Made by a program: the position numbers and the translations under genes | Part shown: positions 1 to 64,000 of the stretch, one piece after another | Numbering within the stretch: position 1 is the first letter of the stretch | How the letters are laid out: each line of letters opens with the position of its first letter | Notes under the pieces: generated by a model | What the model was told of the DNA's origin: nothing | Seen by the model: only the letters and a program-made list of their open reading frames with translations | The model's database searches: none | DNA from: Parcubacteria group bacterium ADurb.Bin326 | GTDB lineage: Bacteria; Patescibacteriota; Patescibacteriia; 2-01-FULL-39-33 | Assembly (NCBI GenBank): GCA_002068915.1 | Contig: MWBE01000017.1 | Coordinates: forward strand, 3,818 to 67,817 | DNA: 64,000 nucleotides | Reading direction: 5' to 3'

Positions 1-62
1 GCATGTACCTATACTTTAGAAAGAAAAAATGGATTTAAGAAAACCGGCACTAAGCCGGTTTT

Positions 63-1034
63 TTATATTCCTTTTAATATCTTCTTTAAATCATCAATGC
101 TTTGAACCGCAACTAGCTGCGACCTTAACTCCTTAGCATTGGCCCAGCCTTTAACATACCAGAGCAAGTGTTTGCGTAATTCGATAATTCCATGGGTGTC
201 TTTCGCTTCCTTGGCAAATTTAGCATGAAGCAAGGCCGCTTTTTTTATGTCTTTTGGTGTAAATTCTTTAAATTTCGCCTTTTTGAGAAATTCGCGACAT
301 TGCTTAAACAGCCAGGGACGACCATAAAGTCCACGCGCCAAACCAACGCCATGACAACCGGTTTGTTCTATCATTTTTTGCGCCTCTTCAGGAGAGTTAA
401 TTCCACCATTGCCCAAAAATATTCCTTTGGGGTTTTGTTTAAGAAAATACTCGCCGGCCAATTTAATCATTTTATAATCAATTTCAGCATTAAAAGGATT
501 TTCATAGGGCCTGCCGTGAATCATGATGGCGGCAATTGGTAATCCTTCCATGGCTCTGATGAAATCTAAGGCGGTTACGGCTCCTCCGTCTTTTTTTATT
601 GATGATCTTAATTTCACCGAGACGGGCAACTTAGTACCCTTCATGACTTCTTCTACAATTTGCCGACATTTTTTCAAATCGCGCATCAAAGTTACTCCGC
701 CGCCATGTCCCGCAACTTTTTTAGCTGGGCAACCAAAATTAATATCAATACCGTCAAATCCGGCAAGTTGAGCAATCTGCGCTGCTTTAGCAAATCGTTC
801 CGGATGCTTGCCAAACAACTGGATTACGATCGGACGCTCCGACTTATCAAATTTAAGCATCTCTAAAGTCTTTTTGGAATCATAAAACAAGCCGTCGGCA
901 GAAATCATTTCTGTATAAACGACATTAGCGCCGTAATAACGGCAAACCCTGCGAAAAGCGGAGTCGCTAATTCCAGCCATCGGCGCCAAAGCTAAAATCG
1001 GTTTTTTAAGTTTTAACCAAAAATTATTCTTCAT
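63..1034 (-). CDS. dusB: tRNA-dihydrouridine synthase (Dus family, FMN TIM barrel)
   Basis: 323-aa ORF. N-terminal LAPMAGISDSAFR motif and overall Dus-like sequence read from the ORF translation. Confidence 0.85.
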   Translation of the reverse strand: MKNNFWLKLKKPILALAPMAGISDSAFRRVCRYYGANVVYTEMISADGLFYDSKKTLEMLKFDKSERPIVIQLFGKHPERFAKAAQIAQLAGFDGIDINFGCPAKKVAGHGGGVTLMRDLKKCRQIVEEVMKGTKLPVSVKLRSSIKKDGGAVTALDFIRAMEGLPIAAIMIHGRPYENPFNAEIDYKMIKLAGEYFLKQNPKGIFLGNGGINSPEEAQKMIEQTGCHGVGLARGLYGRPWLFKQCREFLKKAKFKEFTPKDIKKAALLHAKFAKEAKDTHGIIELRKHLLWYVKGWANAKELRSQLVAVQSIDDLKKILKGI

Positions 1035-2877
1035 CTTCTTTCTCGGGGATATCCAAAAAATCTTCTATTTTCTTACGGATGGTTTCCGGCCTGATTTTAT
1101 TTTTCTTGTTATACTCAAGCTGTTTAGCGCGACGACGTTCAACCTCTCCCACTGCGCGTTTTATCGATCCGGTCAAATTATCGGCATACAAAATGACTTT
1201 ACCCGAAACATTTCTGGCGGCACGCCCCATAATTTGGATTAACGAGGTTTCGCTGCGCAAAAATCCTTCGCGATCAGCGTCAAGAATCGCAACAAAGGTA
1301 ACCTCCGGCAAATCAAGGCCTTCACGCAACAAATTAACACCGATTAAAACATCGAATTTGCCACGTCTAAAATCTAGCAAAATCTCATTGCGCGCAATCG
1401 TCTTGACGTCGCTATGCAAATAATTAGACTTGATGCCATGCTGAGCAAAAAAATTGTTCAGGTCTTCTGCCTGCTTCTTGGTTAAAGTATTGATAATGCT
1501 CCTCTCCCCCTTGTCAGTGATTTTTTTTGTCTCCTCAATAACGTCATCGATTTGGCTGCGATTGGTTTTGCGATCAAAAACCGGACGAACCTCGATTGGC
1601 GGGTCGACTAATCCTGTCGGACGAATTACTTGCTCAACCAACTGTTTAGAGTGCTTGATTTCAAAATCTCCCGGCGTGGCAGAAGTGAAAATCGTCTGAT
1701 TGATGCGCTCCAAAAACTCCTCAAATTTAAGCGGCCTATTGTCTAAGGCCGACGGCAAACGCCAACCGTACTGCGCCAAAGTTTCTTTGCGTGAGCGGTC
1801 ACCCTCATACATTCCTCTGACTTGAGGCACACCAATATGAGATTCATCCATAATCAACAAATAATCAGGCTTGCCATTTTTATCTTTAGGGAAATATGAC
1901 AGCAAGTTCTCCGGAGCTTCGCCAGGCAACTTGCCTGATAAGTGGCGCGAGTAATTCTCGATGCCATGGCAATAACCGATGGTTTTAAGCATTTCCAAAT
2001 CGTAACGCACGCGGCGTTCCAAACGCTCCGCCTCCAGATATAATTTCTTCTTACGGAAGTACGCTAGACGATCCTTAAGTTCCGCCTTGATATTTTTAAG
2101 AGCCTGATCGATTTCCGGCTGTTCGGAAATAAAATGCTTGGGCGGAAAAATTACGATCTCTGTCATTTCTTCCTTAATTTTTCTAGTCAATTGATCGACC
2201 AAGGATATCGCTGAGATAACTTGCTCATCAAATTCTATCCGATAAACTGCGGTCTCTGAGGCTGGCATGATTTCAAAAACCCCGCCGCGAACTCGGAAGG
2301 TTCCTCGCTTCAGCTCTCCGGTCGTGCGGACAAATTGTATTTTAATCAGTTGCTTAATCAAATCAGCGCGGACAATCGCCTGGCCGACGGTCAGATGAAT
2401 TGCCGCCTCCAGATAATTAATTGGCAAACCCAAACCATAAATGCAAGAAACTGAGGCAACGATGATCACATCCTTGCGTGACAACAAGGCGGTAGTAGCC
2501 TGATGACGCAAACGATCAATTTCGTCGTTAATCATCGCCTCTTTTTCGATGTAAGTATCGGAGTTAGGCAGGTACGCTTCCGGCTGATAATAATCATAGT
2601 AAGAAACAAAGTAGTTAACGCTGTTGTCAGGAAAGAAATTTTTATACTCGCGATAAAGTTGCGCCGCCAACGACTTGTTGGGAGCCATTACCAAAACCGG
2701 TTTATTGTATTGCTCAATTACATTAGCCATGGTAAAAGTCTTGCCGGAGCCGGTAATTCCCAAAAGCGTCTGGAAATCATCGCCACGCTGAAGTCCGGCG
2801 ACCAATTTCTTGATTGCCTCCGGCTGATCTCCCGATGGTTTGTACTTGGATTTTAAATTAAATAATTTCTTGCCCAT
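1024..2877 (-). CDS. uvrB: excinuclease ABC subunit B
   Basis: 617-aa ORF with Walker A GITGSGKT, the UvrB-typical YFVSYYDYYQPEAY segment and helicase motifs. Confidence 0.95.
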   Translation of the reverse strand: MGKKLFNLKSKYKPSGDQPEAIKKLVAGLQRGDDFQTLLGITGSGKTFTMANVIEQYNKPVLVMAPNKSLAAQLYREYKNFFPDNSVNYFVSYYDYYQPEAYLPNSDTYIEKEAMINDEIDRLRHQATTALLSRKDVIIVASVSCIYGLGLPINYLEAAIHLTVGQAIVRADLIKQLIKIQFVRTTGELKRGTFRVRGGVFEIMPASETAVYRIEFDEQVISAISLVDQLTRKIKEEMTEIVIFPPKHFISEQPEIDQALKNIKAELKDRLAYFRKKKLYLEAERLERRVRYDLEMLKTIGYCHGIENYSRHLSGKLPGEAPENLLSYFPKDKNGKPDYLLIMDESHIGVPQVRGMYEGDRSRKETLAQYGWRLPSALDNRPLKFEEFLERINQTIFTSATPGDFEIKHSKQLVEQVIRPTGLVDPPIEVRPVFDRKTNRSQIDDVIEETKKITDKGERSIINTLTKKQAEDLNNFFAQHGIKSNYLHSDVKTIARNEILLDFRRGKFDVLIGVNLLREGLDLPEVTFVAILDADREGFLRSETSLIQIMGRAARNVSGKVILYADNLTGSIKRAVGEVERRRAKQLEYNKKNKIRPETIRKKIEDFLDIPEKEDEE

Positions 2878-2944
2878 AACCCGATAACCGTCAATAATTC
2901 ACACGCTCGTGTGAATTATTGAATTTTGTCTTATTTTAAATAAA

Positions 2945-3097
2945 TTAACTTTTTTTGCTTTTGCCGGAAATTGACGGCAACTGATTGAGTTTACTCTTAT
3001 TGCGAAGCACCGTCAAGTCTTTGCCATAACGAAAAACCGAGGGCGTGCGATAGGCTGGATTGCCTGATTTGTTACCAATCTTGGAACGCGTTTTCAT
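2945..3097 (-). CDS. small basic hypothetical protein (50 aa; MKTRSKIGNKSGNPAYRTPSVFRYGKDLTVLRNKSKLNQLPSISGKSKKS)
   Basis: Hand-translated from the uvrB-dut intergenic region (ATG at 3097, TAA at 2945-2947). Lys/Arg-rich and same strand as both neighbours. Not in the ORF track because it is under 60 aa. No family recognised. Confidence 0.3.
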   Translation of the reverse strand: MKTRSKIGNKSGNPAYRTPSVFRYGKDLTVLRNKSKLNQLPSISGKSKKS

Positions 3098-3100
3098 AAA

Positions 3101-3520
3101 CTAATTCTTACCGCTAGAACCAAAACCACCCTCACCCCTAATGGACTCTGACAAGTCTTCAACTTCCTCAAAATTAACCGCGGGATAGGGTAATACGATA
3201 ATTTGACCCACTCTGTCTCCTACTTGATAATCATCAGATCCATTTTTACGAAATCTAAGCTTTAATTCTCCGCGATAACCTGAGTCTAAAACGCCGACGG
3301 AATTAGCCATCACCAGATCGGTATTGGAAACGCTGCTGCGCGGAAATATTAGCATTACATAGCCTTCAAGAATTTCAAAAGCTAACCCGGTTCCATATTC
3401 TATGTACTTATCCGTTTCGTTTTTGCTGACAGCGTAAACATCCATTCCGGCGTCGCCAGGCTTGGCATATTTAGGCGTAATTGCCTCTGACACTAATTTC
3501 TTAATTTTTACATTTAACAT
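3101..3520 (-). CDS. dut: dUTP diphosphatase
   Basis: 139-aa ORF with dUTPase motifs (AGMDVYA, RSS, GVLDSGYRGEL). Confidence 0.9.
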   Translation of the reverse strand: MLNVKIKKLVSEAITPKYAKPGDAGMDVYAVSKNETDKYIEYGTGLAFEILEGYVMLIFPRSSVSNTDLVMANSVGVLDSGYRGELKLRFRKNGSDDYQVGDRVGQIIVLPYPAVNFEEVEDLSESIRGEGGFGSSGKN

Positions 3521-3546
3521 AAATATTGGGAGTTTATTAATTTTTA

Positions 3547-3575
3547 TTGACTTTTTTACGTCTTTATGCTACAAT
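3547..3575 (+). promoter_or_regulatory. sigma70-like promoter TTGACT-N17-TACAAT upstream of the RRM-protein gene, followed by a ~100-nt structured leader
   Basis: Read directly: TTGACT at 3547-3552, 17-nt spacer, TACAAT at 3570-3575. A GCCGG...CCGGC hairpin lies in the leader. Confidence 0.4.
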
Positions 3576-3675
3576 GACAGTGTTCGTGGGTTAACTTTGC
3601 CGGATTTAATTGCCGGCGGTGAGTTTAGAAAGGTCTGACCAACGGATTTTATTAACAATTTTAATGATTATTGTC

Positions 3676-3945
3676 ATGAACAATAAGCTTTATGTCGGCG
3701 GCATTCCTTATAGCGCCTCCGATAACGACCTTCAGAATTTTTTCTCCAGTGCAGGTACCGTTGTGTCAGCCAAGATCATCATCGACAAACAGACTAACAG
3801 ATCCAAGGGATTCGGTTTCGTAGAAATGTCATCCCCTGAAGAAGCTCAGAATGCTATCGACACCCTGAACAATCAGGAAATGATGGGAAGAATGATCAAG
3901 GTTTCCGAGGCCAAGCCTATGGAAGACCGCCCGAAGAGATTCTAA
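3676..3945 (+). CDS. RRM-type RNA-binding protein (RNP1 KGFGFVEM, RNP2 LYVGGI)
   Basis: The ORF track starts it at 3610; the likely real start is the internal Met at 3676 (MNNKLYVGGIPY). Classic RNP-1 and RNP-2 motifs. Confidence 0.85.
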   Translation: MNNKLYVGGIPYSASDNDLQNFFSSAGTVVSAKIIIDKQTNRSKGFGFVEMSSPEEAQNAIDTLNNQEMMGRMIKVSEAKPMEDRPKRF

Positions 3946-3958
3946 AGACCTATTCGCT

Positions 3959-3986
3959 AAAATCCGGCTTAATGCCGGATTTTTTG
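3959..3986. terminator. bidirectional intrinsic terminator between the convergent RRM gene and the MBL ribonuclease gene
   Basis: Hairpin TCCGGC-ttaat-GCCGGA flanked by A-run and T-run. Confidence 0.5.
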
Positions 3987-4001
3987 TTTTGCTTTTTTAG
4001 A

Positions 4002-5366
4002 TTAAATCTCGTAAGTCTTATCTTTAATCGCTACTTCAGTATCAAGCTTAAGCTTCTGTTTGATTCCATCGGCTAACATTAATGAAGATTTTTCTTCCCC
4101 ATGGACTACAAATACCTTTTTCGGCTTGGGTCCGGCAATGGATTTAAGCCAGTGCAATAACTTGGGCTGATCGGCATGTGACGAATAAGAACCAATGGCA
4201 GTAACCTTGGCTTTAACAGTTACTTTTTCCTTATCTATAGTAACCTTTTTTGCTCCGTCGCGCAAAGCCCTGCCTAAAGTGCCTTCTGCCTGATAGCTAA
4301 TGATCAATAAGTGACTTTTAGGGTTGGGTAAATATAATTTTAAATGGTAAAGAATTCTGCCACCATTGCTCATGCCACTACCGGCCAAAATTACTTTGGG
4401 CGGACTGACTTTATTGATTCTCTTGGATTGATCCACACTACGAGTCATTTCCAATCCGTCAAATTTAAAAAGTTCATCCCCTTCCCTAATTCTAGCTTTA
4501 GCCTCAGCGTCAAAGATATTAGTATAACGTTTGTAAATCTCGACAGCCTCAATTGCCAACGGACTGTCTAAGAAAATCGGGATACGGGGAATCTGTCTAG
4601 TCTCATGCAAATAATTGAGTTCGTAAAGCACTTCCTGCGTCCTTTCCAGGGCAAATGTAGGAATCATCAAAACTCCGCCACGACCAATCGAATCAAGAAT
4701 CGCCTGGCGCAACATCGAAGTTCGAAGTTCGGCCGGCTCATGGATGCGCCCGCCATAAGTGGACTCTACTACCACAAAATTCGCGCCATCTATCATTTCG
4801 GTATTTCTAACTATCGGCGCCGGATAATTTCCTAAGTCCCCGGAAAAAACAATCTTCTTATTTTTAAACCCCTCTTTAATCCAAATCTCAATAATCGCCG
4901 ACCCAAGGATATGCCCGGCATCCCTGAAACGAACCGTAACATCGGATGACAGCCTCTGCTTCTTGCCATAATCAATACCCCAAAAATGATCCATCACTGA
5001 AATAACATCCTTGTCTTTGTAAAGTATTTCCTGCCCATGCTTCATCGCCTCCTCCTTAATGACTTTGGCCGCATCCAATAAAATTATTTCCGATAAGTCC
5101 CTGGTAGCCGGGGTGCAATATATTTTTCCGGCAAAACCGCTCATCGGTAGTAACGGCAACCTACCACAATGATCAACGTGGGCATGAGTCAAAAGGACAA
5201 AATCCAGTTCTTTAGGATTGAAATCAAAAGGCTTAAAATTCTTCTCGTGCGCGAAGTAAGATCCTTGAAACATGCCACAATCAACTAAAAATTTTGACTC
5301 CTTTGTTTCTACTAAGGCGCAAGATCCGGTCACTTCCCCGGCGGCGCCATAAAATGTTATTTTCAT
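4002..5366 (-). CDS. MBL-fold metallo-hydrolase, beta-CASP family ribonuclease (RNase J / CPSF-like)
   Basis: 454-aa ORF with the HAHVDHCG metallo-beta-lactamase motif; length and C-terminal region fit the beta-CASP RNA-specificity architecture. Confidence 0.75.
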   Translation of the reverse strand: MKITFYGAAGEVTGSCALVETKESKFLVDCGMFQGSYFAHEKNFKPFDFNPKELDFVLLTHAHVDHCGRLPLLPMSGFAGKIYCTPATRDLSEIILLDAAKVIKEEAMKHGQEILYKDKDVISVMDHFWGIDYGKKQRLSSDVTVRFRDAGHILGSAIIEIWIKEGFKNKKIVFSGDLGNYPAPIVRNTEMIDGANFVVVESTYGGRIHEPAELRTSMLRQAILDSIGRGGVLMIPTFALERTQEVLYELNYLHETRQIPRIPIFLDSPLAIEAVEIYKRYTNIFDAEAKARIREGDELFKFDGLEMTRSVDQSKRINKVSPPKVILAGSGMSNGGRILYHLKLYLPNPKSHLLIISYQAEGTLGRALRDGAKKVTIDKEKVTVKAKVTAIGSYSSHADQPKLLHWLKSIAGPKPKKVFVVHGEEKSSLMLADGIKQKLKLDTEVAIKDKTYEI

Positions 5367-5441
5367 GTTTTTTTCTTATAAGGTAATTATAACATTTTTG
5401 CGGGTTTTAAAAAATCCGCCTAACGACGGATTTTTTAAAAT

Positions 5442-7265
5442 TTATTCGACGGTTACCGACTTAGCCAAATTCCTCGGCTTATCGACATTATAACCGCGCC
5501 CAACACCGATATAATAAGCAAATATTTGCAATGGCACTACTGCCAATAAAGCCTCTAACATCTCAATCGTTTCCGGGACATAAATCACATCATCAGCCAA
5601 ATTGGAAAGAGTTGTGTTTCCTTCGGTTGCAATAGCCAAAACCTTACCGCTACGCGCCTTAATCTCTTCAATATTTGAAACCATTTTCTCATAAACAGCA
5701 TCACTTAAGGCCAAAGCTACGGTAGGAAAATTTTCATCAATCATAGCAATTGGACCATGTTTCATTTCTCCCGCCCCATAACCTTCGGCATGAACATAAG
5801 AAATCTCTTTAAGTTTTAGAGCCCCCTCAAAAGCAATCGGGAAAGTGTACTTGCGACCCATAAATAAGAAATCCTCAAAACGGGAATATTTATCGGCAAT
5901 CAATTTAATCTCTTCCTGCCGTGATAATATTGATTTTATTTTGTCCGGCAAGGCAATAATTTCTTGAACAACTTTTTTGTACATCTCCTCATTTATAGTT
6001 CCCCGAATCTTACCCAAATAAAGAGTAAACAAGGCAAAGAGCGTTACTTGAGACATAAAGGCCTTGGTGGAGGCAACGCCGATTTCCGGACCGATTTGAT
6101 TAAACATGACGGCGTCTGATTCTCTGGCAATAGTCGATCCGACTGTATTAACAATGGAAACCACTAAAGCGCCTTGGCGCTTGGCCTCGCGAATGGCAGC
6201 TAGAGTATCGGCCGTTTCTCCTGATTGAGTGATTGACATGATCATGGTTCCCGGCTCAATAATCGGACTGCGATAACGGAATTCGCTGGCATATTCAATT
6301 TCAACCGGAACCTTGGCTAATTCTTCAATCATATACTCACCCACCATTCCGGAATAAAGAGCGGTACCGCAAGAAGTTATAATGATCCTTTTAATGTCTT
6401 TAAGCTGATTGGCGACACTATCAAGTTCTGGCAGCTTAACTTCCAAAGAAACTTCATCCAAACGGCCACGAAGGGAATTTTTGATGACATTATCGCCTTC
6501 CACTATTTCCTTCATCATAAAGTGGTCATAGCCACCTTTTTGGGTTTGTTCCACGCTCCACTCTATTGTCTGCGGCTCGCGAGAAATTTCAGTCCCCTCC
6601 AGGTCAAATAACTGATAACTGCCGGCAGTTAGAATGGCCCATTCGCCATCATTGAGATAGATGACCCGCTTAGTATGTGGCACGATTGCCGAAGGATCTG
6701 AGGCTACAAAGTTTTCTCCCTCACCAATGCCCAACACTATTGGAGAACCCTTGCGCGCTACAAAGATTTTTTCAGGTTCATGGACGCTAGAGATAACCAA
6801 TCCATAAGTACCGCGAATTGCCTTGAGCGTCTTTAGCAATGCCTCGGAAAAACTAGAATCGGACTTGATATTTTCTTCAATTAAATGAGCCACTACTTCA
6901 GTGTCTGTGGCTGAGACAAATTTATGGCCCTTACTAATCAATTCCTCTTTAAGTTCATTATAATTTTCAATGATGCCATTATGGGCCAGCCAAATCTTTT
7001 GCTCACAATCGGAATGCGGATGCGAATTGACCTCCGAAGGAACTCCGTGAGTTGCCCAGCGGGTATGGGCCAAGCCGGTATTACCAGAAAAACCATCTCC
7101 CAGCTTAGTCTCTAAGTTCTTAACTTGTCCGACCGCCTTGGCGCAACCGGCACCAACGATATAAAGACCGGCACTATCGTAACCGCGATATTCTAAGGCT
7201 TTTAATCCATCGATTAACAAGGGGGCCGCCTGCCTTTTACCGACATAGCCGAAAATTCCACACAT
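5442..7265 (-). CDS. glmS: glutamine--fructose-6-phosphate aminotransferase (isomerising)
   Basis: 607-aa ORF. N-terminal MCGIFGY Ntn-amidotransferase start, two SIS domains, C-terminal ...KSVTVE. Confidence 0.95.
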   Translation of the reverse strand: MCGIFGYVGKRQAAPLLIDGLKALEYRGYDSAGLYIVGAGCAKAVGQVKNLETKLGDGFSGNTGLAHTRWATHGVPSEVNSHPHSDCEQKIWLAHNGIIENYNELKEELISKGHKFVSATDTEVVAHLIEENIKSDSSFSEALLKTLKAIRGTYGLVISSVHEPEKIFVARKGSPIVLGIGEGENFVASDPSAIVPHTKRVIYLNDGEWAILTAGSYQLFDLEGTEISREPQTIEWSVEQTQKGGYDHFMMKEIVEGDNVIKNSLRGRLDEVSLEVKLPELDSVANQLKDIKRIIITSCGTALYSGMVGEYMIEELAKVPVEIEYASEFRYRSPIIEPGTMIMSITQSGETADTLAAIREAKRQGALVVSIVNTVGSTIARESDAVMFNQIGPEIGVASTKAFMSQVTLFALFTLYLGKIRGTINEEMYKKVVQEIIALPDKIKSILSRQEEIKLIADKYSRFEDFLFMGRKYTFPIAFEGALKLKEISYVHAEGYGAGEMKHGPIAMIDENFPTVALALSDAVYEKMVSNIEEIKARSGKVLAIATEGNTTLSNLADDVIYVPETIEMLEALLAVVPLQIFAYYIGVGRGYNVDKPRNLAKSVTVE

Positions 7266-7413
7266 AAATTTTATTTTAATTAATTATTCTTACTAAAAAA
7301 ATCCCCGAAGGGAATCTTAAGGCCTTGCTTGTTATAATCCAAGCAAGGCTATTTCTGGTTATTGCCGGAAAATCTGGGCTTTCCGGCCTTCTTTTTGTCT
7401 ATGTATTTCATTT

Positions 7414-8295
7414 TTAAGAGATTACTTGCAAGGCGCCAGGCAAAACATCTATGACTATTTCCTTATCTAGTTTAATATAATCACCGTCTATCTGGCAAGT
7501 TTTAAGCTGTCGTCGGTGTTTTAGGGTTATTTTAAACTCTCTATTATCTAGGGCGAAAATGTGTTTAGGTGGATTGTCATAAAACAATACCCCCAAAGCT
7601 GCCTCGATCATGGAAAAAAAATTTTTGTTGGTTACGACATAAAGATTAAGCAAGCCGTCGCTGATACTGATATGCTTTTTAGCCTGAAAGCCATAAAAAT
7701 TAAAAGCATTAAACACTATCAAACTATTACCCCTAATCCAAAAAGTTCTGTTCTGAGTTTCAATTTTGAATTTTGTCCTCGTAATCCTAACTTTATTCCA
7801 AAACAATCTGATAGCATAACCCAAAAAGCCAAATTTATTCTTTAGCTCCTTCTCGGTGTTGATGATAATACTCGATACATAGCCCATCGAAAATCCTACT
7901 AAAAAATATTTTTCTTTATTAATCCTGCCAATATCTATGCTTGCGAGCTTCTCTTTCCCGATTAGTTTAACGGCCTCACTAATATTGAATGGAATTTTCA
8001 GGGTTGATGCCAAAACGTTGGCCGAACCAAAGGGAATTATTCCTAACGGGACGCTTAATTTAAATTGCATAATGGTCCTAGCGGCAACCTTGGCTGTGCC
8101 ATCACCGCCCCAAGCTATGACCAGTTCTGTTCCCGACCAATCATAACCCGCCACCAACTTTTCAAAATTGGAATCCAAAATAAGGAAGCTTGGTTCGATG
8201 CCAACCTCCCTAAGTTTAGCCTCTACTTCTGATTTCAAATCTCTTTTACTCAGAAGTCCGGCTGTCGGATTAAAGATGACAACTGCTTTTTTCAT
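7414..8295 (-). CDS. diacylglycerol kinase catalytic-domain family lipid kinase (YegS/DagK-like)
   Basis: 293-aa ORF with the GGDGT motif (IAWGGDGTAKVAA) and an N-terminal VIFNPTAG segment. Confidence 0.75.
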   Translation of the reverse strand: MKKAVVIFNPTAGLLSKRDLKSEVEAKLREVGIEPSFLILDSNFEKLVAGYDWSGTELVIAWGGDGTAKVAARTIMQFKLSVPLGIIPFGSANVLASTLKIPFNISEAVKLIGKEKLASIDIGRINKEKYFLVGFSMGYVSSIIINTEKELKNKFGFLGYAIRLFWNKVRITRTKFKIETQNRTFWIRGNSLIVFNAFNFYGFQAKKHISISDGLLNLYVVTNKNFFSMIEAALGVLFYDNPPKHIFALDNREFKITLKHRRQLKTCQIDGDYIKLDKEIVIDVLPGALQVIS

Positions 8296-8322
8296 GTCTA
8301 AATTATAACACTACGCAAAAAA

Positions 8323-9477
8323 TTAAAAAAGTTCTTTTAAATAATTAGCCATAGCATAACGTTCCGCTTCCCTTAGACAATTGGCTGATAATTCTCTAAC
8401 TGCCTGCTGATTGGCTATGATGAATTCTAAACGATGACGCAAATCATACCAATCTCCAGACTTGAATATCCAACCGGTTTTTCCATCTTTTACTATTTCG
8501 GGCAAGGCCCCGCTGTCCGAAGCCAAAACCGGTATTCCTTTGGCGTACGCCTCGATGACAACCATACCAAAACTCTCGGCAACCATGCTGGGATTTATTA
8601 AGACATCCGTCTCTGACCAAATCTTTTGTTCAAGCTCGTCTTGATTCAAATGTCCGTAGAAAACAACTCGGCCGAGATCCAAAGAAATCTTTTTAGACTC
8701 GGCAATTGCCTTCCCGTCTCCTGCAACTAAAAGCTTCCAATTTCCACCCAAGCCGGGAAGAGCCTTCAGCAGTCCAATTATGCCTTTATACTCCTCAATT
8801 TGCCCCACAAAAGCAAAAACAACTTCATCGTCTTTTTTATCTTTTTTAAGTTTTTTAATATTCACATTGAGCGGCAAGGGATTGCCTAATACGACTTTAG
8901 TAGAATTTTTAAAAAAACCTAGGCGGTCATAAGTGTCTCGAATGTGGAACGAAGGAAAAACAACTTTTGAAGGATTACCAAAAAGAGACTTGCAAAAAAA
9001 CAAATAGGCTTTTTCTAAAAAATTTAGAAGCTGTCCATCCCGATATAATCCTGAGGGATGGATTAATTGCATGTCGTGGATAATGTGGACATGCTTGATA
9101 TTCATTAGTTTAGCCAATAATGGCACACCATAACCCAGACCCTTTAAGTTATTTGAGATTATTAAATCCGGTTTCTCTTTTAGTAATAATTTAAAAATTT
9201 TCCAAGTTTGAATGTCGTTGGCCAAATCAATCACATGCCACAATAATCTTTTCCAGGCTGGCTGCCTATTGATATCTAAAAAATTGAAAATATTGAAGGG
9301 CTTAATTCTGAAAACATCGATTCCATCAATAATTTCATGCCGATCAGAGCGCCCCACAGACACAACAAAAATATCCTTCCCGGAGTTCTTGATAGCCCTA
9401 GCGATATTTTCTACGACCACCTCGGCTCCACCGCGATAGTCTGGCTTATAAATGCAATGGAATAATGCTACCTTCAT
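8323..9477 (-). CDS. glycosyltransferase family 4 (GT-B, group 1)
   Basis: 384-aa ORF with a C-terminal GT4 signature (E..AKGIPVLASDSGALPEIV). Confidence 0.8.
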   Translation of the reverse strand: MKVALFHCIYKPDYRGGAEVVVENIARAIKNSGKDIFVVSVGRSDRHEIIDGIDVFRIKPFNIFNFLDINRQPAWKRLLWHVIDLANDIQTWKIFKLLLKEKPDLIISNNLKGLGYGVPLLAKLMNIKHVHIIHDMQLIHPSGLYRDGQLLNFLEKAYLFFCKSLFGNPSKVVFPSFHIRDTYDRLGFFKNSTKVVLGNPLPLNVNIKKLKKDKKDDEVVFAFVGQIEEYKGIIGLLKALPGLGGNWKLLVAGDGKAIAESKKISLDLGRVVFYGHLNQDELEQKIWSETDVLINPSMVAESFGMVVIEAYAKGIPVLASDSGALPEIVKDGKTGWIFKSGDWYDLRHRLEFIIANQQAVRELSANCLREAERYAMANYLKELF

Positions 9478-9480
9478 AAT

Positions 9481-10626
9481 TTATAATTCTTCGTAAAGAG
9501 AAATTATCCGTTTTATTAATTCTGACCAATCATAAAGCGCGGCCGCGCGACCTCTTCCGGCTTGGCCGAAACTATGGCAAAGGTCTTCATCTGACAATAA
9601 TTGAATTAGTTTATCCGACAAATCTCGAGCGTCTTTTGGTCGAACAAGAAGGCCTGTCTGACCATCAGCCAAAGTGCTTCTTACCCCGGGCCAATCAGAA
9701 ACTACTGCCGGCAAACCACAGGCCTGGGCTTCGGCCACTACGATGCCAAAACTTTCCGTACTCTCAGTAGAAGGTAAGACAAAAATATCTGCCAAACGAT
9801 AATAATCAGGCAAGACATCGTTATTAACCCAGCCCACAAAGCTCACTTTACTCTCTAAATTTAGAGATTTCGCTAATTCCTTAAATTTCAACTTGAGATT
9901 ACCATCGCCCACAACAAGCAATTTAGCTTCTGGATGTTTATTAGAGACGGTCGCAAAAGATTCTAATAGAACTGGAACCCCCTTAAAAAAATGTTGATCA
10001 TCCAATCCGCCAACAAAAATTATTATCTTATCATGAACACTAAAATTGTTCACTACTAGTAAGTCTTCTTTTTTGTCGCTGGGACTAAAAAAATCCGCCT
10101 CGATTCCATTGGAAATTTCCAAAAACTTATCCGGTTGTTTTTCGAAAAAATCAGCCAGGTAGGAGCCCTTGCAATGATCAAATGACAATACCCCCACCCT
10201 ATCAGAGACATTAATCATCGCACCGAGAAACAGCTTGATGTGCAACCAAAAAAATATTTTCATTATCCCCTGTCCAATAGGATCCATTTCATAATGCAAT
10301 ACTAGTTTTTTTTGCGGATTAATTTTCTTAAATAACCAAATAATAAAATCGCTGCCAAAAAAAGGATAATAGAGATGGATAATGTCGAATCGCTTCAATT
10401 CTTTTAGAAGACCAAACATAAATCCCGCCTTGCCTAAAGGCAAGACTGTTTTAAGGTAATTAACCGGCAATTCTGAAACTTCTTTCTTTTGTCCATAATC
10501 AGGAGTAAAGGCTTCTGCCGTAACTCCGGATTTAATCAACCATTTGAGATGATAATAAGCGTTATTGCCTATTCCTCCGCCCATGGGCGGCCAAGCGCAA
10601 ACCACTATTGCAACTCTCTTTTCCAT
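9481..10626 (-). CDS. glycosyltransferase family 4
   Basis: 381-aa ORF with a GT4 C-terminal domain (STESFGIVVAEAQACGLPAVVSD). Confidence 0.8.
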   Translation of the reverse strand: MEKRVAIVVCAWPPMGGGIGNNAYYHLKWLIKSGVTAEAFTPDYGQKKEVSELPVNYLKTVLPLGKAGFMFGLLKELKRFDIIHLYYPFFGSDFIIWLFKKINPQKKLVLHYEMDPIGQGIMKIFFWLHIKLFLGAMINVSDRVGVLSFDHCKGSYLADFFEKQPDKFLEISNGIEADFFSPSDKKEDLLVVNNFSVHDKIIIFVGGLDDQHFFKGVPVLLESFATVSNKHPEAKLLVVGDGNLKLKFKELAKSLNLESKVSFVGWVNNDVLPDYYRLADIFVLPSTESTESFGIVVAEAQACGLPAVVSDWPGVRSTLADGQTGLLVRPKDARDLSDKLIQLLSDEDLCHSFGQAGRGRAAALYDWSELIKRIISLYEEL

Positions 10627-10697
10627 AATTTACTTTTTAATAAGAAAATGGTTATAATACTTAGGTAATTCTACAATTTTAAAGCCTTTTAGTCAAA

Positions 10698-11813
10698 ATG
10701 CCAAACTTAACCATCAAAATATCAAAAGAAGCTATCGCACACAACCTGCAGGCATTCAAAAAAGAAATTCCTGAAGCTTGCCTAATGGCTCCAGCTGTCA
10801 AGGCTAATGCTTATGGGCACGGTTTGATTGAGGTTGCTCGCCTAATGGAAAAATCTGGCGCCAACTGGCTATGCGTAACGTCGACGGATGAGGCGTTAAA
10901 ATTAAGATTGGCCGATATCGCCCTTCCTCTTTTAATAATCGGTCCAGTACTTCCGGAAAACGCTTCCGACGCAATTAAATCTAATAGTCGCATTTTTTTA
11001 TATTCGATAGAAGCAGCTAAAGCCCTAGACCAAGTCGCTAAAATAAAAAATCAAAAAGTTTATGTCCATCTAAAACTAGATACTGGCATGGGGCGCCAAG
11101 GCATACCTTGCGACCAAGTTTTGGAATTCCTTCAAGACTTATCCGGCTTAAATAATCTAATAATTGAAGGAGTGGCCACTCATTTCGCTACCGCTGACGA
11201 AGATAAGGATAACGGACATTTCCTGATGCAACTAGAAAAATTCAAAAAAACAGCAGAACAAGTCGAGGAAATTTTGGGACGCAAGCTTATCAAACATTGC
11301 GCCAATAGCGCGACCGCAATGCTTTACCCACAATGTCATATGGATATGTGTCGAATCGGCATCGCTGCTTATGGTTGCTATCCTAGCGATACCGTAAAAC
11401 AGCTTTGGGAAAAATCCCACTCACCACTAAAACCGGTAATGTCAGTATTCACAAAAGTAACTCAAATTAAGGAGCTTCCTGCTGACAGTTGTGTCAGCTA
11501 TGGCTGCACCTATCGCACAGAAAATAATGCTAAGCTTGCCACCATTCCCGTTGGCTATTTCGAAGGGTTACCGCGCTCGCTTTCTAATCAAGGATGCGTC
11601 TGGATCAAAAATAAAAAAGCTCCCATAGTGGGACGCGTTTGTATGGATATAACTGTTATAGATATCAGTGGGATAGACGACGTAAAAATTGGCGACGAGG
11701 TAGAAATTATTGGCAACAACATAAGCGCCGAAGACTTGGCTCAAGCAACACAAACCATTAATTATGAAATCTTAACCAATTGGAAAGAATCTCTACCTAG
11801 GCTTGTTTGTTAA
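10698..11813 (+). CDS. alr: alanine racemase (PLP-dependent)
   Basis: 371-aa ORF with the AVKANAYGHG PLP-lysine motif. Confidence 0.9.
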   Translation: MPNLTIKISKEAIAHNLQAFKKEIPEACLMAPAVKANAYGHGLIEVARLMEKSGANWLCVTSTDEALKLRLADIALPLLIIGPVLPENASDAIKSNSRIFLYSIEAAKALDQVAKIKNQKVYVHLKLDTGMGRQGIPCDQVLEFLQDLSGLNNLIIEGVATHFATADEDKDNGHFLMQLEKFKKTAEQVEEILGRKLIKHCANSATAMLYPQCHMDMCRIGIAAYGCYPSDTVKQLWEKSHSPLKPVMSVFTKVTQIKELPADSCVSYGCTYRTENNAKLATIPVGYFEGLPRSLSNQGCVWIKNKKAPIVGRVCMDITVIDISGIDDVKIGDEVEIIGNNISAEDLAQATQTINYEILTNWKESLPRLVC

Positions 11814-11816
11814 AAT

Positions 11817-12515
11817 TTAAAAAAACTTTTTTATCGATCTTAAGGGGTTGGCAAACATCAAGGACAAAAAATAAATAATCATGCCGATCCCTGACTGGGG
11901 CTGAGAAAAATTTTCAAACTTGCCTTGCCTTATCGCTTCAAAAACCGAGTCCACATCAAGACTAACACAATCAATTACGGCGTAACTACAATCCAAATAT
12001 TCTAACCGATGCAAATCCGCGGTCGCGATCAGCGGCTTTTTTATTTTCTTTGCCAAATCGGCAGTGGCAATATTAGGATTAACCTTTCTAGAATAGAACC
12101 AGCTATGCTCAATAGCATCAAATACTTCGGTATACTTTTTAACTAAACCCAAGCCAAGGGACTTAGTTTTATAATTAGGATGCGGAGCAATCACAAAGCA
12201 ATCCGGATGGCCTCGCTTGTAGGCAATTAAATTATTAATGTTTTTAATTCCTTCTGCCGACTGATCGCAATTAAGAATTAAACAGTGCCTACCCTTAATT
12301 TCCGCTTCGATGCCGGGAATTAGAAGTATTCCCCTTTCTTTAGCGTACTCACCATATTCTGGTTTGAACAAAAAAGTCTTATGGCCCGTAAGCGCTAGTA
12401 TTTTAAAATCCAAACGGACCACTTCATCAATCAAGTCATAAATTGAATACTTGATTATGCTTCCATCCTCAAAATCCTCCTTGGTATGTAAATGTAATGA
12501 TGCCTTGTATTTCAT
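11817..12515 (-). CDS. PHP domain-containing phosphoesterase
   Basis: 232-aa ORF with an N-terminal LHLHTKEDFEDGS (H-x-H ... D) PHP motif. Confidence 0.6.
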   Translation of the reverse strand: MKYKASLHLHTKEDFEDGSIIKYSIYDLIDEVVRLDFKILALTGHKTFLFKPEYGEYAKERGILLIPGIEAEIKGRHCLILNCDQSAEGIKNINNLIAYKRGHPDCFVIAPHPNYKTKSLGLGLVKKYTEVFDAIEHSWFYSRKVNPNIATADLAKKIKKPLIATADLHRLEYLDCSYAVIDCVSLDVDSVFEAIRQGKFENFSQPQSGIGMIIYFLSLMFANPLRSIKKFF

Positions 12516-12517
12516 AA

Positions 12518-13219
12518 TTATTTTTTCAAATATTTAATTCGCCAATCAGGCGGCAATTTTTCAATCGCGTAGCGCAACATAGTACGAGGCATTTTACTTT
12601 TATGCTCATCCAAAAAATCAGTCAAAATTTTAGTGCCACAATTTTTACCAACTTCTCGCAACATCCAGCCCGCTGCTTTATGGATTAAGTCGTGCCTGTC
12701 ATTTAAAAGGATTTCAGCCAGTCTTAGCGTATCCTTGCAATCCCCTCGCCTAATAAAATAAAAGGTGGAAATGATAGAAATACGACGCTGCCACAAATTA
12801 TCCGACTTAACTAAATCAAATAAAATCTTTCGGTCCTTATCAAAAAGCCAAGCGCCGACAATATTGGGAGCAGTCACATCAACCAAGTCCCAGTTATTAA
12901 TTTGCTTACTATGCTTAATATAAAAATCATAAATCTTACCCCTCTCTTCAGGTGATGTTTTATGATATTTGTAAGTCAAAATTAGCAACGCAGTTAAACG
13001 TTCCTCGTGATATTTACTGTGAAGCAGTTCCTGTATTTCCGGCAACGGCAATTCGACGTAGTGCTTAGCAATAAGTCTTTGTTGTGGCACCACTACACCG
13101 AGAAATTTATCTCCCGCACCATACTCGCCTTTGCCAGTCTTAAAAAACCGACTTAATATTTCGGCTTTTTCTGGATTAGCAACCGCTCTCAATTCTTTCT
13201 TGATATTGCTTACTGACAT
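12518..13219 (-). CDS. DNA alkylation repair protein (AlkD/AlkC-like HEAT-repeat glycosylase family)
   Basis: Matches the DNA_alkylation family start (RFFKTGKGEYGAGDKFLGVVVPQQR). The ORF track extends to 13249; the internal Met at 13219 (MSVSNIKKEL) avoids overlap with the next gene. Confidence 0.7.
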   Translation of the reverse strand: MSVSNIKKELRAVANPEKAEILSRFFKTGKGEYGAGDKFLGVVVPQQRLIAKHYVELPLPEIQELLHSKYHEERLTALLILTYKYHKTSPEERGKIYDFYIKHSKQINNWDLVDVTAPNIVGAWLFDKDRKILFDLVKSDNLWQRRISIISTFYFIRRGDCKDTLRLAEILLNDRHDLIHKAAGWMLREVGKNCGTKILTDFLDEHKSKMPRTMLRYAIEKLPPDWRIKYLKK

Positions 13220-13221
13220 AA

Positions 13222-13749
13222 TTAAATTTTTCGGCTGTCGTAAGCCCAATGCAGTAATGCTTGGCGCTGTTTGCGCGAGCAGGATAAGTCCTTGGGCGCA
13301 CAGCGGTGTTTGAGTTGCGCAATATGCCGCTTCATCATCTTCCAGCGCTTGATTTGTCGCCCGTCTTCTTCCGGCATCCGCCTACCCAGATAATACCGGC
13401 AATACCACTGAAACCAGCCGCGCGGATCTTCTGGTTTAATCCAACCATTTTTACGCCACACCGCTAATGACTGGCTAGCATCAACACCGAAATAGTTTAA
13501 TTTGGGACTATGGCCCGGGGTTTTCAAGGGGTGTAATTTTGCTTTTTTAAACCAAGCAACGGGAAACTCCTTACGACAATCGCGCAAATACCTGCCGCCA
13601 AATACCCCCAATTCCAACATCTCTTGAGGGGTTAGTTTCGGCTTGAATTCCGGATCAAAATCCTTACCCGTTGGCTCACTCAAATAATAACGATAACCGC
13701 GCTGCATTTTATCGTTAACAACTATCAGTTTTTTCTTTGCTAATGGCAT
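13222..13749 (-). CDS. hypothetical protein with a conserved-looking W/Y/R-rich motif (GWFQWYCRYYLGRR)
   Basis: 175-aa ORF. Composition is somewhat GC-shifted relative to its neighbours. No family confidently recognised. Confidence 0.45.
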   Translation of the reverse strand: MPLAKKKLIVVNDKMQRGYRYYLSEPTGKDFDPEFKPKLTPQEMLELGVFGGRYLRDCRKEFPVAWFKKAKLHPLKTPGHSPKLNYFGVDASQSLAVWRKNGWIKPEDPRGWFQWYCRYYLGRRMPEEDGRQIKRWKMMKRHIAQLKHRCAPKDLSCSRKQRQALLHWAYDSRKI

Positions 13750-13803
13750 ATGTTTATAGAATAATTATAACAAAAAACAATTAAATCTTAAATAAATTAA
13801 GCG

Positions 13804-13832
13804 TTGACAATTTATCAAATTTATACTAATCT
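13804..13832 (+). promoter_or_regulatory. candidate promoter (TTGACA ... TATACT/TAATCT, suboptimal spacing) for the GC-rich zinc-ribbon gene, followed by a strong SD AAGGAGG
   Basis: TTGACA at 13804-13809. Possible -10 hexamers at 13823-13828 or 13827-13832. AAGGAGG lies 8 nt before the ATG at 13887. Confidence 0.35.
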
Positions 13833-13886
13833 ATTTTAGATAGTCAGTTGTCCTTTCCATAAACATCAACTAAGGAGGATTGTGTC

Positions 13887-14366
13887 ATGAGAGCGACTCG
13901 AAACAACTCGGGTGAAGCCAAGGAAGTAAAAGAGGCCAGAAAGCGTCTACACCAGATGCGCGGTACTGGCTTTGTTCTGACCCCAGACGCCGCCAAGCTG
14001 ATTATGACGGCCGGAGGCCCGACCTTTAGAACAGTTAGTGGCGGCTATCGTTGCAACCAGACCGGAGAGAAGGTGGGGCGAGGCAGCACCGAGAACTACC
14101 GCCAACGAGTGTACGGACTGGCGGCTCCGCCCAAGCCGGTCGTAGTCCAAACGAACGCTTCGGCCAGCTCTTCTAGGAGAACGGTCCAATCGCACATTCC
14201 GGAAATTGACATCACCAGCCCTGACGTCTTTATACGTTGTCCAAACCCGCTCTGTGAAGTTGGGATCGGCTATGCCAATCTCATGCTCGAAGGTATCGGG
14301 GTCTGTCCGAGGTGCAACAAGCAGTTTCGAAAAATCCGACACCCGCAATCAGTGAAAAGGACGTAA
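13887..14366 (+). CDS. hypothetical GC-rich protein with a C-terminal Cys4 zinc ribbon (CPNPLC...CPRC)
   Basis: 159-aa ORF with SD AAGGAGG. Visibly higher GC than flanking genes. The in-frame sequence after the TAA stop (14367-14492) encodes a second CPHC...CQFC zinc ribbon. Confidence 0.55.
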   Translation: MRATRNNSGEAKEVKEARKRLHQMRGTGFVLTPDAAKLIMTAGGPTFRTVSGGYRCNQTGEKVGRGSTENYRQRVYGLAAPPKPVVVQTNASASSSRRTVQSHIPEIDITSPDVFIRCPNPLCEVGIGYANLMLEGIGVCPRCNKQFRKIRHPQSVKRT

Positions 14367-14520
14367 CCCAGTCCAACCGGAAACATCAACTGCCCGCACT
14401 GCTATGAACGAATCGCCCACATTGTTAATTTTTCTGATTTTTACTCGACGATTGAGTGTCAATTCTGCCACCGCAAGCTGATCGTCGAGTAGGATACACC
14501 CTGTCCTCCCGACTACACAT

Positions 14521-14562
14521 CCGCCGGCGCGCCACCTAGGCTCGCCGGCTTCTTTTTTTTAT
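14521..14562 (+). terminator. intrinsic terminator (GCCGGCG ... CGCCGGC + T9) ending the GC-rich cassette
   Basis: GC-rich inverted repeat followed by ttcttttttttt. Confidence 0.6.
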
Positions 14563-14582
14563 TAGATTCTTTAACATAAAAA

Positions 14583-14612
14583 CAAAAGAGCGATTACTAA
14601 TCGCTCTTTTGT
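14583..14612 (-). terminator. intrinsic terminator downstream of the tRNA-Asn 3-prime exon (minus strand)
   Basis: AGAGCGATTA-g-TAATCGCTCT hairpin followed by a U-run on the minus strand. Confidence 0.55.
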
Positions 14613-14670
14613 TAATTAAAAAATCACCAAAGCTCCGCGAACTGGATTCGAACCAGTAACCTACCGGTTA

Positions 14671-15218
14671 CACTTATCTCTGACTTTCATCAAAGGGTGG
14701 ACTATATCATTACCTTTTCCAGTCTATTGGATTAAGGTATCAGGCGCTTCGGCCCGCCTTTAACGGCGGAACTACTCCCCAAAGGGATAGTCTCTGAACC
14801 TTCCCCTGAAAGGGGCTTGGCTGCGGATTACCATATCCTTGCGGACTTAGGCTTCCCGCAATTCACCTGATTATCATTCCAAAATTTCTTTCGGAAGCTG
14901 CGTGGAGCCGGAATGTAATTCTCTATGACAATTAGCACATACTAACAAGCATTTATTAATCTCTTGAATGACTTTATCCCAAGATCTTGAAATCCTTTTG
15001 AGGAGACGCCAAAATCTTTTTTATTGCCATCCAAATGATGGAATTCTAATGCTTGCACGCATTTACTGTAGCCACAGATTTCACACTTGCCGCCTTTATA
15101 TTCCAAGGCCTTATCCCTTACGGCTTTACGCCTCTTGGACACTGCCTCAATCAAATATTTACGACGGTCGGCATATTTTCTATTATCTTTAGTCATAACT
15201 TTTGATAACAGACGGTTC
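14671..15218 (-). mobile_element. group I self-splicing intron (~548 nt) in the tRNA-Asn anticodon loop, carrying an HNH endonuclease ORF
   Basis: On the minus strand the classic core elements are read directly: P AATTGCGGGAAG (14852-14863), Q AATCCGCAGCC (14819-14829), R GTTCAGAGACTA (14788-14799), S GATATAGTCC (14699-14708). P3 ATCAGG/CCTGAT. Candidate IGS GCAGC pairs with exon GCUGU with a terminal U-G. Omega-G at 14671. Confidence 0.8.
14942..15196 (-). CDS. intron-encoded HNH-family homing endonuclease (CEICGY ... EFHHLDGNKKD)
   Basis: The ORF track shows 14942..15238, but its first 7 codons lie in the tRNA 5-prime exon. The likely start is the internal Met at 15196 (MTKDNRKY...). C-x2-C plus HH..N HNH motif. 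Confidence 0.55.
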   Translation of the reverse strand: MTKDNRKYADRRKYLIEAVSKRRKAVRDKALEYKGGKCEICGYSKCVQALEFHHLDGNKKDFGVSSKGFQDLGIKSFKRLINAC

Positions 15219-15338
15219 ACAGCCGGTTGCTCTACCATTGAGCTATCGCGGAACTCTAGTGATTTTTATGTACTTTAATGACGTTAAATATCTTAACAAA
15301 TTTTTCTGGCTAAGTCAAGCCAAATTTTCTGTGGAAAA

Positions 15339-16652
15339 TTAGTAATCTCTCAATTTCTCGATACCCTTAATCTTCTCAATTTTCTCCAGAGCCTTAGCCT
15401 CAATTTGACGGATGCGCTCGCGAGTGACATCGAATTCTTTGCCCACTTCTTCCAGGGTATGAGCTACGCCATCCTTCAAGCCAAAGCGCATCTCCAAGAC
15501 CTTCTGTTCGCGCGGCGTCAATTCGGAAATGACCTGCTTCACGTAATCTTTTAAAATTTGTAAGGCGGCGACACGATCCGGAGTGACTGTTTTCTGGTCT
15601 TCAATAAAATCCTCTAACACGCTGTCTTCGCTATCATCGCCAACTGGAGTGCCAAGTGAGATAGTCTCTTGAGAAATCTTGATAATATGATTAATTTTAT
15701 CTAACTCTTCTCCCATTTCAGCGGCAATTTCCTCCGGCATTGGTTCGCGTCCCAAATCTTGCACTAGACGACGCTCAACTTGCTGAAAACGATTGATGTT
15801 TTCCACCATGTGCACCGGAATGCGAATGGTACGAGATTGATCGGCAAGCGATCTGGTAATCGCCTGCCTAATCCACCAGGTAGCATAAGTAGAAAACTTA
15901 TACCCCTTATGATAATCAAACTTATCAACGGCGCGGAACAATCCAATATTGCCTTCCTGGATCAAATCAAGTAACGATAAGTTCTTACCAGTAAATCTCT
16001 TAGCAATGGAAACCACTAAACGCAAATTGGCTTTAATTAATTTTTGCTTTGCTTCAACATCTCCACGCTCAATTCTTTTAGCCAAAGAAATTTCTTCATC
16101 AGAATTAAGCAATGGCACCTTGCCAATCTCGCGCAAATACATTTGAATTGAGTCGGCAGAAATATCCCCCAGATCAATGCGGTCGCTTAAGGTAATTTTT
16201 GGGCTTTTTTTGCCAGGCTCTGCCGGCGCTACAGAATTGGAAGAAGCCATAAAATTACCACCCAACAGAGATGGCGGTTCAGCTATCCTGACACTGGCAA
16301 TATCCAGAGAATCCAAAAAATCTTCGTATTTTTCCAGATTTTCCTCAACTTCGGGAAACATCAAAGAAATCTCTTGCTCAGTAACAAAAGACCTGAGCTT
16401 TCCTTTTTTAAGAAGGGATTGGATCTCTTCTTCAGAAGGAATAATTATTTGCCTTGGCTCCGGCTTTTCCTTGTGCGATTTCTTAATAATTGCCTTCTTA
16501 ATCGGCTTAGCAACCCTCTTTACTGCCGGCTTTTTAGTCGCCTTAGGCTTAGGCTTAATTTTCGAGATGATTTTCTTAACTAACTTGGCAGATTTTTTTG
16601 GCGCAGTTTTCTTAGTCGACTTAGCGGCCGGCTTTTTATTATTTTTTTTCAT
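15339..16652 (-). CDS. rpoD: RNA polymerase sigma factor RpoD (sigma-70), Lys-rich N-terminus
   Basis: 437-aa ORF with regions 1.2/2/3/4 ([40 protein letters not shown]-terminal [24 protein letters not shown]). Confidence 0.95.
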
Positions 16653-16710
16653 CGTACCTTTTGAGAATTAAATTACGCCGGCAAGAGGCAGTGCCTTGTC
16701 GCCAGCTGGT

Positions 16711-18654
16711 TTAGAGCTCTGATTTTTGCCTAATCAATTCGCTCAAAGAGATAGAAATTTTTTCTAAGGCGATCTTGTCGCCAATTTTCTCCGCCTGCCT
16801 TAGTTCATTATTCAGACGGGAAATCATCGAGCTTAAATAATTGCTTTTAAGCAATTTAAGTATGGTTTCTATTTCATTTTTGGCTTCTCTGGCGTCTAAG
16901 GAGGCAAAATCCTTTTGTGCCAGAAGATACGACTGCTCCAAAAATTGTTCGGCCCCGTCGGAGACGGCTTGGGTTTTCAGCCAATCTGTAAAGGCTGAAA
17001 AAATATTTGTTTCCTCCCGTCCACGAGCGCCTAAGGCGAACAGTTCGTTATGCGTAGTATAAAATAAAATAAGACTTTTGTAAAGCTTTTGAGCCAACCC
17101 TTCGTTTAAATAGTCTGGCAGCAGTTCCTGACTCAATTTAGACAACAATTCAGGAAAACGCCAAATAATCGCTAAAATAGTTCTAAACTTCAATAAATCC
17201 GGGTCATTTATGGTTTTTTGAGGTTGCGCCGTTACTGCGGCCTCCTGGGGCCTTACAGGGGCCTTAAGACTGCCGACAACCCTTGAAACCAACTCTCGCA
17301 AAGCTTCTTCGCCCACCGCCAAACGATTGGCGATTTCCTTAATCCAGTAATTCTTCTCTATCGGATCATCTAATTGCGCAATCTTCTCACTGAGCAACTT
17401 GGCAACATTCTTTTTTATTTGCGGATCATTTAAATCTTGAGACGCTGAAAACATCCGCCAAAAATATTCCATTATCGGCAAGGCTTCGCTAATGGCCTGA
17501 CGCCAATCATCGGGATTGTTTTTGATGCACTCGTCAGGATCCTTGCCATTAGGAATTGAGATAATTTTCAAATTCAAATTTAAACTCAAGGCCGGATCAA
17601 TGAACTGCGACCGCTTACCATATCGATCCGTCCCCTCCACCAAACGCGAATCATTTTCCACGGATTTAATCAACTCCGAACCGCGCTCAGAAGCTTTTTG
17701 TCCGGCACTATCAGCGTCTAAGGCAAAATAAATATTATTGGTAAATCTTTTAAGTAACTGAATTTGCTCTCGCGTCAAAGCCGTACCGGATGAAGCCACA
17801 GTATTTTTAAATCCAAATTGATGGCAAGTAATAGCATCCATCTGTCCCTCAACCACTACTACGGTATCTAATTTGCGAATCTCGCTTTTAGCCCGGTACA
17901 GCCCAAAAACAATGGCGCTTTTATTATAAATATCCGTTTGCGGCGTGTTCACATATTTGGCCGGCTCTTCAGGATTGAGTGTCCTGCCAGTAAAACCGCA
18001 GGTTCTGCCGTTGTGATCAACTATCGGAAACATAACGCGATTACGGAAGCGGTCATAATAACCGTTGCCCCGATCTTTTTTGACGACAAAACCGGCAGCA
18101 AAGATCTCTTCTGCCTTAAACCCTCGCTTAATCAAAAAATCAAAAAGATTGCTCCAGTCATCAATAGCATAGCCCACATTAAAATCTTCAATCACCTCTT
18201 CACTGACGCCACGTCCAGCCAAATAACTCCTCGCCGACTCCGCTCGTGGCGATTCCAATAAGACCTTATGCCAGTAACGAGCGGTTAACTCGCACAAATC
18301 ATACAAACGATTTTTACGATCGTGAGCTTGCGGATTTTGCCGTGTCAAAATTACGCCGGCACGATCTGCCAGGATTTTCAGAGCTTCGGGAAAAGAAAGA
18401 TTTTCAATCTTCATCAAAAACTCGAAAATATCTCCGCCCGCCCCGCAACCAAAGCAATGCCAAGAACCCCGCTGAGGCGAAACCATCAATGAGGGTGTTT
18501 TTTCATTATGGAACGGACAAGCGGCTTTATAAGTGCCGGTGCCGGCCGGCTGCAACTTCAGGTAATCCCGAAGCAATTCATCCACATTAATCCGCACCTT
18601 GATTTCTTCTACTTCTTGTGAGGAGGACATATTTTTCTGCCAATATCTTAGCAT
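16711..18654 (-). CDS. dnaG: DNA primase
   Basis: 647-aa ORF with a zinc-binding CPFHNEKTPS...CFGCGAGG motif and TOPRIM EGQMD; directly upstream of rpoD. Confidence 0.95.
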   Translation of the reverse strand: MLRYWQKNMSSSQEVEEIKVRINVDELLRDYLKLQPAGTGTYKAACPFHNEKTPSLMVSPQRGSWHCFGCGAGGDIFEFLMKIENLSFPEALKILADRAGVILTRQNPQAHDRKNRLYDLCELTARYWHKVLLESPRAESARSYLAGRGVSEEVIEDFNVGYAIDDWSNLFDFLIKRGFKAEEIFAAGFVVKKDRGNGYYDRFRNRVMFPIVDHNGRTCGFTGRTLNPEEPAKYVNTPQTDIYNKSAIVFGLYRAKSEIRKLDTVVVVEGQMDAITCHQFGFKNTVASSGTALTREQIQLLKRFTNNIYFALDADSAGQKASERGSELIKSVENDSRLVEGTDRYGKRSQFIDPALSLNLNLKIISIPNGKDPDECIKNNPDDWRQAISEALPIMEYFWRMFSASQDLNDPQIKKNVAKLLSEKIAQLDDPIEKNYWIKEIANRLAVGEEALRELVSRVVGSLKAPVRPQEAAVTAQPQKTINDPDLLKFRTILAIIWRFPELLSKLSQELLPDYLNEGLAQKLYKSLILFYTTHNELFALGARGREETNIFSAFTDWLKTQAVSDGAEQFLEQSYLLAQKDFASLDAREAKNEIETILKLLKSNYLSSMISRLNNELRQAEKIGDKIALEKISISLSELIRQKSEL

Positions 18655-18680
18655 TTAAAGCCTAATTACGCCAGTTCAAC

Positions 18681-18712
18681 AAAAAAACGAGGCTTTAGGG
18701 CCTCGTTTTTCT
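18681..18712. terminator. intrinsic terminator (CGAGGC-tttagg-GCCTCG) between desulfoferrodoxin and dnaG
   Basis: Hairpin flanked by A7 and T5; serves the minus-strand dfx gene. Confidence 0.5.
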
Positions 18713-18719
18713 AAAAACT

Positions 18720-19106
18720 TTACTTTTTCCAAAGTCCGTGCAGATTGCAATATTCTCTAGCCACAACCTCTCCAGCTCCGGCCGGCAAATCAAATTCTGC
18801 TTCCGGCGCCTCGCCTGGTTGCAAGAATTTCTTATAACTAATGCCATCAACTAAAATTTCAATCCATTCAATATAATGGGCGTCTTCCATCGGGTGTGCC
18901 ACCTCGCCAACTTTGACTTTAACCTTATCGCCTTCCCTTTCTAGCACTGGAACGTGTTTTTCTGTGGCGCCATCAGTAGTATTCTCTTCTTGCAAAACCA
19001 TATCCTGACCGCAACAAACTAAAGTTCCACCGCCGGCGCGTGTTACTTCTACGATATTACCGCAAACGGCACATTTGTAAACTTCGTTAATTTTCTTGAC
19101 TGCCAT
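18720..19106 (-). CDS. dfx: desulfoferrodoxin (2Fe superoxide reductase)
   Basis: 128-aa ORF with N-terminal desulforedoxin Cys (CAVCGN...CCGQ) and SOR centre ligands (H..H...C..H). Confidence 0.85.
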
Positions 19107-19116
19107 ATGTTTGCAA

Positions 19117-19701
19117 TTAGTAATTTTCTGATTTCAATTGGTAAAAGGCTTGGGCATGATTACAAGACGGACATTCTTGTGGAGCTTCTTTGCCAAAATG
19201 AACATAGCCGCATTCGCGACAAACCCACCAGACTTCTTCTTCTTTCTTAAATACTGTGCCCGCCTCAACCTCTTTTAACAATTTCATGTATCTCTCCTCG
19301 TGATGCTCTTCGGCCACCGCGATAGCCCGTAAACGAGCGGCGATTTTTGGATAACCTTCTTGCTCGGCAGTAGCGGCAAACTCCGGATACATCGTCACAT
19401 GTTCATAATTTTCTCCGGCGATTGCAGCCTTTAAATTTTCTGCCGTCGTACCATAAACAGTCGGCACTTCAGCTTCTACTTTCAAAGCTGAAAGATCTTC
19501 ATCTGACAACTTTTTTAGTTCTTGAATTTCGCCAAACAATTTAGCTGCATGTTCACGCTCCTGGTCGGCGGTGGTCAAAAAAACTTCAGCAATCTGCTCA
19601 AAGCCTTCCTTTTTCGCTACTTTGGCATACATGGTATAACGATTTCTGGCTTGCGACTCCCCTACAAACGCCTTGGCCAAATTTTTAATTGTTTCTGACA
19701 T
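19117..19701 (-). CDS. rbr: rubrerythrin
   Basis: 194-aa ORF with a ferritin-like diiron domain (E..H motifs) and a C-terminal rubredoxin CxxC...CxxC (CRECGY...CPSCNH). Confidence 0.9.
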
Positions 19702-19753
19702 AATTTTCTAATTATTTTTCTTACCGCTATTTTAACCCATTTCCCATAAACTA

Positions 19754-21715
19754 TCAAATGGATGGCTTTATTGGCGGTTGAGGTGGCAATACCGGACCAG
19801 ATTGATCAATTTCTCGAGTCGAATTTACTGTTTGATTTAAATCATGCGAAACAAATCCCTCATCTCCAACCAATTTCTTAGCTTGCTCGTACCATTCTAA
19901 TTTATATTCCTCTTCAGTAATACCCTCTGGGTTTACAGTCTCCTGTTGAGGTTTTCTCAATTTACCGTCAAAGCCGGTTATGTCTTGAGAGAGGATGTCA
20001 GAAAGACTAGCTGGCTTAATTTTAAGAGCCTCTTCTTTGACAACGGGTTCGTCCAGCATTACCATTTTGGCCGGCTTAACATCAGCGTCTTTATTGCGCT
20101 TCTCGGCTTTTATTTGTTTAAAGCAATCATCGCAATAAACCGGCTTGCTCGGATCGGGATCAAAGCCAATTTTAAATTCCTGACCGCAAGCCGAACATTT
20201 AGCATCAAACTTGGGTTTGTCTTTTTCTTCTTTTTTCTTGTCTTTTTTATCCGACTTGCCGGGCGCTACAGTCGATTGATTTTTGGCCAATCTTCCCTTA
20301 CCCAAATCAGATAAGCTAATAGTCGGCCCACCTTTTAGAGTTTGTCGCGGAATTATTTCTCCTGCCCCTAAATCACGGCCGGCAATAGGAGTTCTCTCCG
20401 AACTTACATTGATCCTTGAACCTACATCAACCGCGCTCCAACGGTTAATCTTATCCTCAACAACGGCCCGAGGATTAGCGCAACGCTCACGCGAAACAGC
20501 AATAACCTTATCTCTATTGTTGGTACGATAATTATCAAAAAGCGGTGGCAAAGTGGCAGCCGAAAAAGGATCGGAAGAAACTCCGTCAATCATTAATTTT
20601 AAATAAATAGCAAAGGCCGGCAGATTAACTAAATCCTCTTCAGTAAAAAATGGAGTAAACTCTCGTACCAACCCTTCAGCATCAGCCGCCCCGACACGAA
20701 AACAAACAATTGTTCCGACGTTACCAAAAACGGCAGCAGAAACCACTTCCGGCAACTGCTCAATGTATTGATGCGCTACTATCAAATTAAGTCTGTACTT
20801 TCTGGCTTCTGATAAAATGTTAGCAAAACTTTCGGTAGCAAAATTCTGAAATTCATCGACATAAAGATAAAAGTCGTTGCGTTCATGCTCGGGAATATCG
20901 ACGCGGCTCATGGCTGACAAATATAATTTAGTCACAATCATCGAGCCAAGCAATTGCATAGTATCTTCTCCGATACGTCCCTTAGACAAATTGAGAATGA
21001 GGATTTTTTTCTTGTCCATTATTTCTCTCAGATCGATAGTTGACTTGACTTGTCCGACGATATTTCTGATCAGAAAGTTAGACAAGAATTGTCCGACTTT
21101 ATTCTGGATCGGAGAGATAACCTCCTGCAAAGTTTTTTCGTTCCACTTATCGTACTCGTTAACCCAAAAAGATCGCACTACCGGATCCTTGATTTTTGCC
21201 ACCACCTTGTCTCGATAATCCTTCTCTACCAAAATTCTCATAATGCCAAGAAGGGTTGAGCCTTGGTAATCAAGCAATGACAAAATAGCGTTGCGCAAAA
21301 TGTATTCCAAGCGAGGCCCCCAGGAATCAGCCCACAACTTTTTAAAAACGGAAATCAAGCCGGAGGCGATGAAGCTTTTAGAATTTTCATCAACAGCTTC
21401 AAGAACGTTGAAGGCGATCGGAAATTCCGTATCAGCCGGATTGATATAAACCACATCATTAATGCGATGAGGAGGAATAAAATCCAAAATCTTATCAGCA
21501 GTATCGCCGTGCGGATCAATATAACAACACCCCTCGCCGTTTAAGATATCGGAAATAATAAGGTTTTCTAGCAAGGTAGTTTTTCCCATGCCGGTCTTAC
21601 CGATGATATACATGTGGCGTCGACGATCATCGCGCTTGATGCCAAAACTACGCTTGGCATTGCGATAGTTAGTCTCGCCAAAAATAGTGATGTCGTTGTT
21701 ATTTGGTCCTGTCAT
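19754..21715 (-). CDS. type IV secretion coupling-protein-like ATPase (VirD4/TraD/TrwB family) with a C-terminal Lys-rich tail and CxxC-CxxC zinc ribbon
   Basis: 653-aa ORF with Walker A YIIGKTGMGKTT, Walker B YLYVDEFQNF and an AHQ motif typical of T4CP/FtsK-HerA ATPases. C-terminal CSACGQ...YCDDC. Confidence 0.6.
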   Translation of the reverse strand: MTGPNNNDITIFGETNYRNAKRSFGIKRDDRRRHMYIIGKTGMGKTTLLENLIISDILNGEGCCYIDPHGDTADKILDFIPPHRINDVVYINPADTEFPIAFNVLEAVDENSKSFIASGLISVFKKLWADSWGPRLEYILRNAILSLLDYQGSTLLGIMRILVEKDYRDKVVAKIKDPVVRSFWVNEYDKWNEKTLQEVISPIQNKVGQFLSNFLIRNIVGQVKSTIDLREIMDKKKILILNLSKGRIGEDTMQLLGSMIVTKLYLSAMSRVDIPEHERNDFYLYVDEFQNFATESFANILSEARKYRLNLIVAHQYIEQLPEVVSAAVFGNVGTIVCFRVGAADAEGLVREFTPFFTEEDLVNLPAFAIYLKLMIDGVSSDPFSAATLPPLFDNYRTNNRDKVIAVSRERCANPRAVVEDKINRWSAVDVGSRINVSSERTPIAGRDLGAGEIIPRQTLKGGPTISLSDLGKGRLAKNQSTVAPGKSDKKDKKKEEKDKPKFDAKCSACGQEFKIGFDPDPSKPVYCDDCFKQIKAEKRNKDADVKPAKMVMLDEPVVKEEALKIKPASLSDILSQDITGFDGKLRKPQQETVNPEGITEEEYKLEWYEQAKKLVGDEGFVSHDLNQTVNSTREIDQSGPVLPPQPPIKPSI

Positions 21716-21724
21716 AATTTTTTA

Positions 21725-23434
21725 TTAAACGAAGGGAAGATTGGGAGGTGGCGCACCTTTATGAGTTGGTGGCTGTTGATCGTAACTGTCCACATTAGGA
21801 ATTGGCGGCTGAACCACAACACTTTCAGTGGCAGACCTAGGATTGCCAGAAATTATTCTGGCTCCCTCAAATCCAGCAGAGGGAATATTGGGTTGTACAT
21901 TTTGGTTGCCAGCAACCGGCTCTTGTCCAAAAACCGACTGGCCCGGAAAAATTGGTTGAACCGGAACAGTCCTAATTACTTCCCGTTCCTCCTTGGGAGC
22001 TGCCGGAGCTGCTCTTTGGTCGTAGGGCAACCTGGTTGGCGGCGGAGCTTTCTTACTGCCAATCTTACTTACTTCGGCAGCCTTGACCGAGATAACCGGG
22101 AAGTGCCAAACGGACGCTAGTTCTTCTGGAGACATCCATAAAATATCACCGGTTTTTTCTCCATAGAAATTGCTTCTTTTACAAAAATATCGCAAAATAC
22201 TGTTTTGTCTTTTTTCAACCCTTTTATCAACAAAAATATAGTCGGCCGCGGTCTTGCTAATCTTGCCTGGCTTAAATCCGTTAGCGTCAGAAGTATTAAA
22301 TTGCTGAATTGCTCCGATTACTCCGACAACTCCCCTGCCTTTAGCAAAAATTTCTTTGCGACCCAAATAAATCATCCTGAATTTTACTTTGAAATTCTGC
22401 TTGGAAATCTTATTTTCTACTCTTTCTAAAACACTGCGTTCTCCAGGAGTAATCTTAAACATTCTCCACTCGTCTTCTTTCTTTTTTTCAGTTGTTCCAG
22501 TCAACGAAATTCCAGTCAACTGTTCCATTATTCCGCCAACAAAACCCATGCCGGAATCAACCGGTTTAGTTACCAAAGAAGTCGGATCAAACTTAGAGGC
22601 AGCCGGATCCTTGTATTCCTTGCCAATTAATTGAGCCACTATCTTTTTTGCCGGCTCACCCCAGCCCGGAGGTTGTGGAGTAATGACTAACTGAATCCAA
22701 ATTTGCTCTCCAGGATTAAGTCGGCTTAAAATTTCCAAAACTCCGGCCATGGGGTCAATGAAGTTACCGGAAAGCGAGTGTTCAAATTCCGGATAGGTAC
22801 GAATCGGATAGGGGTAAGGTTTAACAAAAACAAATTCACAGCCCCAGAGCTTATAAACCTTATTGGGAAACTTTAATTTTGAAAAAGGAATCGGCTTTCC
22901 TTCCGAATCAATATCGTCAGAATCAAACTCCGTGTAATCAGTCACCTCGGTTATTTCCGCTTCGGGATACTGGGAATAAACCGCCGCCTCAACTAAATCC
23001 CTAAAATGACTAGGCACTCTAACCAAAAAACGTATATGCCCCTCTAAGCTGACTATCTCAAAAGAAAAACTTTCCGTAGTCTTTCCGTCCCAATACTTAT
23101 CTATCAAATTGGGTCCGGAATAGGCGCCGGCTAAAGCGGCAAAAATATTCTCTACAGCTTTCGGTGTCTGCTCGTTATTTTTGGGTATATCTATCGCCAA
23201 AAGATTGAATTTCCACTTACCGGCAAACTTGCCCTGGCGACCATCAAGCCAAATATCGTAAAGGCCTTTGGTAAAAATTATTATAAACAAAATCCAACCA
23301 CCACCAAAAAATATCTGCAAACTAATGTCAACAGGATTTTGATTGGCAAAAACCATGAAAGAATAATACAATTCTTCCCAATTAAAATTGCCTAGGGCGC
23401 TATTTATTATATATCCTATCAAATCGCCTTCCAT
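21725..23434 (-). CDS. hypothetical membrane protein (single N-terminal TM, Pro/Gln-rich C-terminus), adjacent to the VirD4-like ATPase
   Basis: 569-aa ORF with a hydrophobic segment near residues 40-65 and a low-complexity proline-rich tail. No family recognised. Confidence 0.4.
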   Translation of the reverse strand: MEGDLIGYIINSALGNFNWEELYYSFMVFANQNPVDISLQIFFGGGWILFIIIFTKGLYDIWLDGRQGKFAGKWKFNLLAIDIPKNNEQTPKAVENIFAALAGAYSGPNLIDKYWDGKTTESFSFEIVSLEGHIRFLVRVPSHFRDLVEAAVYSQYPEAEITEVTDYTEFDSDDIDSEGKPIPFSKLKFPNKVYKLWGCEFVFVKPYPYPIRTYPEFEHSLSGNFIDPMAGVLEILSRLNPGEQIWIQLVITPQPPGWGEPAKKIVAQLIGKEYKDPAASKFDPTSLVTKPVDSGMGFVGGIMEQLTGISLTGTTEKKKEDEWRMFKITPGERSVLERVENKISKQNFKVKFRMIYLGRKEIFAKGRGVVGVIGAIQQFNTSDANGFKPGKISKTAADYIFVDKRVEKRQNSILRYFCKRSNFYGEKTGDILWMSPEELASVWHFPVISVKAAEVSKIGSKKAPPPTRLPYDQRAAPAAPKEEREVIRTVPVQPIFPGQSVFGQEPVAGNQNVQPNIPSAGFEGARIISGNPRSATESVVVQPPIPNVDSYDQQPPTHKGAPPPNLPFV

Positions 23435-23490
23435 TGCTTTAAAAAGTTATCAACATAGCTATATTATAACACATTTTATTATTGCAAACA

Positions 23491-23540
23491 AAATAAATCA
23501 CCTGCCACAAATTTAGTAAGCAGGTGATTTATTTTTTATT
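23491..23540 (-). terminator. 15-bp perfect inverted repeat hairpin (AAATAAATCACCTGC ... GCAGGTGATTTATTT) downstream of the HTH-protein gene
   Basis: Read directly; followed by a U-rich tract on the minus strand. Confidence 0.5.
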
Positions 23541-23559
23541 GTCGATTGTTTTAAAACTT

Positions 23560-24762
23560 TTAGATATTATCAGCTTGAGCTGCCTGATCTATTGCTTCTT
23601 CCATAACAGCCTCTGTTATAGAATTTTCGTTGATAGCGTACTTGCCTTTTTCGTTTTTCTTAACCTTCTTGTGATTCATAAGAGACAAGTATACGGTCGA
23701 GCGCTTAACATTTCTACGCTCTAAAACCTTTTCAATAATCTCGTCTTTGGTTAATGGTCCGTTTTCTCTGATTATCTCCTCGATTACATCGGCCACATTT
23801 CCCGGCTTATAGCCCCACTCCTTCAAAGCATAAATGCCGCGTCCCACCAAAACATACTTTTCGTCAAGTATTAATTCATTATGTACTGTCGGAGCGTAAG
23901 CAACTTTGCCATCAAAAGCATTACCATTAATTGAATCGGCGATTTCTGTAAAATGCATCGGGCGACCTGATTTTTTAAGGGTAAGATAAATCTTATCATT
24001 AATTTTCTTAGGCTTAACGATGCCCCAAGAGATTAATCCCCAATTATTGAAGATATCTTGGCGAATCTTTCTAGAAGCGCGCAAATAGCTTTCAAGAATT
24101 TTATTGACGTCAGTCTCGTCAGCTTCCAACATGGTAGTCAAGAAAAGGATTTTCTCTTTATTGTCATTAAAGAATGCGGATGACTTAAATTGTGAAAGCA
24201 ACTGATCAAGGCTAATGGGATCGCCGTTTTGTTCGATGACGTTAACCATTTCGGTTATAACCTTCTTAAGGAAATCAACATCGGAAACACCTAATCTCCA
24301 AAGGTTGTTAAACTCCTTGTCCTGATTGATCTTATTGATATTGTCGGTAAAGATATGTTCAGCCAAAAACAGCAAAGAATTTTCGCTTTCTGAATGGGCA
24401 TTAAGATAGTTGAGCACATTCTCCAAAAAGAAAGACTCTTCCATCACTCCGCCATATTGCTCTAAAAGTTGGACAACCAAAGTTTCAGCCTCTCTAATCT
24501 CTTCCTTCGATTCTCTTAATTCTTTGAGCTTCTTGATGGAAAGATTTTCTATTTGCCTGACGCGTTCTCTGGTAATGCCATATTTCTGGCCTATTTCCTC
24601 TAGGGTATACCTCTTGTCAACGCCTAAACCAAATCTTTTGGTGATAATATCCTTTTCTTTTTCAGAAAGATTATCAAAAAGATAGCCCAGGGTGTCAACC
24701 GGATTAAAGGATGACAAACCATCTTTAAATTTGTTTTTTCTTACTTGATCCAAGATAGACAT
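23560..24762 (-). CDS. DNA-binding protein with an N-terminal sigma-70 region-4-like HTH (no recognisable sigma region 2)
   Basis: 400-aa ORF. Residues ~35-85 (DIITKRFGLGVDKRYTLEEIGQKYGITRERVRQIENLSIKKLK) resemble region 4.2 of sigma factors; the remaining ~300 aa are not sigma-like. Confidence 0.5.
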   Translation of the reverse strand: MSILDQVRKNKFKDGLSSFNPVDTLGYLFDNLSEKEKDIITKRFGLGVDKRYTLEEIGQKYGITRERVRQIENLSIKKLKELRESKEEIREAETLVVQLLEQYGGVMEESFFLENVLNYLNAHSESENSLLFLAEHIFTDNINKINQDKEFNNLWRLGVSDVDFLKKVITEMVNVIEQNGDPISLDQLLSQFKSSAFFNDNKEKILFLTTMLEADETDVNKILESYLRASRKIRQDIFNNWGLISWGIVKPKKINDKIYLTLKKSGRPMHFTEIADSINGNAFDGKVAYAPTVHNELILDEKYVLVGRGIYALKEWGYKPGNVADVIEEIIRENGPLTKDEIIEKVLERRNVKRSTVYLSLMNHKKVKKNEKGKYAINENSITEAVMEEAIDQAAQADNI

Positions 24763-24990
24763 AAGCTTATTTTAAAGCCTAAAACGCAAAACAGTGAAAT
24801 TCTTTTGACATTTTTTTGGCTAAAATTAAATACTTTTTATTGAAATATGATTAATATGACTTAATTATATCAAAAAAAATCCTTTTTGTCAATGGCAACA
24901 CCTAGAACCAATATATTTCACTGTTTTAACAATAAAAAAACAAGTCCAAGCAAAGGCCTGAACCCGTTGCTTATATTTTTTTACTTTCAA

Positions 24991-26082
24991 CTAAAACGCT
25001 CCCCTTTTAATGTACTTTCTAATGTCGTCCATCAATTTCAGATAAAATTCAATATTATTAAGGGTTGCCAGTCGCATACCCAAGGGCTCACCGGTCTTAA
25101 ATAAATGATGTAAATAAGCCTTAGAATACTTCTTCAAATTAGAGTTATTAATCGAAGAAAAATCATTCTTATACTTGGCGTTGGTTATATTGATCGTTTC
25201 ATAGAATCCCTTGCCGAATCCCGACTTAACCTGCAAATAAAGTCGGCCATGTCGGGCCTCCCTGGTAGGAATAACGCAATCAAACATATCTACTCCCCGT
25301 TTAACGGCTTCCACAATGTTTTCCGGAGTGCCGACTCCCATTAAGTACCTTGGCTTGTTATCCGGCATTTGAGGGGCTAAATAATCCAAGACTTGATACA
25401 TTTCTTGATTAGTCTCCCCTACTGCCAACCCGCCCACAGCGTATCCATCAAAATCAAGCTCGGCCAGATCTTTTAGTGATTTTAATCTTAAATCCTCAAA
25501 AATTCCACCTTGTACAATTGCAAACCTTAATTGCTTGCTATTGCTAAATTCTTTAAGTTTAATTACGCGCTTGGCTTCCTTGCCCCACTTAGTCGTCATC
25601 GATACGGCTTCAGCAACTTCTTTGTGGCTAGCAGTTGATGGCGGACAAACATCCAATATCATAGCAATGTCTGATCCGATTGTTTTCTGTATTTCTAAAA
25701 CCTTCTTAGGCGTCAGTAAGTGCTTAGAGCCATCGAGATGAGATCTAAATTCTACGCCTTGTGGCAAAATCTTTCTTATCTTAGATAGAGAAAAAACCTG
25801 GAATCCTCCGGAGTCAGTCAAAATCGCCCCACGCCAATCCATAAACTTATGAAGGCCTCCGGCCTTTTTCATGACCTCCATGCCCGGAGTTAGATATAAA
25901 TGATAGGTATTAGAAAGGATTATGGGCGACTTTAATTCCCTAATCTCGTCAGTGGTTAAGTTTTTTACTGCTGCCTTGGTGGCAATCGGCATGAAAAATG
26001 GGGTTTTCAAAGTTCCGTGCGCGGTTTTTAGAATACCCAGCCTGGCCTGAGATTTTTTAGATTTTTTTATCAGCTTAAACAT
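24991..26082 (-). CDS. tgt: queuine tRNA-ribosyltransferase (tRNA-guanine transglycosylase)
   Basis: 363-aa ORF with Tgt motifs (TPFFMPIATKAAVK, LTDSGGFQVFSL). Confidence 0.9.
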   Translation of the reverse strand: MFKLIKKSKKSQARLGILKTAHGTLKTPFFMPIATKAAVKNLTTDEIRELKSPIILSNTYHLYLTPGMEVMKKAGGLHKFMDWRGAILTDSGGFQVFSLSKIRKILPQGVEFRSHLDGSKHLLTPKKVLEIQKTIGSDIAMILDVCPPSTASHKEVAEAVSMTTKWGKEAKRVIKLKEFSNSKQLRFAIVQGGIFEDLRLKSLKDLAELDFDGYAVGGLAVGETNQEMYQVLDYLAPQMPDNKPRYLMGVGTPENIVEAVKRGVDMFDCVIPTREARHGRLYLQVKSGFGKGFYETINITNAKYKNDFSSINNSNLKKYSKAYLHHLFKTGEPLGMRLATLNNIEFYLKLMDDIRKYIKRGAF

Positions 26083-26092
26083 CTATATCTGA

Positions 26093-28090
26093 TTATTCCA
26101 CAATTCCGCTCACCTTTCCCAAAATCGGATCATCAAAGGCGGTGGTTATCGCTTTTACTGTTTTGGAAATATCGGCCCCGGTTTCGATGTCTTTACCCGA
26201 CAAACGCACCTCGGGTATAAGCACTAACACTCTGCCACTATCCGATTCTTTAGGCGTAATACTAATATTAAAGTTTAAATAAGCTCCGTCAGCCCTCTTA
26301 GACAGGCGAGAGATGGTCCAAGATAATTTTCTGGTTTTAGAATTATAGACGACATCTCCGGTGTCATGGTCTTCTTTATTGTCCCAACTGACACCCGCCG
26401 GCAAAGTGGCGCTTACTTCAATATTGGAAATATCATGAATGTTGTTGCCTAATTTCAAAGAAACATTATAAGAAGATGCTTGCCCCACCTGAGGCTTGAT
26501 TGGTCCCGCGCCCAAAGCAATATTATCCTCGTTATAGTACCTCGCCCCCGCCTCCAAACTTAAATCAGAATTAACGGAGTTAGTGATTGTTTTTCCAGAG
26601 ACAGACGACTCGTTGCCGGCAGCAGTTGTCTTGGCTTCTAAGTAACTTTCTACGCTTAACTTTCCTATGTCCTCTCCCCTCAGAGAATCATAATCTCTGA
26701 CACGGATCTGCCAAGAAATTGACCCTTCTTCGCCCGGCCTTAAACTTAACAATTGCGATACTTGCTTTCCTGTCCAAATTAACGAATTGCCGGATTTCTT
26801 ACCTAACGCAGAATCTTTGAGGCTATCCCAATCTAAAATATCAGAATCAAGATGAGCAGTAAGTTCGATGTTTTTTAAATCTTCGTGTCCGGTATTTTTA
26901 AATGAAGCGGTATAAATTAACAATTCTCCAAAACCTACCGGCTGGTCTTCTCCAGAACCATTAATAACTAAAGTTAGTTTCAATTGATCTTTGACGACAT
27001 TGGTTATGGCCGATTGTTCAGCCTGTAAAATCCAATCACTTGATTTTTTAAGATTAACCTTAAACCTTATCTCCTGGTTGCCGGATTCAGAAATACCGGA
27101 AAAATTACCGCTTATTGTAATTTTTTTGTCGGTGGAAGTGCTCCCCTCAGTCGAAGTGGCAAGATCATTTATCTCCCAAGTTCCATTAGAACCCGATTTG
27201 GCTTGCAAACTAGAGGAGGAAAAAACAAATCCTTGCGGATAATCAGCGACCACTTCAATGTTTTCTAAAGTTTCTAAGCCCACATTTCTTAAAGTGACAA
27301 CATATTCCCCATTCTGATTTGATAATAACTTGTCAGGACCGGAAACATTAAGGCTAATAACTGAGACATTAACGCCTAAATCTAGAGAAACTTTTTGCTG
27401 AAACTCTGAATTAATATTCTCCGGCTTGAAGCTCAAAATGCCTGAGAGATTATGAACCGAGCCAAGTGAAGCTACTATTTTTGCCGTAAGCTCAATCTTG
27501 ACTGTCTCGCCTACTCGCAAAACTCCCATGCTCCACGCATTTTTCTTCTCACCGGAAGCCTCCGGAGTTGATGAGACATATTGAAAGTCGTCAGGATACT
27601 TCAAATCAATATTGAGGTCGTAAAGATTAACTTTTTCGTTATTGGTAATTATTATGGTGTAAACCGATTCTTGTCCCGAAACAACAGACAAAGGAGGATC
27701 AATTTTAAAAATCACACGATCATTAGTAAAAGAATCCCCCGAGAGATTAGAAAAGACCAAAAATCCTATTAGTGAAGCAAAAAAGACGACCGCAAAAAAA
27801 GCAGTGGCCCAATAAAGCAGTTTTTGCCACAAAGGCATCTCTGAGTGCTCTAATTTGGTCATGTCTGGTATTTCTCCATCAGTATCAGTATAAACTTCGG
27901 CTAATTCATGCTGTATCTCTTTCGATCGAGACCCAATCTTTTTAAAAGAAGAAATAAAAGACTTTTTGCCACTCTTATTTTTCATCACTTGAGCTAGACC
28001 GTCCTGCATTGTAGAAATATTTTCCCTTAATTCGTCAATTGGCGGTTCGCTTATCTCATTTGAAGTTGGTAAAATAGTTTTTTTGGGCAT
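26093..28090 (-). CDS. membrane-anchored surface protein with repeated beta-rich (DUF11/CARDB-like) domains
   Basis: 665-aa ORF with one TM near residue 90 and a long extracytoplasmic Ser/Thr/Asn-rich region with repeated motifs. Assignment is loose. Confidence 0.35.
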   Translation of the reverse strand: MPKKTILPTSNEISEPPIDELRENISTMQDGLAQVMKNKSGKKSFISSFKKIGSRSKEIQHELAEVYTDTDGEIPDMTKLEHSEMPLWQKLLYWATAFFAVVFFASLIGFLVFSNLSGDSFTNDRVIFKIDPPLSVVSGQESVYTIIITNNEKVNLYDLNIDLKYPDDFQYVSSTPEASGEKKNAWSMGVLRVGETVKIELTAKIVASLGSVHNLSGILSFKPENINSEFQQKVSLDLGVNVSVISLNVSGPDKLLSNQNGEYVVTLRNVGLETLENIEVVADYPQGFVFSSSSLQAKSGSNGTWEINDLATSTEGSTSTDKKITISGNFSGISESGNQEIRFKVNLKKSSDWILQAEQSAITNVVKDQLKLTLVINGSGEDQPVGFGELLIYTASFKNTGHEDLKNIELTAHLDSDILDWDSLKDSALGKKSGNSLIWTGKQVSQLLSLRPGEEGSISWQIRVRDYDSLRGEDIGKLSVESYLEAKTTAAGNESSVSGKTITNSVNSDLSLEAGARYYNEDNIALGAGPIKPQVGQASSYNVSLKLGNNIHDISNIEVSATLPAGVSWDNKEDHDTGDVVYNSKTRKLSWTISRLSKRADGAYLNFNISITPKESDSGRVLVLIPEVRLSGKDIETGADISKTVKAITTAFDDPILGKVSGIVE

Positions 28091-28101
28091 AATCCTATTA
28101 T

Positions 28102-31071
28102 TTATTTCAACAAGAAACTAACACCGAAATATTTATCCGAATCGGCTTGAGTAGAAAATACGGCCTTATTGTCATAAAATTCAACATCTTCCGGATAGTT
28201 TATTGCGGGACTAAAGTTCTGCGGATAAACTACCTCAGAAGTTATTTGATCGCGACTGCGACCCGATTGTTTTTGAAGCAAGACGCCATAGCTGGCAACC
28301 TCCGAAGAAAACATGGAGGCGACAGAGTTTACAAGGCCTTTGGGGCTATCTGATCTTCTGACTTTAAACGGTAGCTTATAAACCAGAAGCATCTTCTGCG
28401 TTTCTCCCGGACCGACTACTGACCAGTTAGAAAACACTGTTTTACCATTCTCCTGATAAATCTTAGTTCCTGTTTTTTCATCCTGAATTCCAAAATCCTC
28501 GTTTATTATTTCTTTCTTGTATTCCAGATCTTCTTCAAGTTTTTTGAAATCACCCGCGCCAAAAGGCTTGAATCCCGAAACAGAAATTAACTCGCTACCC
28601 AACGGAACATAGACACGGATATAGGAATTATTAGCTTGATTGGTAAAAAAATCATCAGTTGGTCCAAAATGACTACGCTCAATCAATACATGATCAATTA
28701 TTGATCCGTCTGACTGAATTTCGGCTCGATGCCAAATCTCTTGCCTGATAACGTTATCTGTTTTGCCTCCTCCCAAGTTAGTAGTGATCACGCTCAGATA
28801 ATCATTGTTTGATCCTTGGTCCTTCAATTGTCCAGCGTAACCGTTATCCAAAACAAACTGCTGTAATTGCTGATCAGCAAAATACATCACCACATCTTTT
28901 TCTCTTAAGCCATTGCCAATCGCCTCTGACAATGGCAAGACGCTTTCCGGCTCCACCGTCAAAAGCTTTTCCATTATCTTGGGAGCGAGTTCCGCCAAAA
29001 TCTTTTTTGGTTTAGTCTTGTCTTTGGCTTCCAGCTCTATGCTTTTCTGTAATTCATATTCATAATTTTCAATACTGATAGTCTTGCCATAATTTTCTAA
29101 TTTGATTGGTCCGGTAACTTTTAACAATTCCGTCAGCCAATCTGAATTGATAGCAAAAACTCCATCAACCGTAGGTCCGCCGGACTTCTCATAAAACCAT
29201 TTAATATTGGCTGCTGAGGTTGGAAAATCAGGCCACCAGTTTGAATCTTGGAATTCCCAACGACTGGCAACTAAAGACAAAGCCTTGGGCGGGGCAAGGC
29301 GTTCATTGAATCCTGCCCTGACATCATAAGTGCCGCCTTCGGGCAAAGTTATTTTTTCAATCTTTCCATTTTTAAAATCAACTAAAGCAAAACTACCCAT
29401 AAAGCCTCCGGTGGCCCGCATTTCGTTATCGTTTTGAAAGACGAACAGATAACGCTTAAGTTCTCTTTCGCCCAAAACTTTGACGGCGAATTCGGAAGCA
29501 TTCCTCATTTCTTTCATGCTCTCGATAGCCAAAGGCAGACTTTCCTTCAACTTAACAAAACGCTCACGACTATCATCAGGAATGTGGCTGGATGAAACCT
29601 TTTCTGCGTTTTCCTGCGCCAAAATCATTTCCTCAAGCGCCGAGTCCAATTCCAATTTAAAATTGTTTATCTTACTCGAAAGCGATAAATTTGACTCCCT
29701 ATCAGAAAGAATTTTGATCCCCTTAATTAAATACTCGCCAGCCGAAGAAAGTCGCTCCCCCATTTCAATGATATTTTTGCCTGACTTGAAAGTATTTTGA
29801 GCCGGAGCCACTTCCGCCAAAACCGTCACAAAAGACTTAATATCTTCCAATTGATCTTTAGCTGAATTAAAATTCTTATTGGCCTTGGCTAGATTGGCGC
29901 TTGCTTCATCCAAACTAAACGCCTTGAGATCGTCTCCGGCTTGGGACATACTCCTGACGGCTTGTTCAGCCTCGCCCAAAACTTTACCCTTGATTGCGCC
30001 AACTTGATCCACATAAGACATCGCCTTGACTGAAAAAACCAGGGCGAGCATTATCCCTAAGGAAATTGACGCGATAGTCTTCATTTTAACGTTGGGTTTT
30101 TTGAACTCGAAATTACTGAAGAAATCAAGATTGGGCAACCAATCATGCTTGGGCCAAGGGGCTGACGGTTTTTGAATATTAAGCACTACTCCTCGCCTGG
30201 TAAAATTATTCTCCAAGTATTTTTCTCTGACTTCCTTGATGCTGGGCTTGCTATTTCCTTGTTCGACGCCCTGCTTGCCTAATTTGTTTAAGGACTGATT
30301 CTCGGATAACAAATCAGAAATAGTCGGCTCATAGGTTGCGGTTGTGGCTGTAAATTTTTGCCTGAATTTCTCCAAAGAGACGTCGTCTTCTTTCTTATCA
30401 ACAACATCGATTTGGGGCTTACTATCAAGCCAAACCGTCTCATCCTTGACAAAGGGCTTGGATAAATACCATTTAGCCAAAAGAAATGAAACTCTTGCCA
30501 GCTGATAAAGTTTAACTGTTTGTCGCCACAAAAAAACAAGAAAATTAATAAAAAATATCTGTTCCAGTAATTCCTTGTTTTGTTTAGAGATAAGTTGATG
30601 CGGCAATTCCCGATTTATCGCGGGACCGGTAGAAAATAAATCTTCAAAATAATTTTTGACTCTCTTTAGGGCGATAACGATTTCGCTCTTATCAAGCTCC
30701 CAAAAAGAAAAAAATCCTATTTTTTCCAGCCATTCCCCTGCCGGCAACTGCGCATAGGATATTTCTTTGACTCTGGGAGCGACAAATTCTTTTTCCGGAT
30801 GCTTAGACTTAGAAAGATCAAGCAAAAATGGAGAGTGGTACACATCTAGCGGATGGTCAGCGATGCTGATTTTAAAAGTCTTTTTATCTTTTTGGTCTCC
30901 AATCAATTCCAAGGGTTCTGCCTTATTTTCTAAAGAGTTATCAAACAAAACATCGGCCGCGTCACGGCCTAACTTAGACTTTTTTAGAGTTGTGGCAGAC
31001 TTTTGAACGGCGTTTTTTTTCTTTGTCGTCGCCTTCGGTTTGCCAACAGATGTTTTTCTCTTAATTGCCAC
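28102..31071 (-). CDS. DUF4012 domain-containing membrane protein (cell-envelope associated)
   Basis: 989-aa ORF with a Lys-rich N-terminus, one TM, and a segment YLFVFQNDNEMRATGGFMGSFALVDFKNGKI that resembles the DUF4012 core. Confidence 0.5.
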   Translation of the reverse strand: MAIKRKTSVGKPKATTKKKNAVQKSATTLKKSKLGRDAADVLFDNSLENKAEPLELIGDQKDKKTFKISIADHPLDVYHSPFLLDLSKSKHPEKEFVAPRVKEISYAQLPAGEWLEKIGFFSFWELDKSEIVIALKRVKNYFEDLFSTGPAINRELPHQLISKQNKELLEQIFFINFLVFLWRQTVKLYQLARVSFLLAKWYLSKPFVKDETVWLDSKPQIDVVDKKEDDVSLEKFRQKFTATTATYEPTISDLLSENQSLNKLGKQGVEQGNSKPSIKEVREKYLENNFTRRGVVLNIQKPSAPWPKHDWLPNLDFFSNFEFKKPNVKMKTIASISLGIMLALVFSVKAMSYVDQVGAIKGKVLGEAEQAVRSMSQAGDDLKAFSLDEASANLAKANKNFNSAKDQLEDIKSFVTVLAEVAPAQNTFKSGKNIIEMGERLSSAGEYLIKGIKILSDRESNLSLSSKINNFKLELDSALEEMILAQENAEKVSSSHIPDDSRERFVKLKESLPLAIESMKEMRNASEFAVKVLGERELKRYLFVFQNDNEMRATGGFMGSFALVDFKNGKIEKITLPEGGTYDVRAGFNERLAPPKALSLVASRWEFQDSNWWPDFPTSAANIKWFYEKSGGPTVDGVFAINSDWLTELLKVTGPIKLENYGKTISIENYEYELQKSIELEAKDKTKPKKILAELAPKIMEKLLTVEPESVLPLSEAIGNGLREKDVVMYFADQQLQQFVLDNGYAGQLKDQGSNNDYLSVITTNLGGGKTDNVIRQEIWHRAEIQSDGSIIDHVLIERSHFGPTDDFFTNQANNSYIRVYVPLGSELISVSGFKPFGAGDFKKLEEDLEYKKEIINEDFGIQDEKTGTKIYQENGKTVFSNWSVVGPGETQKMLLVYKLPFKVRRSDSPKGLVNSVASMFSSEVASYGVLLQKQSGRSRDQITSEVVYPQNFSPAINYPEDVEFYDNKAVFSTQADSDKYFGVSFLLK

Positions 31072-31161
31072 CTTCTGAATTGTTTTAGTTAAAAATATTA
31101 TAACACAAATCCCGCCTGATAAACAAGCGGGACTGTGGATAAGTATTGCTTTAATAAAGAA

Positions 31162-32307
31162 TCATTTTTCCTGATAAATTTTACTGATCTCCTGTGCCAT
31201 CTTTTTCCAAGAATACCGCTTAAGATTGTGATCTCCGGCGGTAATTTTTTGTTGACGTAAATTATCATCCGAAAGCATCAGCTCAATTTTTTCTGCCATC
31301 TCGCCAATGTTTTCCGGGTCAAAATAAATTGCGCTATCACCAAGAACTTCCGGCAAACAAGATCGATCAGAACTCACAACCGGCAAGCCGTAAGACTGCG
31401 CCTCCAATGGAGGCAGCCCGAAGCCTTCAATCAATGAAGGAAAAACATAGAGCTTGGCTTGTCGATAAAGAACAGCCAACTCGCTGTCATTAAGATAACC
31501 GGTAAGAATTACTTTTTCTTTGAACTCTTCGGGAAATGGGCCGGTCGCCTGAGCCATTTCTTCTATCTTTTTCTGCAATTCATTATAGAAGTGATTTATC
31601 TTTCCCACCAAAACTAATTTCAAAGAAGGATTGTTGACGGCAACAATAGCGAAAGCCTCCAATAGCTTTTCTAAATTCTTATGTGGATAAGCTGATCCTA
31701 CATAAAGTAAAAAATCTCCGGGTAACTTTAGACGAGTTAAGACACTTGCAGTATCAGCCCCAGAAACTTCCGGCAGGTCAACGCCTTCGTAAACTGTTTG
31801 AATCTTATCTGAGGTAACCTTAAGTAGATGAGCAATATCTTGTTTGGTAAAGTCGGAGACAGCAATGATTTTTTTAGCCCGACGCGCCGAGCTAGCAACT
31901 ACCAAATCATAAAAAAACAATTTCGTCTTATAAAGCATCGGGTTAAGCGTGGTAGCGCGATGGCTCGGATAATGCGAGATAATCAAGTCATGAATTGTAA
32001 CCACAAACTTGCCACGAAACAACAGTGGCACGTTGAAATGAGTGAAATGCACCAAATCAAGACGATATTTGGCTAGCAAGAAAGGAAAAATTAATTGTTC
32101 ACCCAAACTATAGGCGCGAAAGTCGGCTTTAACTTTCTTAAAATTAGGATTTTGGGGTTGATAATCGTTTATTCCATTGCCATCCAAAAAAACAAAATAC
32201 TCATTGGTAGTATCAATTAACTCCAATTCTTTAAGTAATTGTTCGGTATAGCGACCAATGCCGCCGTGTCTGGTGCCAAAAAGCCGCGCATCAATGCCTA
32301 TTCGCAT
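31162..32307 (-). CDS. glycosyltransferase family 4
   Basis: 381-aa ORF with an N-terminal GIDARLF...GGIGRYT and a C-terminal GT4 E..G.P motif. Confidence 0.8.
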   Translation of the reverse strand: MRIGIDARLFGTRHGGIGRYTEQLLKELELIDTTNEYFVFLDGNGINDYQPQNPNFKKVKADFRAYSLGEQLIFPFLLAKYRLDLVHFTHFNVPLLFRGKFVVTIHDLIISHYPSHRATTLNPMLYKTKLFFYDLVVASSARRAKKIIAVSDFTKQDIAHLLKVTSDKIQTVYEGVDLPEVSGADTASVLTRLKLPGDFLLYVGSAYPHKNLEKLLEAFAIVAVNNPSLKLVLVGKINHFYNELQKKIEEMAQATGPFPEEFKEKVILTGYLNDSELAVLYRQAKLYVFPSLIEGFGLPPLEAQSYGLPVVSSDRSCLPEVLGDSAIYFDPENIGEMAEKIELMLSDDNLRQQKITAGDHNLKRYSWKKMAQEISKIYQEK

Positions 32308-32428
32308 ATATCTTAACTTTTTACTTTATTTAAATTAATCATAGCATAAAATCAATAAAGATATCTAATTTCCCAATTTATTTTATCTAATTTTAGATGT
32401 TTTATTCGATTGTGGGCTGTTTTTACTA

Positions 32429-32457
32429 TTTACAAATATTAAAATGTATGCTATAAT
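32429..32457 (+). promoter_or_regulatory. near-consensus sigma70 promoter TTTACA-N17-TATAAT
   Basis: TTTACA at 32429-32434, exact 17-nt spacer, TATAAT at 32452-32457. A GC-rich transcript region starts immediately downstream. Confidence 0.6.
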
Positions 32458-32562
32458 TAAATAATTGGTCGAGTTGACCAAGATTGGTGAAAATGGCTGT
32501 CCGACCTCGGCTTGGGTCGGCAGCAGGAATAGACCTCTGACCAGAGGCAAGAAGGAGAAAGC

Positions 32563-32758
32563 CATGAAAGAGCAAAGTCGCATGCCGGCACGCCGTCGCA
32601 GCACCGGCGAAAACGTGAGAAAACAAGAGCACCGGCCACACATGATTTTCGCCAGCTATGGTGACGGGGAACGCCCCATAATCATCCGCGAAGGCGACCG
32701 GCCGCAGCCCCGCGTTACCCGCGTCTCCGGCTCCGTTGATCCCGCCAAGGCCACCTAA
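32563..32758 (+). CDS. candidate small Arg-rich protein (64 aa, MKEQSRMPARRRSTGENVRK...), which may instead be part of a structured ncRNA
   Basis: [17 protein letters not shown]. Lies in a short GC-rich island between the promoter at 32429 and the terminator at 32830. The ORF track's longer 32465 start would sit at the transcription start and is unlikely. Confidence 0.3.
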
Positions 32759-32829
32759 CCCCGCAACACCGAGCAGCGTCTCGCCACCGCGGCGTAGATC
32801 TGCCTCCCCGCACTTTTTTTCACCTTCAC

Positions 32830-32867
32830 CCCCACCGCTTGAGAAACGGTGGGGCCATTTTTTTATT
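32830..32867 (+). terminator. intrinsic terminator (CCCCACCG-cttgagaaa-CGGTGGGG + T7)
   Basis: Read directly; preceded by a CCCCGCACTTTTTTT motif. Confidence 0.65.
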
Positions 32868-33975
32868 TCAAAGTTTCAAATATTTGCAATACTTTCTGCG
32901 CCGTATCTTTCCAATCAAACAACTTAACCCGCTCCAATCCCCTTCTGATAAATTCTTGCCTTAGACTTTCATTACTAAGTAGCAATTCCATTGCTCGTCT
33001 GATCTGAGTAATATCATAAGGATCTACCAATAAACCAGCATCAGCCAATACTTCCCCTTGCGAAGAATTAGCTCCCGCGATAACCGGCGTGCCGCAAGCC
33101 ATTGCTTCAACAATTGGCAAACCAAACCCTTCGTAAAAAGAAGGATAAACCAAAATTTGTGCCAAAGAATATAATGCTGGCTTATCTGTTTCATCGATAT
33201 AACCAATTAATTTAATTCTCTGATCTTGCGCCGCCAGCACCTTAACTCTATTATTCTTCCAGCCACTAGCTCCGGCAATCACTAATGACGCCTTAGTATC
33301 TATTTTGACAAAAGCCTTAATAACACTAATCAAATTTTTGCGTGGCTCTAAAGACCCGAGGGACAGAATAAAATTATCCGGCAAACCATATTTTTTCTTG
33401 ACCTTATCTAGCTCTGTTGCGTCATTAATCGGCTGATAAGCTCGACCGACTCCCAGTAAACAAACATGAATCTTTTCCGAATTAACCCGCGCCAAATCAA
33501 TCAAATCCTTTTTAGTATTTTCCGAATCAGCGACAATGGCGGCGGCTCTTTCTAATATCTTATTTCTAAGTATCAGTTTGTGCCACAACCGTTGCTTAAA
33601 AGTAAAAAACTCCGAATAAATCAAAAAAGACAAATCATGGACGGCTACAACATGCCCGCACTCAGACGAAAGAGAAGCGAAGTGAAGATTGGGAGAAAAG
33701 AAAACATCGCATCCGCCAATCAACTTATCTAACTTAGGCCAACCTAAAAAATTGAGAGATAGATTAAAAAGCTTATTGGGATAACGAAAACCACGCCAAG
33801 AGACATTGGGATAATCAAAATCTGGCAACTTTACGGATTTGGAGGAGTTATAAAACAAGACATATTCGTTTTGCCGATCTAATTCAAATAATGCCTTCAA
33901 TAAATTGAAGGCATACCAAGAAACCCCGGAATATTGCTCGTCCATCAAACAACGAGCATCGATGCCAATTTTCAT
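32863..33975 (-). CDS. glycosyltransferase family 4
   Basis: 370-aa ORF with a GT4 C-terminal domain (YEGFGLPIVEAMACGTPVIAG). Confidence 0.8.
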   Translation of the reverse strand: MKIGIDARCLMDEQYSGVSWYAFNLLKALFELDRQNEYVLFYNSSKSVKLPDFDYPNVSWRGFRYPNKLFNLSLNFLGWPKLDKLIGGCDVFFSPNLHFASLSSECGHVVAVHDLSFLIYSEFFTFKQRLWHKLILRNKILERAAAIVADSENTKKDLIDLARVNSEKIHVCLLGVGRAYQPINDATELDKVKKKYGLPDNFILSLGSLEPRKNLISVIKAFVKIDTKASLVIAGASGWKNNRVKVLAAQDQRIKLIGYIDETDKPALYSLAQILVYPSFYEGFGLPIVEAMACGTPVIAGANSSQGEVLADAGLLVDPYDITQIRRAMELLLSNESLRQEFIRRGLERVKLFDWKDTAQKVLQIFETLK

Positions 33976-35063
33976 GACTGGATTGATTGACTAATATAGT
34001 CTTGAATCTTACGCTTAAAATTGTCTACGCTAAATTGCTCCGCATGAGCGCGAATTGCCAAAGGGTTATAAATATCCTTAAAACGAACCACCCTATCAGC
34101 CAATTCTTCCCAAATCTGCTCATCAAAAAACTCTCCCGTCACTCCGTCTATAATGGTTTCTGTGGCTCCGCCCTTGCGATAAGCAATAACGGGACGGCCG
34201 GAGGCCATGGCCTCGACAGCCGTAATTCCGAAATCTTCTTCTTGCGGATTAATATAGGCAATACAATCACGATAAAGTTCGGCTCTTTTCTCATCGCTGA
34301 CTTTCTCTAGAAATTCAACATTTTTCTTCGCCATCTTCTTGAGGCGCTTCAATTCCGGACCGACTCCAAAAACTTTAAGAGGAATCTCCAGTCTCGAAAA
34401 AGCTTTCACCACTAAATCAATTTTTTTGTAAGGCACTAACCTGCCGCCCGCCAGATAATATTTTTTCAGCTGGTTCGAGATACTAAACTTATCCAAGTCA
34501 ACAGGAGGATGAATTACTATACTATCGCGTCCGTAATATTTCTTGATACGCTCAGCAACGGTCTGAGAATTAGCAATGAAATGATCAACGCGATTGGCGG
34601 CCAGACAGTCCCAAGTTCGCAATTTATTCAAAGTCAAAGGCAAGGTTTTTTTGACCAGCTTGTGTACTTTTAATTCTCTGAGATAGTTATGGCTGTCATT
34701 CCAAAGATAACGCGTCGGTGTGTGACAATAACAGATGTGCAATGTTCCCGGCTTAGTAATAACCCCCTTAGCAAAAGAAGAGGCAGAAGAAATTACCAGA
34801 TCATAATCCATCAAGTTTTGATGTTCGGTAGCGGCTGGCATTAGTGATAACCACCACTGATATCGACTAACCCCCAGAGGAAAGCGCTGCAAAAAGGAAG
34901 TCCTAATATCTTTGTCGGCGAAATGTTTGTTGGTATTTTTTCTATCCAAAACCAAAGTAAAAATAGGCGCTTGCGGATAAATCTCGTTAAGCGCTTTGAG
35001 TACTTGCTCAGCTCCCCCGTCCTGAACCAGGTGATCGTGAATTAAAGCTATTTTGGGCGGCAT
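33972..35063 (-). CDS. glycosyltransferase family 4
   Basis: 363-aa ORF with a GT4 C-terminal domain (EDFGITAVEAMASGRPVIAY). Confidence 0.8.
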   Translation of the reverse strand: MPPKIALIHDHLVQDGGAEQVLKALNEIYPQAPIFTLVLDRKNTNKHFADKDIRTSFLQRFPLGVSRYQWWLSLMPAATEHQNLMDYDLVISSASSFAKGVITKPGTLHICYCHTPTRYLWNDSHNYLRELKVHKLVKKTLPLTLNKLRTWDCLAANRVDHFIANSQTVAERIKKYYGRDSIVIHPPVDLDKFSISNQLKKYYLAGGRLVPYKKIDLVVKAFSRLEIPLKVFGVGPELKRLKKMAKKNVEFLEKVSDEKRAELYRDCIAYINPQEEDFGITAVEAMASGRPVIAYRKGGATETIIDGVTGEFFDEQIWEELADRVVRFKDIYNPLAIRAHAEQFSVDNFKRKIQDYISQSIQS

Positions 35064-35120
35064 AATAATGCCATTATTTTAAATGATTTAAATAATTTAA
35101 GCAACACCTTAATAATAAAA

Positions 35121-36128
35121 TTAAATTGAATTCTTATAATATCCCCTATTATTTTCTGGCAACATCTGAGCAATTTGCGTCATTAGCCAATCAGTATTGT
35201 TAAGCTCGCTATTATTCTCATCAAAAGTAACAGCCTCTCCCACCTTCAATATTTTTCCTCGTCCAGATTCTTCAAAAAAAGAGGTTGGCAATATTGGCAA
35301 CTGCTTGCCGGTTAACTTTTCATATTGTGAAGCGACCAATTCCAGTCCTCTATAAGCCTGCTTCATCTCTGGTTTCTCTTGGGTAAGTGACTGGGGTTGC
35401 AGCCACAACCCTTCGGGAAACAAACACATTGCGTCTCCGCGAGACAATACCGCAACTGATTGCCTGACAAAATCCGTATCGACCCGCAGTCCGCCACGAT
35501 CTTCTTGCGCGCTTATTTCTTGAAAAACTTTCTTGCCCACGATACCCTGCCTTTCTTTGGCGGCGTACTTTTCTTCTTTGGATAGATTAGACAAACTTTC
35601 TTGGACAGGAATAGCCTTGATAGCTTTCAAAAAACTTCTAGCAAAAAATGAATTTTTCCACCAAATACTTTTGCCAATGATTGGATGCGGATTAAAATCC
35701 TTAAATGTTTTCAGAAGCGCCTGAACATCGCCATTACCAAAATGATTACAAACAACAACAAAGGGGCCTGACTCTGGAATATTCTCCTTATTCCTTAATT
35801 CAAATCTTACGCTTCCGGACCAAAGATCCAAAAATAAATTAGAAACCAAAGACTTTTCTTTTTTTAAATAATCCGGCAAATAACGGCTTTGATAATCAGA
35901 AATCTTCCGGCTTAATGATTCACCATTTGAGAAATCGGTTGATGGCCCTTGTTTTATTGAATCAATTTTTTTCCTAGTTGCCTCAATCTGTTCGACAACA
36001 TCTTCTGGACTATCAGATTCCAATACTTCCGAAGACTCAATTTGATCTGACTGGTAAGATTCTGTTCCGGATGCGTCCTCTGGACTGATTGGGAACCTTT
36101 CATTACCTTGATTTTTTTCTCCTATCAT
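35121..36128 (-). CDS. lysophospholipid acyltransferase (PlsC/LPLAT family) with an acidic N-terminal extension
   Basis: 335-aa ORF with the H-x4-D motif (VVCNHFGNGDV) and a downstream FPEG motif. Confidence 0.6.
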   Translation of the reverse strand: MIGEKNQGNERFPISPEDASGTESYQSDQIESSEVLESDSPEDVVEQIEATRKKIDSIKQGPSTDFSNGESLSRKISDYQSRYLPDYLKKEKSLVSNLFLDLWSGSVRFELRNKENIPESGPFVVVCNHFGNGDVQALLKTFKDFNPHPIIGKSIWWKNSFFARSFLKAIKAIPVQESLSNLSKEEKYAAKERQGIVGKKVFQEISAQEDRGGLRVDTDFVRQSVAVLSRGDAMCLFPEGLWLQPQSLTQEKPEMKQAYRGLELVASQYEKLTGKQLPILPTSFFEESGRGKILKVGEAVTFDENNSELNNTDWLMTQIAQMLPENNRGYYKNSI

Positions 36129-36215
36129 AGATTTATTTTATTGTTCTTATGATACAATAAATAAAAAGGCATTACAATTTAATCAAATCAGATAAGGATG
36201 ACTCCCCCCGCTTGC

Positions 36216-36244
36216 AAAAACAAAAAAACTATGTTAGAATATCT
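36216..36244 (+). promoter_or_regulatory. promoter TTGCAA-N17-TAGAAT upstream of tRNA-Lys
   Basis: Read directly; 17-nt spacer. Confidence 0.4.
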
Positions 36245-36256
36245 AGCGTAAATTAA

Positions 36257-36329
36257 GCGCCTATAGCTCAGTCGGTAGAGCAACAGCCTTTTAAGCTGAT
36301 GGTCCCAGGTTCGAGTCCTGGTGGGCGCA
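36257..36329 (+). tRNA. tRNA-Lys (anticodon UUU)
   Basis: GCGCCTA-TA-GCTC-AGTCGGTA-GAGC-A-ACAGC-CTTTTAA-GCTGA-TGGTC-CCAGG-TTCGAGT-CCTGG-TGGGCGC-A. Canonical cloverleaf, anticodon loop CUUUUAA. Confidence 0.9.
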
Positions 36330-36495
36330 TAAATGAAAAATCCGCTTATGGGCGAATTTTTATGTTGGCCCAATGAATTGTCTATATCATTGACAAAAAT
36401 AGATAATTATGATACTTTAATTTGTTACTAATAAAAATTAGAGCCCCCAGCTGCAAGGGTTATTGTAGTAAACGGCACATTGAAAGGTTAGAAAA

Positions 36496-38058
36496 ATGAA
36501 CATAAGTAGTTTTGTCAAAGAACTGGCAAAGATACTGCCGAAGAATCTACTCAGTATGCAAACGGATGACAGGAGGGCCGTGGCAAGTCGAGTAATATTC
36601 TCCGGAGACTGGGAGAAGCAAGAACAGACAACTCTACTCAGTAACGACCCTGTTGTTATTGATGGGCTGTATGAGAAAAAGAGTCTTCGTTTGTGTGGCC
36701 ACTTCGGGAGAAAAAGAGAGACAACCGAAATTCTCAATTTCATATCCGCTCTCCTCTTCGAGTCCAAGCAGATGATTTTTGGCCCGCTAGACTTCAAGGC
36801 TAAGGTGACGGTTTGGTGGAAAAAAGTAGAAGACTTCTTTCAAGAGACTGACATGGCAGATTTATCCGCCATTAACGTCAAAGCAGTCTTCTACTCCGAA
36901 GATCCTACTAGGCCGAGGTTCGGCCTAACCCAAAAAGAGCACCGTTTTGAAGCCCAGCTCAGCCGTTTGCCGCTTGGAATGAAAAAACTCGTAGTCACTG
37001 CCCAAGGAGATTATGCCCCCATACTTCAGAAGAAGGCTGAGGGCAGTGTGACTATAAGTTTATCGCCGGCTGACACTGAGAGATTGTTGAAGGCCTCTGG
37101 CGGGATGTCACGAAGACTGCTTGAAGCGGCACTGAAGCCGCAAAAAAAGCGAGTCTGCCGGTTCAATTCGGAAAGCGGCATGATGGAAGAGGGCTGGATT
37201 GAAGAAATCACCCTCCTTATATCAGCCTCGAGGCTTCCCTACTACGAAGGGGTCTTGAGACGCAAGCTACCGGTCAATTCCCAGGTCGGCAACAAAAGAA
37301 GCAGCATTGCCAGGATCACCAGAATCTTCTGGCGCACCAGTACTGCGCTGTCGGCAATGAAAGAGCTGATTGGCCAACTTGATTGTTTGGAAACAACAAC
37401 AGTCTTCGACCGGCCAATAATAACTTTGGCCGGGGCCAAAGCCTTCCTCGACCAACTAATGGCGGCAATTGAAGAGACTTGCATCTCCGGTCGCATGTTT
37501 TACGGAGTCGCCAACCGACAACTTAGGCTCTTTGCCCTAAAGCAAGCGGAGGAGCAGTTTGGCAAAGACGTAGTAACCAAACGAGAAGACATGGAAGAGC
37601 GCCAATACGTAGAATTCCTCGAAGAACTGGGGTTTATCAAAGGAGTTCAAGCAGAAGAAGGCTCTCTCGATTTCAATTTTAAAGAGAAAAACCTCTTCTT
37701 GTTTCTGCTACAGTCCTACCGAGCTAATCCCGAAAAGCTTGTCGCCCGATACCGGGAACTCTACGTCAACAAGCCACCAAAGACCCTTATTTGGGGTGAA
37801 GCCGTTCTCGACGCCTCCAAGCTGAAGAGACTACAATTGCCGTCTCAGGCGAAAGTCAGCGGTCTAAGCCTCAGAAAGATTCCAGGAACAGGAGAATCGG
37901 AAGAGTTGATTGTTCAGAATGAATTGCCCTTTAAGGAAAACGATTTTTCCTTTTGGGCAAGAATTCCAATCGAGTCTGAAGGCACCCCGCTCCTGGAACT
38001 GCAGAACTACGCTTGCGAAGCCCTGGGAATCACTGTTGCGAATGCGACTGGCGCCTGA
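36496..38058 (+). CDS. hypothetical protein (520 aa), compositionally distinct from neighbours, immediately downstream of tRNA-Lys
   Basis: Long ORF with moderately elevated GC and no recognised motifs. Candidate promoter TTGACA (36390-36395) with a weak -10. Own terminator downstream. Confidence 0.5.
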   Translation: MNISSFVKELAKILPKNLLSMQTDDRRAVASRVIFSGDWEKQEQTTLLSNDPVVIDGLYEKKSLRLCGHFGRKRETTEILNFISALLFESKQMIFGPLDFKAKVTVWWKKVEDFFQETDMADLSAINVKAVFYSEDPTRPRFGLTQKEHRFEAQLSRLPLGMKKLVVTAQGDYAPILQKKAEGSVTISLSPADTERLLKASGGMSRRLLEAALKPQKKRVCRFNSESGMMEEGWIEEITLLISASRLPYYEGVLRRKLPVNSQVGNKRSSIARITRIFWRTSTALSAMKELIGQLDCLETTTVFDRPIITLAGAKAFLDQLMAAIEETCISGRMFYGVANRQLRLFALKQAEEQFGKDVVTKREDMEERQYVEFLEELGFIKGVQAEEGSLDFNFKEKNLFLFLLQSYRANPEKLVARYRELYVNKPPKTLIWGEAVLDASKLKRLQLPSQAKVSGLSLRKIPGTGESEELIVQNELPFKENDFSFWARIPIESEGTPLLELQNYACEALGITVANATGA

Positions 38059-38083
38059 TTCCTGGCCCACCTTTCCCGCCCAG

Positions 38084-38117
38084 GGGACAACGTTTCGAAC
38101 ACGTTGTCCCTTTTTTT
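38084..38117 (+). terminator. intrinsic terminator (GGGACAACGT-ttcgaac-ACGTTGTCCC + T7)
   Basis: Perfect 10-bp stem followed by a T-run. Confidence 0.7.
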
Positions 38118-38206
38118 ATTGTATAAAATGTTGATAATCTGTTCACAACCGACGGTTTGCCAGAATCGCTACAATCAAGTAAAATACAAGCGTTAAACAA
38201 ACCCTC

Positions 38207-39592
38207 ATGTCAGAGAGCTTTTCCTCCAACAATTTAAAAAAATTGCCACCGCAAAACATCGAAGCCGAGCAATCATTGCTGGGCGCTATTCTGATTGATA
38301 AAGATGCTATCATCAAAATTGCCGACATGATTACTGGCGATGATTTCTATCAAAATGCGCATGGCATTATTTATAACACCATCATTGAACTATTTGAGAA
38401 AAAAGAAGCGATTGACATCTTGTCATTAACTAGCAAATTAGAAGAGCGCGGACAATTAGATTTGATTGGCGGCAGATCTTACCTGGTAACTCTGACCAAT
38501 CAAACGCCATCAGCCGCTCATGTCGCCTCCTACGCTCAGATTATCCAAAAGAAAGCCACTCTCAGACGCCTAATTACCGCGGCCAATAATATTCTAGAAC
38601 TCGGCTATCAAGAAGAGAAGGAAGTTGATGAGGTGCTGGACAAATCAGAGCAATCAGTTTTTGCGGTCTCACAAAAATTTCTCAAAGAAAAATTTACCCC
38701 CATCAAAGAAATTTTAACTGGGGCCTTTGACCGCATCGATGAACTGCATCGTGAAAAAGGAAAATTAAGAGGATTGCCCACTGGATTCTCTGAGTTGGAC
38801 AATCTTTTGGGCGGTTTCCAAAAATCCGATTTGATTATTCTGGCTGCTCGCCCGTCTGTAGGAAAAACTTCTTTCGCGCTGGATATTGCTCGACACGCCG
38901 CAGTCAGATACAAAAAACATATCGGCATATTCTCGCTGGAAATGAGCAAAGACCAGCTGGTTGATCGCTTGATTTCCGCTGAGGCCGGAGTCGACATGTG
39001 GAAAATGCGCACCGGGCGCTTGTCTGAGGCTAGCGAAGACTTCCCGCGCATCGGACACGCTATGAGCGAATTGTCTGAAAGCTCGATTTTCATCGACGAC
39101 TTTGCCAATACCAATATTATGGAACTGCGCACCAAAGCGCGTCGCCTGCAAATGGAGCACGGATTGGACATGATTGTTCTTGATTACCTGCAATTAATGG
39201 AGGGAACATCCGGCAAAGGAGCTTCCAGCGATAATCGCGTCCAAGAAATCGCTCAAATTTCTCGCGCCCTCAAAGGCATTGCCCGCGAACTAAACGTACC
39301 GGTCCTGGCCTTATCTCAATTGGCTCGTGCCGTAGAATTGAACAAGCCAGCCATTCCAAAACTTTCTCATTTGCGCGAATCAGGATCAATTGAACAAGAC
39401 GCCGACGTAGTAATGTTTATTTATCGCAAATCAGCCGACAGAAATTATGACATTAACTCTCTGACAGAAGAAGAAAAGCACGCCGCCGAAATTCACATCG
39501 CCAAACATAGAAATGGACCGACCGGCATGGTCAATCTATATTTTGACGGTAATACGGTAAGCTTCAAAAATTTAGACAAAAGCTATAATTAA
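38207..39592 (+). CDS. dnaB: replicative DNA helicase
   Basis: 461-aa ORF with an N-terminal QNIEAEQSLLGAIL, Walker A ARPSVGKT and RecA-like fold motifs. Confidence 0.95.
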   Translation: MSESFSSNNLKKLPPQNIEAEQSLLGAILIDKDAIIKIADMITGDDFYQNAHGIIYNTIIELFEKKEAIDILSLTSKLEERGQLDLIGGRSYLVTLTNQTPSAAHVASYAQIIQKKATLRRLITAANNILELGYQEEKEVDEVLDKSEQSVFAVSQKFLKEKFTPIKEILTGAFDRIDELHREKGKLRGLPTGFSELDNLLGGFQKSDLIILAARPSVGKTSFALDIARHAAVRYKKHIGIFSLEMSKDQLVDRLISAEAGVDMWKMRTGRLSEASEDFPRIGHAMSELSESSIFIDDFANTNIMELRTKARRLQMEHGLDMIVLDYLQLMEGTSGKGASSDNRVQEIAQISRALKGIARELNVPVLALSQLARAVELNKPAIPKLSHLRESGSIEQDADVVMFIYRKSADRNYDINSLTEEEKHAAEIHIAKHRNGPTGMVNLYFDGNTVSFKNLDKSYN

Positions 39593-39604
39593 TAATCATA
39601 AGAT

Positions 39605-39898
39605 ATGTTTAACAAAATTAAAGCCATTCAAGAATTAAAAACTCAAGCCAATCAGATCAAAAAAGTTTTAGCTGAAGAAAAAATCGAGGGGTCGGGAAAT
39701 TGGGGCAAGATCAAAATCACTATGGACGGCAACCAAGAAGTTTTATCAGTAGAGATTGCCGACGAAATTATTGGCGATAAATCTAAGCTTGAATCAGGAA
39801 TCAAAGAAGCGGTCAATGACACCATCAAAAAAGCACAGCGAGTCATGGCGCAGAAAATGTCACAAATGGGAGGTATTGATTTGCCGGGACTAAAATAA
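39605..39898 (+). CDS. ybaB: nucleoid-associated protein YbaB/EbfC family
   Basis: 97-aa ORF in a typical size and position after a replication gene; coiled-coil-like YbaB pattern. Confidence 0.8.
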   Translation: MFNKIKAIQELKTQANQIKKVLAEEKIEGSGNWGKIKITMDGNQEVLSVEIADEIIGDKSKLESGIKEAVNDTIKKAQRVMAQKMSQMGGIDLPGLK

Positions 39899-39948
39899 AC
39901 TCAACAAAAAATACTCCGCCAAAAGCGGAGTATTTTTTGTTGGAAAAA

Positions 39949-40728
39949 TTAACAATTACTAACCTCTATATATTCGTTATTGAGTATTTTTTTAAATTTA
40001 TCTAAGGCCTCCTGCTCATCCCTGACTTGCACGAAAGGGACTTCTTTGGCTATTTCCCAATCATTACCGCCTTCAAAGCACTTGTCGCCAAAAAATAAAA
40101 CCTCCCTGTTATTAACCCTGAAATACTCTTTGATCTTCAACAAGCCAAAACCTTTATCCATGCCCTTATAAGTAAAATCAATTGATGTCGTCCCTCCGAC
40201 GCGCACCTCAAAATCCGAAACCAACCGAGGATTTTTTGCCTTCATATAGTCCACAAAAACCTTGCGCTTATCACCGCTAGGATCGTATGAGGCTTTCAAT
40301 TCATAAGGAGCGCTTCTGCCCAAAATAGAGAAGGTTATCTGGCTATCGCGCAATTCTATCTGATCATCGGTAAAAGGAACTAGGTTAAATCTGTTGATGC
40401 AACTAATAATGGAATTAAGAATTATATTTTGATCGTCAGTACGCATCTTATTCTCATAAACCATCTCGTATTTGCCGTTTGAAAAAATCCAAAATTGATT
40501 GCCAGAAGTTGGAAATAAATAAAGTATCGTCTTGGTATCCTTAATCAAAGAAGTTATCTGATCCTGAATCAAACTCAACTTTCCGCCAGTGATTATCACA
40601 AAAGAATAATTTTTTGCCATTGACTCTATGGCTGAAATCATCTCCGGCTCGGCCGGCTGACGCGATTTAGCCAGAGTGCCATCCATGTCGCAAACTATTA
40701 TTCTGCTATTTTGCGCTACTGAAATCAT
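39949..40728 (-). CDS. HAD-superfamily (IIB-like) hydrolase
   Basis: 259-aa ORF with an N-terminal DMDGTLA motif (HAD motif I). Confidence 0.6.
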   Translation of the reverse strand: MISVAQNSRIIVCDMDGTLAKSRQPAEPEMISAIESMAKNYSFVIITGGKLSLIQDQITSLIKDTKTILYLFPTSGNQFWIFSNGKYEMVYENKMRTDDQNIILNSIISCINRFNLVPFTDDQIELRDSQITFSILGRSAPYELKASYDPSGDKRKVFVDYMKAKNPRLVSDFEVRVGGTTSIDFTYKGMDKGFGLLKIKEYFRVNNREVLFFGDKCFEGGNDWEIAKEVPFVQVRDEQEALDKFKKILNNEYIEVSNC

Positions 40729-40736
40729 AATCTTTC

Positions 40737-42029
40737 CTATTTATCTTGCCATGCCTCATCTTGACGCACCAATAATTCCTTAGCTTTTTCCGGTTCAGCC
40801 AAAGCTATCTTGGAGACACGCTCCATGCGCATACCCTGTGATCCTTTAACTAAGACTAAATCTCCCGGCCTTAATTTTTTAGCCAAAAATTCCCCCGCCT
40901 CCAAGCTATTATCAAATTCCCACACACTATCTAAATCAAATCCGCGCTTAACTGCGGTCTGAGCGATTATCTTAGCCCTATCTCCTACCGTTATCAAAAA
41001 ATTAACCCCTCCCTGAGCAATCTCTTCTCCAACCAATTGATGTCCCTCTTCTTCGAAATCACCCAACTCCAACATATCTCCTATGACCGCATATTTGACT
41101 CCGCGAGAATTTATTTTGGCCAAAGTTCTAACGGCAGCAACAGTGGCTTCCGGACTGGCGTTATAAGTATCATCGATAATGCGACTGCCATTAACTCCGG
41201 CAATCAAATGCAAGCGACCCTTAGGCGGAGTGAAGCCTTTCAAAGCCTGAGAAATTTCTATCAAATTCATTTCAAAAACAATGCCAACAGCCGCTCCGGC
41301 CAGCGCCGCATAAATTTGATGATCAGCCAACGCTCCGGGAAGCAATACTGGCACCACCTTGCCGTCATAAGATATTTTAAAGCTCAGCCCGGTCGGCTCA
41401 CCCGAATCGTCAAAAGAAAAATCCGACTCCAGCGCCCTAAGCATCGCCTCCTGACCGAAACCATAGGTCAAAAACCTTCCCTTAACAGAATCTTTCATGG
41501 CGCAAACATGTTCATTGTCGCAATTGAGTATGCCCCAGCCATTTTTATTAAGTCGAGAAACCAAAAGCGATTTTTCTTTGGCTATCCTGTCTATAGTCTT
41601 AAAAAATTCTAAATGTACCGGGCCGATATTAGTAACTACTCCGACATCGCAAGGAGCTAAATCCGTCAAATATTTCATGTCTCCCGGATGATCTACCCCC
41701 ATCTCCAAAACTAAGATCTCAGGATAATCCTTATCAACTAAAACAATTAATTTGATGGCGCGCCAAAATATCTTAAGCCAGGCAATAAGAGACTTTCCGC
41801 CAGAAGGCATGCCGATAATGGTTAAGGGCAGACCGATCTCGTTATTATAATTTTTGATGTTTTTGCGGGTTTTGAATCTGAATTGCAAAACGGAAAAAAT
41901 AGCCTCTTTAGCCGAAGATTTTCCTACGGATCCGGTAATCCCCACAATCCTAGGTTGATATTTCCGCAGAACCATCCTGGCCAAAATAAACAAGATCTTT
42001 TGTAAATATTTGTATAAAATTAGTTTCAT
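40737..42029 (-). CDS. murF: Mur ligase, probably UDP-MurNAc-tripeptide--D-Ala-D-Ala ligase MurF (MurE not excluded)
   Basis: 430-aa ORF with a Mur ligase P-loop (ITGSVGKSSAKE); sits after ftsI in the dcw cluster. Confidence 0.6.
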   Translation of the reverse strand: MKLILYKYLQKILFILARMVLRKYQPRIVGITGSVGKSSAKEAIFSVLQFRFKTRKNIKNYNNEIGLPLTIIGMPSGGKSLIAWLKIFWRAIKLIVLVDKDYPEILVLEMGVDHPGDMKYLTDLAPCDVGVVTNIGPVHLEFFKTIDRIAKEKSLLVSRLNKNGWGILNCDNEHVCAMKDSVKGRFLTYGFGQEAMLRALESDFSFDDSGEPTGLSFKISYDGKVVPVLLPGALADHQIYAALAGAAVGIVFEMNLIEISQALKGFTPPKGRLHLIAGVNGSRIIDDTYNASPEATVAAVRTLAKINSRGVKYAVIGDMLELGDFEEEGHQLVGEEIAQGGVNFLITVGDRAKIIAQTAVKRGFDLDSVWEFDNSLEAGEFLAKKLRPGDLVLVKGSQGMRMERVSKIALAEPEKAKELLVRQDEAWQDK

Positions 42030-42034
42030 AATCT

Positions 42035-43909
42035 TTATTTGTCGTGAGCTACATTATAATACTGCAGGGCAAATTTGGCAACCTCCTTAAAAACCGGCAC
42101 GGCTACCGTTTCTCCCAATTTACCCTCAAGCGGCTCGTCGATTCTTACAAGTATTGCCACCTTAGGATCGGCAAATGGGGCAAAACCGACAAACGAACCA
42201 ACAATTTCATCTTCCTTATATCCACCTTTGTCATCATGTATCTGCGCTGTTCCCGTCTTTCCCCCCACTCTCCAACCGGATAACTGAGCGCTTTTAACGT
42301 GTCCATTCTCAACTACGCTAACCAACATTCCTTTCATAGTTACCGATGTTTTGGCGGACACGACTTGGCGAACCTCTTGAGGCTTGACTACTTCCACGTC
42401 ATCGCCACGAATTATTTGAGAAACAATGTAAGGCTTCATTAACTTGCCTCCATTGATTATGGCGGAGAATGCCGTTATCATCTGAATCGGGGTTACGCTG
42501 ATTCCTTGGCCAAAAGTTACTGTGGCCGTATTTATTTCCCCTTTCAAATCAAGATTAGAGATGTTTCCGGGCATTTCTTTGCTCATCTCTATTCCGGTAA
42601 GCTGACCGAAACCAAATCGCCTGACATATTCAGAAAAGGTCTTAGTGCCAATCTGTCTCATGGCATGAATCACTCCGGTGTTTAGAGAAAACTCTAAAAC
42701 ATTAGTCATCGTCTGTAGTCCGTAAGTTTTATTCTCAAAATTTCTTATTTGATATTTTCCATAATCAACTACGCCAGTATCAACATAGGTACTATCCGGG
42801 GAAACCTTACCTTCATTAATTGCCGCCGCCATGGTAATCGACTTAAAGATAGACCCCGGCTCCCAAGCATCAAAGATCGCCTTATTATTAAAAACTGAAA
42901 TATTGCTGACTTTGGAATAATTTTCCGGATCATAATCAGGAAAACTACACATTGCCAGAATGGCTCCGGTTTTGGGATCCATGACAATAATTGTACCGCT
43001 CTTAGCCTTATGAGTGTCGATGGATTTTTTCAGTGACTGACAGGCGACATATTGTATGGAGCGATTAATGGTCAAAACTAAATCAGCTCCGTCAACCTTT
43101 TCTTTAATTTGGCTTTTGCCTAAAGCAATGACATTGCCCCAAGCATCGCGTTCTGATTTTATTTGCCCATTTTCTCCAGAAAGCACATCTTCAAAATAAC
43201 CCTCTAAACCATAACTGCCCCGTCGATCGTTATCAACAAATCCCCAAAAACCGAAAATTTGACCTCCCAGTCCTTTTTCCGGATAATAGCGATAATCTTG
43301 ATCCTGGAAGCCGATGCCTTTTAATTTTAGCTCTTTAATTTTATTAACCTGATCTTCTGGTATTTTTTGCCTGATAGGATAATAGCCTTTTGACTTATCA
43401 GAGAGAGCTTCAATCCAGGTATTTATTAATTCCTCGCGCTTAAATTCTAGAAAGTCATCTCTTCTGATTTCAGCCACCTCAGCTGCCAGCCGCTGATCGC
43501 TGGAAGAAGCCAGGTCTGCCAAAAAATTTTTTTCTTCCGCTTTGAGATCAAACTCCGGCGAAAAACCTATAATCTCAAAAATCTGGTGGGCCGTACTGCT
43601 AGCATCCTCAACCTCCCTAGGTGAAGCATAAAGGGAGGGCATCGGCCTATTAGTCACTAGAGGATAAAGTACTTTTTCTCCGCCGGTATCATCAAGACAA
43701 TAAATAGATCCTCTTTCGGGAAAAAGGCTTTTATATAATTCATGCTGATCCGCGGCTAGAGCCGCATAAAATCCGCCCTTAAGCACTTGCAAATCAAAAA
43801 GCCTGATAGTCACAATTAAAGCCGAAATCAAAAAAACAATCGATAGAAAATCGATTCTTTTTTTATTTGACAAAGCGTTCTTGTTTTTTGACAATAGGCG
43901 CCAACTCAT
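42035..43909 (-). CDS. ftsI: peptidoglycan D,D-transpeptidase (class B PBP, FtsI/PBP2-like)
   Basis: 624-aa ORF with an N-terminal TM, SxxK (SIFKSIT), SxN and KTGT (GGKTGTAQ) motifs. Confidence 0.85.
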   Translation of the reverse strand: MSWRLLSKNKNALSNKKRIDFLSIVFLISALIVTIRLFDLQVLKGGFYAALAADQHELYKSLFPERGSIYCLDDTGGEKVLYPLVTNRPMPSLYASPREVEDASSTAHQIFEIIGFSPEFDLKAEEKNFLADLASSSDQRLAAEVAEIRRDDFLEFKREELINTWIEALSDKSKGYYPIRQKIPEDQVNKIKELKLKGIGFQDQDYRYYPEKGLGGQIFGFWGFVDNDRRGSYGLEGYFEDVLSGENGQIKSERDAWGNVIALGKSQIKEKVDGADLVLTINRSIQYVACQSLKKSIDTHKAKSGTIIVMDPKTGAILAMCSFPDYDPENYSKVSNISVFNNKAIFDAWEPGSIFKSITMAAAINEGKVSPDSTYVDTGVVDYGKYQIRNFENKTYGLQTMTNVLEFSLNTGVIHAMRQIGTKTFSEYVRRFGFGQLTGIEMSKEMPGNISNLDLKGEINTATVTFGQGISVTPIQMITAFSAIINGGKLMKPYIVSQIIRGDDVEVVKPQEVRQVVSAKTSVTMKGMLVSVVENGHVKSAQLSGWRVGGKTGTAQIHDDKGGYKEDEIVGSFVGFAPFADPKVAILVRIDEPLEGKLGETVAVPVFKEVAKFALQYYNVAHDK

Positions 43910-43920
43910 ATTTATTGCGA

Positions 43921-44289
43921 TTATCTCAAGGCTACAGCCGATTCGCCCAAAGTCAGGCTTTCGATCTCAGTCGTAGGTATTAATTTCAGATTTTCCGCTT
44001 CTTTTTTGACATTATCCATCGATTGCAAAGAAACATAATCTAAATTCAATTTCCTATTATCTTCTGCCAACTGTTGCAATTCCTTCTCTAAAGCCTTAAT
44101 TTGGTAGCCTTTGGTAGCCGTAAGATTGGTCTGGGTGAGATAAAAAAATCCTGAAGTCAATACGGCGACACCCATAAGAGAGACGACGACTTTTTTGTTT
44201 AGAAATAAATTAATCTTATTCAATCCGGAAATTGACGTCAGTTCAGGAAAATGATGATTGCATTTTTCTCTCTTCCAAAATTTACACAT
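43921..44289 (-). CDS. ftsL: cell division protein FtsL-like (single TM plus coiled coil)
   Basis: 122-aa ORF. Position between rsmH and ftsI, with a TM followed by a coiled-coil region. Confidence 0.5.
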   Translation of the reverse strand: MCKFWKREKCNHHFPELTSISGLNKINLFLNKKVVVSLMGVAVLTSGFFYLTQTNLTATKGYQIKALEKELQQLAEDNRKLNLDYVSLQSMDNVKKEAENLKLIPTTEIESLTLGESAVALR

Positions 44290-44319
44290 AGTGACAAGCT
44301 TTATTTTATTTGATATGTT

Positions 44320-45216
44320 TTAAATTTTTTCCACTACTCGCAGCTTTGCGCTACGCGATCTGGGATTTTTGACTACTTCCGCCTCTGATGGTTCAATTGG
44401 TTTTTTAGTTAAGATTTTAATTCTTGCCGTATCTCCCTTTGCCAATTCTTTAAAAATATTTTTGACGATCCGATCTTCTCCTGAGTGAAAAGTGATTACA
44501 GCAAGCCGAGCGCCTGCAGATAAGGTATCAATAGCTTTAGGTAGAACGGAATTAATGTTGCCATACTCGTCGTTGACCGCTATTCTTAAGGCTTGAAAAA
44601 CTCTGGTGGCCGGATGGCGCTTGGACGGCTTGGCAAATCTGCGGCGGTAAATCGCAGATACCAGCTCCGCCAAATCTGAGGCAGTTCTTATGGGTTGACC
44701 GTTTTTTCTGGACTCTACTATTTTTTTCGCTATTGCTCCGGCGAGAGGTTCCTCGCCGTACTCAATTAAAATATCTTTTATTTCTTTTTCACTTAGAGAC
44801 TCTAATAGTTCGTAAGCCTTGGGTAAGTCGCTGGAGGCATCAAACCTTAAATCAAGCTCTCCTCCGGAAAATCCGAATCCTCTATCATCTGAAGCCAATT
44901 GATCGGATGACAACCCCAGATCAAGCAGAATGCCGTCGATGCGATCGATTCCGTGTCGTTCCGAAACCCGTTTGACTATATCTTTCAAGTTACGATAATT
45001 GTCATTTACCAGTATCAAGTTGCTGTTATGACTATCTTGGACTACACGACGATCCCAATCGATTCCTATCACTTTACCATCGGGTTTAACCAGCTCCAAA
45101 ATGGCCAAACTGTGTCCGCCGCCCCCGAAAGTGCAATCAATGAAATTCTGAGATGGACGCGGATCAAGGAAGCGAAGGACTTCCTTGAGCATGACCGGCT
45201 CATGGATTGTGATCAT
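44320..45216 (-). CDS. rsmH: 16S rRNA (cytosine1402-N4)-methyltransferase
   Basis: 298-aa ORF with MraW motifs (DCTFGGGGHS, LDLGLSSDQL). Confidence 0.9.
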   Translation of the reverse strand: MITIHEPVMLKEVLRFLDPRPSQNFIDCTFGGGGHSLAILELVKPDGKVIGIDWDRRVVQDSHNSNLILVNDNYRNLKDIVKRVSERHGIDRIDGILLDLGLSSDQLASDDRGFGFSGGELDLRFDASSDLPKAYELLESLSEKEIKDILIEYGEEPLAGAIAKKIVESRKNGQPIRTASDLAELVSAIYRRRFAKPSKRHPATRVFQALRIAVNDEYGNINSVLPKAIDTLSAGARLAVITFHSGEDRIVKNIFKELAKGDTARIKILTKKPIEPSEAEVVKNPRSRSAKLRVVEKI

Positions 45217-45242
45217 TTGTTTATCTTATGAAAAAGTGCTCT

Positions 45243-45671
45243 CTAAACTCCCAGTTCATTAAGGTTCTCAGCTATATCGTTGGAATTCTTCTCCATCTCT
45301 TTTTGATATTTCAACCAAGCTTCTTGATCCCAAATTTCTAGTCTAGTATATAGTCCGGCCACTACAACATCTTTCTTCAGTCCGGCGAAGCTACGCAAAT
45401 ATTCCGGCAAAATAACTCTCCCTTGTTTATCGAATTCAATTTCCATCGCTCCGGCCAGCATTAAGCGGGAAAAGGCTCTAGTGTTAGCCTTGGCAACCGG
45501 CAAAGCAGCCAACTTCTCAGCCATCTTATCCCATTCTTTTTTGGGATAGACGAATAAGCAGTTGTCCAATCCTTTGGTGACGACCGCTTTCTTAAGTTCT
45601 GCTCGGAATTTTGCCGGTAAGGCTACTCTTCCTTTAGCGTCCATGCTGTGATTGTATTGGCCGACAAACAT
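45243..45671 (-). CDS. mraZ: transcriptional regulator MraZ
   Basis: 142-aa ORF with two DXXXR-like MraZ repeats (MDAKGRVALP, FDKQGRVILP). Confidence 0.9.
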   Translation of the reverse strand: MFVGQYNHSMDAKGRVALPAKFRAELKKAVVTKGLDNCLFVYPKKEWDKMAEKLAALPVAKANTRAFSRLMLAGAMEIEFDKQGRVILPEYLRSFAGLKKDVVVAGLYTRLEIWDQEAWLKYQKEMEKNSNDIAENLNELGV

Positions 45672-45745
45672 AATTTTTTCAGTCGAAGACCGAAAGATTT
45701 TTAACTTTTATTATAAAAATTCTCTCAAAATCTTTTTGGGAAATT

Positions 45746-45810
45746 CACCACTTTTCCCCACTCTTCACCACTTTAACTTAATTATACACCACTATCGCCC
45801 ACTGGGCAAC
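45746..45810 (-). promoter_or_regulatory. mraZ promoter with putative MraZ operator: five direct repeats of (A)GTGG(T/G)G at ~10-bp phasing, overlapping a TATAAT -10
   Basis: On the plus strand the repeats read CACCACT/CCCCACT at 45746, 45756, 45766, 45787 and 45797. TATAAT (minus strand) at 45781-45786. E. coli MraZ binds phased TGGGN-type direct repeats in its own promoter. Confidence 0.45.
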
Positions 45811-45835
45811 ACCTTAGACGCTATTTTTATCAAAC

Positions 45836-45862
45836 AAAAAACCCCGATTTTTCGGGTTTTTT
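45836..45862. terminator. intrinsic terminator (AACCCCGA-ttt-TCGGGTT with flanking A/T runs) after tsaB
   Basis: Read directly. Confidence 0.5.
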
Positions 45863-45892
45863 ATAATAACAGTGGATAAGTGGTGGATAATT

Positions 45893-46297
45893 TTAACTCG
45901 ACATCGTGATATTTGGTTCTCTGTCGTAATAAGGCATAACCAATTTACCGGGCTTAGCCGATTTTTGAAGCTTCAAAACCTTGGCAACCAAATCATTATT
46001 GCCATCAAATTGATCTTTTCTCAATCCGACAACTGGAATTTTAAATCCATAAGAAAGAGCGTTGGCCACGGCCACGCCAATACGTACTGAAGTAAATCCT
46101 CCCGGGCCAGTAACCACTCCAACTCCTTTTAACTTGCCACCAGCCTTGTTGTCCTTAATTAAAACGTCGATAGCGGGCAAAAGTTTTTCTGATTGGCTGA
46201 ATTTACCCTTAATTTTCTTAAGCTTAAACTGCTCCTGCTTCTCTGCCAAAATTAATTCCATCTGATCGGCCAGGCAAGTATTGATAATAAGCATCAT
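45893..46297 (-). CDS. tsaB: tRNA threonylcarbamoyladenosine biosynthesis protein TsaB (YeaZ), short form
   Basis: 134-aa ORF with a GPGGFTSVRIGVAVANALS motif. Confidence 0.7.
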   Translation of the reverse strand: MMLIINTCLADQMELILAEKQEQFKLKKIKGKFSQSEKLLPAIDVLIKDNKAGGKLKGVGVVTGPGGFTSVRIGVAVANALSYGFKIPVVGLRKDQFDGNNDLVAKVLKLQKSAKPGKLVMPYYDREPNITMSS

Positions 46298-46301
46298 AAA
46301 T

Positions 46302-47681
46302 TTAATAAATTATAACCGACGTTCCCAAGTCGACAAAATCATAGACAACTTTAGCTTCGCTATTTCTCATGTTGACACAACCGTGACTCATCGGATGGCC
46401 GAAGTTATTATGCCAATAAGCGCCGTGAATGGTATAAGGTCCGCTAAAAGAAGCAACCCAGGGTACATTGGGTAAGTCATAATTATTGGGATTGTTCGGT
46501 CCGTAATACCAACTCATACGCACCAAGGGCCTTTTCTTATAAATCTTAAAACTTCCTGTCGGGGTCGGAGTTTTAGACAAACCGGAAGAAATCAGAAACG
46601 AACCAAGCTTTCTGCCATCTTGCCAATAATATAGAGTCTGTTTAGAAAGATCAACTTCAACAAATTTATACTTCTGGCTTTTAAGCTCTGTTTGATAAAC
46701 TCTCTGGGGCACGGTAGCTATCTCTTGCTTGCCATCCCCGTCAAAATCTCCTACTGCAACTTCCACTCCTCGATTAAAACCATTATTATAAGCGACGAAT
46801 TGCGATATCTGCCAACCGTCACCACTATAGATATAAACCTTGCCGTCGCCATTGAAAGACTTTGTCAGCACTAGCTCGTCTTTGCCGTCTCCATTGACGT
46901 CACCGGCGGCCAAATTTAGTCCCCCAATATAATCCTTGTCAAAAAAGAATTGCGATTTAAGTTCTGAGCGATTATTGAAAATCAAAACCTTGCCGGGATT
47001 GCCATAGCCTCCGGCAACAGCAATTTCCTTGTTGCCGTCACCATCAAAATCTCCTGCTACCGCCTCGACGCCGTTCTTATTGAAATCTTTTAAAGCAACT
47101 TCTTTAATCAAATGTCCGTCATTTCCAAAAATTCTAAACTTGGGATCTTGGCCAAATCCAGAAAATCCGATGATTTCCGACTTTCCGTCGTTACCCAAAT
47201 CTTTGGCAAATACTTTGATTCCGCTACGTTGCTTGCTATCAAAACCAAAAAAACTAAGTTTATAGCCGGAACTGTCAAAGCCCCTGATATGCGGTCCGCC
47301 ATTATAACTGGCTCCCACGATTATTTCATCGCCTCCCTGGCCGTCTAAATTGCCAGCTGAGACTTCCATACCGCCCCTGAATTTATCAAAGGCGAAAAAA
47401 TCATGGATCTTTTTTCCTTCAACATTCCAAATTTCTCCCCTGGGAGAATCAAGCGCTGAAACAATCAAATCCTTTTTGCCGTCAGCATCAAAATCTCCGG
47501 CCGCCAAGGATAACGCTCCTTCATAACCGGAATCGAAAACAAAAAAAGATTTTTTTAATTTGCCGTCAGCAGAAAAAAACTTGGCTTCGGGCCCAAGCGA
47601 CTGAGCTGAAGCAAAAAGTGGCAATAACAACAACCCCAAAACTCCGGCAATTTTCCAGCTGGCTTTAATTTTTTTAGACAC
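46302..47681 (-). CDS. secreted L,D-transpeptidase (YkuD domain) fused to FG-GAP/VCBS-like repeats
   Basis: 459-aa ORF with a signal peptide, repeated GDFDGDGK.E Ca-binding-like FG-GAP motifs, and a C-terminal catalytic HGCVNM. Confidence 0.75.
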   Translation of the reverse strand: MSKKIKASWKIAGVLGLLLLPLFASAQSLGPEAKFFSADGKLKKSFFVFDSGYEGALSLAAGDFDADGKKDLIVSALDSPRGEIWNVEGKKIHDFFAFDKFRGGMEVSAGNLDGQGGDEIIVGASYNGGPHIRGFDSSGYKLSFFGFDSKQRSGIKVFAKDLGNDGKSEIIGFSGFGQDPKFRIFGNDGHLIKEVALKDFNKNGVEAVAGDFDGDGNKEIAVAGGYGNPGKVLIFNNRSELKSQFFFDKDYIGGLNLAAGDVNGDGKDELVLTKSFNGDGKVYIYSGDGWQISQFVAYNNGFNRGVEVAVGDFDGDGKQEIATVPQRVYQTELKSQKYKFVEVDLSKQTLYYWQDGRKLGSFLISSGLSKTPTPTGSFKIYKKRPLVRMSWYYGPNNPNNYDLPNVPWVASFSGPYTIHGAYWHNNFGHPMSHGCVNMRNSEAKVVYDFVDLGTSVIIY

Positions 47682-47685
47682 AAAC

Positions 47686-48285
47686 TTACTTATCTTTGAA
47701 ACGATTGATCAAAATAAGATTTTTATTCTCCAATAAATCAAAAATGAAACGGTCGGTCATGCCACGACGATAAAGGAAATCTTGCTTGGACATCACGGCA
47801 TAATTAACTGATCTACCCAGCTCCTTTTCAAAATTAGCAACTAACTTAGACAGCTTCTGTTTATTGACGGTGCCAACTAACAAAAGATCGGCGGGAGCTT
47901 CTTCGCGCCCGACAAACACGCCGGAAAGCAAAAAAAGATTAACCTCGCCCATCTTCTCGACTTTATCGATAAGCGCTTGCTCCATAATGACATGGGACTT
48001 GATAAACAACGACCTCAATTCTTCAATAAAAACAAATTGGGAATTAAGACGATAATACTTTTTATTATCCTTGGCTTCCGTTTCTTCTTCTTGCGCAATT
48101 TCAGGATGATCACAACTATTTAAGATGCCGATATTTTCAAGGTTTTCCAATTCCCTCCTAACCGAATTCAAATGAATATCCAAATTCCTAGCCAATTCCC
48201 TGACAAAATAATATTTCTCCGGATTATTTAAAAATAGTCTAAGCAGTAAGACTCTGGTTTTAGAACCGAAAAGTTGGTCGAGCAT
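47686..48285 (-). CDS. winged-helix transcriptional regulator (ArsR-like N-terminus) with a C-terminal nucleotidyltransferase-like region
   Basis: 199-aa ORF with an N-terminal KTRVLLLRLF...YFVRELAR wHTH pattern. C-terminal assignment is tentative. Confidence 0.4.
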   Translation of the reverse strand: MLDQLFGSKTRVLLLRLFLNNPEKYYFVRELARNLDIHLNSVRRELENLENIGILNSCDHPEIAQEEETEAKDNKKYYRLNSQFVFIEELRSLFIKSHVIMEQALIDKVEKMGEVNLFLLSGVFVGREEAPADLLLVGTVNKQKLSKLVANFEKELGRSVNYAVMSKQDFLYRRGMTDRFIFDLLENKNLILINRFKDK

Positions 48286-48360
48286 AATTTTATTTTTAAA
48301 AGCGCTTGCTACATCAATGGCTTAATTGTATAATATTAGTGCTATAGTGTAAAGCTATCA

Positions 48361-50517
48361 ATGGATAAAAAACAGATAAAAATAGCCAAATTGGCTATCG
48401 AGGCCGACGGCAACATCATCGGTGAGTCTTTCGTTGCCAAGCCCGAAAAAGATCTGGCCTCTAAATTAGGGGTTCTTTTTGGCGTTATCGAAATGTACAA
48501 CGTCGATGATAATTTCTCCCATAAGCTTTTGGAAGCGGTTAGCGATCTAAAAACAGAGTTTTATTTGCCGCCTTACGGCACTCAATCCACTCCGGAAAAA
48601 CGTTTCGAAGAATCTTTGGCTCGAGCCAATCGCCGACTGTTTTCCGCTTTTAGTGAATCCATTGAACCTATTGATCTCAGAAACATTAATGTCACGATAG
48701 GGCTATCTAGAAAAAACGAGGTTTACTTGTCACAAATCGGACACGGCAAGGCCTTCTTGTTTCATCGCAAGAAAAACTGGGAGATGCTGGTTTTGGATAT
48801 TTTGTCAGATGAAGATCGTCCGGCGGAAAAACCTAACCCCGAAAAACTTTTTTCCAGCGTCTTGTCGGGAGCAGTTGGGGAAAACGACGGACTACTTGTT
48901 TGCAACGAGGAGTTTCTCGGTTATTTTTCACAAAACGAATTAGCCCGAACCATAGACGAACACGCTCCTGATGGAGCACTCAAATACTTAGGCGATCAAA
49001 TCAGAGAAAAAGTAGCTAAGGCCAATTTTTATGCCATCGCTATCAAGCCGGAACAGAAAGAAAAATTATTAGCGGAAGATATTTCCCAATCCAAGCCGAT
49101 AACTTCAAAATCCGGAGGCACCCAAACTTCCATCAATAAGCTACTCAACACTCAAGCCGAGACAGAAAAATATCTCGCGCCTTCGATGATGCCTAATTGG
49201 CAGAAAGCCTTAATTATTAGTGGTAGCTGGCTTAAAAAGGCCGGCTCAGTGGCTCTTGCCAAAACTGGCGTGGCTGCAGTTGCTGTCGCTAATTTGGCTA
49301 AAGAAAAACTAAATAAGCCTAAAGCCAATAAAGAAATTAAACGGGTTCAAGGAACTGAGGTTGTCCGCACCCCCAAAACCGAAGTTGCCTCTAATGACAA
49401 CAATCGAGAAGAAGAACTAAATTATAATGACCTTCCGACTAAAAATACCGACGAACGATTTGAGGCCAATGAAAATATTTCCTCCGATTTTAAGGTAACC
49501 GAAGAAGTTGAAAATATTCCGAAGCTTAATGAAAAAATCACTCCCCCCGCCACTCTAACCAAGCCAGCCAAGACTTCTTCCGGAAAAATCTCAAATCTGA
49601 TCAATGGCTGGATTAATGATCAAATAGTTAAATTCTTATCTTTGAAATTATCCCAAAGAGTAGTACTTGCTTTGGCCTTGGCATTACTTTTCCTTTTTAG
49701 CCAAAGCATTGTTTGGATTGGCAGAGCCGAAGAATCCTCTTCGACTAGAATTTCTTCCAACAACAAAGCAGCTCAAGAAATCCAAAGACTCGTCGATAAC
49801 GCTGAGGCGCAAAATATCTTCAACGACGAAGTGGGAGCCATGGCCAGCATTAAAAAAGCCAGGGAAACATTGGAAGAAATACCGGATCGCTGGGGCAATA
49901 AAGATTTGCGTCGTCAACTTATAGAAAAGATAGATTCTACTTATCGTCGATTGCAAAAAATAACCGTCTTGGACTCCCCCAAAGAATTAATCAACTTGGG
50001 TGAAGGAAGCTACGTGGGATTAGCTAGAACCACAAGAGTGCTCTGGTGCTTCAACAATTCCAACAAGGAGTTAATAAGTATTGAGGAGTCCGGTGCGGTC
50101 AAGCGTTTCCCTTCACAAATGCCGGAGGTCAGTAAATTGTCCGCCATCGATGATCGCTACCTCGCTATCCTAACTCAAGATAACTCCTTCTACCGCTACG
50201 AAGTTCCCAAAGACGAGGCAGTTAAAACCAAGCCGGGCAAAGATTATTTTACCGTCAAATATCCCACTCCCTCGCCCCTACTAGACCCTCCGCTTACCGC
50301 TTCATCAACGATTCGCAACATTTCTAGTGGTGAATATCACTATATTTTAGACAAAGACAATGGCAGGATTGTGATTTTGGACAAAAACGGAGCCATCAAA
50401 AAACAATACTACTCAGAAAAAATAAAATTGGCCGACTCTTTAATCGCCAATACTAAGGGCAAAAAACTCTGGTTCTTATCCGACGATTCAATTTATGAGA
50501 TAGACACCGAAATTTAA
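48361..50517 (+). CDS. hypothetical membrane-associated protein (718 aa; central TM)
   Basis: Long ORF with one clear hydrophobic helix (VVLALALALLFLF). No family recognised. Confidence 0.4.
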   Translation: MDKKQIKIAKLAIEADGNIIGESFVAKPEKDLASKLGVLFGVIEMYNVDDNFSHKLLEAVSDLKTEFYLPPYGTQSTPEKRFEESLARANRRLFSAFSESIEPIDLRNINVTIGLSRKNEVYLSQIGHGKAFLFHRKKNWEMLVLDILSDEDRPAEKPNPEKLFSSVLSGAVGENDGLLVCNEEFLGYFSQNELARTIDEHAPDGALKYLGDQIREKVAKANFYAIAIKPEQKEKLLAEDISQSKPITSKSGGTQTSINKLLNTQAETEKYLAPSMMPNWQKALIISGSWLKKAGSVALAKTGVAAVAVANLAKEKLNKPKANKEIKRVQGTEVVRTPKTEVASNDNNREEELNYNDLPTKNTDERFEANENISSDFKVTEEVENIPKLNEKITPPATLTKPAKTSSGKISNLINGWINDQIVKFLSLKLSQRVVLALALALLFLFSQSIVWIGRAEESSSTRISSNNKAAQEIQRLVDNAEAQNIFNDEVGAMASIKKARETLEEIPDRWGNKDLRRQLIEKIDSTYRRLQKITVLDSPKELINLGEGSYVGLARTTRVLWCFNNSNKELISIEESGAVKRFPSQMPEVSKLSAIDDRYLAILTQDNSFYRYEVPKDEAVKTKPGKDYFTVKYPTPSPLLDPPLTASSTIRNISSGEYHYILDKDNGRIVILDKNGAIKKQYYSEKIKLADSLIANTKGKKLWFLSDDSIYEIDTEI

Positions 50518-50552
50518 TAGACCAACCCTGACCAAATATAATTACGGCCAAT

Positions 50553-50588
50553 AAAAAAAGCCCGCTTGATGCGGGACTTTTTTTATTT
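50553..50588. terminator. bidirectional intrinsic terminator (GCCCGC-ttgat-GCGGGAC + T9, preceded by A8)
   Basis: Sits between the convergent 718-aa gene and rplL. Confidence 0.6.
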
Positions 50589-50594
50589 TGTCTC

Positions 50595-50993
50595 TTATTT
50601 AAGAGTAACGGTAGCGCCAGCTTCTTCCAATTCTTTCTTAATCTTTTCGGCTTCTTCCTTCTTAGCACCTTCTTTGACCATCTTAGGAGCTCCATCAACC
50701 AAATCCTTAGCTTCTTTCAAGCCCAAGGCAGTGATAGTGCGGACAACTTTGATGACATTGATCTTCTGATCGCCAGCGGCGGTAAGTTCAACATCGAAAG
50801 AATCCTTCTCCTCAGCGGCAGCAGCTCCGGCTCCACCGGCAGCCATCATGACTGGGGCAGCAGCAGAAACACCAAACTTCTCTTCTAAAACTTTGACCAA
50901 CTCAGCCAAATCAATGACTGACAATTTGTCGATTTGTTCTACCAAAGATTTGAATTTCTCCGGTACCATAACCTCTTTTTGTTCTTCTGACAT
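50595..50993 (-). CDS. rplL: 50S ribosomal protein L7/L12
   Basis: 132-aa ORF with an Ala-rich hinge and the C-terminal domain ([11 protein letters not shown]...ATVTLK). Confidence 0.95.
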
Positions 50994-51017
50994 ATTTTTT
51001 TCCTTTTAGTTAATAAT

Positions 51018-51521
51018 TTAGGCGGTAGAGCCTTCTTTGCTCTCCTTGATCGCGTTGATTACGCGAGCCAAGCCGGACATCGGATTGGAGATACAACCGA
51101 CAACCTTGGCCAGCAACTCCTTTCTAGAAGGAATTTTGGATAACTCGGTAACACGACCGGCGTCGATGAATTTGCCTTCCAGCACTCCTCCGACGAACTT
51201 CACTTTGTCGTTTTCCTTGGCAAACGAAGCTAAGATTCTAGCTGGAGCAACTTCATCCTCATAAGAGAATAAAGTGGCGACCTCGCCCTGCAGCTCGGCT
51301 GCAGCAGCATCTTCAAACCCTTTTTCTGAGAGAACTTTCTTTAGCAAGGTTTTCTTAGCCACCAAATAATCGATGCCTTCCTTGCGACAGTTGTCTCTAA
51401 GTTTGTTGATGTCCTTAACTTCTATGCCGGAAAAGTTGAACATGACAGCGGACTTCATTTGGCCAACTTTGTCGGACAAAGTTCCCAAAATGGCAGTCTT
51501 CTGCGCTTTTGTTTTTGGCAT
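51018..51521 (-). CDS. rplJ: 50S ribosomal protein L10
   Basis: 167-aa ORF immediately upstream of rplL, with an L10 N-terminal domain. Confidence 0.95.
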   Translation of the reverse strand: MPKTKAQKTAILGTLSDKVGQMKSAVMFNFSGIEVKDINKLRDNCRKEGIDYLVAKKTLLKKVLSEKGFEDAAAAELQGEVATLFSYEDEVAPARILASFAKENDKVKFVGGVLEGKFIDAGRVTELSKIPSRKELLAKVVGCISNPMSGLARVINAIKESKEGSTA

Positions 51522-51690
51522 AGCTTGATTGTTAATTTTCTAAACTAACTTCCGTTATACAAAAAAACTGCGTTTCCGCAGATCTTAAAATGGCTAAAAA
51601 GCCGTTTCTCGGCAGGTCTTATCGGGGTTTTTCTCCCCAGCCCACTGTCTACGAAAGTTATGCTCTAATTATAGCAGAAAGCTAAAAAAA
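51522..51690 (-). promoter_or_regulatory. rplJ promoter (TTGACT-N16-TATAAT) and ~150-nt structured leader containing a terminator-like hairpin (CTGCG-gaaa-CGCAG + U7): candidate L10-leader attenuator
   Basis: Read on the minus strand. L10-leader autoregulation by attenuation is established in Firmicutes; assignment here is by position and structure only. Confidence 0.4.
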
Positions 51691-51787
51691 GTCAAATGAT
51701 TGATGGTTGAGGCTGTAAAAATGGGACTGATTTTAATTAAAATTATCTAAATCTAAATAAAATATAATAAATTATATCGCACATCTC

Positions 51788-51816
51788 TTGACAAAATATC
51801 TAATGTGTGCTATAAT
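51788..51816 (+). promoter_or_regulatory. exact consensus sigma70 promoter TTGACA-N17-TATAAT driving a ~170-nt GC-rich structured leader
   Basis: TTGACA at 51788-51793, 17-nt spacer, TATAAT at 51811-51816. Confidence 0.65.
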
Positions 51817-51988
51817 TATATATTGTAATTGAAACAATTCAGTTGCAACGGTCCTTAACAACTAGGGAACGAAAGCGGGTACGGCTCTCAGATAGCTGTG
51901 CTCGCAGGATCTATAGGAAGCGACTTCGGCGGCAGTGGAGCTGCTTTGAAGTCGTAAGAATGGCACAACCCAAGAAGGAGAACTTGCC

Positions 51989-53491
51989 ATGAAGAAACTT
52001 AGTGTTGTATTGATGATGGTTTTTGTGGTTTTCGGCTGCCTGGTGCTTACCGGCTGTAACAAGCCTGGCGACAACAACGGCGAGAACCCGCCGGCCGTGG
52101 TCAACCCTGAAGGCGAAACGCCCGAGGGCGAAGACGGGCCGACGATCCGCCCGGTTGTGGAAGGTGAACCTGAGACCCCTGCGGTCGAGGGTGAACCGGA
52201 AGTGCCTGCCGAGGGCGAGCCCGAAGTGCCGACGGAACAGTCCGGCAGTATCGTTATCACCGGAGTCCTTTTCAAGGGACTGCCGGCAACCAAGGCGCTG
52301 AGCGCGGACGAGAACGGACTGACAGCTGAAGAGCTGAGTCAGGCGTTCCTCGAAATCGCTGCGGCGACCGATGGACTGGAGTTGGTGCTTGACGGTGACG
52401 GCGAGAATGATTACAAACGCTCCTGCACTGTGCAGAGCGACGGGTCATTCTTCTTGCGCCTGGCAAGTGTTCTGCCCGGCGATTACAAGCTGGAGCTGAA
52501 CACCATGTCCAGCACCACCGGCATCAACGGCTGGGGCAAATCCGAAGTCGATGTGAAAATCGAAGCCGGCAAGGTCACCCAGGTGACCGTCGCCCTCGAG
52601 CGGATGGAAACGTTCGCAATCCTCGGATACTTCAGCGATGAACTCGCGGAAGATGAGGATTGGGGTTCGTTTGAAGCCTTCCTAGTCGACACCGCGGGAA
52701 ACAATTATACCGCGGTCCTCGCCAAAAACGATGCCGACGAATGGGTGATCAACGGGTACAACCTGCCTGTCTCGGCCATCATTGGGGCCTTGAAGATCAC
52801 GGGCGACGACATCGAAACCATGATGTTCGCCGTCGACACGACGAGCACGGCTTTCGAGAACGGCTACTCGTTATTCGACGTGATCGACAACGAAGCCATG
52901 CTCGCCCTCGTATCCGACACTGGAGACCTTGAAGTCACCGTCCCCCCGATTGATCTGGGTGAAGGTGAAGACGAAGAGGGCGAAGTTGAGAGTGAGGACG
53001 AAACCGAAGGCGAAGGCGAAACTGAAGGCGAAGGAGAAGTTGAAGATGATAACTCCCTTCCCCTGGTCGCCGGCAAAGCGACGGTCGGGCTGATCATCGA
53101 AACCGATGGCTCAGTGACGATGCTCGCCGACGCCAACGAGGGCTTCAGCCTGCCCCTGTCCTTCTACGGCCTCCCCGCTTCGATTGCCTCGCTCGGCGTC
53201 GAGGTTTACTACCTGGATGACGCCCACGACCCCGACGGTGCTTGGGAAGATCGCCAAGTCGTGGCTTGCTCCGGACTGCCGTTCGAGGCAACCGTGAACA
53301 TCTTCGATTCCCCGGTCTGGCGTTTCCAAGTGGTTGCCAACTCCGTGGACATGTGGGCCGGAAACTATGCCAACTCCGTGAAGTTCCATGTCGTGGTCAA
53401 GTACCGCGATGCTGAGAATTGGACAACACTGAGTCAGTCCGATGACGGCAGTGGCAACATGGCGTACCAGGTCGATACCCGGACGCTGTAA
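51989..53491 (+). CDS. GC-rich acidic lipoprotein (500 aa; lipobox LVLTGC; Glu/Pro-rich linker repeats; Asp/Glu-rich segments)
   Basis: [19 protein letters not shown]. Signal peptide plus Cys lipobox. Composition strongly GC-rich compared with neighbours. No catalytic motif recognised. Confidence 0.55.
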   Translation: MKKLSVVLMMVFVVFGCLVLTGCNKPGDNNGENPPAVVNPEGETPEGEDGPTIRPVVEGEPETPAVEGEPEVPAEGEPEVPTEQSGSIVITGVLFKGLPATKALSADENGLTAEELSQAFLEIAAATDGLELVLDGDGENDYKRSCTVQSDGSFFLRLASVLPGDYKLELNTMSSTTGINGWGKSEVDVKIEAGKVTQVTVALERMETFAILGYFSDELAEDEDWGSFEAFLVDTAGNNYTAVLAKNDADEWVINGYNLPVSAIIGALKITGDDIETMMFAVDTTSTAFENGYSLFDVIDNEAMLALVSDTGDLEVTVPPIDLGEGEDEEGEVESEDETEGEGETEGEGEVEDDNSLPLVAGKATVGLIIETDGSVTMLADANEGFSLPLSFYGLPASIASLGVEVYYLDDAHDPDGAWEDRQVVACSGLPFEATVNIFDSPVWRFQVVANSVDMWAGNYANSVKFHVVVKYRDAENWTTLSQSDDGSGNMAYQVDTRTL

Positions 53492-53520
53492 ACGCCACCC
53501 CCCTACCCCGCACTTTTACT

Positions 53521-53558
53521 CCCCCCAGCTACTGAAAGCAGCTGGGGGTCTTTTTTTT
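53521..53558 (+). terminator. intrinsic terminator (CCCCAGCT-actgaaagc-AGCTGGGG + T8), preceded by a CCCCGCACTTTT motif
   Basis: Read directly. Confidence 0.7.
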
Positions 53559-53638
53559 CTTCATTTTTATAGCTATAATCAGGGGTCGACTTTTAGAGTA
53601 AAAAATGGTAAGCTATAAACATTATAACTATAAGAATT

Positions 53639-54892
53639 ATGGAAAAATACGTTATCGAAGGCGGTCATAAGCTGCACGGAGAAATTCCGGTTTATGGCGC
53701 TAAAAATGAGGCACTCAAAATTATTGCCGCCTCTGTCTTACTTGAAGGCAAGTGCACCATCAAAAACATTCCCGAAATTGAAGATATTAATCGCTTGGTA
53801 GAAATACTGGAAGACTTGGGCGCCAAAGTCGAAAGAAACGGCCACGAGATAACCATTGATCCGCAATCAATTAATAAAACTAAGCCGTCAGATGATTTAG
53901 TTCATAAGTTGCGTTCATCAGTAATGTTGGCCGGACCTTTGTTAGCGCATTACGGCAAAGTGACTATGGCACATCCGGGCGGTTGTGTTATTGGACAGCG
54001 ACCAATTGATATGTTCCTGTCAGGATTTAAAGCCATGGGCGCTAAAGTTGAAGAAAATGATCACGAGTACACTTTGCAAGCCAAAAAATTGCACGGTGCC
54101 AAAATTGTCATGCCTTGGGTAATGGTAACGGCTACCGAATCGCTGATGATGACTGCGTGTCTGGCTGAAGGCACTACGACAATTATCAACGCTGCCATGG
54201 AGCCGGAAATTCCTGCTTTGGCCGACTTCCTTAATTCTTGTGGCGCCAAAATTTCCGGAGCCGGTACCCCGATCATCACTATCGAAGGCGTCGAAAAATT
54301 ATCCGGTGGCGAATGTACAATTATTCCTGACCGCATCGAAGCCGGAACTTTCGCTATCATGGGACTAATAACCGGAAGTGAAATAACTGTTACCGGTTGC
54401 GAACCGAAACATTTAGAAACTGTTTTAGAAACTTTGCGTCGCGCCAACGCAAAACTTGAGGTTGGCGATAATTGGATCAAAACTAAGCCCTCAAAATTAA
54501 AAGCAGTTGAGTTGCGCACTCACGAATATCCGGGATTTCCTACCGACTTGCAATCCCCTTTTACTATCTTAATGACTCAAGCCGAGGGCATGTCGCTGAT
54601 TCATGAAGCTATTTATGAAGGGCGACTTTTCTACACTGACAAACTCAACGCTATGGGCGCCAAGATCATCATGTGCGATCCGCATCGAGTAATTGTCAGC
54701 GGTCCCACTCCTCTTATCGCCAAAAAACTAGAATCGCCTGATTTACGAGCTGGTATGGGGTTGGTATTGGCGGGACTTGTAGCCGAAGGAAAAACTGTCA
54801 TTGACAATATTTACCAAATCGAACGTGGCTACGAAAACCCAATCGCGCGCTTGCAGGCGCTAGGGGCTAAAATAGAAAAAATTAAAGAATAA
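53639..54892 (+). CDS. murA: UDP-N-acetylglucosamine 1-carboxyvinyltransferase
   Basis: 417-aa ORF with EPT-family motifs and the active-site region (MAHPGGCVIGQRPID). Confidence 0.95.
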   Translation: MEKYVIEGGHKLHGEIPVYGAKNEALKIIAASVLLEGKCTIKNIPEIEDINRLVEILEDLGAKVERNGHEITIDPQSINKTKPSDDLVHKLRSSVMLAGPLLAHYGKVTMAHPGGCVIGQRPIDMFLSGFKAMGAKVEENDHEYTLQAKKLHGAKIVMPWVMVTATESLMMTACLAEGTTTIINAAMEPEIPALADFLNSCGAKISGAGTPIITIEGVEKLSGGECTIIPDRIEAGTFAIMGLITGSEITVTGCEPKHLETVLETLRRANAKLEVGDNWIKTKPSKLKAVELRTHEYPGFPTDLQSPFTILMTQAEGMSLIHEAIYEGRLFYTDKLNAMGAKIIMCDPHRVIVSGPTPLIAKKLESPDLRAGMGLVLAGLVAEGKTVIDNIYQIERGYENPIARLQALGAKIEKIKE

Positions 54893-54894
54893 AT

Positions 54895-56208
54895 ATGAAC
54901 TTAATTTTCAGAAGGTTTGTTTATATTTTCTTCATTATAATTTTCCTTTTGGCTGCTCCGGCCGCGGTGCTCTACACCATGGGTTACCGCTATAATTTTT
55001 CTGCTGGCCGAGTACAAAAAACCGGACTGATGAAAATAACCTCCGTTCCCAAAGACGCGGATATCTATCTTAACGGAATCAAATACGAAAAATCACAAAC
55101 TCCAGCTAAGATCGAATACTTATTGCCTGGCGATTACGAAATTAAAATCTCCAAAGACGGCTATCATGATTGGCAAAAAAAATTAGCCGTCTATGAAAAC
55201 GGCACTACTTTTGCCGAAAAAATAATTCTTTGGAAAAAAAACCAACCGGAAAAAATCGAGGCTACGACTACAGCTTGGTCCGCCTCAGACGATGGCAACA
55301 AGGTTGCCTTAGGTCAGGACAATATTGTTAAAATCTTAAATATCAGTAGCGGACTATTAGGAGAGACTGAGGGTGGAGACATAACTAAGTCAGCTGAATT
55401 ACCCGAGGGTACAAGAATAAACAAAATCTCTTTTTCTCCCAACAGCAAAAAAATCTTAATTGACTCGACGGTATCCGGCAAAAAGCAGTACTGGCTTCAT
55501 GCTCTTGATTGGCAAAAACCACTGCAACTGCCAACAACCTTTTCGGGATTTAAGTTTAATCAAAAAGATAGCGAGCTTTACGGCTTCAATACTTCGGGAA
55601 TATTTTTGATTGACTCCGCAAGACTGGCAACTAAACAACTCCTACGCGCCAATGATATCAAAGACATTCTGCCTGATTCTGATTTAATCTATTTGGTTAA
55701 TGGTAAAACCTTGGACATTTTTGAAACCACGAAAAACAATCGAACTAACATCGAAGAACTTTCCTGCACTGATTGTCGATTGGAAAAAATAGTTTCTTCA
55801 AAGCTTTTTACCTTTGATGATGCCTACAAAAAGATGAGTATCATTGACCTGGCCAGAAAGAAAAAAACCACGTCTTTTGAAGCTAAAGGTATTGACGTCT
55901 TAAATGATAATTCAGTAATGTTTTACGGCGACTGGGAAATTTTCGTCTATGACTTTGACAAAGAATCTCCTGAGTTAATCACCAGAATGGGAGAAGCGGT
56001 GCTGGCTGCTTGCTGGCATCCTAAAGCTCGCCACCTATTCTTTTCTACTAAAGACAAGATCAAGGTGATTGAATTAGATAATCGAGAGTTGCGCAATATT
56101 ATCGATATTTCTGAGGGTAAAAATCATTCCTCCCTGCGTTTTGACAGAATTGGCAATATCCTCTACTCTAACAGCGATAACGGAATAGAAAAATTAAAAC
56201 TGCAATAA
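54895..56208 (+). CDS. PEGA domain-containing membrane-anchored protein with a C-terminal beta-propeller-like region
   Basis: 437-aa ORF with an N-terminal TM and a PEGA motif (PKDADIYLNG...LLPGDYEIKISKDGY). Confidence 0.55.
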   Translation: MNLIFRRFVYIFFIIIFLLAAPAAVLYTMGYRYNFSAGRVQKTGLMKITSVPKDADIYLNGIKYEKSQTPAKIEYLLPGDYEIKISKDGYHDWQKKLAVYENGTTFAEKIILWKKNQPEKIEATTTAWSASDDGNKVALGQDNIVKILNISSGLLGETEGGDITKSAELPEGTRINKISFSPNSKKILIDSTVSGKKQYWLHALDWQKPLQLPTTFSGFKFNQKDSELYGFNTSGIFLIDSARLATKQLLRANDIKDILPDSDLIYLVNGKTLDIFETTKNNRTNIEELSCTDCRLEKIVSSKLFTFDDAYKKMSIIDLARKKKTTSFEAKGIDVLNDNSVMFYGDWEIFVYDFDKESPELITRMGEAVLAACWHPKARHLFFSTKDKIKVIELDNRELRNIIDISEGKNHSSLRFDRIGNILYSNSDNGIEKLKLQ

Positions 56209-56222
56209 TTAAATTAGACATA

Positions 56223-56250
56223 AAAAACGGAGCAAACGCTCCGTTTTTTT
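56223..56250. terminator. bidirectional intrinsic terminator (AACGGAGC-aaac-GCTCCGTT with flanking A/T runs)
   Basis: Sits between the convergent PEGA gene and the HIT gene. Confidence 0.6.
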
Positions 56251-56659
56251 ATTTAATCAAGTTTTTTATTTTTTCAAGAATCGCTTCCGCCTCTCCCTCG
56301 CCATAAGGCCGGCCGTGCCAAAGCTCCCGTCCGTCACCTTCAAAACGAGGAACGATATGCCAATGAAAATGTCCCACTTCCTGCCCGGCAATCTTGCCAT
56401 TGTTTAAATTAAGATTGAAGGCCTTAGACTCTACGCCAGAAATTACTGCCGGAGCTATTTTTTTAATTCTCGCTATCAGTGTTTGTGCCTCGACTTCGGG
56501 CAACTCGAGCAAATCGGCGTAATGGCGCTTAGGAATAACTAGCGTGTGCCCCGGATTAACCGGCGAGATATCCAAAAAAGCCAAAACATCATCATCTTCG
56601 TAAACTTTATGGCAAGGAATTTCTCCTTTGACAATCTTGCAAAAAATACAATCTTCCAT
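56249..56659 (-). CDS. HIT-family nucleotide hydrolase (histidine triad)
   Basis: 136-aa ORF with the HFHWHIVPR triad. Confidence 0.85.
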   Translation of the reverse strand: MEDCIFCKIVKGEIPCHKVYEDDDVLAFLDISPVNPGHTLVIPKRHYADLLELPEVEAQTLIARIKKIAPAVISGVESKAFNLNLNNGKIAGQEVGHFHWHIVPRFEGDGRELWHGRPYGEGEAEAILEKIKNLIK

Positions 56660-56669
56660 ATTTTTTTAT

Positions 56670-58463
56670 TTATTTGATAGTGCGACTGGCACAATTATTG
56701 TTATTGATTGTTTCTTGAAATCTCTTGGCGGAAACAGCCTCTAAAGCTAATATTACTTCTAGGTCATCATCGATGCAAGGATAGCTGTCGAGCTTAGAAA
56801 TATCTTTCCAAATAGCTTCTGCTTTGGCCCAATCGCGATCACTGACATTTACTTTAAGTAACGGCCCAGAATAGAAACTGATCGTGAATAATAAAGACAA
56901 GGTAATCACGGCCAATTGTGATTTTTTAACAACCACAAAATCATAAATCGGCTCGGCCAAGATAAAAATAAAAAAGACTGAAGAAAAAAACGTTAATCGA
57001 CGCGCAAGGGAGTGCTCCCCCGAAAGCAATGTCCAAGAAAAAACATAGGTTGCAGTCAAAGAAAAAAACATCAAGCAAATTGCCAAACGAACAGCGTCAT
57101 TTTTTTTCCAACACTGCCAGCAAGCCAAAAGAGAAACAAGAATAAAAATAATTGCAAATAGTATGTCGAGAATTTCAAGCAGGTTGGCATCAACGAAAGA
57201 AAAACGCGACAGCGAATTGAAATACAACAGACTTCCGGCAGACCAAGCGCTTCTTATCTTGCCTAAGAAAAAATCAAAACGGTTGCCGTCAAGCAATTCC
57301 AAACCAAACATAAACAAAGCAATGGCGCCGGCCGCAATAATTCCCAGCCAGCGATTTTTTCGTAGCGCCAAAGTCAAAAAACTCAAAGCAAGCAATGCCA
57401 AAAAAGACAGAGAATAATTAAAATAAGACAAAGCCGTAAATCCTCCGGCCAGCAATAATATTTTTTTCTCTCCGTTTTTAAGATAGTTCAGCCAAAGCGG
57501 AATTACCGCGAGAACAACCAGAACCCCGTATGAAGCCGGCAAACCTTGAGCGCCATAGTACTGCAACAAATAAAGACCATTGCCGATTAAAGCTGGGATA
57601 AGCGCCTTGTTCCTGTCAGAAAAAAGCAACAAGCCAACAAGATAAGATAGTAAAGTAAAACTCAGGGACCAAAATATCGGCAAGGCAAACTTATTAATCT
57701 GAAAGACTCCGACTCCGGTGAGTTGAGACGAAAAAGCCTCAATCGACCACTGAAGGCCGTAAGAAATTTTGGCTCGATCAACTAGGGCTTGTGGGATCTT
57801 TATTGGCCCAAGATTAACGGTCCACAAATCCTTAGTTAATAAAGTTGGCTGATAATCTAATCCTTGCAATAATCTATTTTCCGACCCTAAATGACGGAAT
57901 CTATCGCCGCCAAAGCCGTTTTGATAAACCAATAGATAACTATGGATAAAAAATGACAACGCGATTATCGACCAAAGAATCTTCTTGGGACTTATCTTTT
58001 GTACAATCGACCAGAGGACGAATAGAAAACCAAACAAGGCCGAGACAACAAACCACCAGGGTAAAGCCTCCCAAGGAGAAAACATTTTTTCTCCTTTAGC
58101 CATGAGTACTGACGAAATTACTCCGGAAATCACAACTAAATAAAAAATTACCCAAACGACCTTAGGCCAATCATTGAGATCGACTGTAGTAATTTTTTGT
58201 TCGCTTTCCGGAAGTGGCGCCTTAATCCACTTATTAACTCCCCAAAAAATAAGCGCCGTCAAAATCAGCGATAGCCACATCAACCAAAAATCATATTTAA
58301 ACCATGAGGTAAAAAGTCCCCCTATTAATCCGAAAGAAATCAAAGATAGAATAATTCCGTAAAAAAAAGATTCGCCCCGACTAAAAGGAAAAATCTTGGC
58401 AACAATTTTTGCGGCCAAGCTCCCCACCAAAACAATAGAAATTATGAATGCCAAAAATGCCAT
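56670..58463 (-). CDS. polytopic integral membrane protein (>=12 predicted TM helices), possibly a GT-C-type glycosyltransferase or polymerase
   Basis: 597-aa ORF, hydrophobic throughout. Functional guess is by analogy only. Confidence 0.35.
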   Translation of the reverse strand: MAFLAFIISIVLVGSLAAKIVAKIFPFSRGESFFYGIILSLISFGLIGGLFTSWFKYDFWLMWLSLILTALIFWGVNKWIKAPLPESEQKITTVDLNDWPKVVWVIFYLVVISGVISSVLMAKGEKMFSPWEALPWWFVVSALFGFLFVLWSIVQKISPKKILWSIIALSFFIHSYLLVYQNGFGGDRFRHLGSENRLLQGLDYQPTLLTKDLWTVNLGPIKIPQALVDRAKISYGLQWSIEAFSSQLTGVGVFQINKFALPIFWSLSFTLLSYLVGLLLFSDRNKALIPALIGNGLYLLQYYGAQGLPASYGVLVVLAVIPLWLNYLKNGEKKILLLAGGFTALSYFNYSLSFLALLALSFLTLALRKNRWLGIIAAGAIALFMFGLELLDGNRFDFFLGKIRSAWSAGSLLYFNSLSRFSFVDANLLEILDILFAIIFILVSLLACWQCWKKNDAVRLAICLMFFSLTATYVFSWTLLSGEHSLARRLTFFSSVFFIFILAEPIYDFVVVKKSQLAVITLSLLFTISFYSGPLLKVNVSDRDWAKAEAIWKDISKLDSYPCIDDDLEVILALEAVSAKRFQETINNNNCASRTIK

Positions 58464-58465
58464 AC

Positions 58466-59398
58466 CTAGATCTTAAAAAGATTTTTCGAATTGCCAGTAG
58501 TCACTCTGGCTACTTCTTCATAATCTACTCCCTTGAGGGACGCGACCTTCTGCGCAACAAACTCAACATATTGAGGCAAACAACGCTGGCCTCGATGCGG
58601 CTCGGGAGAAAGAAAGGGTGCATCGGTTTCCACTAAAATTTTCTCTAGCGGCAAGGTTCTAACAATTTCCTGAAGCGCTTCCGCTTTCTTCTTGAAAGTC
58701 ACAATACCGGTTATTCCGATGTACAATCCAAGCTTGGAAAATTCTTGCGCCTGTGCCAAATTACCACCAAAACAATGCACCACGCCCCTTATTTTCCTGC
58801 CTGCAGCAATTTCTTCTTTTATTAATTGCAACAAATCGCCGTAAGCTCCGAAATTAACATCGGAACTATCGGTACCGACCAACAAGCCATGCGAGTCATC
58901 ATTTTTTACAGCCGAATCTTTGGCGTCACGGCAATGAAAAATTAACGGCAAACCAAGTTCTTCCGCCAAAGCAATAAAACCACGCAAAGCTTCTTTTTGT
59001 TTGGCAATGAGTTCGGGAATTTTTTCGTCGGGAAACTTATCAAAATAGTAATAATCCAAGCCAACCTCGCCAATCGCCACAACTTTATCAGAAGACCGCG
59101 CTAACTGACGATATTTTTCTTGATCAAAATCTTCTTGACGACTTTTGAAAGTATAGGGCTTGCCATCCATCATGACAGTATCCTCGGCTTCATCAATTAA
59201 ATCAATCGGATGCAGGCCGACAGCCGCATACACTCCCCGCTCATACTTATCAGCATATTCGATAGCGCGACGTGAACTGGAATCCTGAGAGCCGACCACG
59301 ACCATAGCGTAATTATCGCGCAAAAAATCCTTGATAACCTCGTCAGCATCGTCTTTGTAGGAAATAAAATTAATATGGCAATGAGAATCGACTAACAT
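58466..59398 (-). CDS. tatD: TatD-family metal-dependent hydrolase
   Basis: Carries the LVDSHCHINF motif. The ORF track extends to 59461; the internal Met at ~59398 just before VDSHCH is the more likely start. Confidence 0.8.
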   Translation of the reverse strand: MLVDSHCHINFISYKDDADEVIKDFLRDNYAMVVVGSQDSSSRRAIEYADKYERGVYAAVGLHPIDLIDEAEDTVMMDGKPYTFKSRQEDFDQEKYRQLARSSDKVVAIGEVGLDYYYFDKFPDEKIPELIAKQKEALRGFIALAEELGLPLIFHCRDAKDSAVKNDDSHGLLVGTDSSDVNFGAYGDLLQLIKEEIAAGRKIRGVVHCFGGNLAQAQEFSKLGLYIGITGIVTFKKKAEALQEIVRTLPLEKILVETDAPFLSPEPHRGQRCLPQYVEFVAQKVASLKGVDYEEVARVTTGNSKNLFKI

Positions 59399-59919
59399 TA
59401 AAAAATAGAAATTATTTTTCTTAAAGCTTCGGGAAGCAAGGCAATCAAACGCCAAGACCAAGATACTAAGAAATGCGCTACCGAAGATGAGGCGATATTG
59501 TTTTGAACGAAGCTAATATCCGGCGCAAGCTTGGAGATTGCATAAACCAAAAGTCCAGCCGTCAAAACTCCTTCTATTAATCCCAAAATCAAACCCCCGA
59601 GACGATTGAAGGTTTTAGCAAAAGGCAAAAAAGAAAGCACGTCAAATCCCTTGCTCAAAAAATGAAAAATCAAAACCACCAACCTATTGATAATAAAAAA
59701 GACCAGAATGAAAGCAAGAATTTTAGCTAACGACTCACGCCCCATCAAAATCGGCGTCAACCAGTCAGCGACCGGCATGAAATATCGCCCGGCAACCCAG
59801 GTCCCTATAACTAAACCAATCAAAGCCCCGATACTACGAATCAGGCCCAGACCAAAACCAATGGCGACAAAAGAAAATACAATCAAAATTAAAATGACAT
59901 CGACAAGCGTAAAAGTCAT
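59398..59919 (-). CDS. cvpA: CvpA-family membrane protein
   Basis: 173-aa ORF with a 4-TM small membrane protein pattern typical of CvpA. Confidence 0.55.
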   Translation of the reverse strand: MTFTLVDVILILIVFSFVAIGFGLGLIRSIGALIGLVIGTWVAGRYFMPVADWLTPILMGRESLAKILAFILVFFIINRLVVLIFHFLSKGFDVLSFLPFAKTFNRLGGLILGLIEGVLTAGLLVYAISKLAPDISFVQNNIASSSVAHFLVSWSWRLIALLPEALRKIISIF

Positions 59920-59928
59920 ATTTTAAAA

Positions 59929-61431
59929 TTATTGAATTCTGGGAAAAAGCGGTTCGTTTTTGTTAGTCTTGCTTTCGGGTTCAAGTAATCCCCAAACTTT
60001 TAGGGTAACAAAATCTTTCTGGCGAAAATCGTCTTGACCCAAGGCGCGCAAAATCTTTTCTGAGGTCTCCGGCATGATTGGCCAGAGCGCCACGCCAAGA
60101 TGACGCAACAATTCCAATAAATTATAAATCACTCCGGCTAAACGCTTGACATCGGTTTTGGCAAGTTCCCACGGTTTATTTTTCTCCACATAGCCGTCAC
60201 CTAATTGATTAAGTTTTTTGACGGCTTCAATTGCTTGATCAACCTGAAAACCCTCTAAGGAATCCTCGTATTCCGACCAAATTTTTTCTACCTCATTTTT
60301 CAATTCGCTATCGCGCGCCGGCACCACGCCTTCAAAATATTTTTCGGCCATGGACGTGACGCGACTAGCAAAATTACCGATACCATTGGCAAGATCAGAA
60401 TTATATTGGATAGCAAATTGCGCCGCTTTAATATCGCCGTCCTGTCCAAATGGAAATTGCGACAAGAGCAGGTATCTTGTAGCGTCAGCTCCAAATTCTT
60501 TGATCAGATTAAATGGATCAATAACATTGCCGAGTGACTTGCCCATCTTCTGTCCGTCAACAGTGAAAAAACCATGGACATACAGATTCTTGGGTGTCAG
60601 CAAACCAGCAGCGATAAGCATTGCCGGCCAATAGATGCAGTGGAATTTCAAGATATCTTTGCCGAGTATGTGAACGTCCGCCGGCCAGAATTTTTCTAAC
60701 TTGGTAATATCATCAGAGCCATAGCCCAAAGCGTTAATATAGTTGGTCAAAGCATCAACCCAGACATAGGCGACTTGCGACTCGTCCCAAGGCAAAGGAA
60801 TACCCCATTTGACTGAGGAACGAGAAATGGAAAAATCTCCAATGTCTTGTTTGAATAGTCCCAAAACTTCATTCTTTTTGCTTTCCGGCAAAATTCTAAT
60901 TTCATCAACATCAATCATTCGCTTCACTTCAGGCAAATATTTCTTGAGATTAAAAAAGTAATTTTTCTCACTGATCATCTGAGGCTTGACGCGATGAATC
61001 GGACACTCGCCATTTACCAAATCGCGTTCCGTCAAAAAGGCTTCGCAACCTTGGCAGTATAATCCTTCATATTCTCCCTCATAAACCGCATCATTTTCCT
61101 TCAGTTTCTCAATGAATTTAATTACGCCGGCTTTGTGGCGATCGGAAGTCGTGCGGATGAAATCGTCATTACTGATATCTAACTCATCCCAACATTCCAT
61201 GAACTTAGCAGCCATCTCATCACAAAACTCTTGCGGTGTTTTCCCAGCCTTTTCCGCGGTTTCAGCCATCTTAGCGCCGTGTTCGTCAGAACCGGTTAAA
61301 AACATCACCTCATCACCCTTCAAACGATGATAGCGAGCCAAGACATCGGCTGCCAAAGTCGGATAAGCGGAACCGATATGCGGCTCACCGTTGATATAGT
61401 AAATTGGCGTTGTTACGTAAAATTTTGACAT
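59929..61431 (-). CDS. metG: methionine--tRNA ligase
   Basis: 500-aa ORF with an N-terminal HIGS-type motif (PHIGSAYP), a KMSKS-like motif (KMGKS) and a zinc knuckle CQGCE...CPIH. Confidence 0.95.
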   Translation of the reverse strand: MSKFYVTTPIYYINGEPHIGSAYPTLAADVLARYHRLKGDEVMFLTGSDEHGAKMAETAEKAGKTPQEFCDEMAAKFMECWDELDISNDDFIRTTSDRHKAGVIKFIEKLKENDAVYEGEYEGLYCQGCEAFLTERDLVNGECPIHRVKPQMISEKNYFFNLKKYLPEVKRMIDVDEIRILPESKKNEVLGLFKQDIGDFSISRSSVKWGIPLPWDESQVAYVWVDALTNYINALGYGSDDITKLEKFWPADVHILGKDILKFHCIYWPAMLIAAGLLTPKNLYVHGFFTVDGQKMGKSLGNVIDPFNLIKEFGADATRYLLLSQFPFGQDGDIKAAQFAIQYNSDLANGIGNFASRVTSMAEKYFEGVVPARDSELKNEVEKIWSEYEDSLEGFQVDQAIEAVKKLNQLGDGYVEKNKPWELAKTDVKRLAGVIYNLLELLRHLGVALWPIMPETSEKILRALGQDDFRQKDFVTLKVWGLLEPESKTNKNEPLFPRIQ

Positions 61432-61432
61432 A

Positions 61433-62119
61433 TTATTTTCCTTCGACTACCACTACAAATTCCCCTTTGGTGGTATCTGATTTTAATTTTTCTAAAATTT
61501 GTTTAATGTTGCCACGATAGATAGTTTCGAATTTTTTCGTCAATTCGCGGCCAATGACGATTCGTCTATTATTATTTGCCCCCAAGGGCATCATCTCTGA
61601 CATTTTTTCCAAAGTCTTCATGATTCGATGAGTTGATTCATAAAACACGGCGGTTTCCTCGCTATCAATAATACGCTTAAGCATAGTCTCCTTGCCTTTT
61701 TTGTGTGGCAAAAAACCCAAAAATAAAAATTTGTCAGTTGGCAAACCGGAGACGGACAAAATAGCAATAATGGCCGACGGCCCGGGAATCGGAATAATCT
61801 CACAATCATTCCCAAATTTTTTGACTGCCGCCTCCACCAACAAATTACCCGGATCAGAAATACCGGGAGTGCCGGCATCGGTGATAATTGCCAACTCCTC
61901 TATCTCAACTAATTTATCCAACAAAAAATCAACCTTGCCAGCTGAGCTGTGCTGATGATAAGAAATGGTTTTTGTCTTTATGCCATAATAAGACAGCAAC
62001 TTCTGCGACACGCGAGTATCTTCGCAGGCAATCAAAGACACGGACTTTAAAATCTCTAAAGCCCGCAAAGTAATGTCTCCTAAATTGCCCAGTGGCGTCG
62101 CCACAACATATAGTTTCAT
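61433..62119 (-). CDS. rsmI: 16S rRNA (cytidine1402-2'-O)-methyltransferase
   Basis: Carries the VVATPLGNLGDITLRALEIL tetrapyrrole-methylase-like start. The ORF track starts at 62236, but the Met at 62119 (MKLYVV) removes the overlap with the upstream gene. Confidence 0.85.
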   Translation of the reverse strand: MKLYVVATPLGNLGDITLRALEILKSVSLIACEDTRVSQKLLSYYGIKTKTISYHQHSSAGKVDFLLDKLVEIEELAIITDAGTPGISDPGNLLVEAAVKKFGNDCEIIPIPGPSAIIAILSVSGLPTDKFLFLGFLPHKKGKETMLKRIIDSEETAVFYESTHRIMKTLEKMSEMMPLGANNNRRIVIGRELTKKFETIYRGNIKQILEKLKSDTTKGEFVVVVEGK

Positions 62120-62150
62120 AGCCAAATTATACCATTTTGGGCCAAAAAAA

Positions 62151-63395
62151 TCAAACTGACGAAGTGGCGACGCTTTCTCCGGCACGATAGCCGGTACTCC
62201 AACAAATCTGCAAATTATATCCACCAGTCGGACCATCTAAGTCCAAAATCTCTCCAGCTAAATAAAGGTTATTGATCAACTTAGACTTCATTGTCTTAGG
62301 GTCAATCTCGCTTAGCTTGACTCCGCCAGAGGTAACCATGGCTTGATCAAACCCTGCTGTTCTAGCAACTTCCAAATCAAATCCTTTCAGTAACTCAATT
62401 AACTTTTTTCGCTCTTCCCTACTTACTGAATTAACTTGCTTTGCGGGATTAATTCCTGACAGCTTCAAAATTAGCGCAGACAATTTGGGCGATAATAATT
62501 TGCCCAAATAATTCTTAAATGCCTTATTATTGTCAGCCCTAAAATCAGCCAGCACCTTCTCCTCTAACTCCGATCGACTATGGTCCGGATAAAAATCAAT
62601 CCTTAACAGCATTTTTTGAGGCAACAGTCGGCCAATTTCCCGACTTAAATTCAAAGACAAAGGACCGCTCAATCCATTTGAGGTAAAAATCATTTCTCCT
62701 CTAGCTGTAATGATTTTTTCATTGTCCTTAAGCAAGGCAACCTCTACATTTTTCAGACTTAACCCCTCTAACTCTCTAACGATTTTATTTTTGACAATAA
62801 TTGGTGCCAGCGCCGGTAGCGGACTTACTATTTCATGCCCCAACTTTTTCAGCCACGCGTAACCATCACCAGCAGATCCGCTCGCTGGATACGACTTGCC
62901 ACCGACACATATGATATATTTGTCTGCCAAAATCTCTTCGCCGTTTGTCAAGATGATCTTTTCTATCTTCTTGTTTTTAACAATTAATTCTTTTACCGCT
63001 GAATTAAGTCTTACTTCAACACCGGAATCAACTAAATATCTTTTTAAACACTTCAAAATATCATTGGCGCTATTACTGACGGGAAAAACTCTGCCATTTT
63101 GCTCTGTTTTAATCTTAACTCCCCTAGCCTGAAAAAAATCAATAACTTCACTGACACCTAATCCGCTTAATGCGGAAAATAGGAATTTTCCATTTTTGCC
63201 ATAAATATCAACCAAACTCTTGGATTCTATAGCTTGATTGGTAATGTTGCACCTGCCACCTCCGGTCATCAGTAATTTAATTCCTAACTTATTATTCTTT
63301 TCTAATAAAACAACACTGGCGCGCAGTTCGCCCGCTCTTCCGGCAGCCATCATGCCTGCCGGCCCGCCACCGATTACTGCAATATCATATTTCAT
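62151..63395 (-). CDS. FAD-dependent oxidoreductase, HI0933/aminoacetone-oxidase-like family
   Basis: 414-aa ORF with an N-terminal dinucleotide-binding GGGPAG and the family motif GGGRCNITN. Confidence 0.8.
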   Translation of the reverse strand: MKYDIAVIGGGPAGMMAAGRAGELRASVVLLEKNNKLGIKLLMTGGGRCNITNQAIESKSLVDIYGKNGKFLFSALSGLGVSEVIDFFQARGVKIKTEQNGRVFPVSNSANDILKCLKRYLVDSGVEVRLNSAVKELIVKNKKIEKIILTNGEEILADKYIICVGGKSYPASGSAGDGYAWLKKLGHEIVSPLPALAPIIVKNKIVRELEGLSLKNVEVALLKDNEKIITARGEMIFTSNGLSGPLSLNLSREIGRLLPQKMLLRIDFYPDHSRSELEEKVLADFRADNNKAFKNYLGKLLSPKLSALILKLSGINPAKQVNSVSREERKKLIELLKGFDLEVARTAGFDQAMVTSGGVKLSEIDPKTMKSKLINNLYLAGEILDLDGPTGGYNLQICWSTGYRAGESVATSSV

Positions 63396-63398
63396 AAT

Positions 63399-64000
63399 TT
63401 ATAGAGGACTTTTAATATTTCTAAGAGCCGGGTTGGTGACATGGGTATAAATCTGTGTCGTCCGGATATTGGCATGACCCAGTAATTCCTGCACATAACG
63501 CACGTCGGTGCCATTTTCCAGTAAATGCGTAGCAAATGAGTGGCGCAAGGCGTGAAGAGAAACAACCCTATTAATCCCCGCTTCTCTAGCCGCTTTAGCA
63601 ACAATTTTTTGAACACTGGCCTCACTTAAGTGCTTGCCCCGAGGATTAGTAAACAAAAAATCATCCGGTAATTTAAGTTTCTGTTGCCTACTCAAAATAT
63701 CCTTCAATGATTCTGGCAAAACTGTATAACGATCCTTCTTGCCCTTACCTTGATAGACACGCAAAACCATCTGATTCAAATCAATATCCTTCATTCTTAA
63801 CCGCACCACTTCCCCTACTCGCAAACCCGATCCATATAATAAGCCCACAATGCAATGATGTTTGGGACTCTTAAGGCAAGCTAATATTTTAATAATCTCG
63901 TCCTTGGACAGAACTTCCGGCAAATGTTTCTCTTTTTTGGCGCGAGGAATAGTGGCAAAAAACCGACGATGCATTATCTTTTCAAAATAAAGCTTCATAG
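63399..64000 (-). CDS. tyrosine recombinase XerC/XerD family, C-terminal catalytic domain (N-terminus beyond the window edge)
   Basis: Carries the R..HSFATHLLENGTDVRYVQELLGHANIRTTQIYTHV catalytic RHRH/Y region; truncated by the end of the window. Confidence 0.75.
   Translation of the reverse strand, partial: MKLYFEKIMHRRFFATIPRAKKEKHLPEVLSKDEIIKILACLKSPKHHCIVGLLYGSGLRVGEVVRLRMKDIDLNQMVLRVYQGKGKKDRYTVLPESLKDILSRQQKLKLPDDFLFTNPRGKHLSEASVQKIVAKAAREAGINRVVSLHALRHSFATHLLENGTDVRYVQELLGHANIRTTQIYTHVTNPALRNIKSPL

Follow-up and report, generated by a model that had tools for sequence, protein, structure and literature searches.

A derived premature stop codon truncates a GC-rich zinc-ribbon gene next to an intron-containing tRNA-Asn in a Parcubacteria genome

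The window analysed here, a stretch of 64,000 nucleotides from Parcubacteria group bacterium ADurb.Bin326, contains a gene of 159 codons plus TAA (13887..14366, plus strand) that is the truncated allele of a zinc-ribbon family gene. The polarity of the change and its spread in the population show that the TAA is a genuine stop and a derived one. In the model that we propose, the ancestral form in this lineage would have been a two-ribbon protein of 201 amino acids. A single C-to-T change would have converted codon 160, located in the linker between the two ribbons, from CAA into TAA. The present product would then consist of the N-terminal domain and ribbon 1, and what remains of ribbon 2 would lie untranslated ahead of the original terminator. 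If the ribbons act as additive nucleic-acid-binding modules, the loss of one of them would tune the function of the protein rather than abolish it. Taken as a whole, the derived truncation of a two-ribbon family gene whose GC-rich codon usage has been maintained is, in our judgement, the probable explanation of the locus.

The nature of the stop was established from homologues. The sequence obtained by joining both parts of the frame (201 aa) was searched by a word index against 5.8 billion proteins, and two proteins were returned. P0001 (201 aa) is 92% identical to the joined sequence, and P0002 (213 aa), a syntenic orthologue, is 52% identical; neither is interrupted where the gene of the window stops. 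The contig of P0001, L001, is colinear with positions 13393-14661 of the window at 97% DNA identity, and that of P0002, L002, is a diverged orthologous locus. L001 has CAA (Gln) at codon 160 and L002 has AAG (Lys), while P0027, a further protein of 201 aa, has Gln at this position. Within the codon, the T/C difference at position 14364 is the only one between the window and L001. Hence the possibility of a nonsense mutation, raised together with others in the original prediction, was borne out by uninterrupted reading frames at the equivalent position of the homologues. The 90% cluster comprises five alleles, three of 159 aa (P0025, P0026 and P0028; 11, 3 and 1 contigs) and two of 201 aa (P0001 and P0027; one contig each), P0025 being the allele of the window (OQA36898.1). 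The genealogy of the alleles was built from protein sequences, P0027 and P0028 being known at the protein level. The same TAA is found in 11 other contigs (L003 and L094-L103) that come from different sequencing runs, L003 being 99.8% identical to the window over 9.8 kb. The truncated allele is thus the common one in public metagenomes.

The 159-aa ORF, its perfect Shine-Dalgarno sequence and the GC-rich terminator behind it had all been read from the sequence before, and each was found in its place. A promoter-like site with the hexamers TTGACA (13804-13809) and TAATCT (13827-13832) separated by a 17-nt spacer (13804..13832, plus strand) was also located by reading the sequence. The TTGACA hexamer (−35) and the stretch TACTAAT are kept in L002, the rest of the spacer having diverged. 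The earlier claim of promoter-like elements is nevertheless less firm than the other features, as the automatic consensus scan made no call at 13804..13832. A 16-nt block of the 5′-UTR (13850..13865, plus strand), GTCCTTTCCATAAACA, is conserved in the alignment of the window, L001 and L002, where it has the form GTCCTTTCCAT(A/T)AACA. Its UCCUU is able to pair with the Shine-Dalgarno sequence in the window, although not significantly; a leader hairpin sequestering that site does appear in the minimum-energy fold of the window, but with z = −0.9 and a fold that is not conserved in L002, and it was discarded. The Shine-Dalgarno sequence AAGGAGG (13872..13878, plus strand) lies 8 nt upstream of the ATG at 13887, and sites of the GGAGG type precede most members of the family. 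The ORF corresponds to the NCBI entry OQA36898.1, a hypothetical protein of Parcubacteria group bacterium ADurb.Bin326, and is matched by the family profile with E = 8.6e-43. It encodes an N-terminal alpha/beta domain (residues 7-80; 13905..14126, plus strand), delimited by alignment and AF2 and carrying the motifs GGPTF and (F/Y)RCNQTGE, and zinc ribbon 1 (residues 113-152; 14223..14342, plus strand), with the pattern CPNPLC...x16...CPRC and beta-hairpins in the AF2 model. The stop (14364..14366, plus strand) is followed in the same frame by 41 codons (14367-14489) and a TAG (14490-14492). These codons hold the remnant of zinc ribbon 2 (14367..14492, plus strand), with the pattern CPHC...x18...CQFC. 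The in-frame second Cys4 ribbon past the TAA, also noted originally, was confirmed as a ribbon module by the family profile (E = 4.9e-6). The tail frame (14367-14489) contains no ATG, GTG or TTG, so that it is not translatable on its own.

Downstream of the remnant lies an intrinsic terminator (14523..14560, plus strand) with the stem GCCGGCG...CGCCGGC followed by TTCTTTTTTTT. The folding of the hairpin (14523-14549), which is followed by a T-run, clearly surpasses that of shuffled sequence (z = −4.9), and the element is 89% conserved in L002. Located 30 nt past the old TAG and 156 nt past the new TAA, it is placed for the ORF of 201 codons. With a predicted promoter, a Shine-Dalgarno site, an ORF and an intrinsic terminator, the cassette appears to be a self-contained transcription unit. 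It is followed by a perfect 16-bp hairpin with a T-run (14581..14613, minus strand), which is the terminator of the convergent tRNA gene. Upstream, the ORF list places a gene of 175 aa (13222-13749, minus strand), whose product is 76% identical in amino acids to its counterpart in L002 and has no match in Pfam, NCBIfam or PHROG.

An exhaustive HMMER search with a profile of P0001 and P0002 against 1.84 billion cluster representatives yielded 23 proteins with E ≤ 1e-3, including P0001, an allele of the query, and hence 22 more relatives; six had E ≤ 1e-10. They define a new, unannotated family. Its members share an N-terminal domain of about 80 residues, a variable low-complexity linker and then one, two or three Cys4 ribbons. 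One ribbon is found in about ten members (135-163 aa), two in about ten, and three in P0012. The tandem-module idea of the original prediction holds in this respect, at the level of the family. The N-terminal domain conserves the pattern LTPE-C-LI--AGGPTF, a short hairpin, FRCNQTGE-V and Y--R; the family alignment shows no variation at T46 and Q58 and hardly any at C56, T59 and G60. The ribbon module has the form CP-C...C--C--F-V, with nearly invariant cysteine columns. In the one-ribbon member P0007 the terminator follows directly after the stop, which indicates that an architecture with one ribbon occurs naturally as an end state. The ORF of the window has the features by which the family is defined (GGPTF and (F/Y)RCNQTGE, then a linker and one or more ribbons), and its 159-aa product, as predicted, corresponds to the minimal architecture of the family, namely the N-terminal domain plus ribbon 1. 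The cysteines of ribbon 1 (C118/C123...C140/C143) have the arrangement of a predicted Cys4 module. The AF2 model built with the family alignment has a pLDDT of 87.6 and a pTM of 0.45. Locally, the pLDDT reaches 94-97 in the N-terminal domain and 90-96 in the beta-hairpins of ribbon 1, and falls to 54-61 in the linker. The low values of the linker and the pTM point to independent modules with no fixed mutual orientation. The protein is small and basic (pI 10.3), and it is from this charge and from the ribbons that nucleic-acid binding is inferred.

Searches of Pfam, NCBIfam, PHROGs and PADLOC for a known protein family gave only sub-threshold matches to generic zinc ribbons, and the weak profile and fold matches were confined to the ribbon part of the protein. 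The N-terminal domain had no match in Pfam, NCBIfam, PHROG, PADLOC, PDB or BFVD, and is in this sense unlike any known family or fold. GTDB representative genomes, IMG/VR, INPHARED phages and PLSDB plasmids yielded no relatives, and carriage by mobile elements was rejected on these grounds. All the members with a taxonomic label, the protein of the window (Parcubacteria) and P0010 (Patescibacteria group bacterium), come from Patescibacteria. An all-against-all comparison of ORFs at 10 family loci revealed no shared neighbour or operon. As to the ribbons, they resemble the generic Cys4 type with rubredoxin-like knuckle pairs, in which two knuckles, CxxC or CPxxxC, stand about 16-18 residues apart on beta-hairpins, and which are likewise small, independent and often arranged in tandem. 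Ribosomal protein eL43/L37ae, LysW, the FmdB-type CxxC_CxxC_SSSS (TIGR02605) and the double zinc ribbon (DZR) are examples. In the clade of the window, ribbon 1 has CPNPxC at its start and CxRC at its end, a feature shared with the half-RING fingers of IBR (PF01485), and two family members match IBR faintly (best E = 1.5e-5). The match of the window protein reaches 12.9 bits (E = 0.12) against a gathering threshold of 24.3 bits, and IBR was rejected; unlike IBR, moreover, the protein is bacterial and is devoid of the RING1/RING2 context.

Between strains, the gene varies much more than its surroundings. The window and L001 differ by 28 substitutions in the 606-nt coding stretch and by 3 in the 494 nt upstream (Fisher p = 3e-5), and the gene accounts for 6 of the 17 differences that separate the window from L003 over 9.8 kb (p = 4e-4). 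The 126-nt remnant holds 4 of these 17, three of them non-synonymous, and the same tail haplotype is shared by L096. Overall, the divergence of the gene is about 8-fold that of its flanks, and dS is 0.08 versus 0 in the neighbouring gene. Variation between strains is thus concentrated locally in this gene, in Parcubacteria genomes that are otherwise nearly identical. The dN/dS ratio versus L002 (0.22-0.28) suggests purifying selection, whereas the fairly high ratio among close alleles (0.43-0.6; 0.43 versus L001) would leave room for a partly relaxed constraint on the gene as a whole. The five protein alleles differ blockwise, at residues 9-80, 50/157-160 and 130-184 (permutation p = 0.002), and this clustering suggests segmental exchange. 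At the protein level there is no four-gamete violation and the five alleles can be ordered in a chain, so that strict proof of intragenic recombination does not follow; only the clustering favours it. The gene was also considered as a DGR target and rejected as such, since no second copy of any of its parts occurs in the window and the differences extend across the whole ORF.

The GC richness of the gene relative to its surroundings, on which the original prediction relied, is significant. The GC content of positions 13887-14492 (606 nt) is 0.538 against a window mean of 0.419 for that length (z = 3.0), and that of the 159-codon ORF alone is 0.554; only one place in the window, at 51.8-53.5 kb, is richer. 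The amino-acid content would account for 47% GC. The GC3 is 0.61 versus 0.426 expected from the protein sequence and the codon usage of the host, an excess that corresponds to z = 5.2 versus host genes and exceeds all of 2000 length-matched chunks of host genes; amino-acid composition therefore explains only part of the GC excess. The shift at third positions is mainly from T to C. A structured RNA was rejected as the source of the GC richness, since the fold of the mRNA is no better than that of shuffled sequences (z = −1.1) and Rfam returned nothing for positions 13887-14560 at E ≤ 5. The excess is a property of the whole family: in 13 of the 13 family loci examined, the gene has 52-60% GC and its flanks 34-47%, which makes 10-17 points over the host. 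The homologues are thus likewise deviant in composition, and the extension past the stop of the gene of the window is genuine. Synonymous sites are saturated between the window and L002 (pS 0.63 in the zinc-ribbon gene, 0.77 in the neighbour), and yet GC3 is high in both lineages (0.61 and 0.64). Its persistence across saturated divergence and the excess in the whole family argue for a maintained trait rather than the mark of a fresh import, so that the GC-rich codon usage would be a maintained property of the family and not the scar of a recent insertion at a tRNA. Its upkeep could be due to selection on the codons of a strongly expressed gene, to GC-biased gene conversion at a locus prone to recombination, or to a steady replacement of alleles from a shared pool. 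In this respect the family is a modest natural system in which to weigh biased gene conversion against codon selection in reduced genomes.

The intron-containing tRNA that had been noted next to the gene is tRNA-Asn(GUU) (14633..15252, minus strand), with exons at 15252-15219 and 14670-14633. The intron (14671-15218), a group I intron of 548 nt (RF00028, 101 bits), splits the anticodon at 35/36, between U35 and U36. ARAGORN misses the unspliced gene, but recognizes the product spliced in silico as tRNA-Asn, and this product is a near match to the intron-less tRNA-Asn that relatives carry directly after rpoD. Group I introns at position 35/36 of tRNA-Asn and tRNA-Asp have been described in Patescibacteria, most of them without homing-endonuclease genes (Nakagawa et al. 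2026, PMC13011429), and the intron of the window matches this class. Unlike most of those, the intron of the window carries an HNH homing-endonuclease ORF (14874..15196, minus strand; phrog_2255, E = 4e-16, and three-frame translation). A frameshift near 14965 separates its HH motif from its CANCHRELH motif, and the ORF is probably a decaying homing endonuclease. The wider flanks comprise AlkD-like and PHP-domain genes, assigned by Pfam, and an alanine-racemase-like ORF, rpoD and dnaG, assigned by sequence. L002, the only relative that shares the flanks, has the zinc-ribbon gene and keeps the order 175-aa gene, zinc-ribbon gene, tRNA-Asn; downstream of the gene it retains the terminator and the 3′ end of the tRNA. 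By RpoD, the closest GTDB representatives are Candidatus Buchananbacteria (78-80% identity); the representatives lose synteny past tRNA-Asn. Elsewhere, at L005 2654-4631, the family member P0008 lies in divergent orientation beside a sigma-like gene, a 68%-identical homologue of which is found at 23584-24762 of the window. Apart from the zinc-ribbon gene, nothing in the window, this sigma-like region included, matched the family profile, from which it follows that the family gene occupies different positions in related genomes.

Readings of the stop other than a derived truncation have to be weighed against these data. Nothing but a single base separates both versions of the gene, and TAA might be an error of sequencing or assembly in a true gene of 201 codons; however, the same T is present at 14364 in all 11 other contigs, which originate from different runs and different pipelines, and we consider an artefact practically excluded. 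The TAA might instead be decoded at some frequency, giving proteins of 159 and 201 aa from one gene. Such programmed readthrough, put forward in the original prediction, would agree with a tail that is intact, with all four cysteines, in most TAA haplotypes and whose protein sequence is the one found in the CAA allele P0027, as well as with the C that follows the stop codon. Against it, the homologues have a sense codon (CAA or AAG) and no conserved stop at the position, TAA is the dominant stop in the window (30 of 38 long ORFs), Rfam and the fold of the mRNA revealed no recoding element, and the TAA haplotype of L003 and L096 has accumulated three non-synonymous changes in the 41 tail codons. 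UAA is, besides, the least leaky bacterial stop. Programmed readthrough therefore did not hold up and is very improbable, although the stop might be read through at a low level. It is also conceivable that the gene as a whole is decaying into a pseudogene, with the stop as one of several disabling changes, and that the 159-aa ORF has lost its function. The 8-fold excess of divergence over the flanks, the dN/dS among close alleles and the rare and patchy distribution of the family fit with decay, but the excess is synonymous as well, which decay does not explain. Furthermore, 10 other assemblies encode exactly the same 159-aa product, the gene has no frameshifts and keeps its start codon, Shine-Dalgarno site and promoter, and the product has the architecture of natural one-ribbon members. 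A dead gene is thus a rather improbable reading. Given the architecture that it shares with those members, the truncated allele is most likely still functional.

A different alternative concerns the origin of the gene, namely that it is a foreign gene recently inserted beside tRNA-Asn in the genome of the window; horizontal acquisition had been suggested in the original prediction in view of the GC content and the neighbouring tRNA. Its atypical codon usage (GC3 excess) would be in agreement with such an origin, as would the position of the gene at a break of synteny after dnaG-rpoD-tRNA-Asn, the lack of the gene within 6 kb of rpoD in the nearest GTDB representatives, and the different positions of family members in related genomes. 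Compositionally atypical DNA adjoining a tRNA gene is indeed what tRNA-linked genomic islands look like. Here, however, a search of the window for a second copy of the 22-nt 3′ end of the tRNA, with up to three mismatches allowed, found none; no other repeat of note occurs at 11.5-15.4 kb, and the ORFs read at 11.5-17 kb do not include an integrase. Unlike those islands, the locus thus has neither an att repeat nor a nearby integrase, consists of a single gene and is kept in a diverged relative. The three-gene arrangement in L002, with its saturated synonymous sites and its GC3 of 0.61-0.64 on both sides, the absence of homologues from the phage, plasmid and IMG/VR collections searched, and the fact that no family member among the loci examined lies in a GC-matched donor context speak in the same direction. 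The idea of a fresh insertion at a tRNA site is corrected by these results, and we regard recent acquisition as an improbable origin of the gene.

Under the preferred reading, a derived truncation, the locus resembles the nonsense polymorphisms of modular bacterial proteins, in which a single-base change in a linker drops a C-terminal repeat module and both alleles segregate. It differs from the usual cases in that the truncated allele is the commoner one and reproduces a natural architecture of the family. It illustrates neatly how a nonsense polymorphism of a single base can drop one module of a modular zinc-ribbon protein; no new mechanism is indicated so far by the findings on this gene. 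A more far-reaching scenario can be conceived. The gene would be a "solo" gene of Patescibacteria, continually exchanged between strains and engaged in genetic conflict or host interaction; the number of ribbons would be a tunable specificity, TAA/CAA a functional polymorphism in module number, and the N-terminal domain a new fold. The 8-fold divergence of the alleles, the clustering of their changes in segments and the GC-rich usage kept in every host would fit such exchange, but the scenario as a whole seems to us unlikely.

Other GC-rich genes were noted in the window and at family loci. The richer place at 51.8-53.5 kb corresponds to a second single-gene GC island (51989-53491, plus strand) that encodes a predicted lipoprotein of 500 aa, with a signal peptide ending in LTGC, acidic EGE-rich repeats and no Pfam match. 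Its GC content is 58% and its GC3 0.71 versus 0.41 in host genes, with the same T-to-C shift at third positions as in the zinc-ribbon gene. In L006 (7136-8804 of a 191-kb contig), the locus of the three-ribbon member P0012, the GC-rich island spans two more small genes upstream, which encode hydrophobic, membrane-like proteins of 115 and 119 aa (GC 55-58%). In L092 (1174-2034), P0019 is followed by a GC-rich gene (58%) of the metallo-beta-lactamase fold with a precomputed Pfam match to Anti-Pycsar Apyc1.

Follow-up and report, generated by a model that had tools for sequence, protein, structure and literature searches.

Why should a stretch of genome whose genes run mostly in one direction carry four isolated, GC-rich transcription units in the other? 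The window analyzed here, 64,000 nucleotides in its full length, holds 45 of its 52 other genes on the minus strand, while the four units, C1 to C4, all lie on the plus strand, with open reading frames (ORFs) at 13887-14366, 32564-32758, 36496-38058, and 51989-53491. A sequence-only reading had remarked on this orientation and proposed that the units are cassettes from one donor lineage or mobile vehicle, or else engineered or otherwise artificial insertions. The analysis covered about 81 kb of this genome. The neighbors of the units are housekeeping genes, and when strains are compared, the surroundings of C2 and C4 prove to be heavily mosaic through recombination. As judged at the sequence level, each unit is monocistronic, with its own sigma70-type promoter and its own intrinsic terminator, an arrangement that would shield it from the surrounding host operons, which run the other way. 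Integron gene cassettes were considered and rejected as a model: the units have their own promoters and terminators, are dispersed, and show neither an integrase nor an attC-like imperfect inverted repeat. On balance, the units are probably four separate, unrelated, monocistronic protein-coding genes that are stable, lineage-restricted residents in the genome of an ultra-small, uncultured bacterium of the Patescibacteria (CPR), with C1, C2, and C4 acquired by ancient transfer.

The GC enrichment claimed for all four units was borne out at several levels. GC3 is 0.606 in C1, 0.692 in C2, 0.543 in C3, and 0.713 in C4, versus 0.418±0.039 in the host (z = +3.2 to +7.6), and overall GC is 0.55, 0.62, 0.49, and 0.58, respectively, versus 0.415, the enrichment of C3 being only moderate. 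Codon choice and dinucleotide signature are also atypical. Leucine codons are CTC or CTG in 59% of cases in the units, while the host uses TTG or TTA in 60%; the dinucleotide distance δ* to the host is 140 to 162 for C1, C3, and C4, above every size-matched host segment for C3 and C4 and above the 95th percentile for C1. C1 and C4 lie much closer to one another (δ* = 52.6) than to the host (141 and 162, respectively), which fits a shared compositional background, and the signature of C3 differs from theirs. The 3' untranslated regions (UTRs) of C1, C2, and C4 are C-rich.

How are these genes expressed? The promoters are, as proposed, sigma70-type with 17-nt spacing on all four units, but exact consensus hexamers, claimed for two, occur together only in C4 (12/12; C2 has 11/12). 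Nor is their likeness to E. coli promoters a foreign mark, because extended -10 promoters of this consensus also drive host genes, as at 24892 (minus strand, 12/12) and in the rplJ promoter (11/12). A strong Shine-Dalgarno (SD) site had been assigned to every unit; C1, C2, and C4 have one (AAGGAG(G)), and C3 does not (GAAAGG). AGGAG-type sites therefore precede three of four units, versus none of about 50 host genes, and the strong-SD fraction has a median of 0 across 69 other fetched loci, nearly all from Patescibacteria. In orthologues of the units the SD is kept. The GC-rich stem and T-run described at the end of each unit are indeed present, forming stable hairpins (fold z -2.8 to -5.5). 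A scan with Rfam 15 returned only a group I intron and tRNA-Lys above the gathering score, and with relaxed thresholds the C2 and C4 units yielded nothing beyond noise at E≥0.3.

C4 encodes a predicted surface lipoprotein of 500 amino acids (51989-53491, plus strand). Read from the translation, MKKLSVVLMMVFVVFGCLVLTGC is a putative signal peptide whose last residues, LTGC, fit the lipobox pattern [LVI][ASTG][GA]C, and orthologue P0002, located between rplJ and murA in L013, has LACASGC. Acidic Pro/Glu-rich linkers are found in the protein, and dN/dS is 0.13-0.19. Transcription would begin from TTGACA-17-TATAAT with a TG extension (51788-51816), yielding a structured 5' leader of about 165 nt (51823-51988; fold z = -3.94). 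Its predicted fold opens with a hairpin at the very 5' end and continues through three internal hairpins; a last one holds the SD (51975-51980) in the loop and the AUG in the stem. Compared with a variant that is 18% divergent (L102), none of the 46 predicted pairs is broken, and nine one-sided changes preserve pairing. The terminator, CCCCCAGCU...AGCUGGGGG plus a T-run, lies at 53522-53558 (fold z = -2.75); in L002, a C-to-U change in its stem keeps a G-U pair.

C2 is much smaller, with an ORF for a basic protein of 64 amino acids (32564-32758; 76 in strain L004) that matched no family in searches. Its promoter, TTTACA-17-TATAAT with a TG extension, lies at 32429-32457, and L004 has TTGACA at the -35 position. 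A structured leader with a 5'-terminal hairpin (32464-32563) is supported by folding and by comparison with L004, contains the SD AAGGAG at 32552-32557, and is followed, after the ORF, by a 3' UTR (32770-32862; z = -3.17) and the terminator CCCCACCG...CGGTGGGG plus a T-run (32830-32864). Could C2 be mainly an RNA gene, or a dual-function RNA, in which the structured 5' region and the 3' motif and terminator are what is conserved and the small ORF is secondary? The leader is 92% identical to that of L004 and the 3' UTR 97%, whereas the ORF, at 72%, is near the neutral divergence seen at third codon positions of neighboring genes (25-29%); all 28 predicted leader pairs stay intact, with a compensatory change at one and wobble changes at two. 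However, the three ORF indels are each a multiple of 3 in length, amino acid identity is 63% with dN 0.25 and dS 0.66 (dN/dS 0.37), the strong SD stands at the correct spacing from the AUG, and Rfam offers no match. A recombination mosaic could also explain the high UTR identity. A primarily RNA role for C2 is unlikely.

C1 is predicted to encode a double zinc-ribbon protein (13887-14492, plus strand). In this strain an in-frame TAA at 14364-14366 interrupts the ORF; without the stop the product has 201 amino acids, and P0004 (201 amino acids, 92% identical) has Gln at the stop position. The comparison with the L014 orthologue, which is 52% identical, gives dN 0.40 and dS 1.44 (dN/dS 0.28). 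Orthologue P0005 reaches 25.4 bits with Pfam IBR (PF01485; cut-off 24.3, E = 1.5e-5), versus 11.8 bits for the repaired protein of the window, and the Cys pairs are compatible with a generic double zinc ribbon as well as with IBR. Its promoter (13804-13832), in a region of 16% GC, consists of TTGACA (13804-13809), a 17-nt spacer, and TAATCT (13827-13832), matched in position by TTGACA-17-TAATAT in L014. In the leader, the predicted fold pairs a GUCCUUUCC element with the SD AAGGAGG at 13872-13878 (whole feature, 13850-13878); L014 retains both GTCCTTTCCAT(A/T)AACA and the SD. A C-rich spacer (14493-14522) precedes the terminator GCCGGCG...CGCCGGC plus a T-run (14523-14560; fold z = -5.45), whose stem is also conserved there. 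C1 was found in 14 contigs.

The sequence-only reading placed tRNA genes beside C1 and C3, and both are there. At C1 it is a minus-strand tRNA gene (14633-15252) split by a group I intron (RF00028, 101 bits, 14678-14954) with an HNH-type ORF showing the motif CANCHRELH. The exon halves were read from the sequence, and ARAGORN calls the tRNA, His-GUG, only after in silico removal of the intron. The C1 orthologue in L014 sits between a gene for a 175-amino-acid protein and, again, an intron-bearing tRNA. Upstream of C3 lies tRNA-Lys(UUU) on the plus strand (36257-36329; ARAGORN, and Rfam tRNA at 73.4 bits).

C3 itself is a separate case, an ordinary member of a wider, uncharacterized family of proteins of about 500 amino acids with mildly raised GC. 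Its ORF (36496-38058, 520 amino acids) has distant homologues. The promoter, TTGACA-17-TACTTT with a TG extension, lies at 36390-36418, and a C-rich spacer (38059-38081) leads into the terminator (38082-38117; fold z = -3.51). The confidently predicted fold has no global match in the PDB. A papain-like deubiquitinase of the Josephin/UCH type was considered for C3 and rejected, as the protein does not combine that fold with a conserved catalytic Cys and His. Its distant homologues, lack of an SD, and deviating signature set C3 apart, so that the four units do not make one set.

C1, C2, and C4, by comparison, form one class: all three have GC- and C-rich transcripts, codon and dinucleotide usage unlike the host's, SD sites, structured leaders, and C-rich 3' UTR spacers. 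Leader pairing is conserved across variants of 8-18% divergence for C2 and C4, and the C1 element is conserved in sequence. The parts of these units are plausibly interdependent. A GC-rich, folded mRNA would be unable to use A/U-rich, SD-independent initiation and would therefore need an SD, while the 5'-terminal hairpin and the strong hairpin at the 3' end would make the message long-lived.

What of the motif CCCCGCACTTTT, which had been reported just before the terminator hairpins of C2 and C4? Both copies exist, at 32806-32817 and 53506-53517 on the plus strand (the latter 2 nt upstream of the position first given, 53508-53519), and both are single-stranded in the predicted folds and 5' of the hairpins. 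The window contains exactly these two, even when one mismatch is allowed. Window-wide significance is weak, with two or more matches in 6 of 100 shuffles; the sharing of a 12-mer within the set of four 3' UTRs has p≈0.0035 in mononucleotide shuffles, by a test chosen post hoc. The C4 orthologue of L013 has CTCCGCACTTTC in the motif position, before a different hairpin. The CCCCGCACUUUU tract within the motif is unpaired, directly 5' of the terminator hairpin, and embedded in 3' UTRs of 39-47% C. It probably acts in cis within the 3' UTR, for example in protein binding or message stability, rather than being a recombination scar. Regulatory RNAs, RsaE/RoxS and 3' UTR-derived small RNAs among them, are known to have C-rich single-stranded seeds just upstream of terminators, and the tract may be comparable, being C-rich, single-stranded, and just upstream of a terminator. 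It differs in that a search of the window found no complementary partner for it and in matching no Rfam family.

Where, then, did the units come from? The abrupt changes in GC and the textbook look of the promoters, SD sites, and terminators might suggest an assembly chimera, contamination, or engineered inserts, as might a 4-nt difference between the window and the public record at 35508-35512, though this lies outside all four units. The record otherwise equals the window over all parts compared, units included, and the window sequence is contained in a Patescibacteria MAG (GCA_022705865.1). Unit junctions are identical across independent NCBI, JGI, ENA, and Logan assemblies from unrelated samples: those of C4 recur in ENA ERZ15185696 and ERZ28614917 and in Logan SRR28820825, SRR17648133, and ERR4682457, and C2 and C3 are also present in JGI 3300010351. 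Natural variants, moreover, leave frame and RNA pairing intact, so that an origin as chimera, contaminant, or engineered insert has next to no probability. Recent insertion from one donor lineage or on one mobile vehicle is very improbable as well, even though the atypical composition, the similarity of C1 to C4, the adjoining tRNA genes, and the shared 12-mer all speak for it. Orthologues of C4 and C1 are found in matching positions in L013 and L014, respectively, genomes among which host genes show 41-92% protein identity and saturated dS. C4 is present on every contig that has the exact rplJ or murA of its flanks, and no empty site was seen in the small number of relatives sampled. No convincing direct or inverted repeats or target-site duplications were found at the unit borders, neither an integrase nor a transposase borders any unit (the closest integrase is past the right end of the window), and phage, plasmid, and viral collections contain no homologues. 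The units are thus neither an artifact nor a recent insert, since their junctions recur and relatives with near-saturated silent sites carry syntenic, GC-rich orthologues. As for a common source, the shared background of C1 and C4 and the SD sites of three units are in keeping with it; the different signature of C3 and the mutually unrelated proteins are not.

An older origin leaves two accounts to be weighed. Composition and SD usage, and these alone, point to a horizontal origin of C1, C2, and C4, which most likely entered before the sampled species split; the source would have been GC-richer and SD-using, and the recipient an ancestor of the genus. Alternatively, they may be native genes that were never transferred, fast-evolving and lineage-specific, whose GC- and C-rich silent sites, SD sites, and hairpin-capped UTRs all reflect selection for mRNAs that are very stable and translated strongly and in a special way, or else GC-biased gene conversion at hot spots of recombination. 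The native account is possible, if rather doubtful. In its favor, the UTRs are GC-rich as well as the coding regions, so that the shift coincides with transcript boundaries; heavy mosaic recombination surrounds C2 and C4; and the host's own rplJ and RRM-protein genes have raised GC3 (0.55) and prefer NNC codons. C4, too, has kept its GC: at four-fold sites it is 0.417 identical to the L013 orthologue, near the saturation expectation of 0.322, and GC there is 0.78 and 0.69, respectively, versus 0.49 and 0.44 in host genes, crude near-saturation figures from one orthologue pair per gene. Silent-site GC has thus not drifted toward the host value despite near-saturated divergence. Against a native origin, the CTC/CTG leucine usage and dinucleotide signature are unlike those of host ribosomal-protein genes. 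Orthologues are outliers in their turn (GC3 0.63 and 0.64), that of C4 in L013 having 0.63 versus 0.33 for rplL and 0.40 for rplJ; comparable outliers are rare, about 10 ORFs in 1.3 Mb of other Patescibacteria loci; and reported effects of GC-biased gene conversion in bacteria are far below +0.3 in GC3. Under horizontal entry, the composition of the three units would since have been held in place rather than ameliorated, with slow amelioration a possible alternative for C1.

All four units are most likely protein-coding, and purifying selection is seen in C4, C1, and C2 at the dN/dS values given above. Among 5.8 billion proteins searched, C1 and C4 found only close relatives; C1, C2, and C4 have no homologues outside this circle, and the searches found no donor lineage. 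Among the marks of a genomic island, deviant composition was found, while mobility genes or repeats, patchy presence, and a donor were not. In the Lawrence-Ochman amelioration framework, atypical, lineage-restricted ORFans or islets are attributed to horizontal transfer. The units resemble such islets in being GC3, codon, and dinucleotide outliers between host operons, without homologues beyond close relatives and, in two cases, beside tRNA genes. They differ in having no mobility genes or flanking repeats, in occupying the same sites in diverged species, and in the undrifted silent-site GC of C4. Rare SD-led genes have also been described in Bacteroidota, in genomes otherwise initiating without an SD; by analogy, a few special genes here may use AAGGAG(G) among SD-less host genes, though these are GC-rich orphans with structured leaders and not ribosomal-protein genes. 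In the ompA, ermC, and aprE leaders, a 5'-terminal stem-loop stabilizes the mRNA, with a strong terminator hairpin at the 3' end. The C2 and C4 leaders likewise begin in a hairpin a few nucleotides from the predicted start site, as placed from the -10 positions only, and a very stable hairpin closes each of the four units.

The four GC-rich, plus-strand single-gene units exist much as the sequence-only reading described them, and as an observation that reading was largely right. Their ORFs lie at 13887-14366 (C1, a double zinc-ribbon gene), 32564-32758 (C2, for a 64-aa basic protein), 36496-38058 (C3, for a 520-aa protein), and 51989-53491 (C4, for a predicted 500-aa lipoprotein). The surroundings are indeed predominantly minus strand (45 of the 52 other genes), and the GC enrichment is real, set against a host background of about 41% GC: GC3 is 0.606 in C1, 0.692 in C2, 0.543 in C3, and 0.713 in C4 versus 0.418 ± 0.039 in host genes, the other genes of the window. 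The GC-rich zone begins at the predicted transcript start and stops at the terminator. Stable terminators are present in all four units, and all four 3'UTRs are C-rich (39 to 47% C). Antisense ORFs inside the units were dismissed, as GC-rich DNA is expected to have them. The reported adjacency to tRNA genes also holds, with a tRNA-Lys upstream of C3 and, next to C1, a tRNA gene interrupted by a group I intron that contains an HNH-type ORF. The latter (14633-15252, minus strand) is read by ARAGORN as His-GUG once the intron is removed in silico and is missed otherwise; the intron, of about 540 nt, sits in the anticodon-loop region, and its ORF carries the motif CANCHRELH.

The promoters are less uniform than had been claimed. 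Two units had been credited with exact hexamers, but both hexamers are exact only in C4; C2 matches at 11 of 12 positions, and C1 and C3 combine an exact -35 hexamer with weaker -10 hexamers. Judged by their sequence, the promoters are of host type. The same consensus occurs in host promoters, for example, that of rplJ and a minus-strand TTGACA-17-TATAAT at 24892, and the promoter segments of the units, at 16 to 25% GC, resemble host intergenic DNA. The promoter string shared by units, GTGCTATAATTA, was rejected as a cassette mark: it is the extended -10 consensus of the host.

Could the units be engineered DNA or a product of misassembly? The same junctions in independent assemblies, together with natural variants, speak against engineering and clear a public MAG of suspected engineered or chimeric sequence. 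The window is also found in NCBI MAG GCA_022705865.1 (contig JAKJDR010000001.1, 363 kb). C4 with its neighbors rplJ and murA recurs exactly in ENA and in several Logan runs, the C3 and C2 proteins and junctions recur in JGI 3300010351, and C1 recurs exactly in 14 contigs. As for variants, a JGI contig from a related strain (L004) carries a C2 with 63% protein identity and three in-frame indels, and a diverged version of the C4 region (L102) is 83% identical in DNA.

Across all parts compared, the window agrees with the contig's public record, save at 35508-35512, in a minus-strand acyltransferase gene (35121-36128). Here, the window reads TTGCGCGCTT, and both that record and the independent L004 read TTGATCAATT; the four substitutions alter two residues (I206S and D207A). 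Strain identity switches sharply between long blocks of 100% and blocks of about 85% (window 27754-48057 against L004; 49639-58892 against L102), which suggests, from the alignments, either frequent homologous recombination between coexisting strains or mosaic assemblies.

Neither do the units look like recent arrivals. In a diverged relative (locus L013), a 565-aa orthologue of C4 occupies the same site, between rplJ and murA, and in another (L014), the C1 orthologue likewise has the 175-aa gene on one side and the intron-bearing tRNA on the other. Host genes of the window genome are 41 to 92% identical to those of these relatives, with synonymous sites saturated. The N-terminal part of C4 is 71% identical (dN/dS 0.13), conserved about as much as murA. 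The proposal of a single mobile vehicle found no footing: there were no flanking repeats around the units, no adjoining mobility genes, and no viral, phage, or plasmid relatives. The distribution of the genes is narrow. The window's DnaB is at most 66% identical to that of any species representative, the nearest being Magasanikbacteria, Uhrbacteria, and Falkowbacteria (labels within Patescibacteria). In a dnaB-based genome scan, the nearest representatives (DnaB 63 to 66% identical) lack all four genes. Most likely, the units are old, lineage-specific genes with an expression architecture of their own.

Where did they come from? Their composition departs from the host's in ways that go beyond GC content. 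Leucine codons are 59% CTC/CTG in the units versus 60% TTG/TTA in the host, and NNC codons are strongly favored. The GC-independent dinucleotide signatures of C3 and C4 differ from the host's by δ* of 140 and 162, compared with a maximum of 115 among 300 size-matched host segments; for C1, the value is 141, above the 95th percentile for its size. C1 and C4, both far from the host, are alike (δ* 52.6, the 4.5th percentile of same-genome pairs). Other Patescibacteria loci contain few similar outliers (about 10 ORFs across 1.3 Mb), and about 17 kb of flanking sequence (some 10 kb to the left and 7 kb to the right) adds neither GC-rich units nor copies of the motif. A different outlier does lie about 4.5 kb past the right end of the window (L101, 6420-6887), an acetyltransferase gene next to a gene of the phage integrase family; it is very AT-rich (GC 0.25, GC3 0.19) and so departs in the direction opposite to that of the four units.

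The probable origin of C1, C2, and C4 is ancient acquisition from a source that was richer in GC and used Shine-Dalgarno (SD) sites. C3 falls outside this GC-rich, SD-led class, since a distant member of its family, upstream of prfB, has host-like GC. The main rival to ancient acquisition is a fully native origin, with selection acting on mRNA properties. Is the GC-richness fading or maintained? At four-fold sites of conserved residues, C4 and its L013 orthologue are near saturation (identity 0.417 versus 0.322 expected), and GC at C4 four-fold sites is 0.78 in the window and 0.69 in L013, versus 0.49 and 0.44 in host genes. Simple decay would need an ancestral C4 GC4 above 1, and the composition of C4 therefore seems to be maintained, a crude estimate that does not hold for C1. 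C4 offers a clean example of atypical composition that does not mean recent transfer, its silent-site GC-richness persisting across species.

A strong SD had been described for every unit. C1, C2, and C4 have AAGGAGG or AAGGAG, retained in orthologues, and C3 lacks a strong site. Of about 50 host genes in the window, whose upstream regions are A/T-rich, not one has an AGGAG-type site, and strong SDs are rare in 69 of the other loci fetched, nearly all from Patescibacteria (median fraction 0). SD-led genes are limited to a few orphans in a genome otherwise without SDs, a contrast that could be used to test translation start in CPR bacteria. A literature search covering the accession and, for CPR bacteria, GC-rich genes or the use of SDs returned nothing relevant.

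Structured leaders also set C1, C2, and C4 apart. The leader of C4 is about 165 nt (51823-51988; fold z = -3.9), and against a variant with 18% divergence, all 46 predicted pairs are kept, with nine changes that preserve pairing. The C2 leader (32464-32563) keeps 28 of 28 predicted pairs in the strain variant, one change being compensatory. In both leaders, the predicted 5' end forms a hairpin; neither matches an Rfam family, and the two are candidates for new cis-regulatory or stabilizing RNA elements that merit follow-up. In C1, a conserved leader element, UCCUUUCC, is predicted to pair with the SD.

At the other end, the 12-mer reported before two terminators is present at 32806 (C2) and 53506 (C4), the latter two bases from the position first given. 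Two copies across the whole window are not statistically compelling; in a post hoc test among the four 3'UTRs, the sharing of a 12-mer has a p of ≈0.0035. It is unpaired in the predicted fold, immediately 5' of the terminator hairpin, and its complement is absent from the window. The C4 orthologue in L013 retains CTCCGCACTTTC ahead of a terminator with an altered stem sequence. Between strains, the C2 3'UTR keeps 97% identity against a divergence of about 27% at neutral sites, although recombination mosaics could add to this identity. The 12-mer is read as a putative cis-acting 3'UTR element. At the C4 terminator, weak Rfam matches (NsiR1 and TCV_H4) were set aside as noise.

A bolder proposal, which we consider improbable, is that C1, C2, and C4 would form a conserved, co-regulated class, with an SD-dependent route apart from the genome's SD-independent one, a common 3'UTR element (CCCCGCACUUUU), and hairpin-capped, GC-rich mRNAs. 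Such a dedicated channel, which might serve surface or host-interaction proteins, would persist through selection and not as a leftover of transfer.

What do the units encode? Sequence searches of Pfam, NCBIfam, PHROGs, PADLOC, and PDB gave nothing usable, though a C1 orthologue narrowly exceeds the Pfam IBR threshold, and a word-indexed search for C1, C3, and C4 returned near-identical relatives only. C4 is a predicted lipoprotein whose linkers are acidic and rich in Pro and Glu. The C2 ORF evolves nearly as fast as neutral sites, its UTRs being conserved; C2 may therefore act at the RNA level. An exhaustive homologue search, made for C3 only, found 46 distant family members of about 500 aa, all without names. 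One relative (P0052) matched only short contigs and another (P0008) nothing in metagenomes. The AF2 model of C3 reaches a pLDDT of 88 with the alignment versus 34 from the single sequence, and Foldseek with the alignment-based model found no match in PDB or BFVD (none global in PDB). This family, with its confident predicted fold, is a further candidate for follow-up.

C1 ends at an in-frame TAA (14364-14366), where a 92%-identical, 201-aa relative (P0004) has Gln. The next 41 codons stay open and encode the second zinc ribbon; they are present in every C1-bearing contig examined, seven of eight being identical to the window. Either a recent nonsense mutation or a two-part gene in this strain could explain the TAA. 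Finally, four genes of host composition, at 48361-50517, 56670-58463, 13222-13749, and 47686-48285 (718, 597, 175, and 199 aa), are conserved in relatives, with only weak, subthreshold Pfam matches.

Follow-up and report, generated by a model that had tools for sequence, protein, structure and literature searches.

Two halves of a tRNA gene lie 548 nt apart on the minus strand of the stretch of DNA analysed here (64,000 nt; hereafter the window), which raises the questions of which tRNA they encode, what separates them, and whether the intervening element can still be spliced and still move. The best explanation, in which our confidence is high, is that, in a bacterium of the Patescibacteria (candidate phyla radiation), the tRNA-Asn(GUU) gene is split at position 35/36 by a 548-nt group I intron of subgroup IA, which would be excised by the mechanism proposed below. 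Relatives were retrieved through the ORF that lies within the intron. A scan of one genome per species yielded at least 563 loci, and the counts of junctions, exons and ORFs given below refer to the best 80 of these at least 563 loci, those of the guide and of P1 to 76 loci.

Exons, flanking signals and ribozyme core

The gene and its flanking signals are arranged as follows.

15290..15318, minus strand: promoter-like site (TTGACT, 17 nt, TAAGAT, with an upstream TG), a match in a consensus scan only
15219..15252, minus strand: 5′ exon of tRNA-Asn (34 nt), with the acceptor, D arm, 5′ strand of the anticodon stem and loop bases C32 U33 G34 U35
14671..15218, minus strand: group I intron (548 nt) that separates anticodon positions 35 and 36 and ends in G14671, the omega-G
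14633..14670, minus strand: 3′ exon of tRNA-Asn (38 nt), with U36 A37 A38, the 3′ strand of the anticodon stem, a 5-nt variable loop, the T arm, the acceptor and G73
14571..14613, minus strand: intrinsic-terminator-like hairpin and T run (15 pairs; hairpin at 14613-14581, starting 20 nt past the tRNA 3′ end)

Both tRNA halves had been recognized in an earlier note made from the letters alone, and the sequence matches that reading exactly. When the exons (15252-15219 and 14670-14633) are joined, they form a flawless cloverleaf, which ARAGORN identifies as a tRNA-Asn(gtt) of 72 nt; the CCA end is not encoded. The tRNA body carries the U1-A72 pair and the discriminator G73, and tRNA ends of the form UCC...GGAG are found in 66 of 81 genes (the 80 loci and the window). 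Default ARAGORN and the Rfam tRNA model both miss the split gene, their sole call in the whole window being a tRNA-Lys, and they detect no second tRNA-Asn in its 64 kb; the locus may be the only tRNA-Asn gene of the genome. It follows dnaG and rpoD, and the order of rpoD and tRNA-Asn recurs in at least 12 of the Patescibacteria loci. The RpoD encoded in the window shares 80% identity with its counterpart in a Ca. Buchananbacteria genome, and together with the gene order this places the host among the Patescibacteria. The promoter-like site, located approximately 38 nt upstream of the tRNA 5′ end, may be used as the promoter of the gene.

The sequence between the exons contains the core of a group I ribozyme. 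The Rfam Intron_gpI model (RF00028) matches positions 14954-14678 of the minus strand over its full length (1-253) with 101 bits and an E value of 5.3e-25, which is far beyond chance and compares with a gathering score of 50 bits; a permissive Rfam search of positions 13700-15400 gave no further credible match. The conserved elements P, Q, R and S all occur at the minus-strand places that the earlier note had assigned to them, and the P3 pairing, the guide GCAGC (14901-14897) and the terminal G (14671) that it had pointed out are present as well. The structural elements, all on the minus strand, are listed below.

14877..14896, minus strand: P2 hairpin, UUCCGAAA-GAAA-UUUUGGAA, with covariation and a GAAA loop
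14679..14870, minus strand: ribozyme core P3-P9, including P8 (Rfam 101 bits and covariation)
14870-14866/14744-14740, minus strand: P3
14863-14852, minus strand: core element P, AATTGCGGGAAG
14861-14795, minus strand: P4-P6
14829-14819, minus strand: core element Q, AATCCGCAGCC
14799-14788, minus strand: core element R, GTTCAGAGACTA
14792-14788/14704-14700, minus strand: P7
14754..14787, minus strand: P7.1 (UCCCUUUGGGGA, 14787-14776) and P7.2 (CCGCC...GGCGG, 14769-14754), between P7 and P3′
14708-14699, minus strand: core element S, GATATAGTCC
14694-14679, minus strand: P9

Covariation of the core was assessed in an alignment of 41 diverse intron copies, with a hand-drawn structure that adds P3, P7, P7.1 and P7.2. 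In this alignment, 90.1% of the cells of the core structure are paired, versus 33-46% in controls in which the 3′ partners were slid by one to three columns. Compensatory changes on both sides of a pair are found in 41 of the 53 core pairs, and the observed values were reached by none of 500 shuffles. P7 is invariant across the alignment, and P2 shows compensatory changes in all six of its pairs (92.7% of cells paired). RNAalifold independently recovers P2, P4-P6, P8 and P9 from the 41 copies, with 27 of 33 pairs compensated.

The helices P7.1 and P7.2 are an insertion relative to the Rfam model and are absent from some relatives. Compensatory changes occur in all nine of their pairs, with only 62-72% of the cells paired in a region that aligns poorly. 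Extra helices at this place are a hallmark of subgroup IA, and it is by the two hairpins between P7 and P3′ that the sequence of the intron assigns it to this subgroup. Subgroup IC3, which was considered by analogy with the introns of Azoarcus and Anabaena, was ruled out by the same two hairpins together with the IA class reported for introns at this site (PMC13011429).

The nuclease gene and the competence of the intron

The loop of P1 is occupied by an ORF whose start codon follows the 5′ splice site by 22 nt. The earlier note had seen its HNH motif, which is indeed present, and had assigned it to the 5′ peripheral region; its place is the P1 loop, and the break in its reading frame had been overlooked. 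The ORF is composed of the following parts.

14942..15196, minus strand: HNH ORF part 1, frame 0, from ATG (15196-15194) through CEICGY...EFHHLDGN...INAC to a premature TAG (14944-14942)
14990..14993, minus strand: frameshift site, with one base missing in a Tyr codon (GGAT-TTCAAG here, GGATATACNAG in eight relatives)
14874..14993, minus strand: HNH ORF part 2, -1 frame, ISRSWDKVIQEINKCLLVCANCHRELHSGSTQLPKEILE, with the stop TGA (14876-14874)

The half in the -1 frame reads SWDKV...CLLVCANCHRELH and includes CANCHRELH, and the motif CxxC...HH...N...CxxCH is complete in the window only once the frameshift is repaired. In the DNA alignment with the eight relatives, GGAT-TTC in the window stands against GGATATAC, one base being gone. 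The repaired protein (107 aa) aligns without gaps with 23 intact homologues of approximately 106 aa and keeps 30 of 30 family-invariant residues, including those of CxxC, HH and CxxCH; residues C38, C41, H53, H54, C87, C90, H91 and H95 are invariant among the 24 sequences, and N89 is nearly so. A search with it returned 779 homologues, mostly of approximately 106 aa and 65-75% identical, the best being 75% identical. With respect to known domains, the repaired protein remains below the Pfam gathering thresholds (18.2 vs 23 for PF21368 and 12.8 vs 21.4 for PF01844), as does the match of the ORF as written, and the Pfam HNH model PF01844 is matched by 14 of the 24 family members (E up to 0.01, best 2e-5). 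In a profile search against PDB sequences, the nearest entries were the HNH domain of a group II intron maturase and McrA, both marginal (E 0.018-0.02). An AlphaFold model of moderate confidence (pLDDT 77.8) gave best Foldseek matches that are nearly all HNH nucleases (Cap5, McrA, TagI, the HNH domain of Cas9 and T4 endonuclease VII), at non-significant values (best E 0.45). The ORF family is a predicted small zinc-finger HNH nuclease. In relatives with an intact gene, the protein would presumably act as a homing endonuclease, with the nuclease activity and the target that this term implies: it would cut or nick intron-less tRNA-Asn genes, and repair would copy the intron in.

The last ten codons of the ORF (TQLPKEILE and the stop) double as the guide sequence and P2. 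This second role in the RNA explains why intronic copies conserve the C-terminal tail, whereas free-standing copies have unrelated tails in its place.

The ORF is intact in 76 of 81 genes (the 80 loci and the window) and broken in five, including the window. Being frameshifted, the gene in the window is probably not functional as written, and the intact intron-encoded endonuclease by which a mobile (homing) intron is recognized is interrupted here. An alternative, which is unlikely but survives better than the others considered below, holds that the nuclease gene is functional and the intron still mobile, the frameshift being either a homopolymer error of sequencing or assembly or a site bypassed by -1 slippage on UCA-AAA-G just upstream. 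The gap does sit in a short T run, and the gene shows no damage beyond the one missing base, given its 30 of 30 invariant residues and its 75% identity to the best homologue; however, the window provides the sole data, which read as a deletion against eight of eight aligned relatives, and the ORF is broken in four of the 80 relatives as well, which shows that this gene does decay. Slippage would have at its disposal an A-AAA-G motif 4 nt upstream, but a conserved frameshift at this site is seen in no relative, and this speaks against programming. For that reason, programmed -1 frameshifting at A-AAA-G is only a minor part of this alternative. With a 1-nt deletion in its nuclease gene, the intron of the window is most likely an immobile yet splicing-competent copy at a late stage of the homing cycle, and as such it would exhibit a mobility gene that has recently decayed.

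Splicing of this copy in vivo is to be expected from the state of its ribozyme. It is very unlikely that the locus is instead a dead relic, in which the intron no longer splices while the cell uses another tRNA-Asn gene outside the window. Some decay is evident in that the nuclease gene is already broken, and the inspection covers only 64 kb of the genome; nevertheless, the ribozyme forms 51 of the 53 consensus pairs and keeps all invariant core bases, its Rfam score of 101 bits exceeds those of two relatives on viral contigs (70 and 67 bits), the joined exons fold flawlessly, and both promoter-like and terminator-like signals are present. In addition, an interrupted and an uninterrupted copy of the gene for the same anticodon rarely occur together in a genome (PMC13011429).

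Splice junction and tRNA identity

The pairing of the 5′ exon with the internal guide bears on the position of the junction.

14896..14901, minus strand: internal guide GCAGCU, the 3′ strand of P1, pairing with exon GGCUGU and forming a G14901.U15219 wobble at the splice site

The guide follows the 5′ splice site at a distance of approximately 320 nt and directly precedes P2. The four pairs CUGU:GCAG of P1 are invariant in 76 of 76 loci, a fifth position being paired in 61 and a sixth in 70 of them, and in all 76 the G of the invariant guide GCAG is the partner of the splice-site U. No covariation was found in P1 among these loci: neither the guide nor the end of the exon varies, and the fifth position, which does vary and is mismatched in 15 of the 76, shows no covariation. 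Because its pairs are invariant, P1 rests on conservation and is not a helix that covariation can confirm. RNAalifold draws an invariant GC/GU pairing that joins the guide to the region of the 3′ splice site. Within the fold from P1 to P10, to which the earlier note had looked for a decision on the junction, the four P1 pairs that include the U.G wobble at 35/36 are invariant, and no convincing P10 was found, the only possibility in the window being CCGG/CCGG.

In 80 of 80 homologous loci, the 5′ exon ends in CUGU and the 3′ exon begins with UAA after a G. The rule that a U precedes the 5′ site and that the intron ends in omega-G is obeyed at 35/36 in all 80 loci and at 33/34 in 44 of the 80. 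Together with the guide GCAG in 76 of 76 loci, this difference identifies the gene as tRNA-Asn(GUU) with an intron at 35/36, as the earlier note had preferred over a tRNA-Thr(UGU) interrupted at 33/34. A U1-A72 pair with G73, as found here, is typical of bacterial tRNA-Asn, whereas bacterial tRNA-Thr typically has G1-C72 and A or U at position 73. That the gene nevertheless encodes tRNA-Thr(UGU), with the same 548 nt shifted by two bases to 33/34, is the most improbable of the alternatives: ARAGORN with introns enabled does see the split tRNA with its 548-nt intron and calls it tRNA-Thr(tgt) i(33,548), and the GU repeated at both borders does mean that, in that frame too, the 5′ site follows a U and the 3′ site a G (14673), but the would-be omega-G is a G in only 44 of 80 loci, U33 would pair with an A in the inferred P1 and form no U.G wobble, and the spliced product of homologues has been sequenced and is that of 35/36, the same miscall being documented (PMC13011429).

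For the tRNA-Asn gene interrupted at 35/36, the proposed mechanism is as follows. Transcription would start at a promoter of the gene itself, downstream of dnaG-rpoD. [quoted passage not shown] An external guanosine would then attack after U35, G14671 would in its turn bind at the G site of P7, and ligation of the exons would produce the 72-nt tRNA-Asn.

Published class, distribution and phage relatives

The number of intron-interrupted tRNA types has been expanded from 4 to 21 (Williams, 2020; bioRxiv 10.1101/2020.01.27.920355), a list that includes, according to its citation by Nakagawa et al. (2026, mSystems; PMC13011429), the type Asn.4Ug. In 95 complete Patescibacteria genomes, the latter authors described 15 tRNA-Asn(GUU) introns at 35/36, of which four contain HNH (PF01844) genes. 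Two 35/36 introns self-splice precisely in vitro, as determined by sequencing of the junction, and an omega-G to C mutant loses ligation; 25 of 28 introns at 35/36 were classed as IA, and 81% of bacterial tRNA introns as IC. The miscall of such genes as tRNA-Thr(UGU) with a 33/34 intron by ARAGORN and tFind is documented in the same study (PMC13011429). Among complete genomes, nuclease-bearing IA introns at 35/36 were found in Patescibacteria only, and more were predicted from draft genomes (PMC13011429). The suggestion of the earlier note that such an insertion is uncommon has thus been overtaken: the class has already been described, spliced in vitro and found with HNH genes in some members (PMC13011429; bioRxiv 10.1101/2020.01.27.920355). 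Since the class is published and experimentally validated, the locus represents the correct identification of a known class and no new kind of intron. [quoted passage not shown]

For the window itself, the main import lies in annotation, a point also made by Nakagawa et al. (PMC13011429). Standard tRNA finders either overlook the gene or report a tRNA-Thr, so that the genome would seem to be without tRNA-Asn and would be scored as less complete. The locus would also be a further case of an essential translation component that relies on RNA self-splicing in a genome-reduced bacterium.

In comparison with the classical bacterial tRNA introns, namely those in cyanobacterial and plastid tRNA-Leu(UAA) at 34/35, in tRNA-fMet at 33/34, in Azoarcus tRNA-Ile and in α-proteobacterial tRNA-Arg at 36/37, the intron of the window is likewise an anticodon-loop ribozyme with P1 formed from the anticodon stem-loop. 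However, the classical introns are of subgroup IC3 and without P7.1 and P7.2, whereas that of the window is assigned to IA, is inserted at 35/36 and has its ORF in the loop of P1. The intron of Synechocystis tRNA-fMet that carries I-Ssp6803I (Bonocora and Shub, 2001, as cited in PMC3984707) is an IC intron at 33/34, and its enzyme is of the PD-(D/E)XK type (PF11645, according to PMC13011429); the protein in the window, on the other hand, is a putative zinc-finger HNH nuclease of approximately 106 aa in an IA intron at 35/36.

The distribution of the nuclease-bearing form and its free-standing phage relatives are the only parts of this analysis that go beyond the literature searched. In all 80 of the best loci, the ORF is located inside a split tRNA, and a profile search found the ribozyme downstream of it in 80 of 80. 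The closest species representative shares 72% identity with the window copy. The 80 loci include records labelled Nitrospira (8 genomes), Acidobacteriota, Elusimicrobia, Omnitrophota, Planctomycetia and Ignavibacteria/Bacteroidota, with the same ORF, ribozyme and insertion site in the loci labelled as other phyla. The Acidobacteriota are represented, for example, by the closed 5.5-Mb chromosome of a Pyrinomonadaceae (L080). HNH-bearing copies are spread over many phyla in draft genomes, which provides a lead beyond the Patescibacteria. Some record titles are doubtful, in that several bins labelled 'Gammaproteobacteria' have a tRNA and an RpoD that resemble those of Patescibacteria.

A scan of viral contigs identified at least 585 relatives of the nuclease with 45-66% identity, and 459 phage records in INPHARED contain a match to it. 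Nearly all of the best 80 viral loci have the ORF as a free-standing gene within an array of tRNA genes. Among the 75 of these loci that have any tRNA, the nearest one is tRNA-Asn(GUU) in 45, at a median distance of 29 nt; after dereplication, tRNA-Asn is nearest in 31 of 50 loci, versus 8.3 expected from the tRNA content of each locus itself (P about 7e-16). The occurrence of the same ORF at the same site in many phyla, together with free-standing relatives beside phage tRNA-Asn genes, may be taken as indirect support for homing. A 2014 review noted that all phage introns then known were located in protein-coding genes (PMC3984707), and in the literature search no paper was found that links this HNH nuclease family to tRNA-Asn genes or proposes a phage origin.

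It is tempting to speculate, although we advance it only as a tentative reading, that the nuclease belongs to a large HNH family specific for the tRNA-Asn gene, with free-standing members in phage tRNA arrays, that the available sequences have captured three stages in the building of the intron-borne form, and that phages served as the reservoir and vehicle across phyla. In the first stage, a free-standing nuclease would lie beside an intact tRNA-Asn gene, as in Bacillus phage Bastille; in the second, it would abut a tRNA-Asn gene that carries an ORF-less 35/36 intron; and in the third, it would have been captured in the loop of P1, as in the window and at least 80 species of many phyla. Such a series resembles, suggestively, the 'collaborative homing' route to intron-borne nucleases (PMC3984707; PMC2790892). 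Like T4 SegB, a free-standing homing endonuclease of a phage tRNA gene cluster (PMC2330249), the HNH relatives are free-standing in phage tRNA arrays, preferentially beside tRNA-Asn; T4 mobE is a known case of trans or 'collaborative' homing (PMC2790892; PMC3984707). SegB is a GIY-YIG enzyme, whereas the present family is HNH, and the likeness is one of arrangement only. The link between the nuclease family and phage tRNA-Asn genes may offer a concrete setting in which to study the passage of free-standing homing endonucleases into introns.

Where ARAGORN called an intron on a viral locus without support from a ribozyme match, the call was set aside as unverified, as for a tRNA-Asn i(35,194) that gave no Rfam match (L095). 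The annotation of Bacillus phage Bastille has the order tRNA-Asn, HNH endonuclease, tRNA-Asn. On contig L102, which is labelled viral, a free-standing copy runs up to the 5′ end of a tRNA-Asn gene whose group I intron, of 206 nt and at 35/36, has no ORF (Rfam 67 bits), and on contig L081, also labelled viral, the ORF is located within the intron (Rfam 70 bits).

Overlap of coding sequence and guide, and a possible cryptic splice site

The HNH ORF carried by the tRNA-Asn(GUU) intron ends in ten codons (TQLPKEILE and the stop codon; window 14874-14901) that double as internal guide and P2 hairpin; P2 shows compensatory changes in all six of its pairs while remaining coding. Ribosomes completing the ORF would unfold both P1 and P2; therefore, translation and splicing of a single transcript should be mutually exclusive.

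A second feature of this region concerns the 5′ splice site itself. On the window minus strand, the exon end ACCGGCUGU (15227-15219) recurs 2 nt inside the intron as ACCGUCUGU (15216-15208), with identity at eight of nine bases. Through its CUGU, this repeat would make the same four invariant pairs available to the guide, in the manner of a cryptic 5′ splice site. No such repeat is present in the relatives, and its occurrence in the window may thus be due to chance.

Distribution and genomic setting of the nuclease-bearing introns

In a survey of complete genomes, the nuclease-bearing form of the tRNA-Asn 35/36 intron was found in Patescibacteria only (PMC13011429). Among the best 80 of at least 563 genome loci of the HNH ORF, such introns are present in genomes carrying the labels Nitrospira, Acidobacteriota (among them a closed chromosome of 5.5 Mb), Elusimicrobia, Omnitrophota, Planctomycetia and Ignavibacteria/Bacteroidota, at the following loci.

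L007, L016, L021, L022, L027, L032, L036, L039-L041, L043-L045,
L047, L051, L056, L062, L065-L067, L071, L074, L080

The order rpoD followed by the intron-bearing tRNA-Asn is kept in the window (15339-18654) and in patescibacterial loci (L002, L004-L006, L013, L015, L017, L018, L023, L037, L042 and L057). In several of these loci (e.g., L002, L013 and L023), rpoD is in turn preceded by a dnaG relative, which matches the arrangement in the window.

Free-standing relatives in phage tRNA arrays

In phage tRNA arrays, relatives of the intron nuclease occur nearly always as free-standing ORFs, both in viral contigs (L081-L160, the best 80 of at least 585 viral loci) and in the Bacillus phage Bastille (L161). 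Their preferred immediate neighbor is tRNA-Asn(GUU): among these best 80, 75 loci contain any tRNA, and tRNA-Asn lies closest to the ORF in 45 of them; after dereplication (n = 50 loci), it is nearest in 31 loci versus 8.3 expected from the own tRNA content of each locus (P ~7e-16).

L161, Bacillus phage Bastille, NC_018856: 5857-6685
L102, IMGVR_UViG_3300023184_006895: region 574-1149, free-standing HNH ORF 574-876, tRNA-Asn 869-1149

The free-standing ORF of L102 adjoins a tRNA-Asn that is itself interrupted at 35/36 by an ORF-less group I intron of 206 nt (Rfam, 67 bits), the guide of which, GCAGC, lies just 7 nt 3′ of the 5′ splice site. By analogy, this layout may be described as “collaborative homing”-like. 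L102 also represents a tRNA-gene intron on a contig classed as viral.

Two GUU-anticodon tRNAs per array were observed in L087, L093, L100, L113, L128 and L161, and both flank the HNH ORF in L087, L093, L100 and L161. The second annotated tRNA-Asn of Bastille (68 nt) was not recovered with the Rfam tRNA model. Of the GUU-anticodon pairs in L093, L100 and L113, one member each is atypical of tRNA-Asn in having a long variable arm (86-88 nt).

Additional tRNA calls and other parts of the window

Near the target loci, ARAGORN proposed four candidate long-intron tRNAs, namely Pro(cgg) i(30,502), Ser(tga) i(36,224), Ile(tat) i(34,512) and Ser(cga) i(34,983), in three regions.

L044: 4394-4982, minus strand
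L095: 711-1024
L154: 110-1987

Only the L095 call matched the ribozyme profile, and weakly; those in L044 and L154 are putative.

Directly downstream of the putative tRNA terminator, window 13887-14560 is G+C-rich, with inverted repeats at about 14440-14555; a whole-window scan and a permissive search of 13700-15400 placed no Rfam family there at gathering score.

13887-14366, plus strand: ORF of 159 aa, no Pfam match

Elsewhere, a 2-kb stretch at 51989-53491 (plus strand) has 54.5% G+C against a window mean of about 41%; its 500-aa product, which has no Pfam match, combines acidic repeats of Glu/Gly/Pro with a signal of the lipoprotein type (LTGC).

Follow-up and report, generated by a model that had tools for sequence, protein, structure and literature searches.

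A GC-rich, moron-like candidate cassette for a small basic protein between two glycosyltransferase genes of a Parcubacterium

Background

Morons, known from the work of Hendrix, Juhala et al., are reportedly autonomous promoter-ORF-terminator units located between two genes of lambdoid prophages. Integron gene cassettes carry an attC site, have an integron integrase nearby and are usually promoterless, and a DGR is recognized by a template repeat and a nearby reverse transcriptase, with sequence differences that are confined to template adenines and do not include indels. At the RNA level, dual-function and 3′-UTR-derived sRNAs are exemplified by SgrS/SgrT, RNAIII/hld and SR1/SR1P, and mRNA stabilisers that combine a 5′-terminal stem-loop with a strong Shine-Dalgarno (SD) sequence are exemplified by ompA, aprE and the Stab-SD of cryIIIA. 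In the Flavobacteriia, an SD-blind lineage, rpsU, the gene for bS21, is among the very few genes that bear an SD (PMC9976891, PMC7797042, PMC13000453), and a subgroup of the Parcubacteria has been reported to be without the 16S anti-SD motif (PMC9297842).

Here we describe a short GC-rich unit in the genome of Parcubacteria group bacterium ADurb.Bin326, within a 64-kb stretch of DNA that was analysed as a whole and is referred to below as the window. A sequence-only reading of this DNA had proposed either a small Arg-rich ORF or a structured non-coding RNA (ncRNA). The unit resembles a moron in that one small ORF is equipped with a strong promoter and an intrinsic terminator of its own, is atypical in composition and lies between genes that are adjacent in relatives. 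The present unit is, however, located among core chromosomal genes of a CPR bacterium, and has no phage or viral match in a phage collection, PHROGs or IMG/VR. With rpsU of the Flavobacteriia it has in common that a gene for a very basic protein of ~64-70 aa has a strong SD and the other genes, here those of the window, have none. The product, however, resembles bS21 neither in sequence nor in predicted structure, and in this case three unrelated ORFans carry an SD, all of them compositional outliers.

Results and discussion

Composition and transcription signals

The unit is housed in the 555-nt gap between the start of GT381 and the stop of GT370, two minus-strand genes that encode GT4 glycosyltransferases (Table 1). 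The first ~155 nt of this gap are very AT-rich (23-32% GC); from 32464 to 32862, the GC content is 58-69% versus a window mean of 42%, and the GC-rich stretch of ~400 nt claimed previously is thus readily apparent. The promoter had been described as an exact match to consensus. Its hexamers and their spacing are present where they were reported but, with TTTACA as the -35 element, it is one mismatch removed from consensus in this strain; all relatives have a perfect TTGACA at this position. Sites with at most one mismatch to TTGACA-N17-TATAAT occur 5 times in the 64 kb, with 0.44 expected.

The predicted leader contains three hairpins, both of those quoted in the sequence-only reading among them. 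Between the two alleles of the unit (see below), the leader is 8% divergent versus a pS of ~0.4, and hairpin 2 has changed in ways that allow wobble pairing on the plus strand, a combination that suggests that the leader is under constraint. A hairpin only a few nt from the predicted 5′ end, with a strong SD, is reminiscent of the ompA, aprE and cryIIIA stabilisers, although only by analogy, the transcription start of the unit being itself a prediction. At the 3′ end, the stem CCCCACCG...CGGTGGGG (32830-32854) with its T7 run is as strong a terminator as had been claimed, and this run and the stop codon of the convergent GT370 (32863-32865) overlap. Taken with the GC content, the promoter and terminator support the prediction of an autonomous plus-strand transcription unit with a foreign-like composition. 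The AT-rich spacer also has a promoter-like site on the minus strand that could drive GT381 after the splitting of the operon.

Table 1. Positions in the window of the unit, its flanking genes and the two further cassettes
Feature	Position	Strand	Details and basis
GT381, gene for a 381-aa GT4 glycosyltransferase	31162-32307	-	
Promoter-like site in the AT-rich spacer	32338-32367	-	TAGATA-18-TG-TATGAT; consensus match only
Sigma-70-type promoter	32429-32457	+	-35 TTTACA, 17-nt spacer, TG-extended -10 TGcTATAAT; score 11/12
5′ leader, ~100 nt	32464-32563	+	three predicted hairpins; fold z -1.8
Leader hairpin 1, 5′-proximal	32465-32481	+	UUGGUC-gaguu-GACCAA
Leader hairpin 2	32496-32524	+	GCUGUCCGACC...GGUCGGCAGC
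Leader hairpin 3	32533-32548	+	CCUCU-gacc-AGAGG
12-mer around the SD	32548-32559	+	CAAGAAGGAGAA; common to the cassette at 51971
Shine-Dalgarno sequence	32552-32557	+	AAGGAG, canonical, invariant, 6 nt 5′ of the ATG
Small ORF, 64 aa in this strain	32564-32758	+	SD, ATG, in-frame indels, pN/pS
3′-UTR hairpin	32771-32806	+	GCAG-C-GUCU-CGCC / GGCG-U-AGAU-CUGC; fold analysis
Single-stranded C/U-rich linker	32806-32829	+	contains CCCCGCACTTTT at 32806-32817
Intrinsic terminator	32830-32864	+	8+2-bp G+C-rich hairpin, then T7; dG -15.8, z -3.2
GT370, gene for a 370-aa GT4 glycosyltransferase	32863-33975	-	
Third cassette	13805-14555	+	TTGACA promoter, AAGGAGG SD, 159-aa zinc-ribbon ORFan, terminator
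Sister cassette	51788-53560	+	perfect TTGACA-17-TGcTATAAT promoter, 170-nt leader, SD 12-mer, CCCCGCACTTTT, terminator

Insertion between formerly adjacent genes

Three more distant relatives have orthologues of GT370 and GT381 side by side and in the same direction, separated by 18 nt in L003/L023 (58-60% amino acid identity), by ~5 nt in L028 and by ~114 nt in L024, which upholds the earlier claim that the unit interrupts an otherwise contiguous glycosyltransferase operon. The arrangement with the unit recurs in assemblies that are independent of one another and derive from several runs and MAGs (L002, L016-L019, L021, L042, L043), and the junctions of the insert are therefore real and not an assembly artefact. 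The window arrangement is also carried by GCA_022705865.1 (contig JAKJDR010000001.1), from the same species as ADurb.Bin326. The L022 contig, which has a GT370 of 66% identity, extends only slightly beyond the stop of this gene. As a different terminator hairpin, with GGCCCGCACCTTTTTT directly before it, follows GT370 at this contig end, a similar unit is probably present in L022 too. At the 5′ ends of L016-L018 and the 3′ end of L022, several independent assemblies stop at an edge of the element, either close to where promoter and leader meet or within the CCGCAC motif, suggesting strain heterogeneity or a change in coverage there. The L017 sequence begins with 22 nt that are unrelated to the promoter.

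The neighbours within 10 kb on either side are housekeeping genes (glycosyltransferases, tgt, a sigma factor, dnaB and mur genes), and the unit lies outside any prophage. Searches with blastn of a phage collection and a plasmid collection gave no match to the unit, and IMG/VR, searched with the proteins of all three cassettes described below, also gave none. The failure of these phage, plasmid and IMG/VR searches to provide a donor or transfer vehicle counts against an arrival by horizontal transfer. Three types of mobile or variable element were considered and rejected. The unit is not an integron gene cassette, as it has its own promoter, there is no integrase domain within 10 kb on either side, and its sole 3′ inverted repeat is the terminator. 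An IS/MITE-type element would have terminal inverted repeats and a target-site duplication, but the only inverted match between the two ends is 23/33, lies in AT-rich DNA and has E=13, and the window has no second copy of the unit. A DGR variable region does not fit with the presence of only one copy of the unit in the 64-kb window, or with alleles that differ by indels and by all types of substitution.

A small ORF under weak purifying selection

The ORF had been assigned to 32563-32758; its ATG is at 32564. It encodes 64 aa in this strain, 77 aa in strains in which the TAA is CAA, and 64 or 76 aa in strains with a second, diverged allele (allele B). A first protein search with the ORF product returned self-hits only, and the members of its protein cluster, which include a Parcubacteria bacterium ADurb.Bin326 protein, are strain variants. 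An exhaustive phmmer search of 1.84 billion representatives then identified P0012, a 64-aa protein with 63% identity (E 2e-13) that is encoded at the identical position between the glycosyltransferase genes in L042 and L043. A third version of the unit is present in L021, and L042, L043 and L021 together represent the diverged allele at this site. A profile search for further homologues recovered only the two known alleles, and there are no homologues outside the species cluster among 5.8 billion proteins. The protein search that had been suggested for the 64-aa peptide thus returns same-locus alleles, and otherwise the product is an ORFan. The weak phmmer hits P0013, P0014 and P0015 were considered as evidence for a widespread repeat family and discarded; the two that were examined, P0013 and P0015, are translated tandem DNA repeats from unrelated contigs, for which the number of repeats inflates the score, and these two have weak per-unit scores and no similarity at the DNA level.

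Alignment of the DNA sequences shows next to no variation in the promoter, leader, SD and ATG, and CAAGAAGGAGAAAGCCATG, the stretch that includes the SD and ATG, is the same in all five distinct sequences; the ORF itself is ~25% divergent between the alleles. All indels within the ORF are multiples of 3, namely +3 and -3 in the core of both allele-B sequences and -18 in the L042 tail, and the reading frame is open in all variants for 64, 64, 76 or 77 aa. The SD-preceded ORF on the plus strand is the only ORF of either strand that remains open in all variants. Nei-Gojobori (NG86) estimates give a dN/dS of 0.41 for the ORF, at a dS of 0.63, indicating weak constraint, and an omega of 0.03-0.10 for the flanking glycosyltransferase genes, at a dS of 0.44-0.48. 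When all six frames were compared, in what is, as for dN/dS, in effect a test of one allele pair, pN/pS was significantly reduced (0.47; Fisher p=0.007, or ~0.04 after correction for six frames) only in the SD-preceded frame. The values for the other five frames are 0.7-1.4 and not significant.

An invariant SD and ATG, indels that preserve the frame and a depletion of non-synonymous changes in this frame alone favour the protein-coding reading, and with it the small Arg-rich ORF of the two alternatives initially offered. That an identical SD context precedes the 500-aa lipoprotein-like ORF at 51989, described below, also counts in its favour. Several observations argue in the opposite direction. 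The product is an ORFan, with no fold and no family match, its C-terminal third and stop position (64, 64, 76 or 77 aa) vary between strains, and the constraint is weak, with a dN/dS of 0.4 that is effectively from one allele pair. GC2 exceeds GC3 within the ORF, and the antisense shadow frame is also stop-free (pN/pS ~1.4). The UTRs are better conserved than the ORF, which could indicate a function at the RNA level, and the SD might not work as assumed if the 16S rRNA of the host is without an anti-SD.

The predicted product, which contains the segments PHMIFASYGDGERPIIIR, EGDRPQPR and VSGSVDPAK, has a pI of ~11 (11.1) and a GRAVY of -1.2. No match was found in profile searches of Pfam, PHROGs, NCBIfam, PADLOC and PDB; the AlphaFold (AF2) model is without secondary structure, with a pLDDT of 60, and the protein is predicted to be disordered. 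Type I toxin peptides are short, hydrophobic membrane peptides, and were rejected as the product has no hydrophobic stretch in addition to its low GRAVY and high pI. Ribosomal protein bS21 was also rejected, there being no Pfam or NCBIfam match at E<=1 and no helices in the model. That the protein acts by binding nucleic acid, possibly including its own conserved leader, is a tentative guess and one more easily wrong than right.

We consider it probable that the unit is an autonomous, horizontally acquired, moron-like cassette that encodes a small, basic, disordered protein restricted to the species cluster. The cassette would have been inserted between two formerly adjacent glycosyltransferase genes, and its near-consensus, extended -10 promoter would start a monocistronic mRNA of ~400 nt. 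The 5′-proximal hairpin and strong AAGGAG SD should favour the stability and translation of this mRNA, which would encode an intrinsically disordered protein of 64-77 aa with a pI of ~11, and the transcript would terminate, after a C-rich 3′ UTR and at the intrinsic terminator, precisely where the convergent GT370 has its stop codon. We infer that the unit is transcribed and translated, and that it arrived by horizontal transfer.

Two further GC-rich cassettes in the window

A GC scan of the window revealed two further islands, at 51989-53491 and 13887-14366 (Table 1). Each is on the plus strand, surrounded by minus-strand genes, and has a consensus promoter and a terminator of its own. The first is part of a cassette of 58-64% GC between rplJ and murA, and encodes a 500-aa lipoprotein-like ORFan with acidic EGEPE repeats and a GC3 of 0.71. 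This protein has only two relatives, a fragment with 86% identity and an orthologue with 72% identity, the latter encoded by GC-rich DNA at the same site in L020. The L020 cassette has the same 5′ design, UUGACC-uuuuu-GGGUCAA, and a different terminator sequence. The ORF at 13887-14366 has a GC3 of 0.61 and extends to 201 aa where an in-frame TAA is replaced by CAA; 14 of the strain differences in this cassette cluster within 57 nt. The GC3 of the present ORF is 0.66-0.68, compared with ~0.40 for native genes. Translational selection was rejected as the cause of the high GC3, given that the GC3 of the gene for L7/L12 is only 0.42.

An AAGGAG sequence precedes the start codon of 3 of the ~51 genes in the window, and these are exactly the three GC-rich ORFan cassettes; the native genes have A/T-rich upstream regions and no SD. 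The promoters of the present unit and of the 51989 cassette have 76% similarity over 38 nt, and the two cassettes have in common two exact 12-mers, CAAGAAGGAGAA at the SD and CCCCGCACTTTT before the terminator, that occur nowhere else in the window. The CCCCGCACTTTT motif recurs in front of the terminator at 53506, in the L020 orthologue of the 51989 cassette and at the end of L022, with the CCGCAC-U motif kept before terminators that are otherwise different. In this strain, the ORF of the third cassette and the present ORF both have an in-frame TAA (14364-14366 and 32756-32758) at a position where other strains have CAA (Gln). The contexts are alike (ACG TAA CCC and ACC TAA CCC), and in both cases the downstream frame is intact, for 41 codons that encode a second zinc ribbon (14367-14489) and for 13 codons, respectively. 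These TAA codons could be two independent nonsense polymorphisms resulting from C-to-T pressure, or could be something programmed.

It is conceivable, although doubtful, that, in a Parcubacterium with no other use of SD sequences, the three cassettes make up a gene class of their own, either a family of transferable expression cassettes or a specialised-translation regulon. As transferable cassettes, they may be built from common 5′ modules (a TG-extended consensus promoter, a 5′ hairpin and CAAGAAGGAGAA) and common 3′ modules (a C-rich tract, the CCGCAC-U motif and a terminator). As a regulon, they may have an SD that is read only by a subpopulation or state of the ribosomes, by analogy with rpsU in the Flavobacteriia.

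Alternative explanations

Comparison of the region 31000-36200 with L021, L042 and L019 revealed 100%-identical blocks, for example 33849-34249, beside blocks of 73-90% identity, a mosaic that indicates frequent homologous recombination in the population. As L016-L019 have the window-type ORF allele on flanks that match those of allele-B strains, recombination breakpoints fall in the UTRs. The last ~88 nt of the unit have one difference between the alleles (at 32856, 2 nt past the terminator stem), as against 25% in the ORF, and this raises the alternative of a dual-function RNA, an mRNA that encodes the peptide and has a conserved 3′ end that is also a regulatory RNA or a protein-binding module. 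Dual-function and 3′-UTR-derived sRNAs resemble the unit in being short transcripts with a small ORF, in which conservation is higher in the UTRs than in the coding sequence. The layout of the 3′ end, with a hairpin, a 23-nt unpaired C/U-rich linker and then the terminator, and the retention of CCGCAC-U in front of different terminators (51989 cassette, L020 and L022) would be consistent with this alternative. However, the near-invariant tract, 32775-32966, includes the last 104 nt of GT370, and because it extends into this gene, and the locus is a mosaic, the invariance of the 3′ end may reflect a shared recombination tract. For the same reasons, the view that selection alone accounts for the invariant 3′ UTR was rejected. 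No target or pairing partner was identified, and the window contains no sequence recognized as a complementary target. RNAalifold proposed that the SD pairs with a stretch of the 3′ UTR that resembles an anti-SD; this was rejected, as the duplex energies are no better than those of shuffles in three of the four cassettes evaluated. A second function of this kind is, in our view, unlikely.

The unit might instead be decaying foreign DNA, a transcribed remnant with an ORF that is no longer, or never was, functional. Decay would account for a disordered ORFan product with a variable stop position, for the TAA that this strain has in place of CAA both here and at 14364, and for the weakened -35 element. 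It would not account for an ORF, SD and ATG that are kept across alleles at a dS of ~0.6, for indels that are all in frame and a pN/pS below 1 only in that frame, or for a high GC3 that persists with no drift toward the composition of the host, and we regard decay as decidedly unlikely.

The second of the initial proposals, that the ~400-nt GC-rich transcript is a folded ncRNA and the ORF is incidental, did not withstand closer analysis and is very unlikely to be correct. In genomes that are AT-rich, GC-rich islands frequently prove to be RNA genes and, in this case, both the leader and the 3′ UTR contain stable hairpins (z -3.2 for the 3′ UTR) and are far better conserved than the ORF, with changes in leader hairpin 2 that are wobble-compatible on the plus strand. 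The Rfam search suggested earlier, however, gave no match across 31000-34500 even at E<=1, and no tRNA or tmRNA was detected at the unit by ARAGORN. The only Rfam matches at the gathering threshold in the whole window are a group I intron and a tRNA, both elsewhere. The predicted fold of the full plus-strand transcript is no better than those of shuffled sequences (z -1.26); the minus strand has a z of -3.3 but lacks promoter and terminator logic. RNAalifold, applied to the five distinct sequences, found compensatory change in 3 of 113 pairs and an unfavourable covariation term of +1.08, in a test with limited power as there are only two diverged alleles. Allele B disrupts many of the pairs predicted for the central 200 nt, only the UTR hairpins being kept, and this central region is ~25% diverged, has in-frame indels only and has codon-phase-specific substitutions. 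A stem that would sequester the AUG (AUGGCU/AGCCAU) also had to be abandoned, as one base is G, A or C depending on the strain and its partner is fixed, so that the change is uncompensated.

A role at the level of the locus, in which the strong convergent promoter and the terminator uncouple or disturb transcription of the GT370-GT381 operon and the ORF is secondary, would fit with the splitting of a formerly contiguous operon, with a terminator that overlaps the GT370 stop such that transcription continuing beyond GT370 would proceed antisense to the unit, and with the new promoter-like site that precedes GT381, but leaves the conserved SD, the ORF and its in-frame evolution unexplained, invokes a terminator that works only on the plus strand and transcription that is itself predicted from sequence, and is barely plausible.

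Other features of the window

The anticodon loop of the gene for tRNA-Thr(UGU), at 14632-15252 on the minus strand, is split by a 548-nt group I intron (Rfam RF00028, 101 bits, 14678-14954), and default ARAGORN misses this host tRNA. A 98-aa ORF within the intron (14942-15238) has an HNH endonuclease-like motif, CEICGY...EFHHLDGNKKD, as read by eye. Directly downstream of tRNA-Lys (36257-36329), a 520-aa ORF on the plus strand (36496-38058) has no family match and a moderately raised GC3 of 0.54, and could be another acquired gene. The rplL and rplJ genes (50595-51700, minus strand) are not preceded by rplK-rplA, the 51989 cassette and murA being present instead, as also in L020. This layout may fit with the Parcubacteria subgroup that lacks uL1 (PMC9297842). 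The hairpin-rich leader that precedes rplJ has no Rfam match.

Implications

By itself, the unit is one more lineage-restricted small ORFan gene. It provides a clean example, however, showing that the GC-rich, hairpin-bearing islands of AT-rich genomes are not necessarily RNA genes. The recurrent motif before the terminators, CCGCAC and then a run of U residues, is pointed out here and, if the cassettes do form a gene class of either kind, CCGCAC-U would be a new signal acting at the RNA level or in recombination. The presence of SD sequences only on three foreign-looking cassettes in 64 kb offers a handle both on how genes enter and are expressed in reduced CPR symbionts and on whether CPR ribosomes still read SDs.
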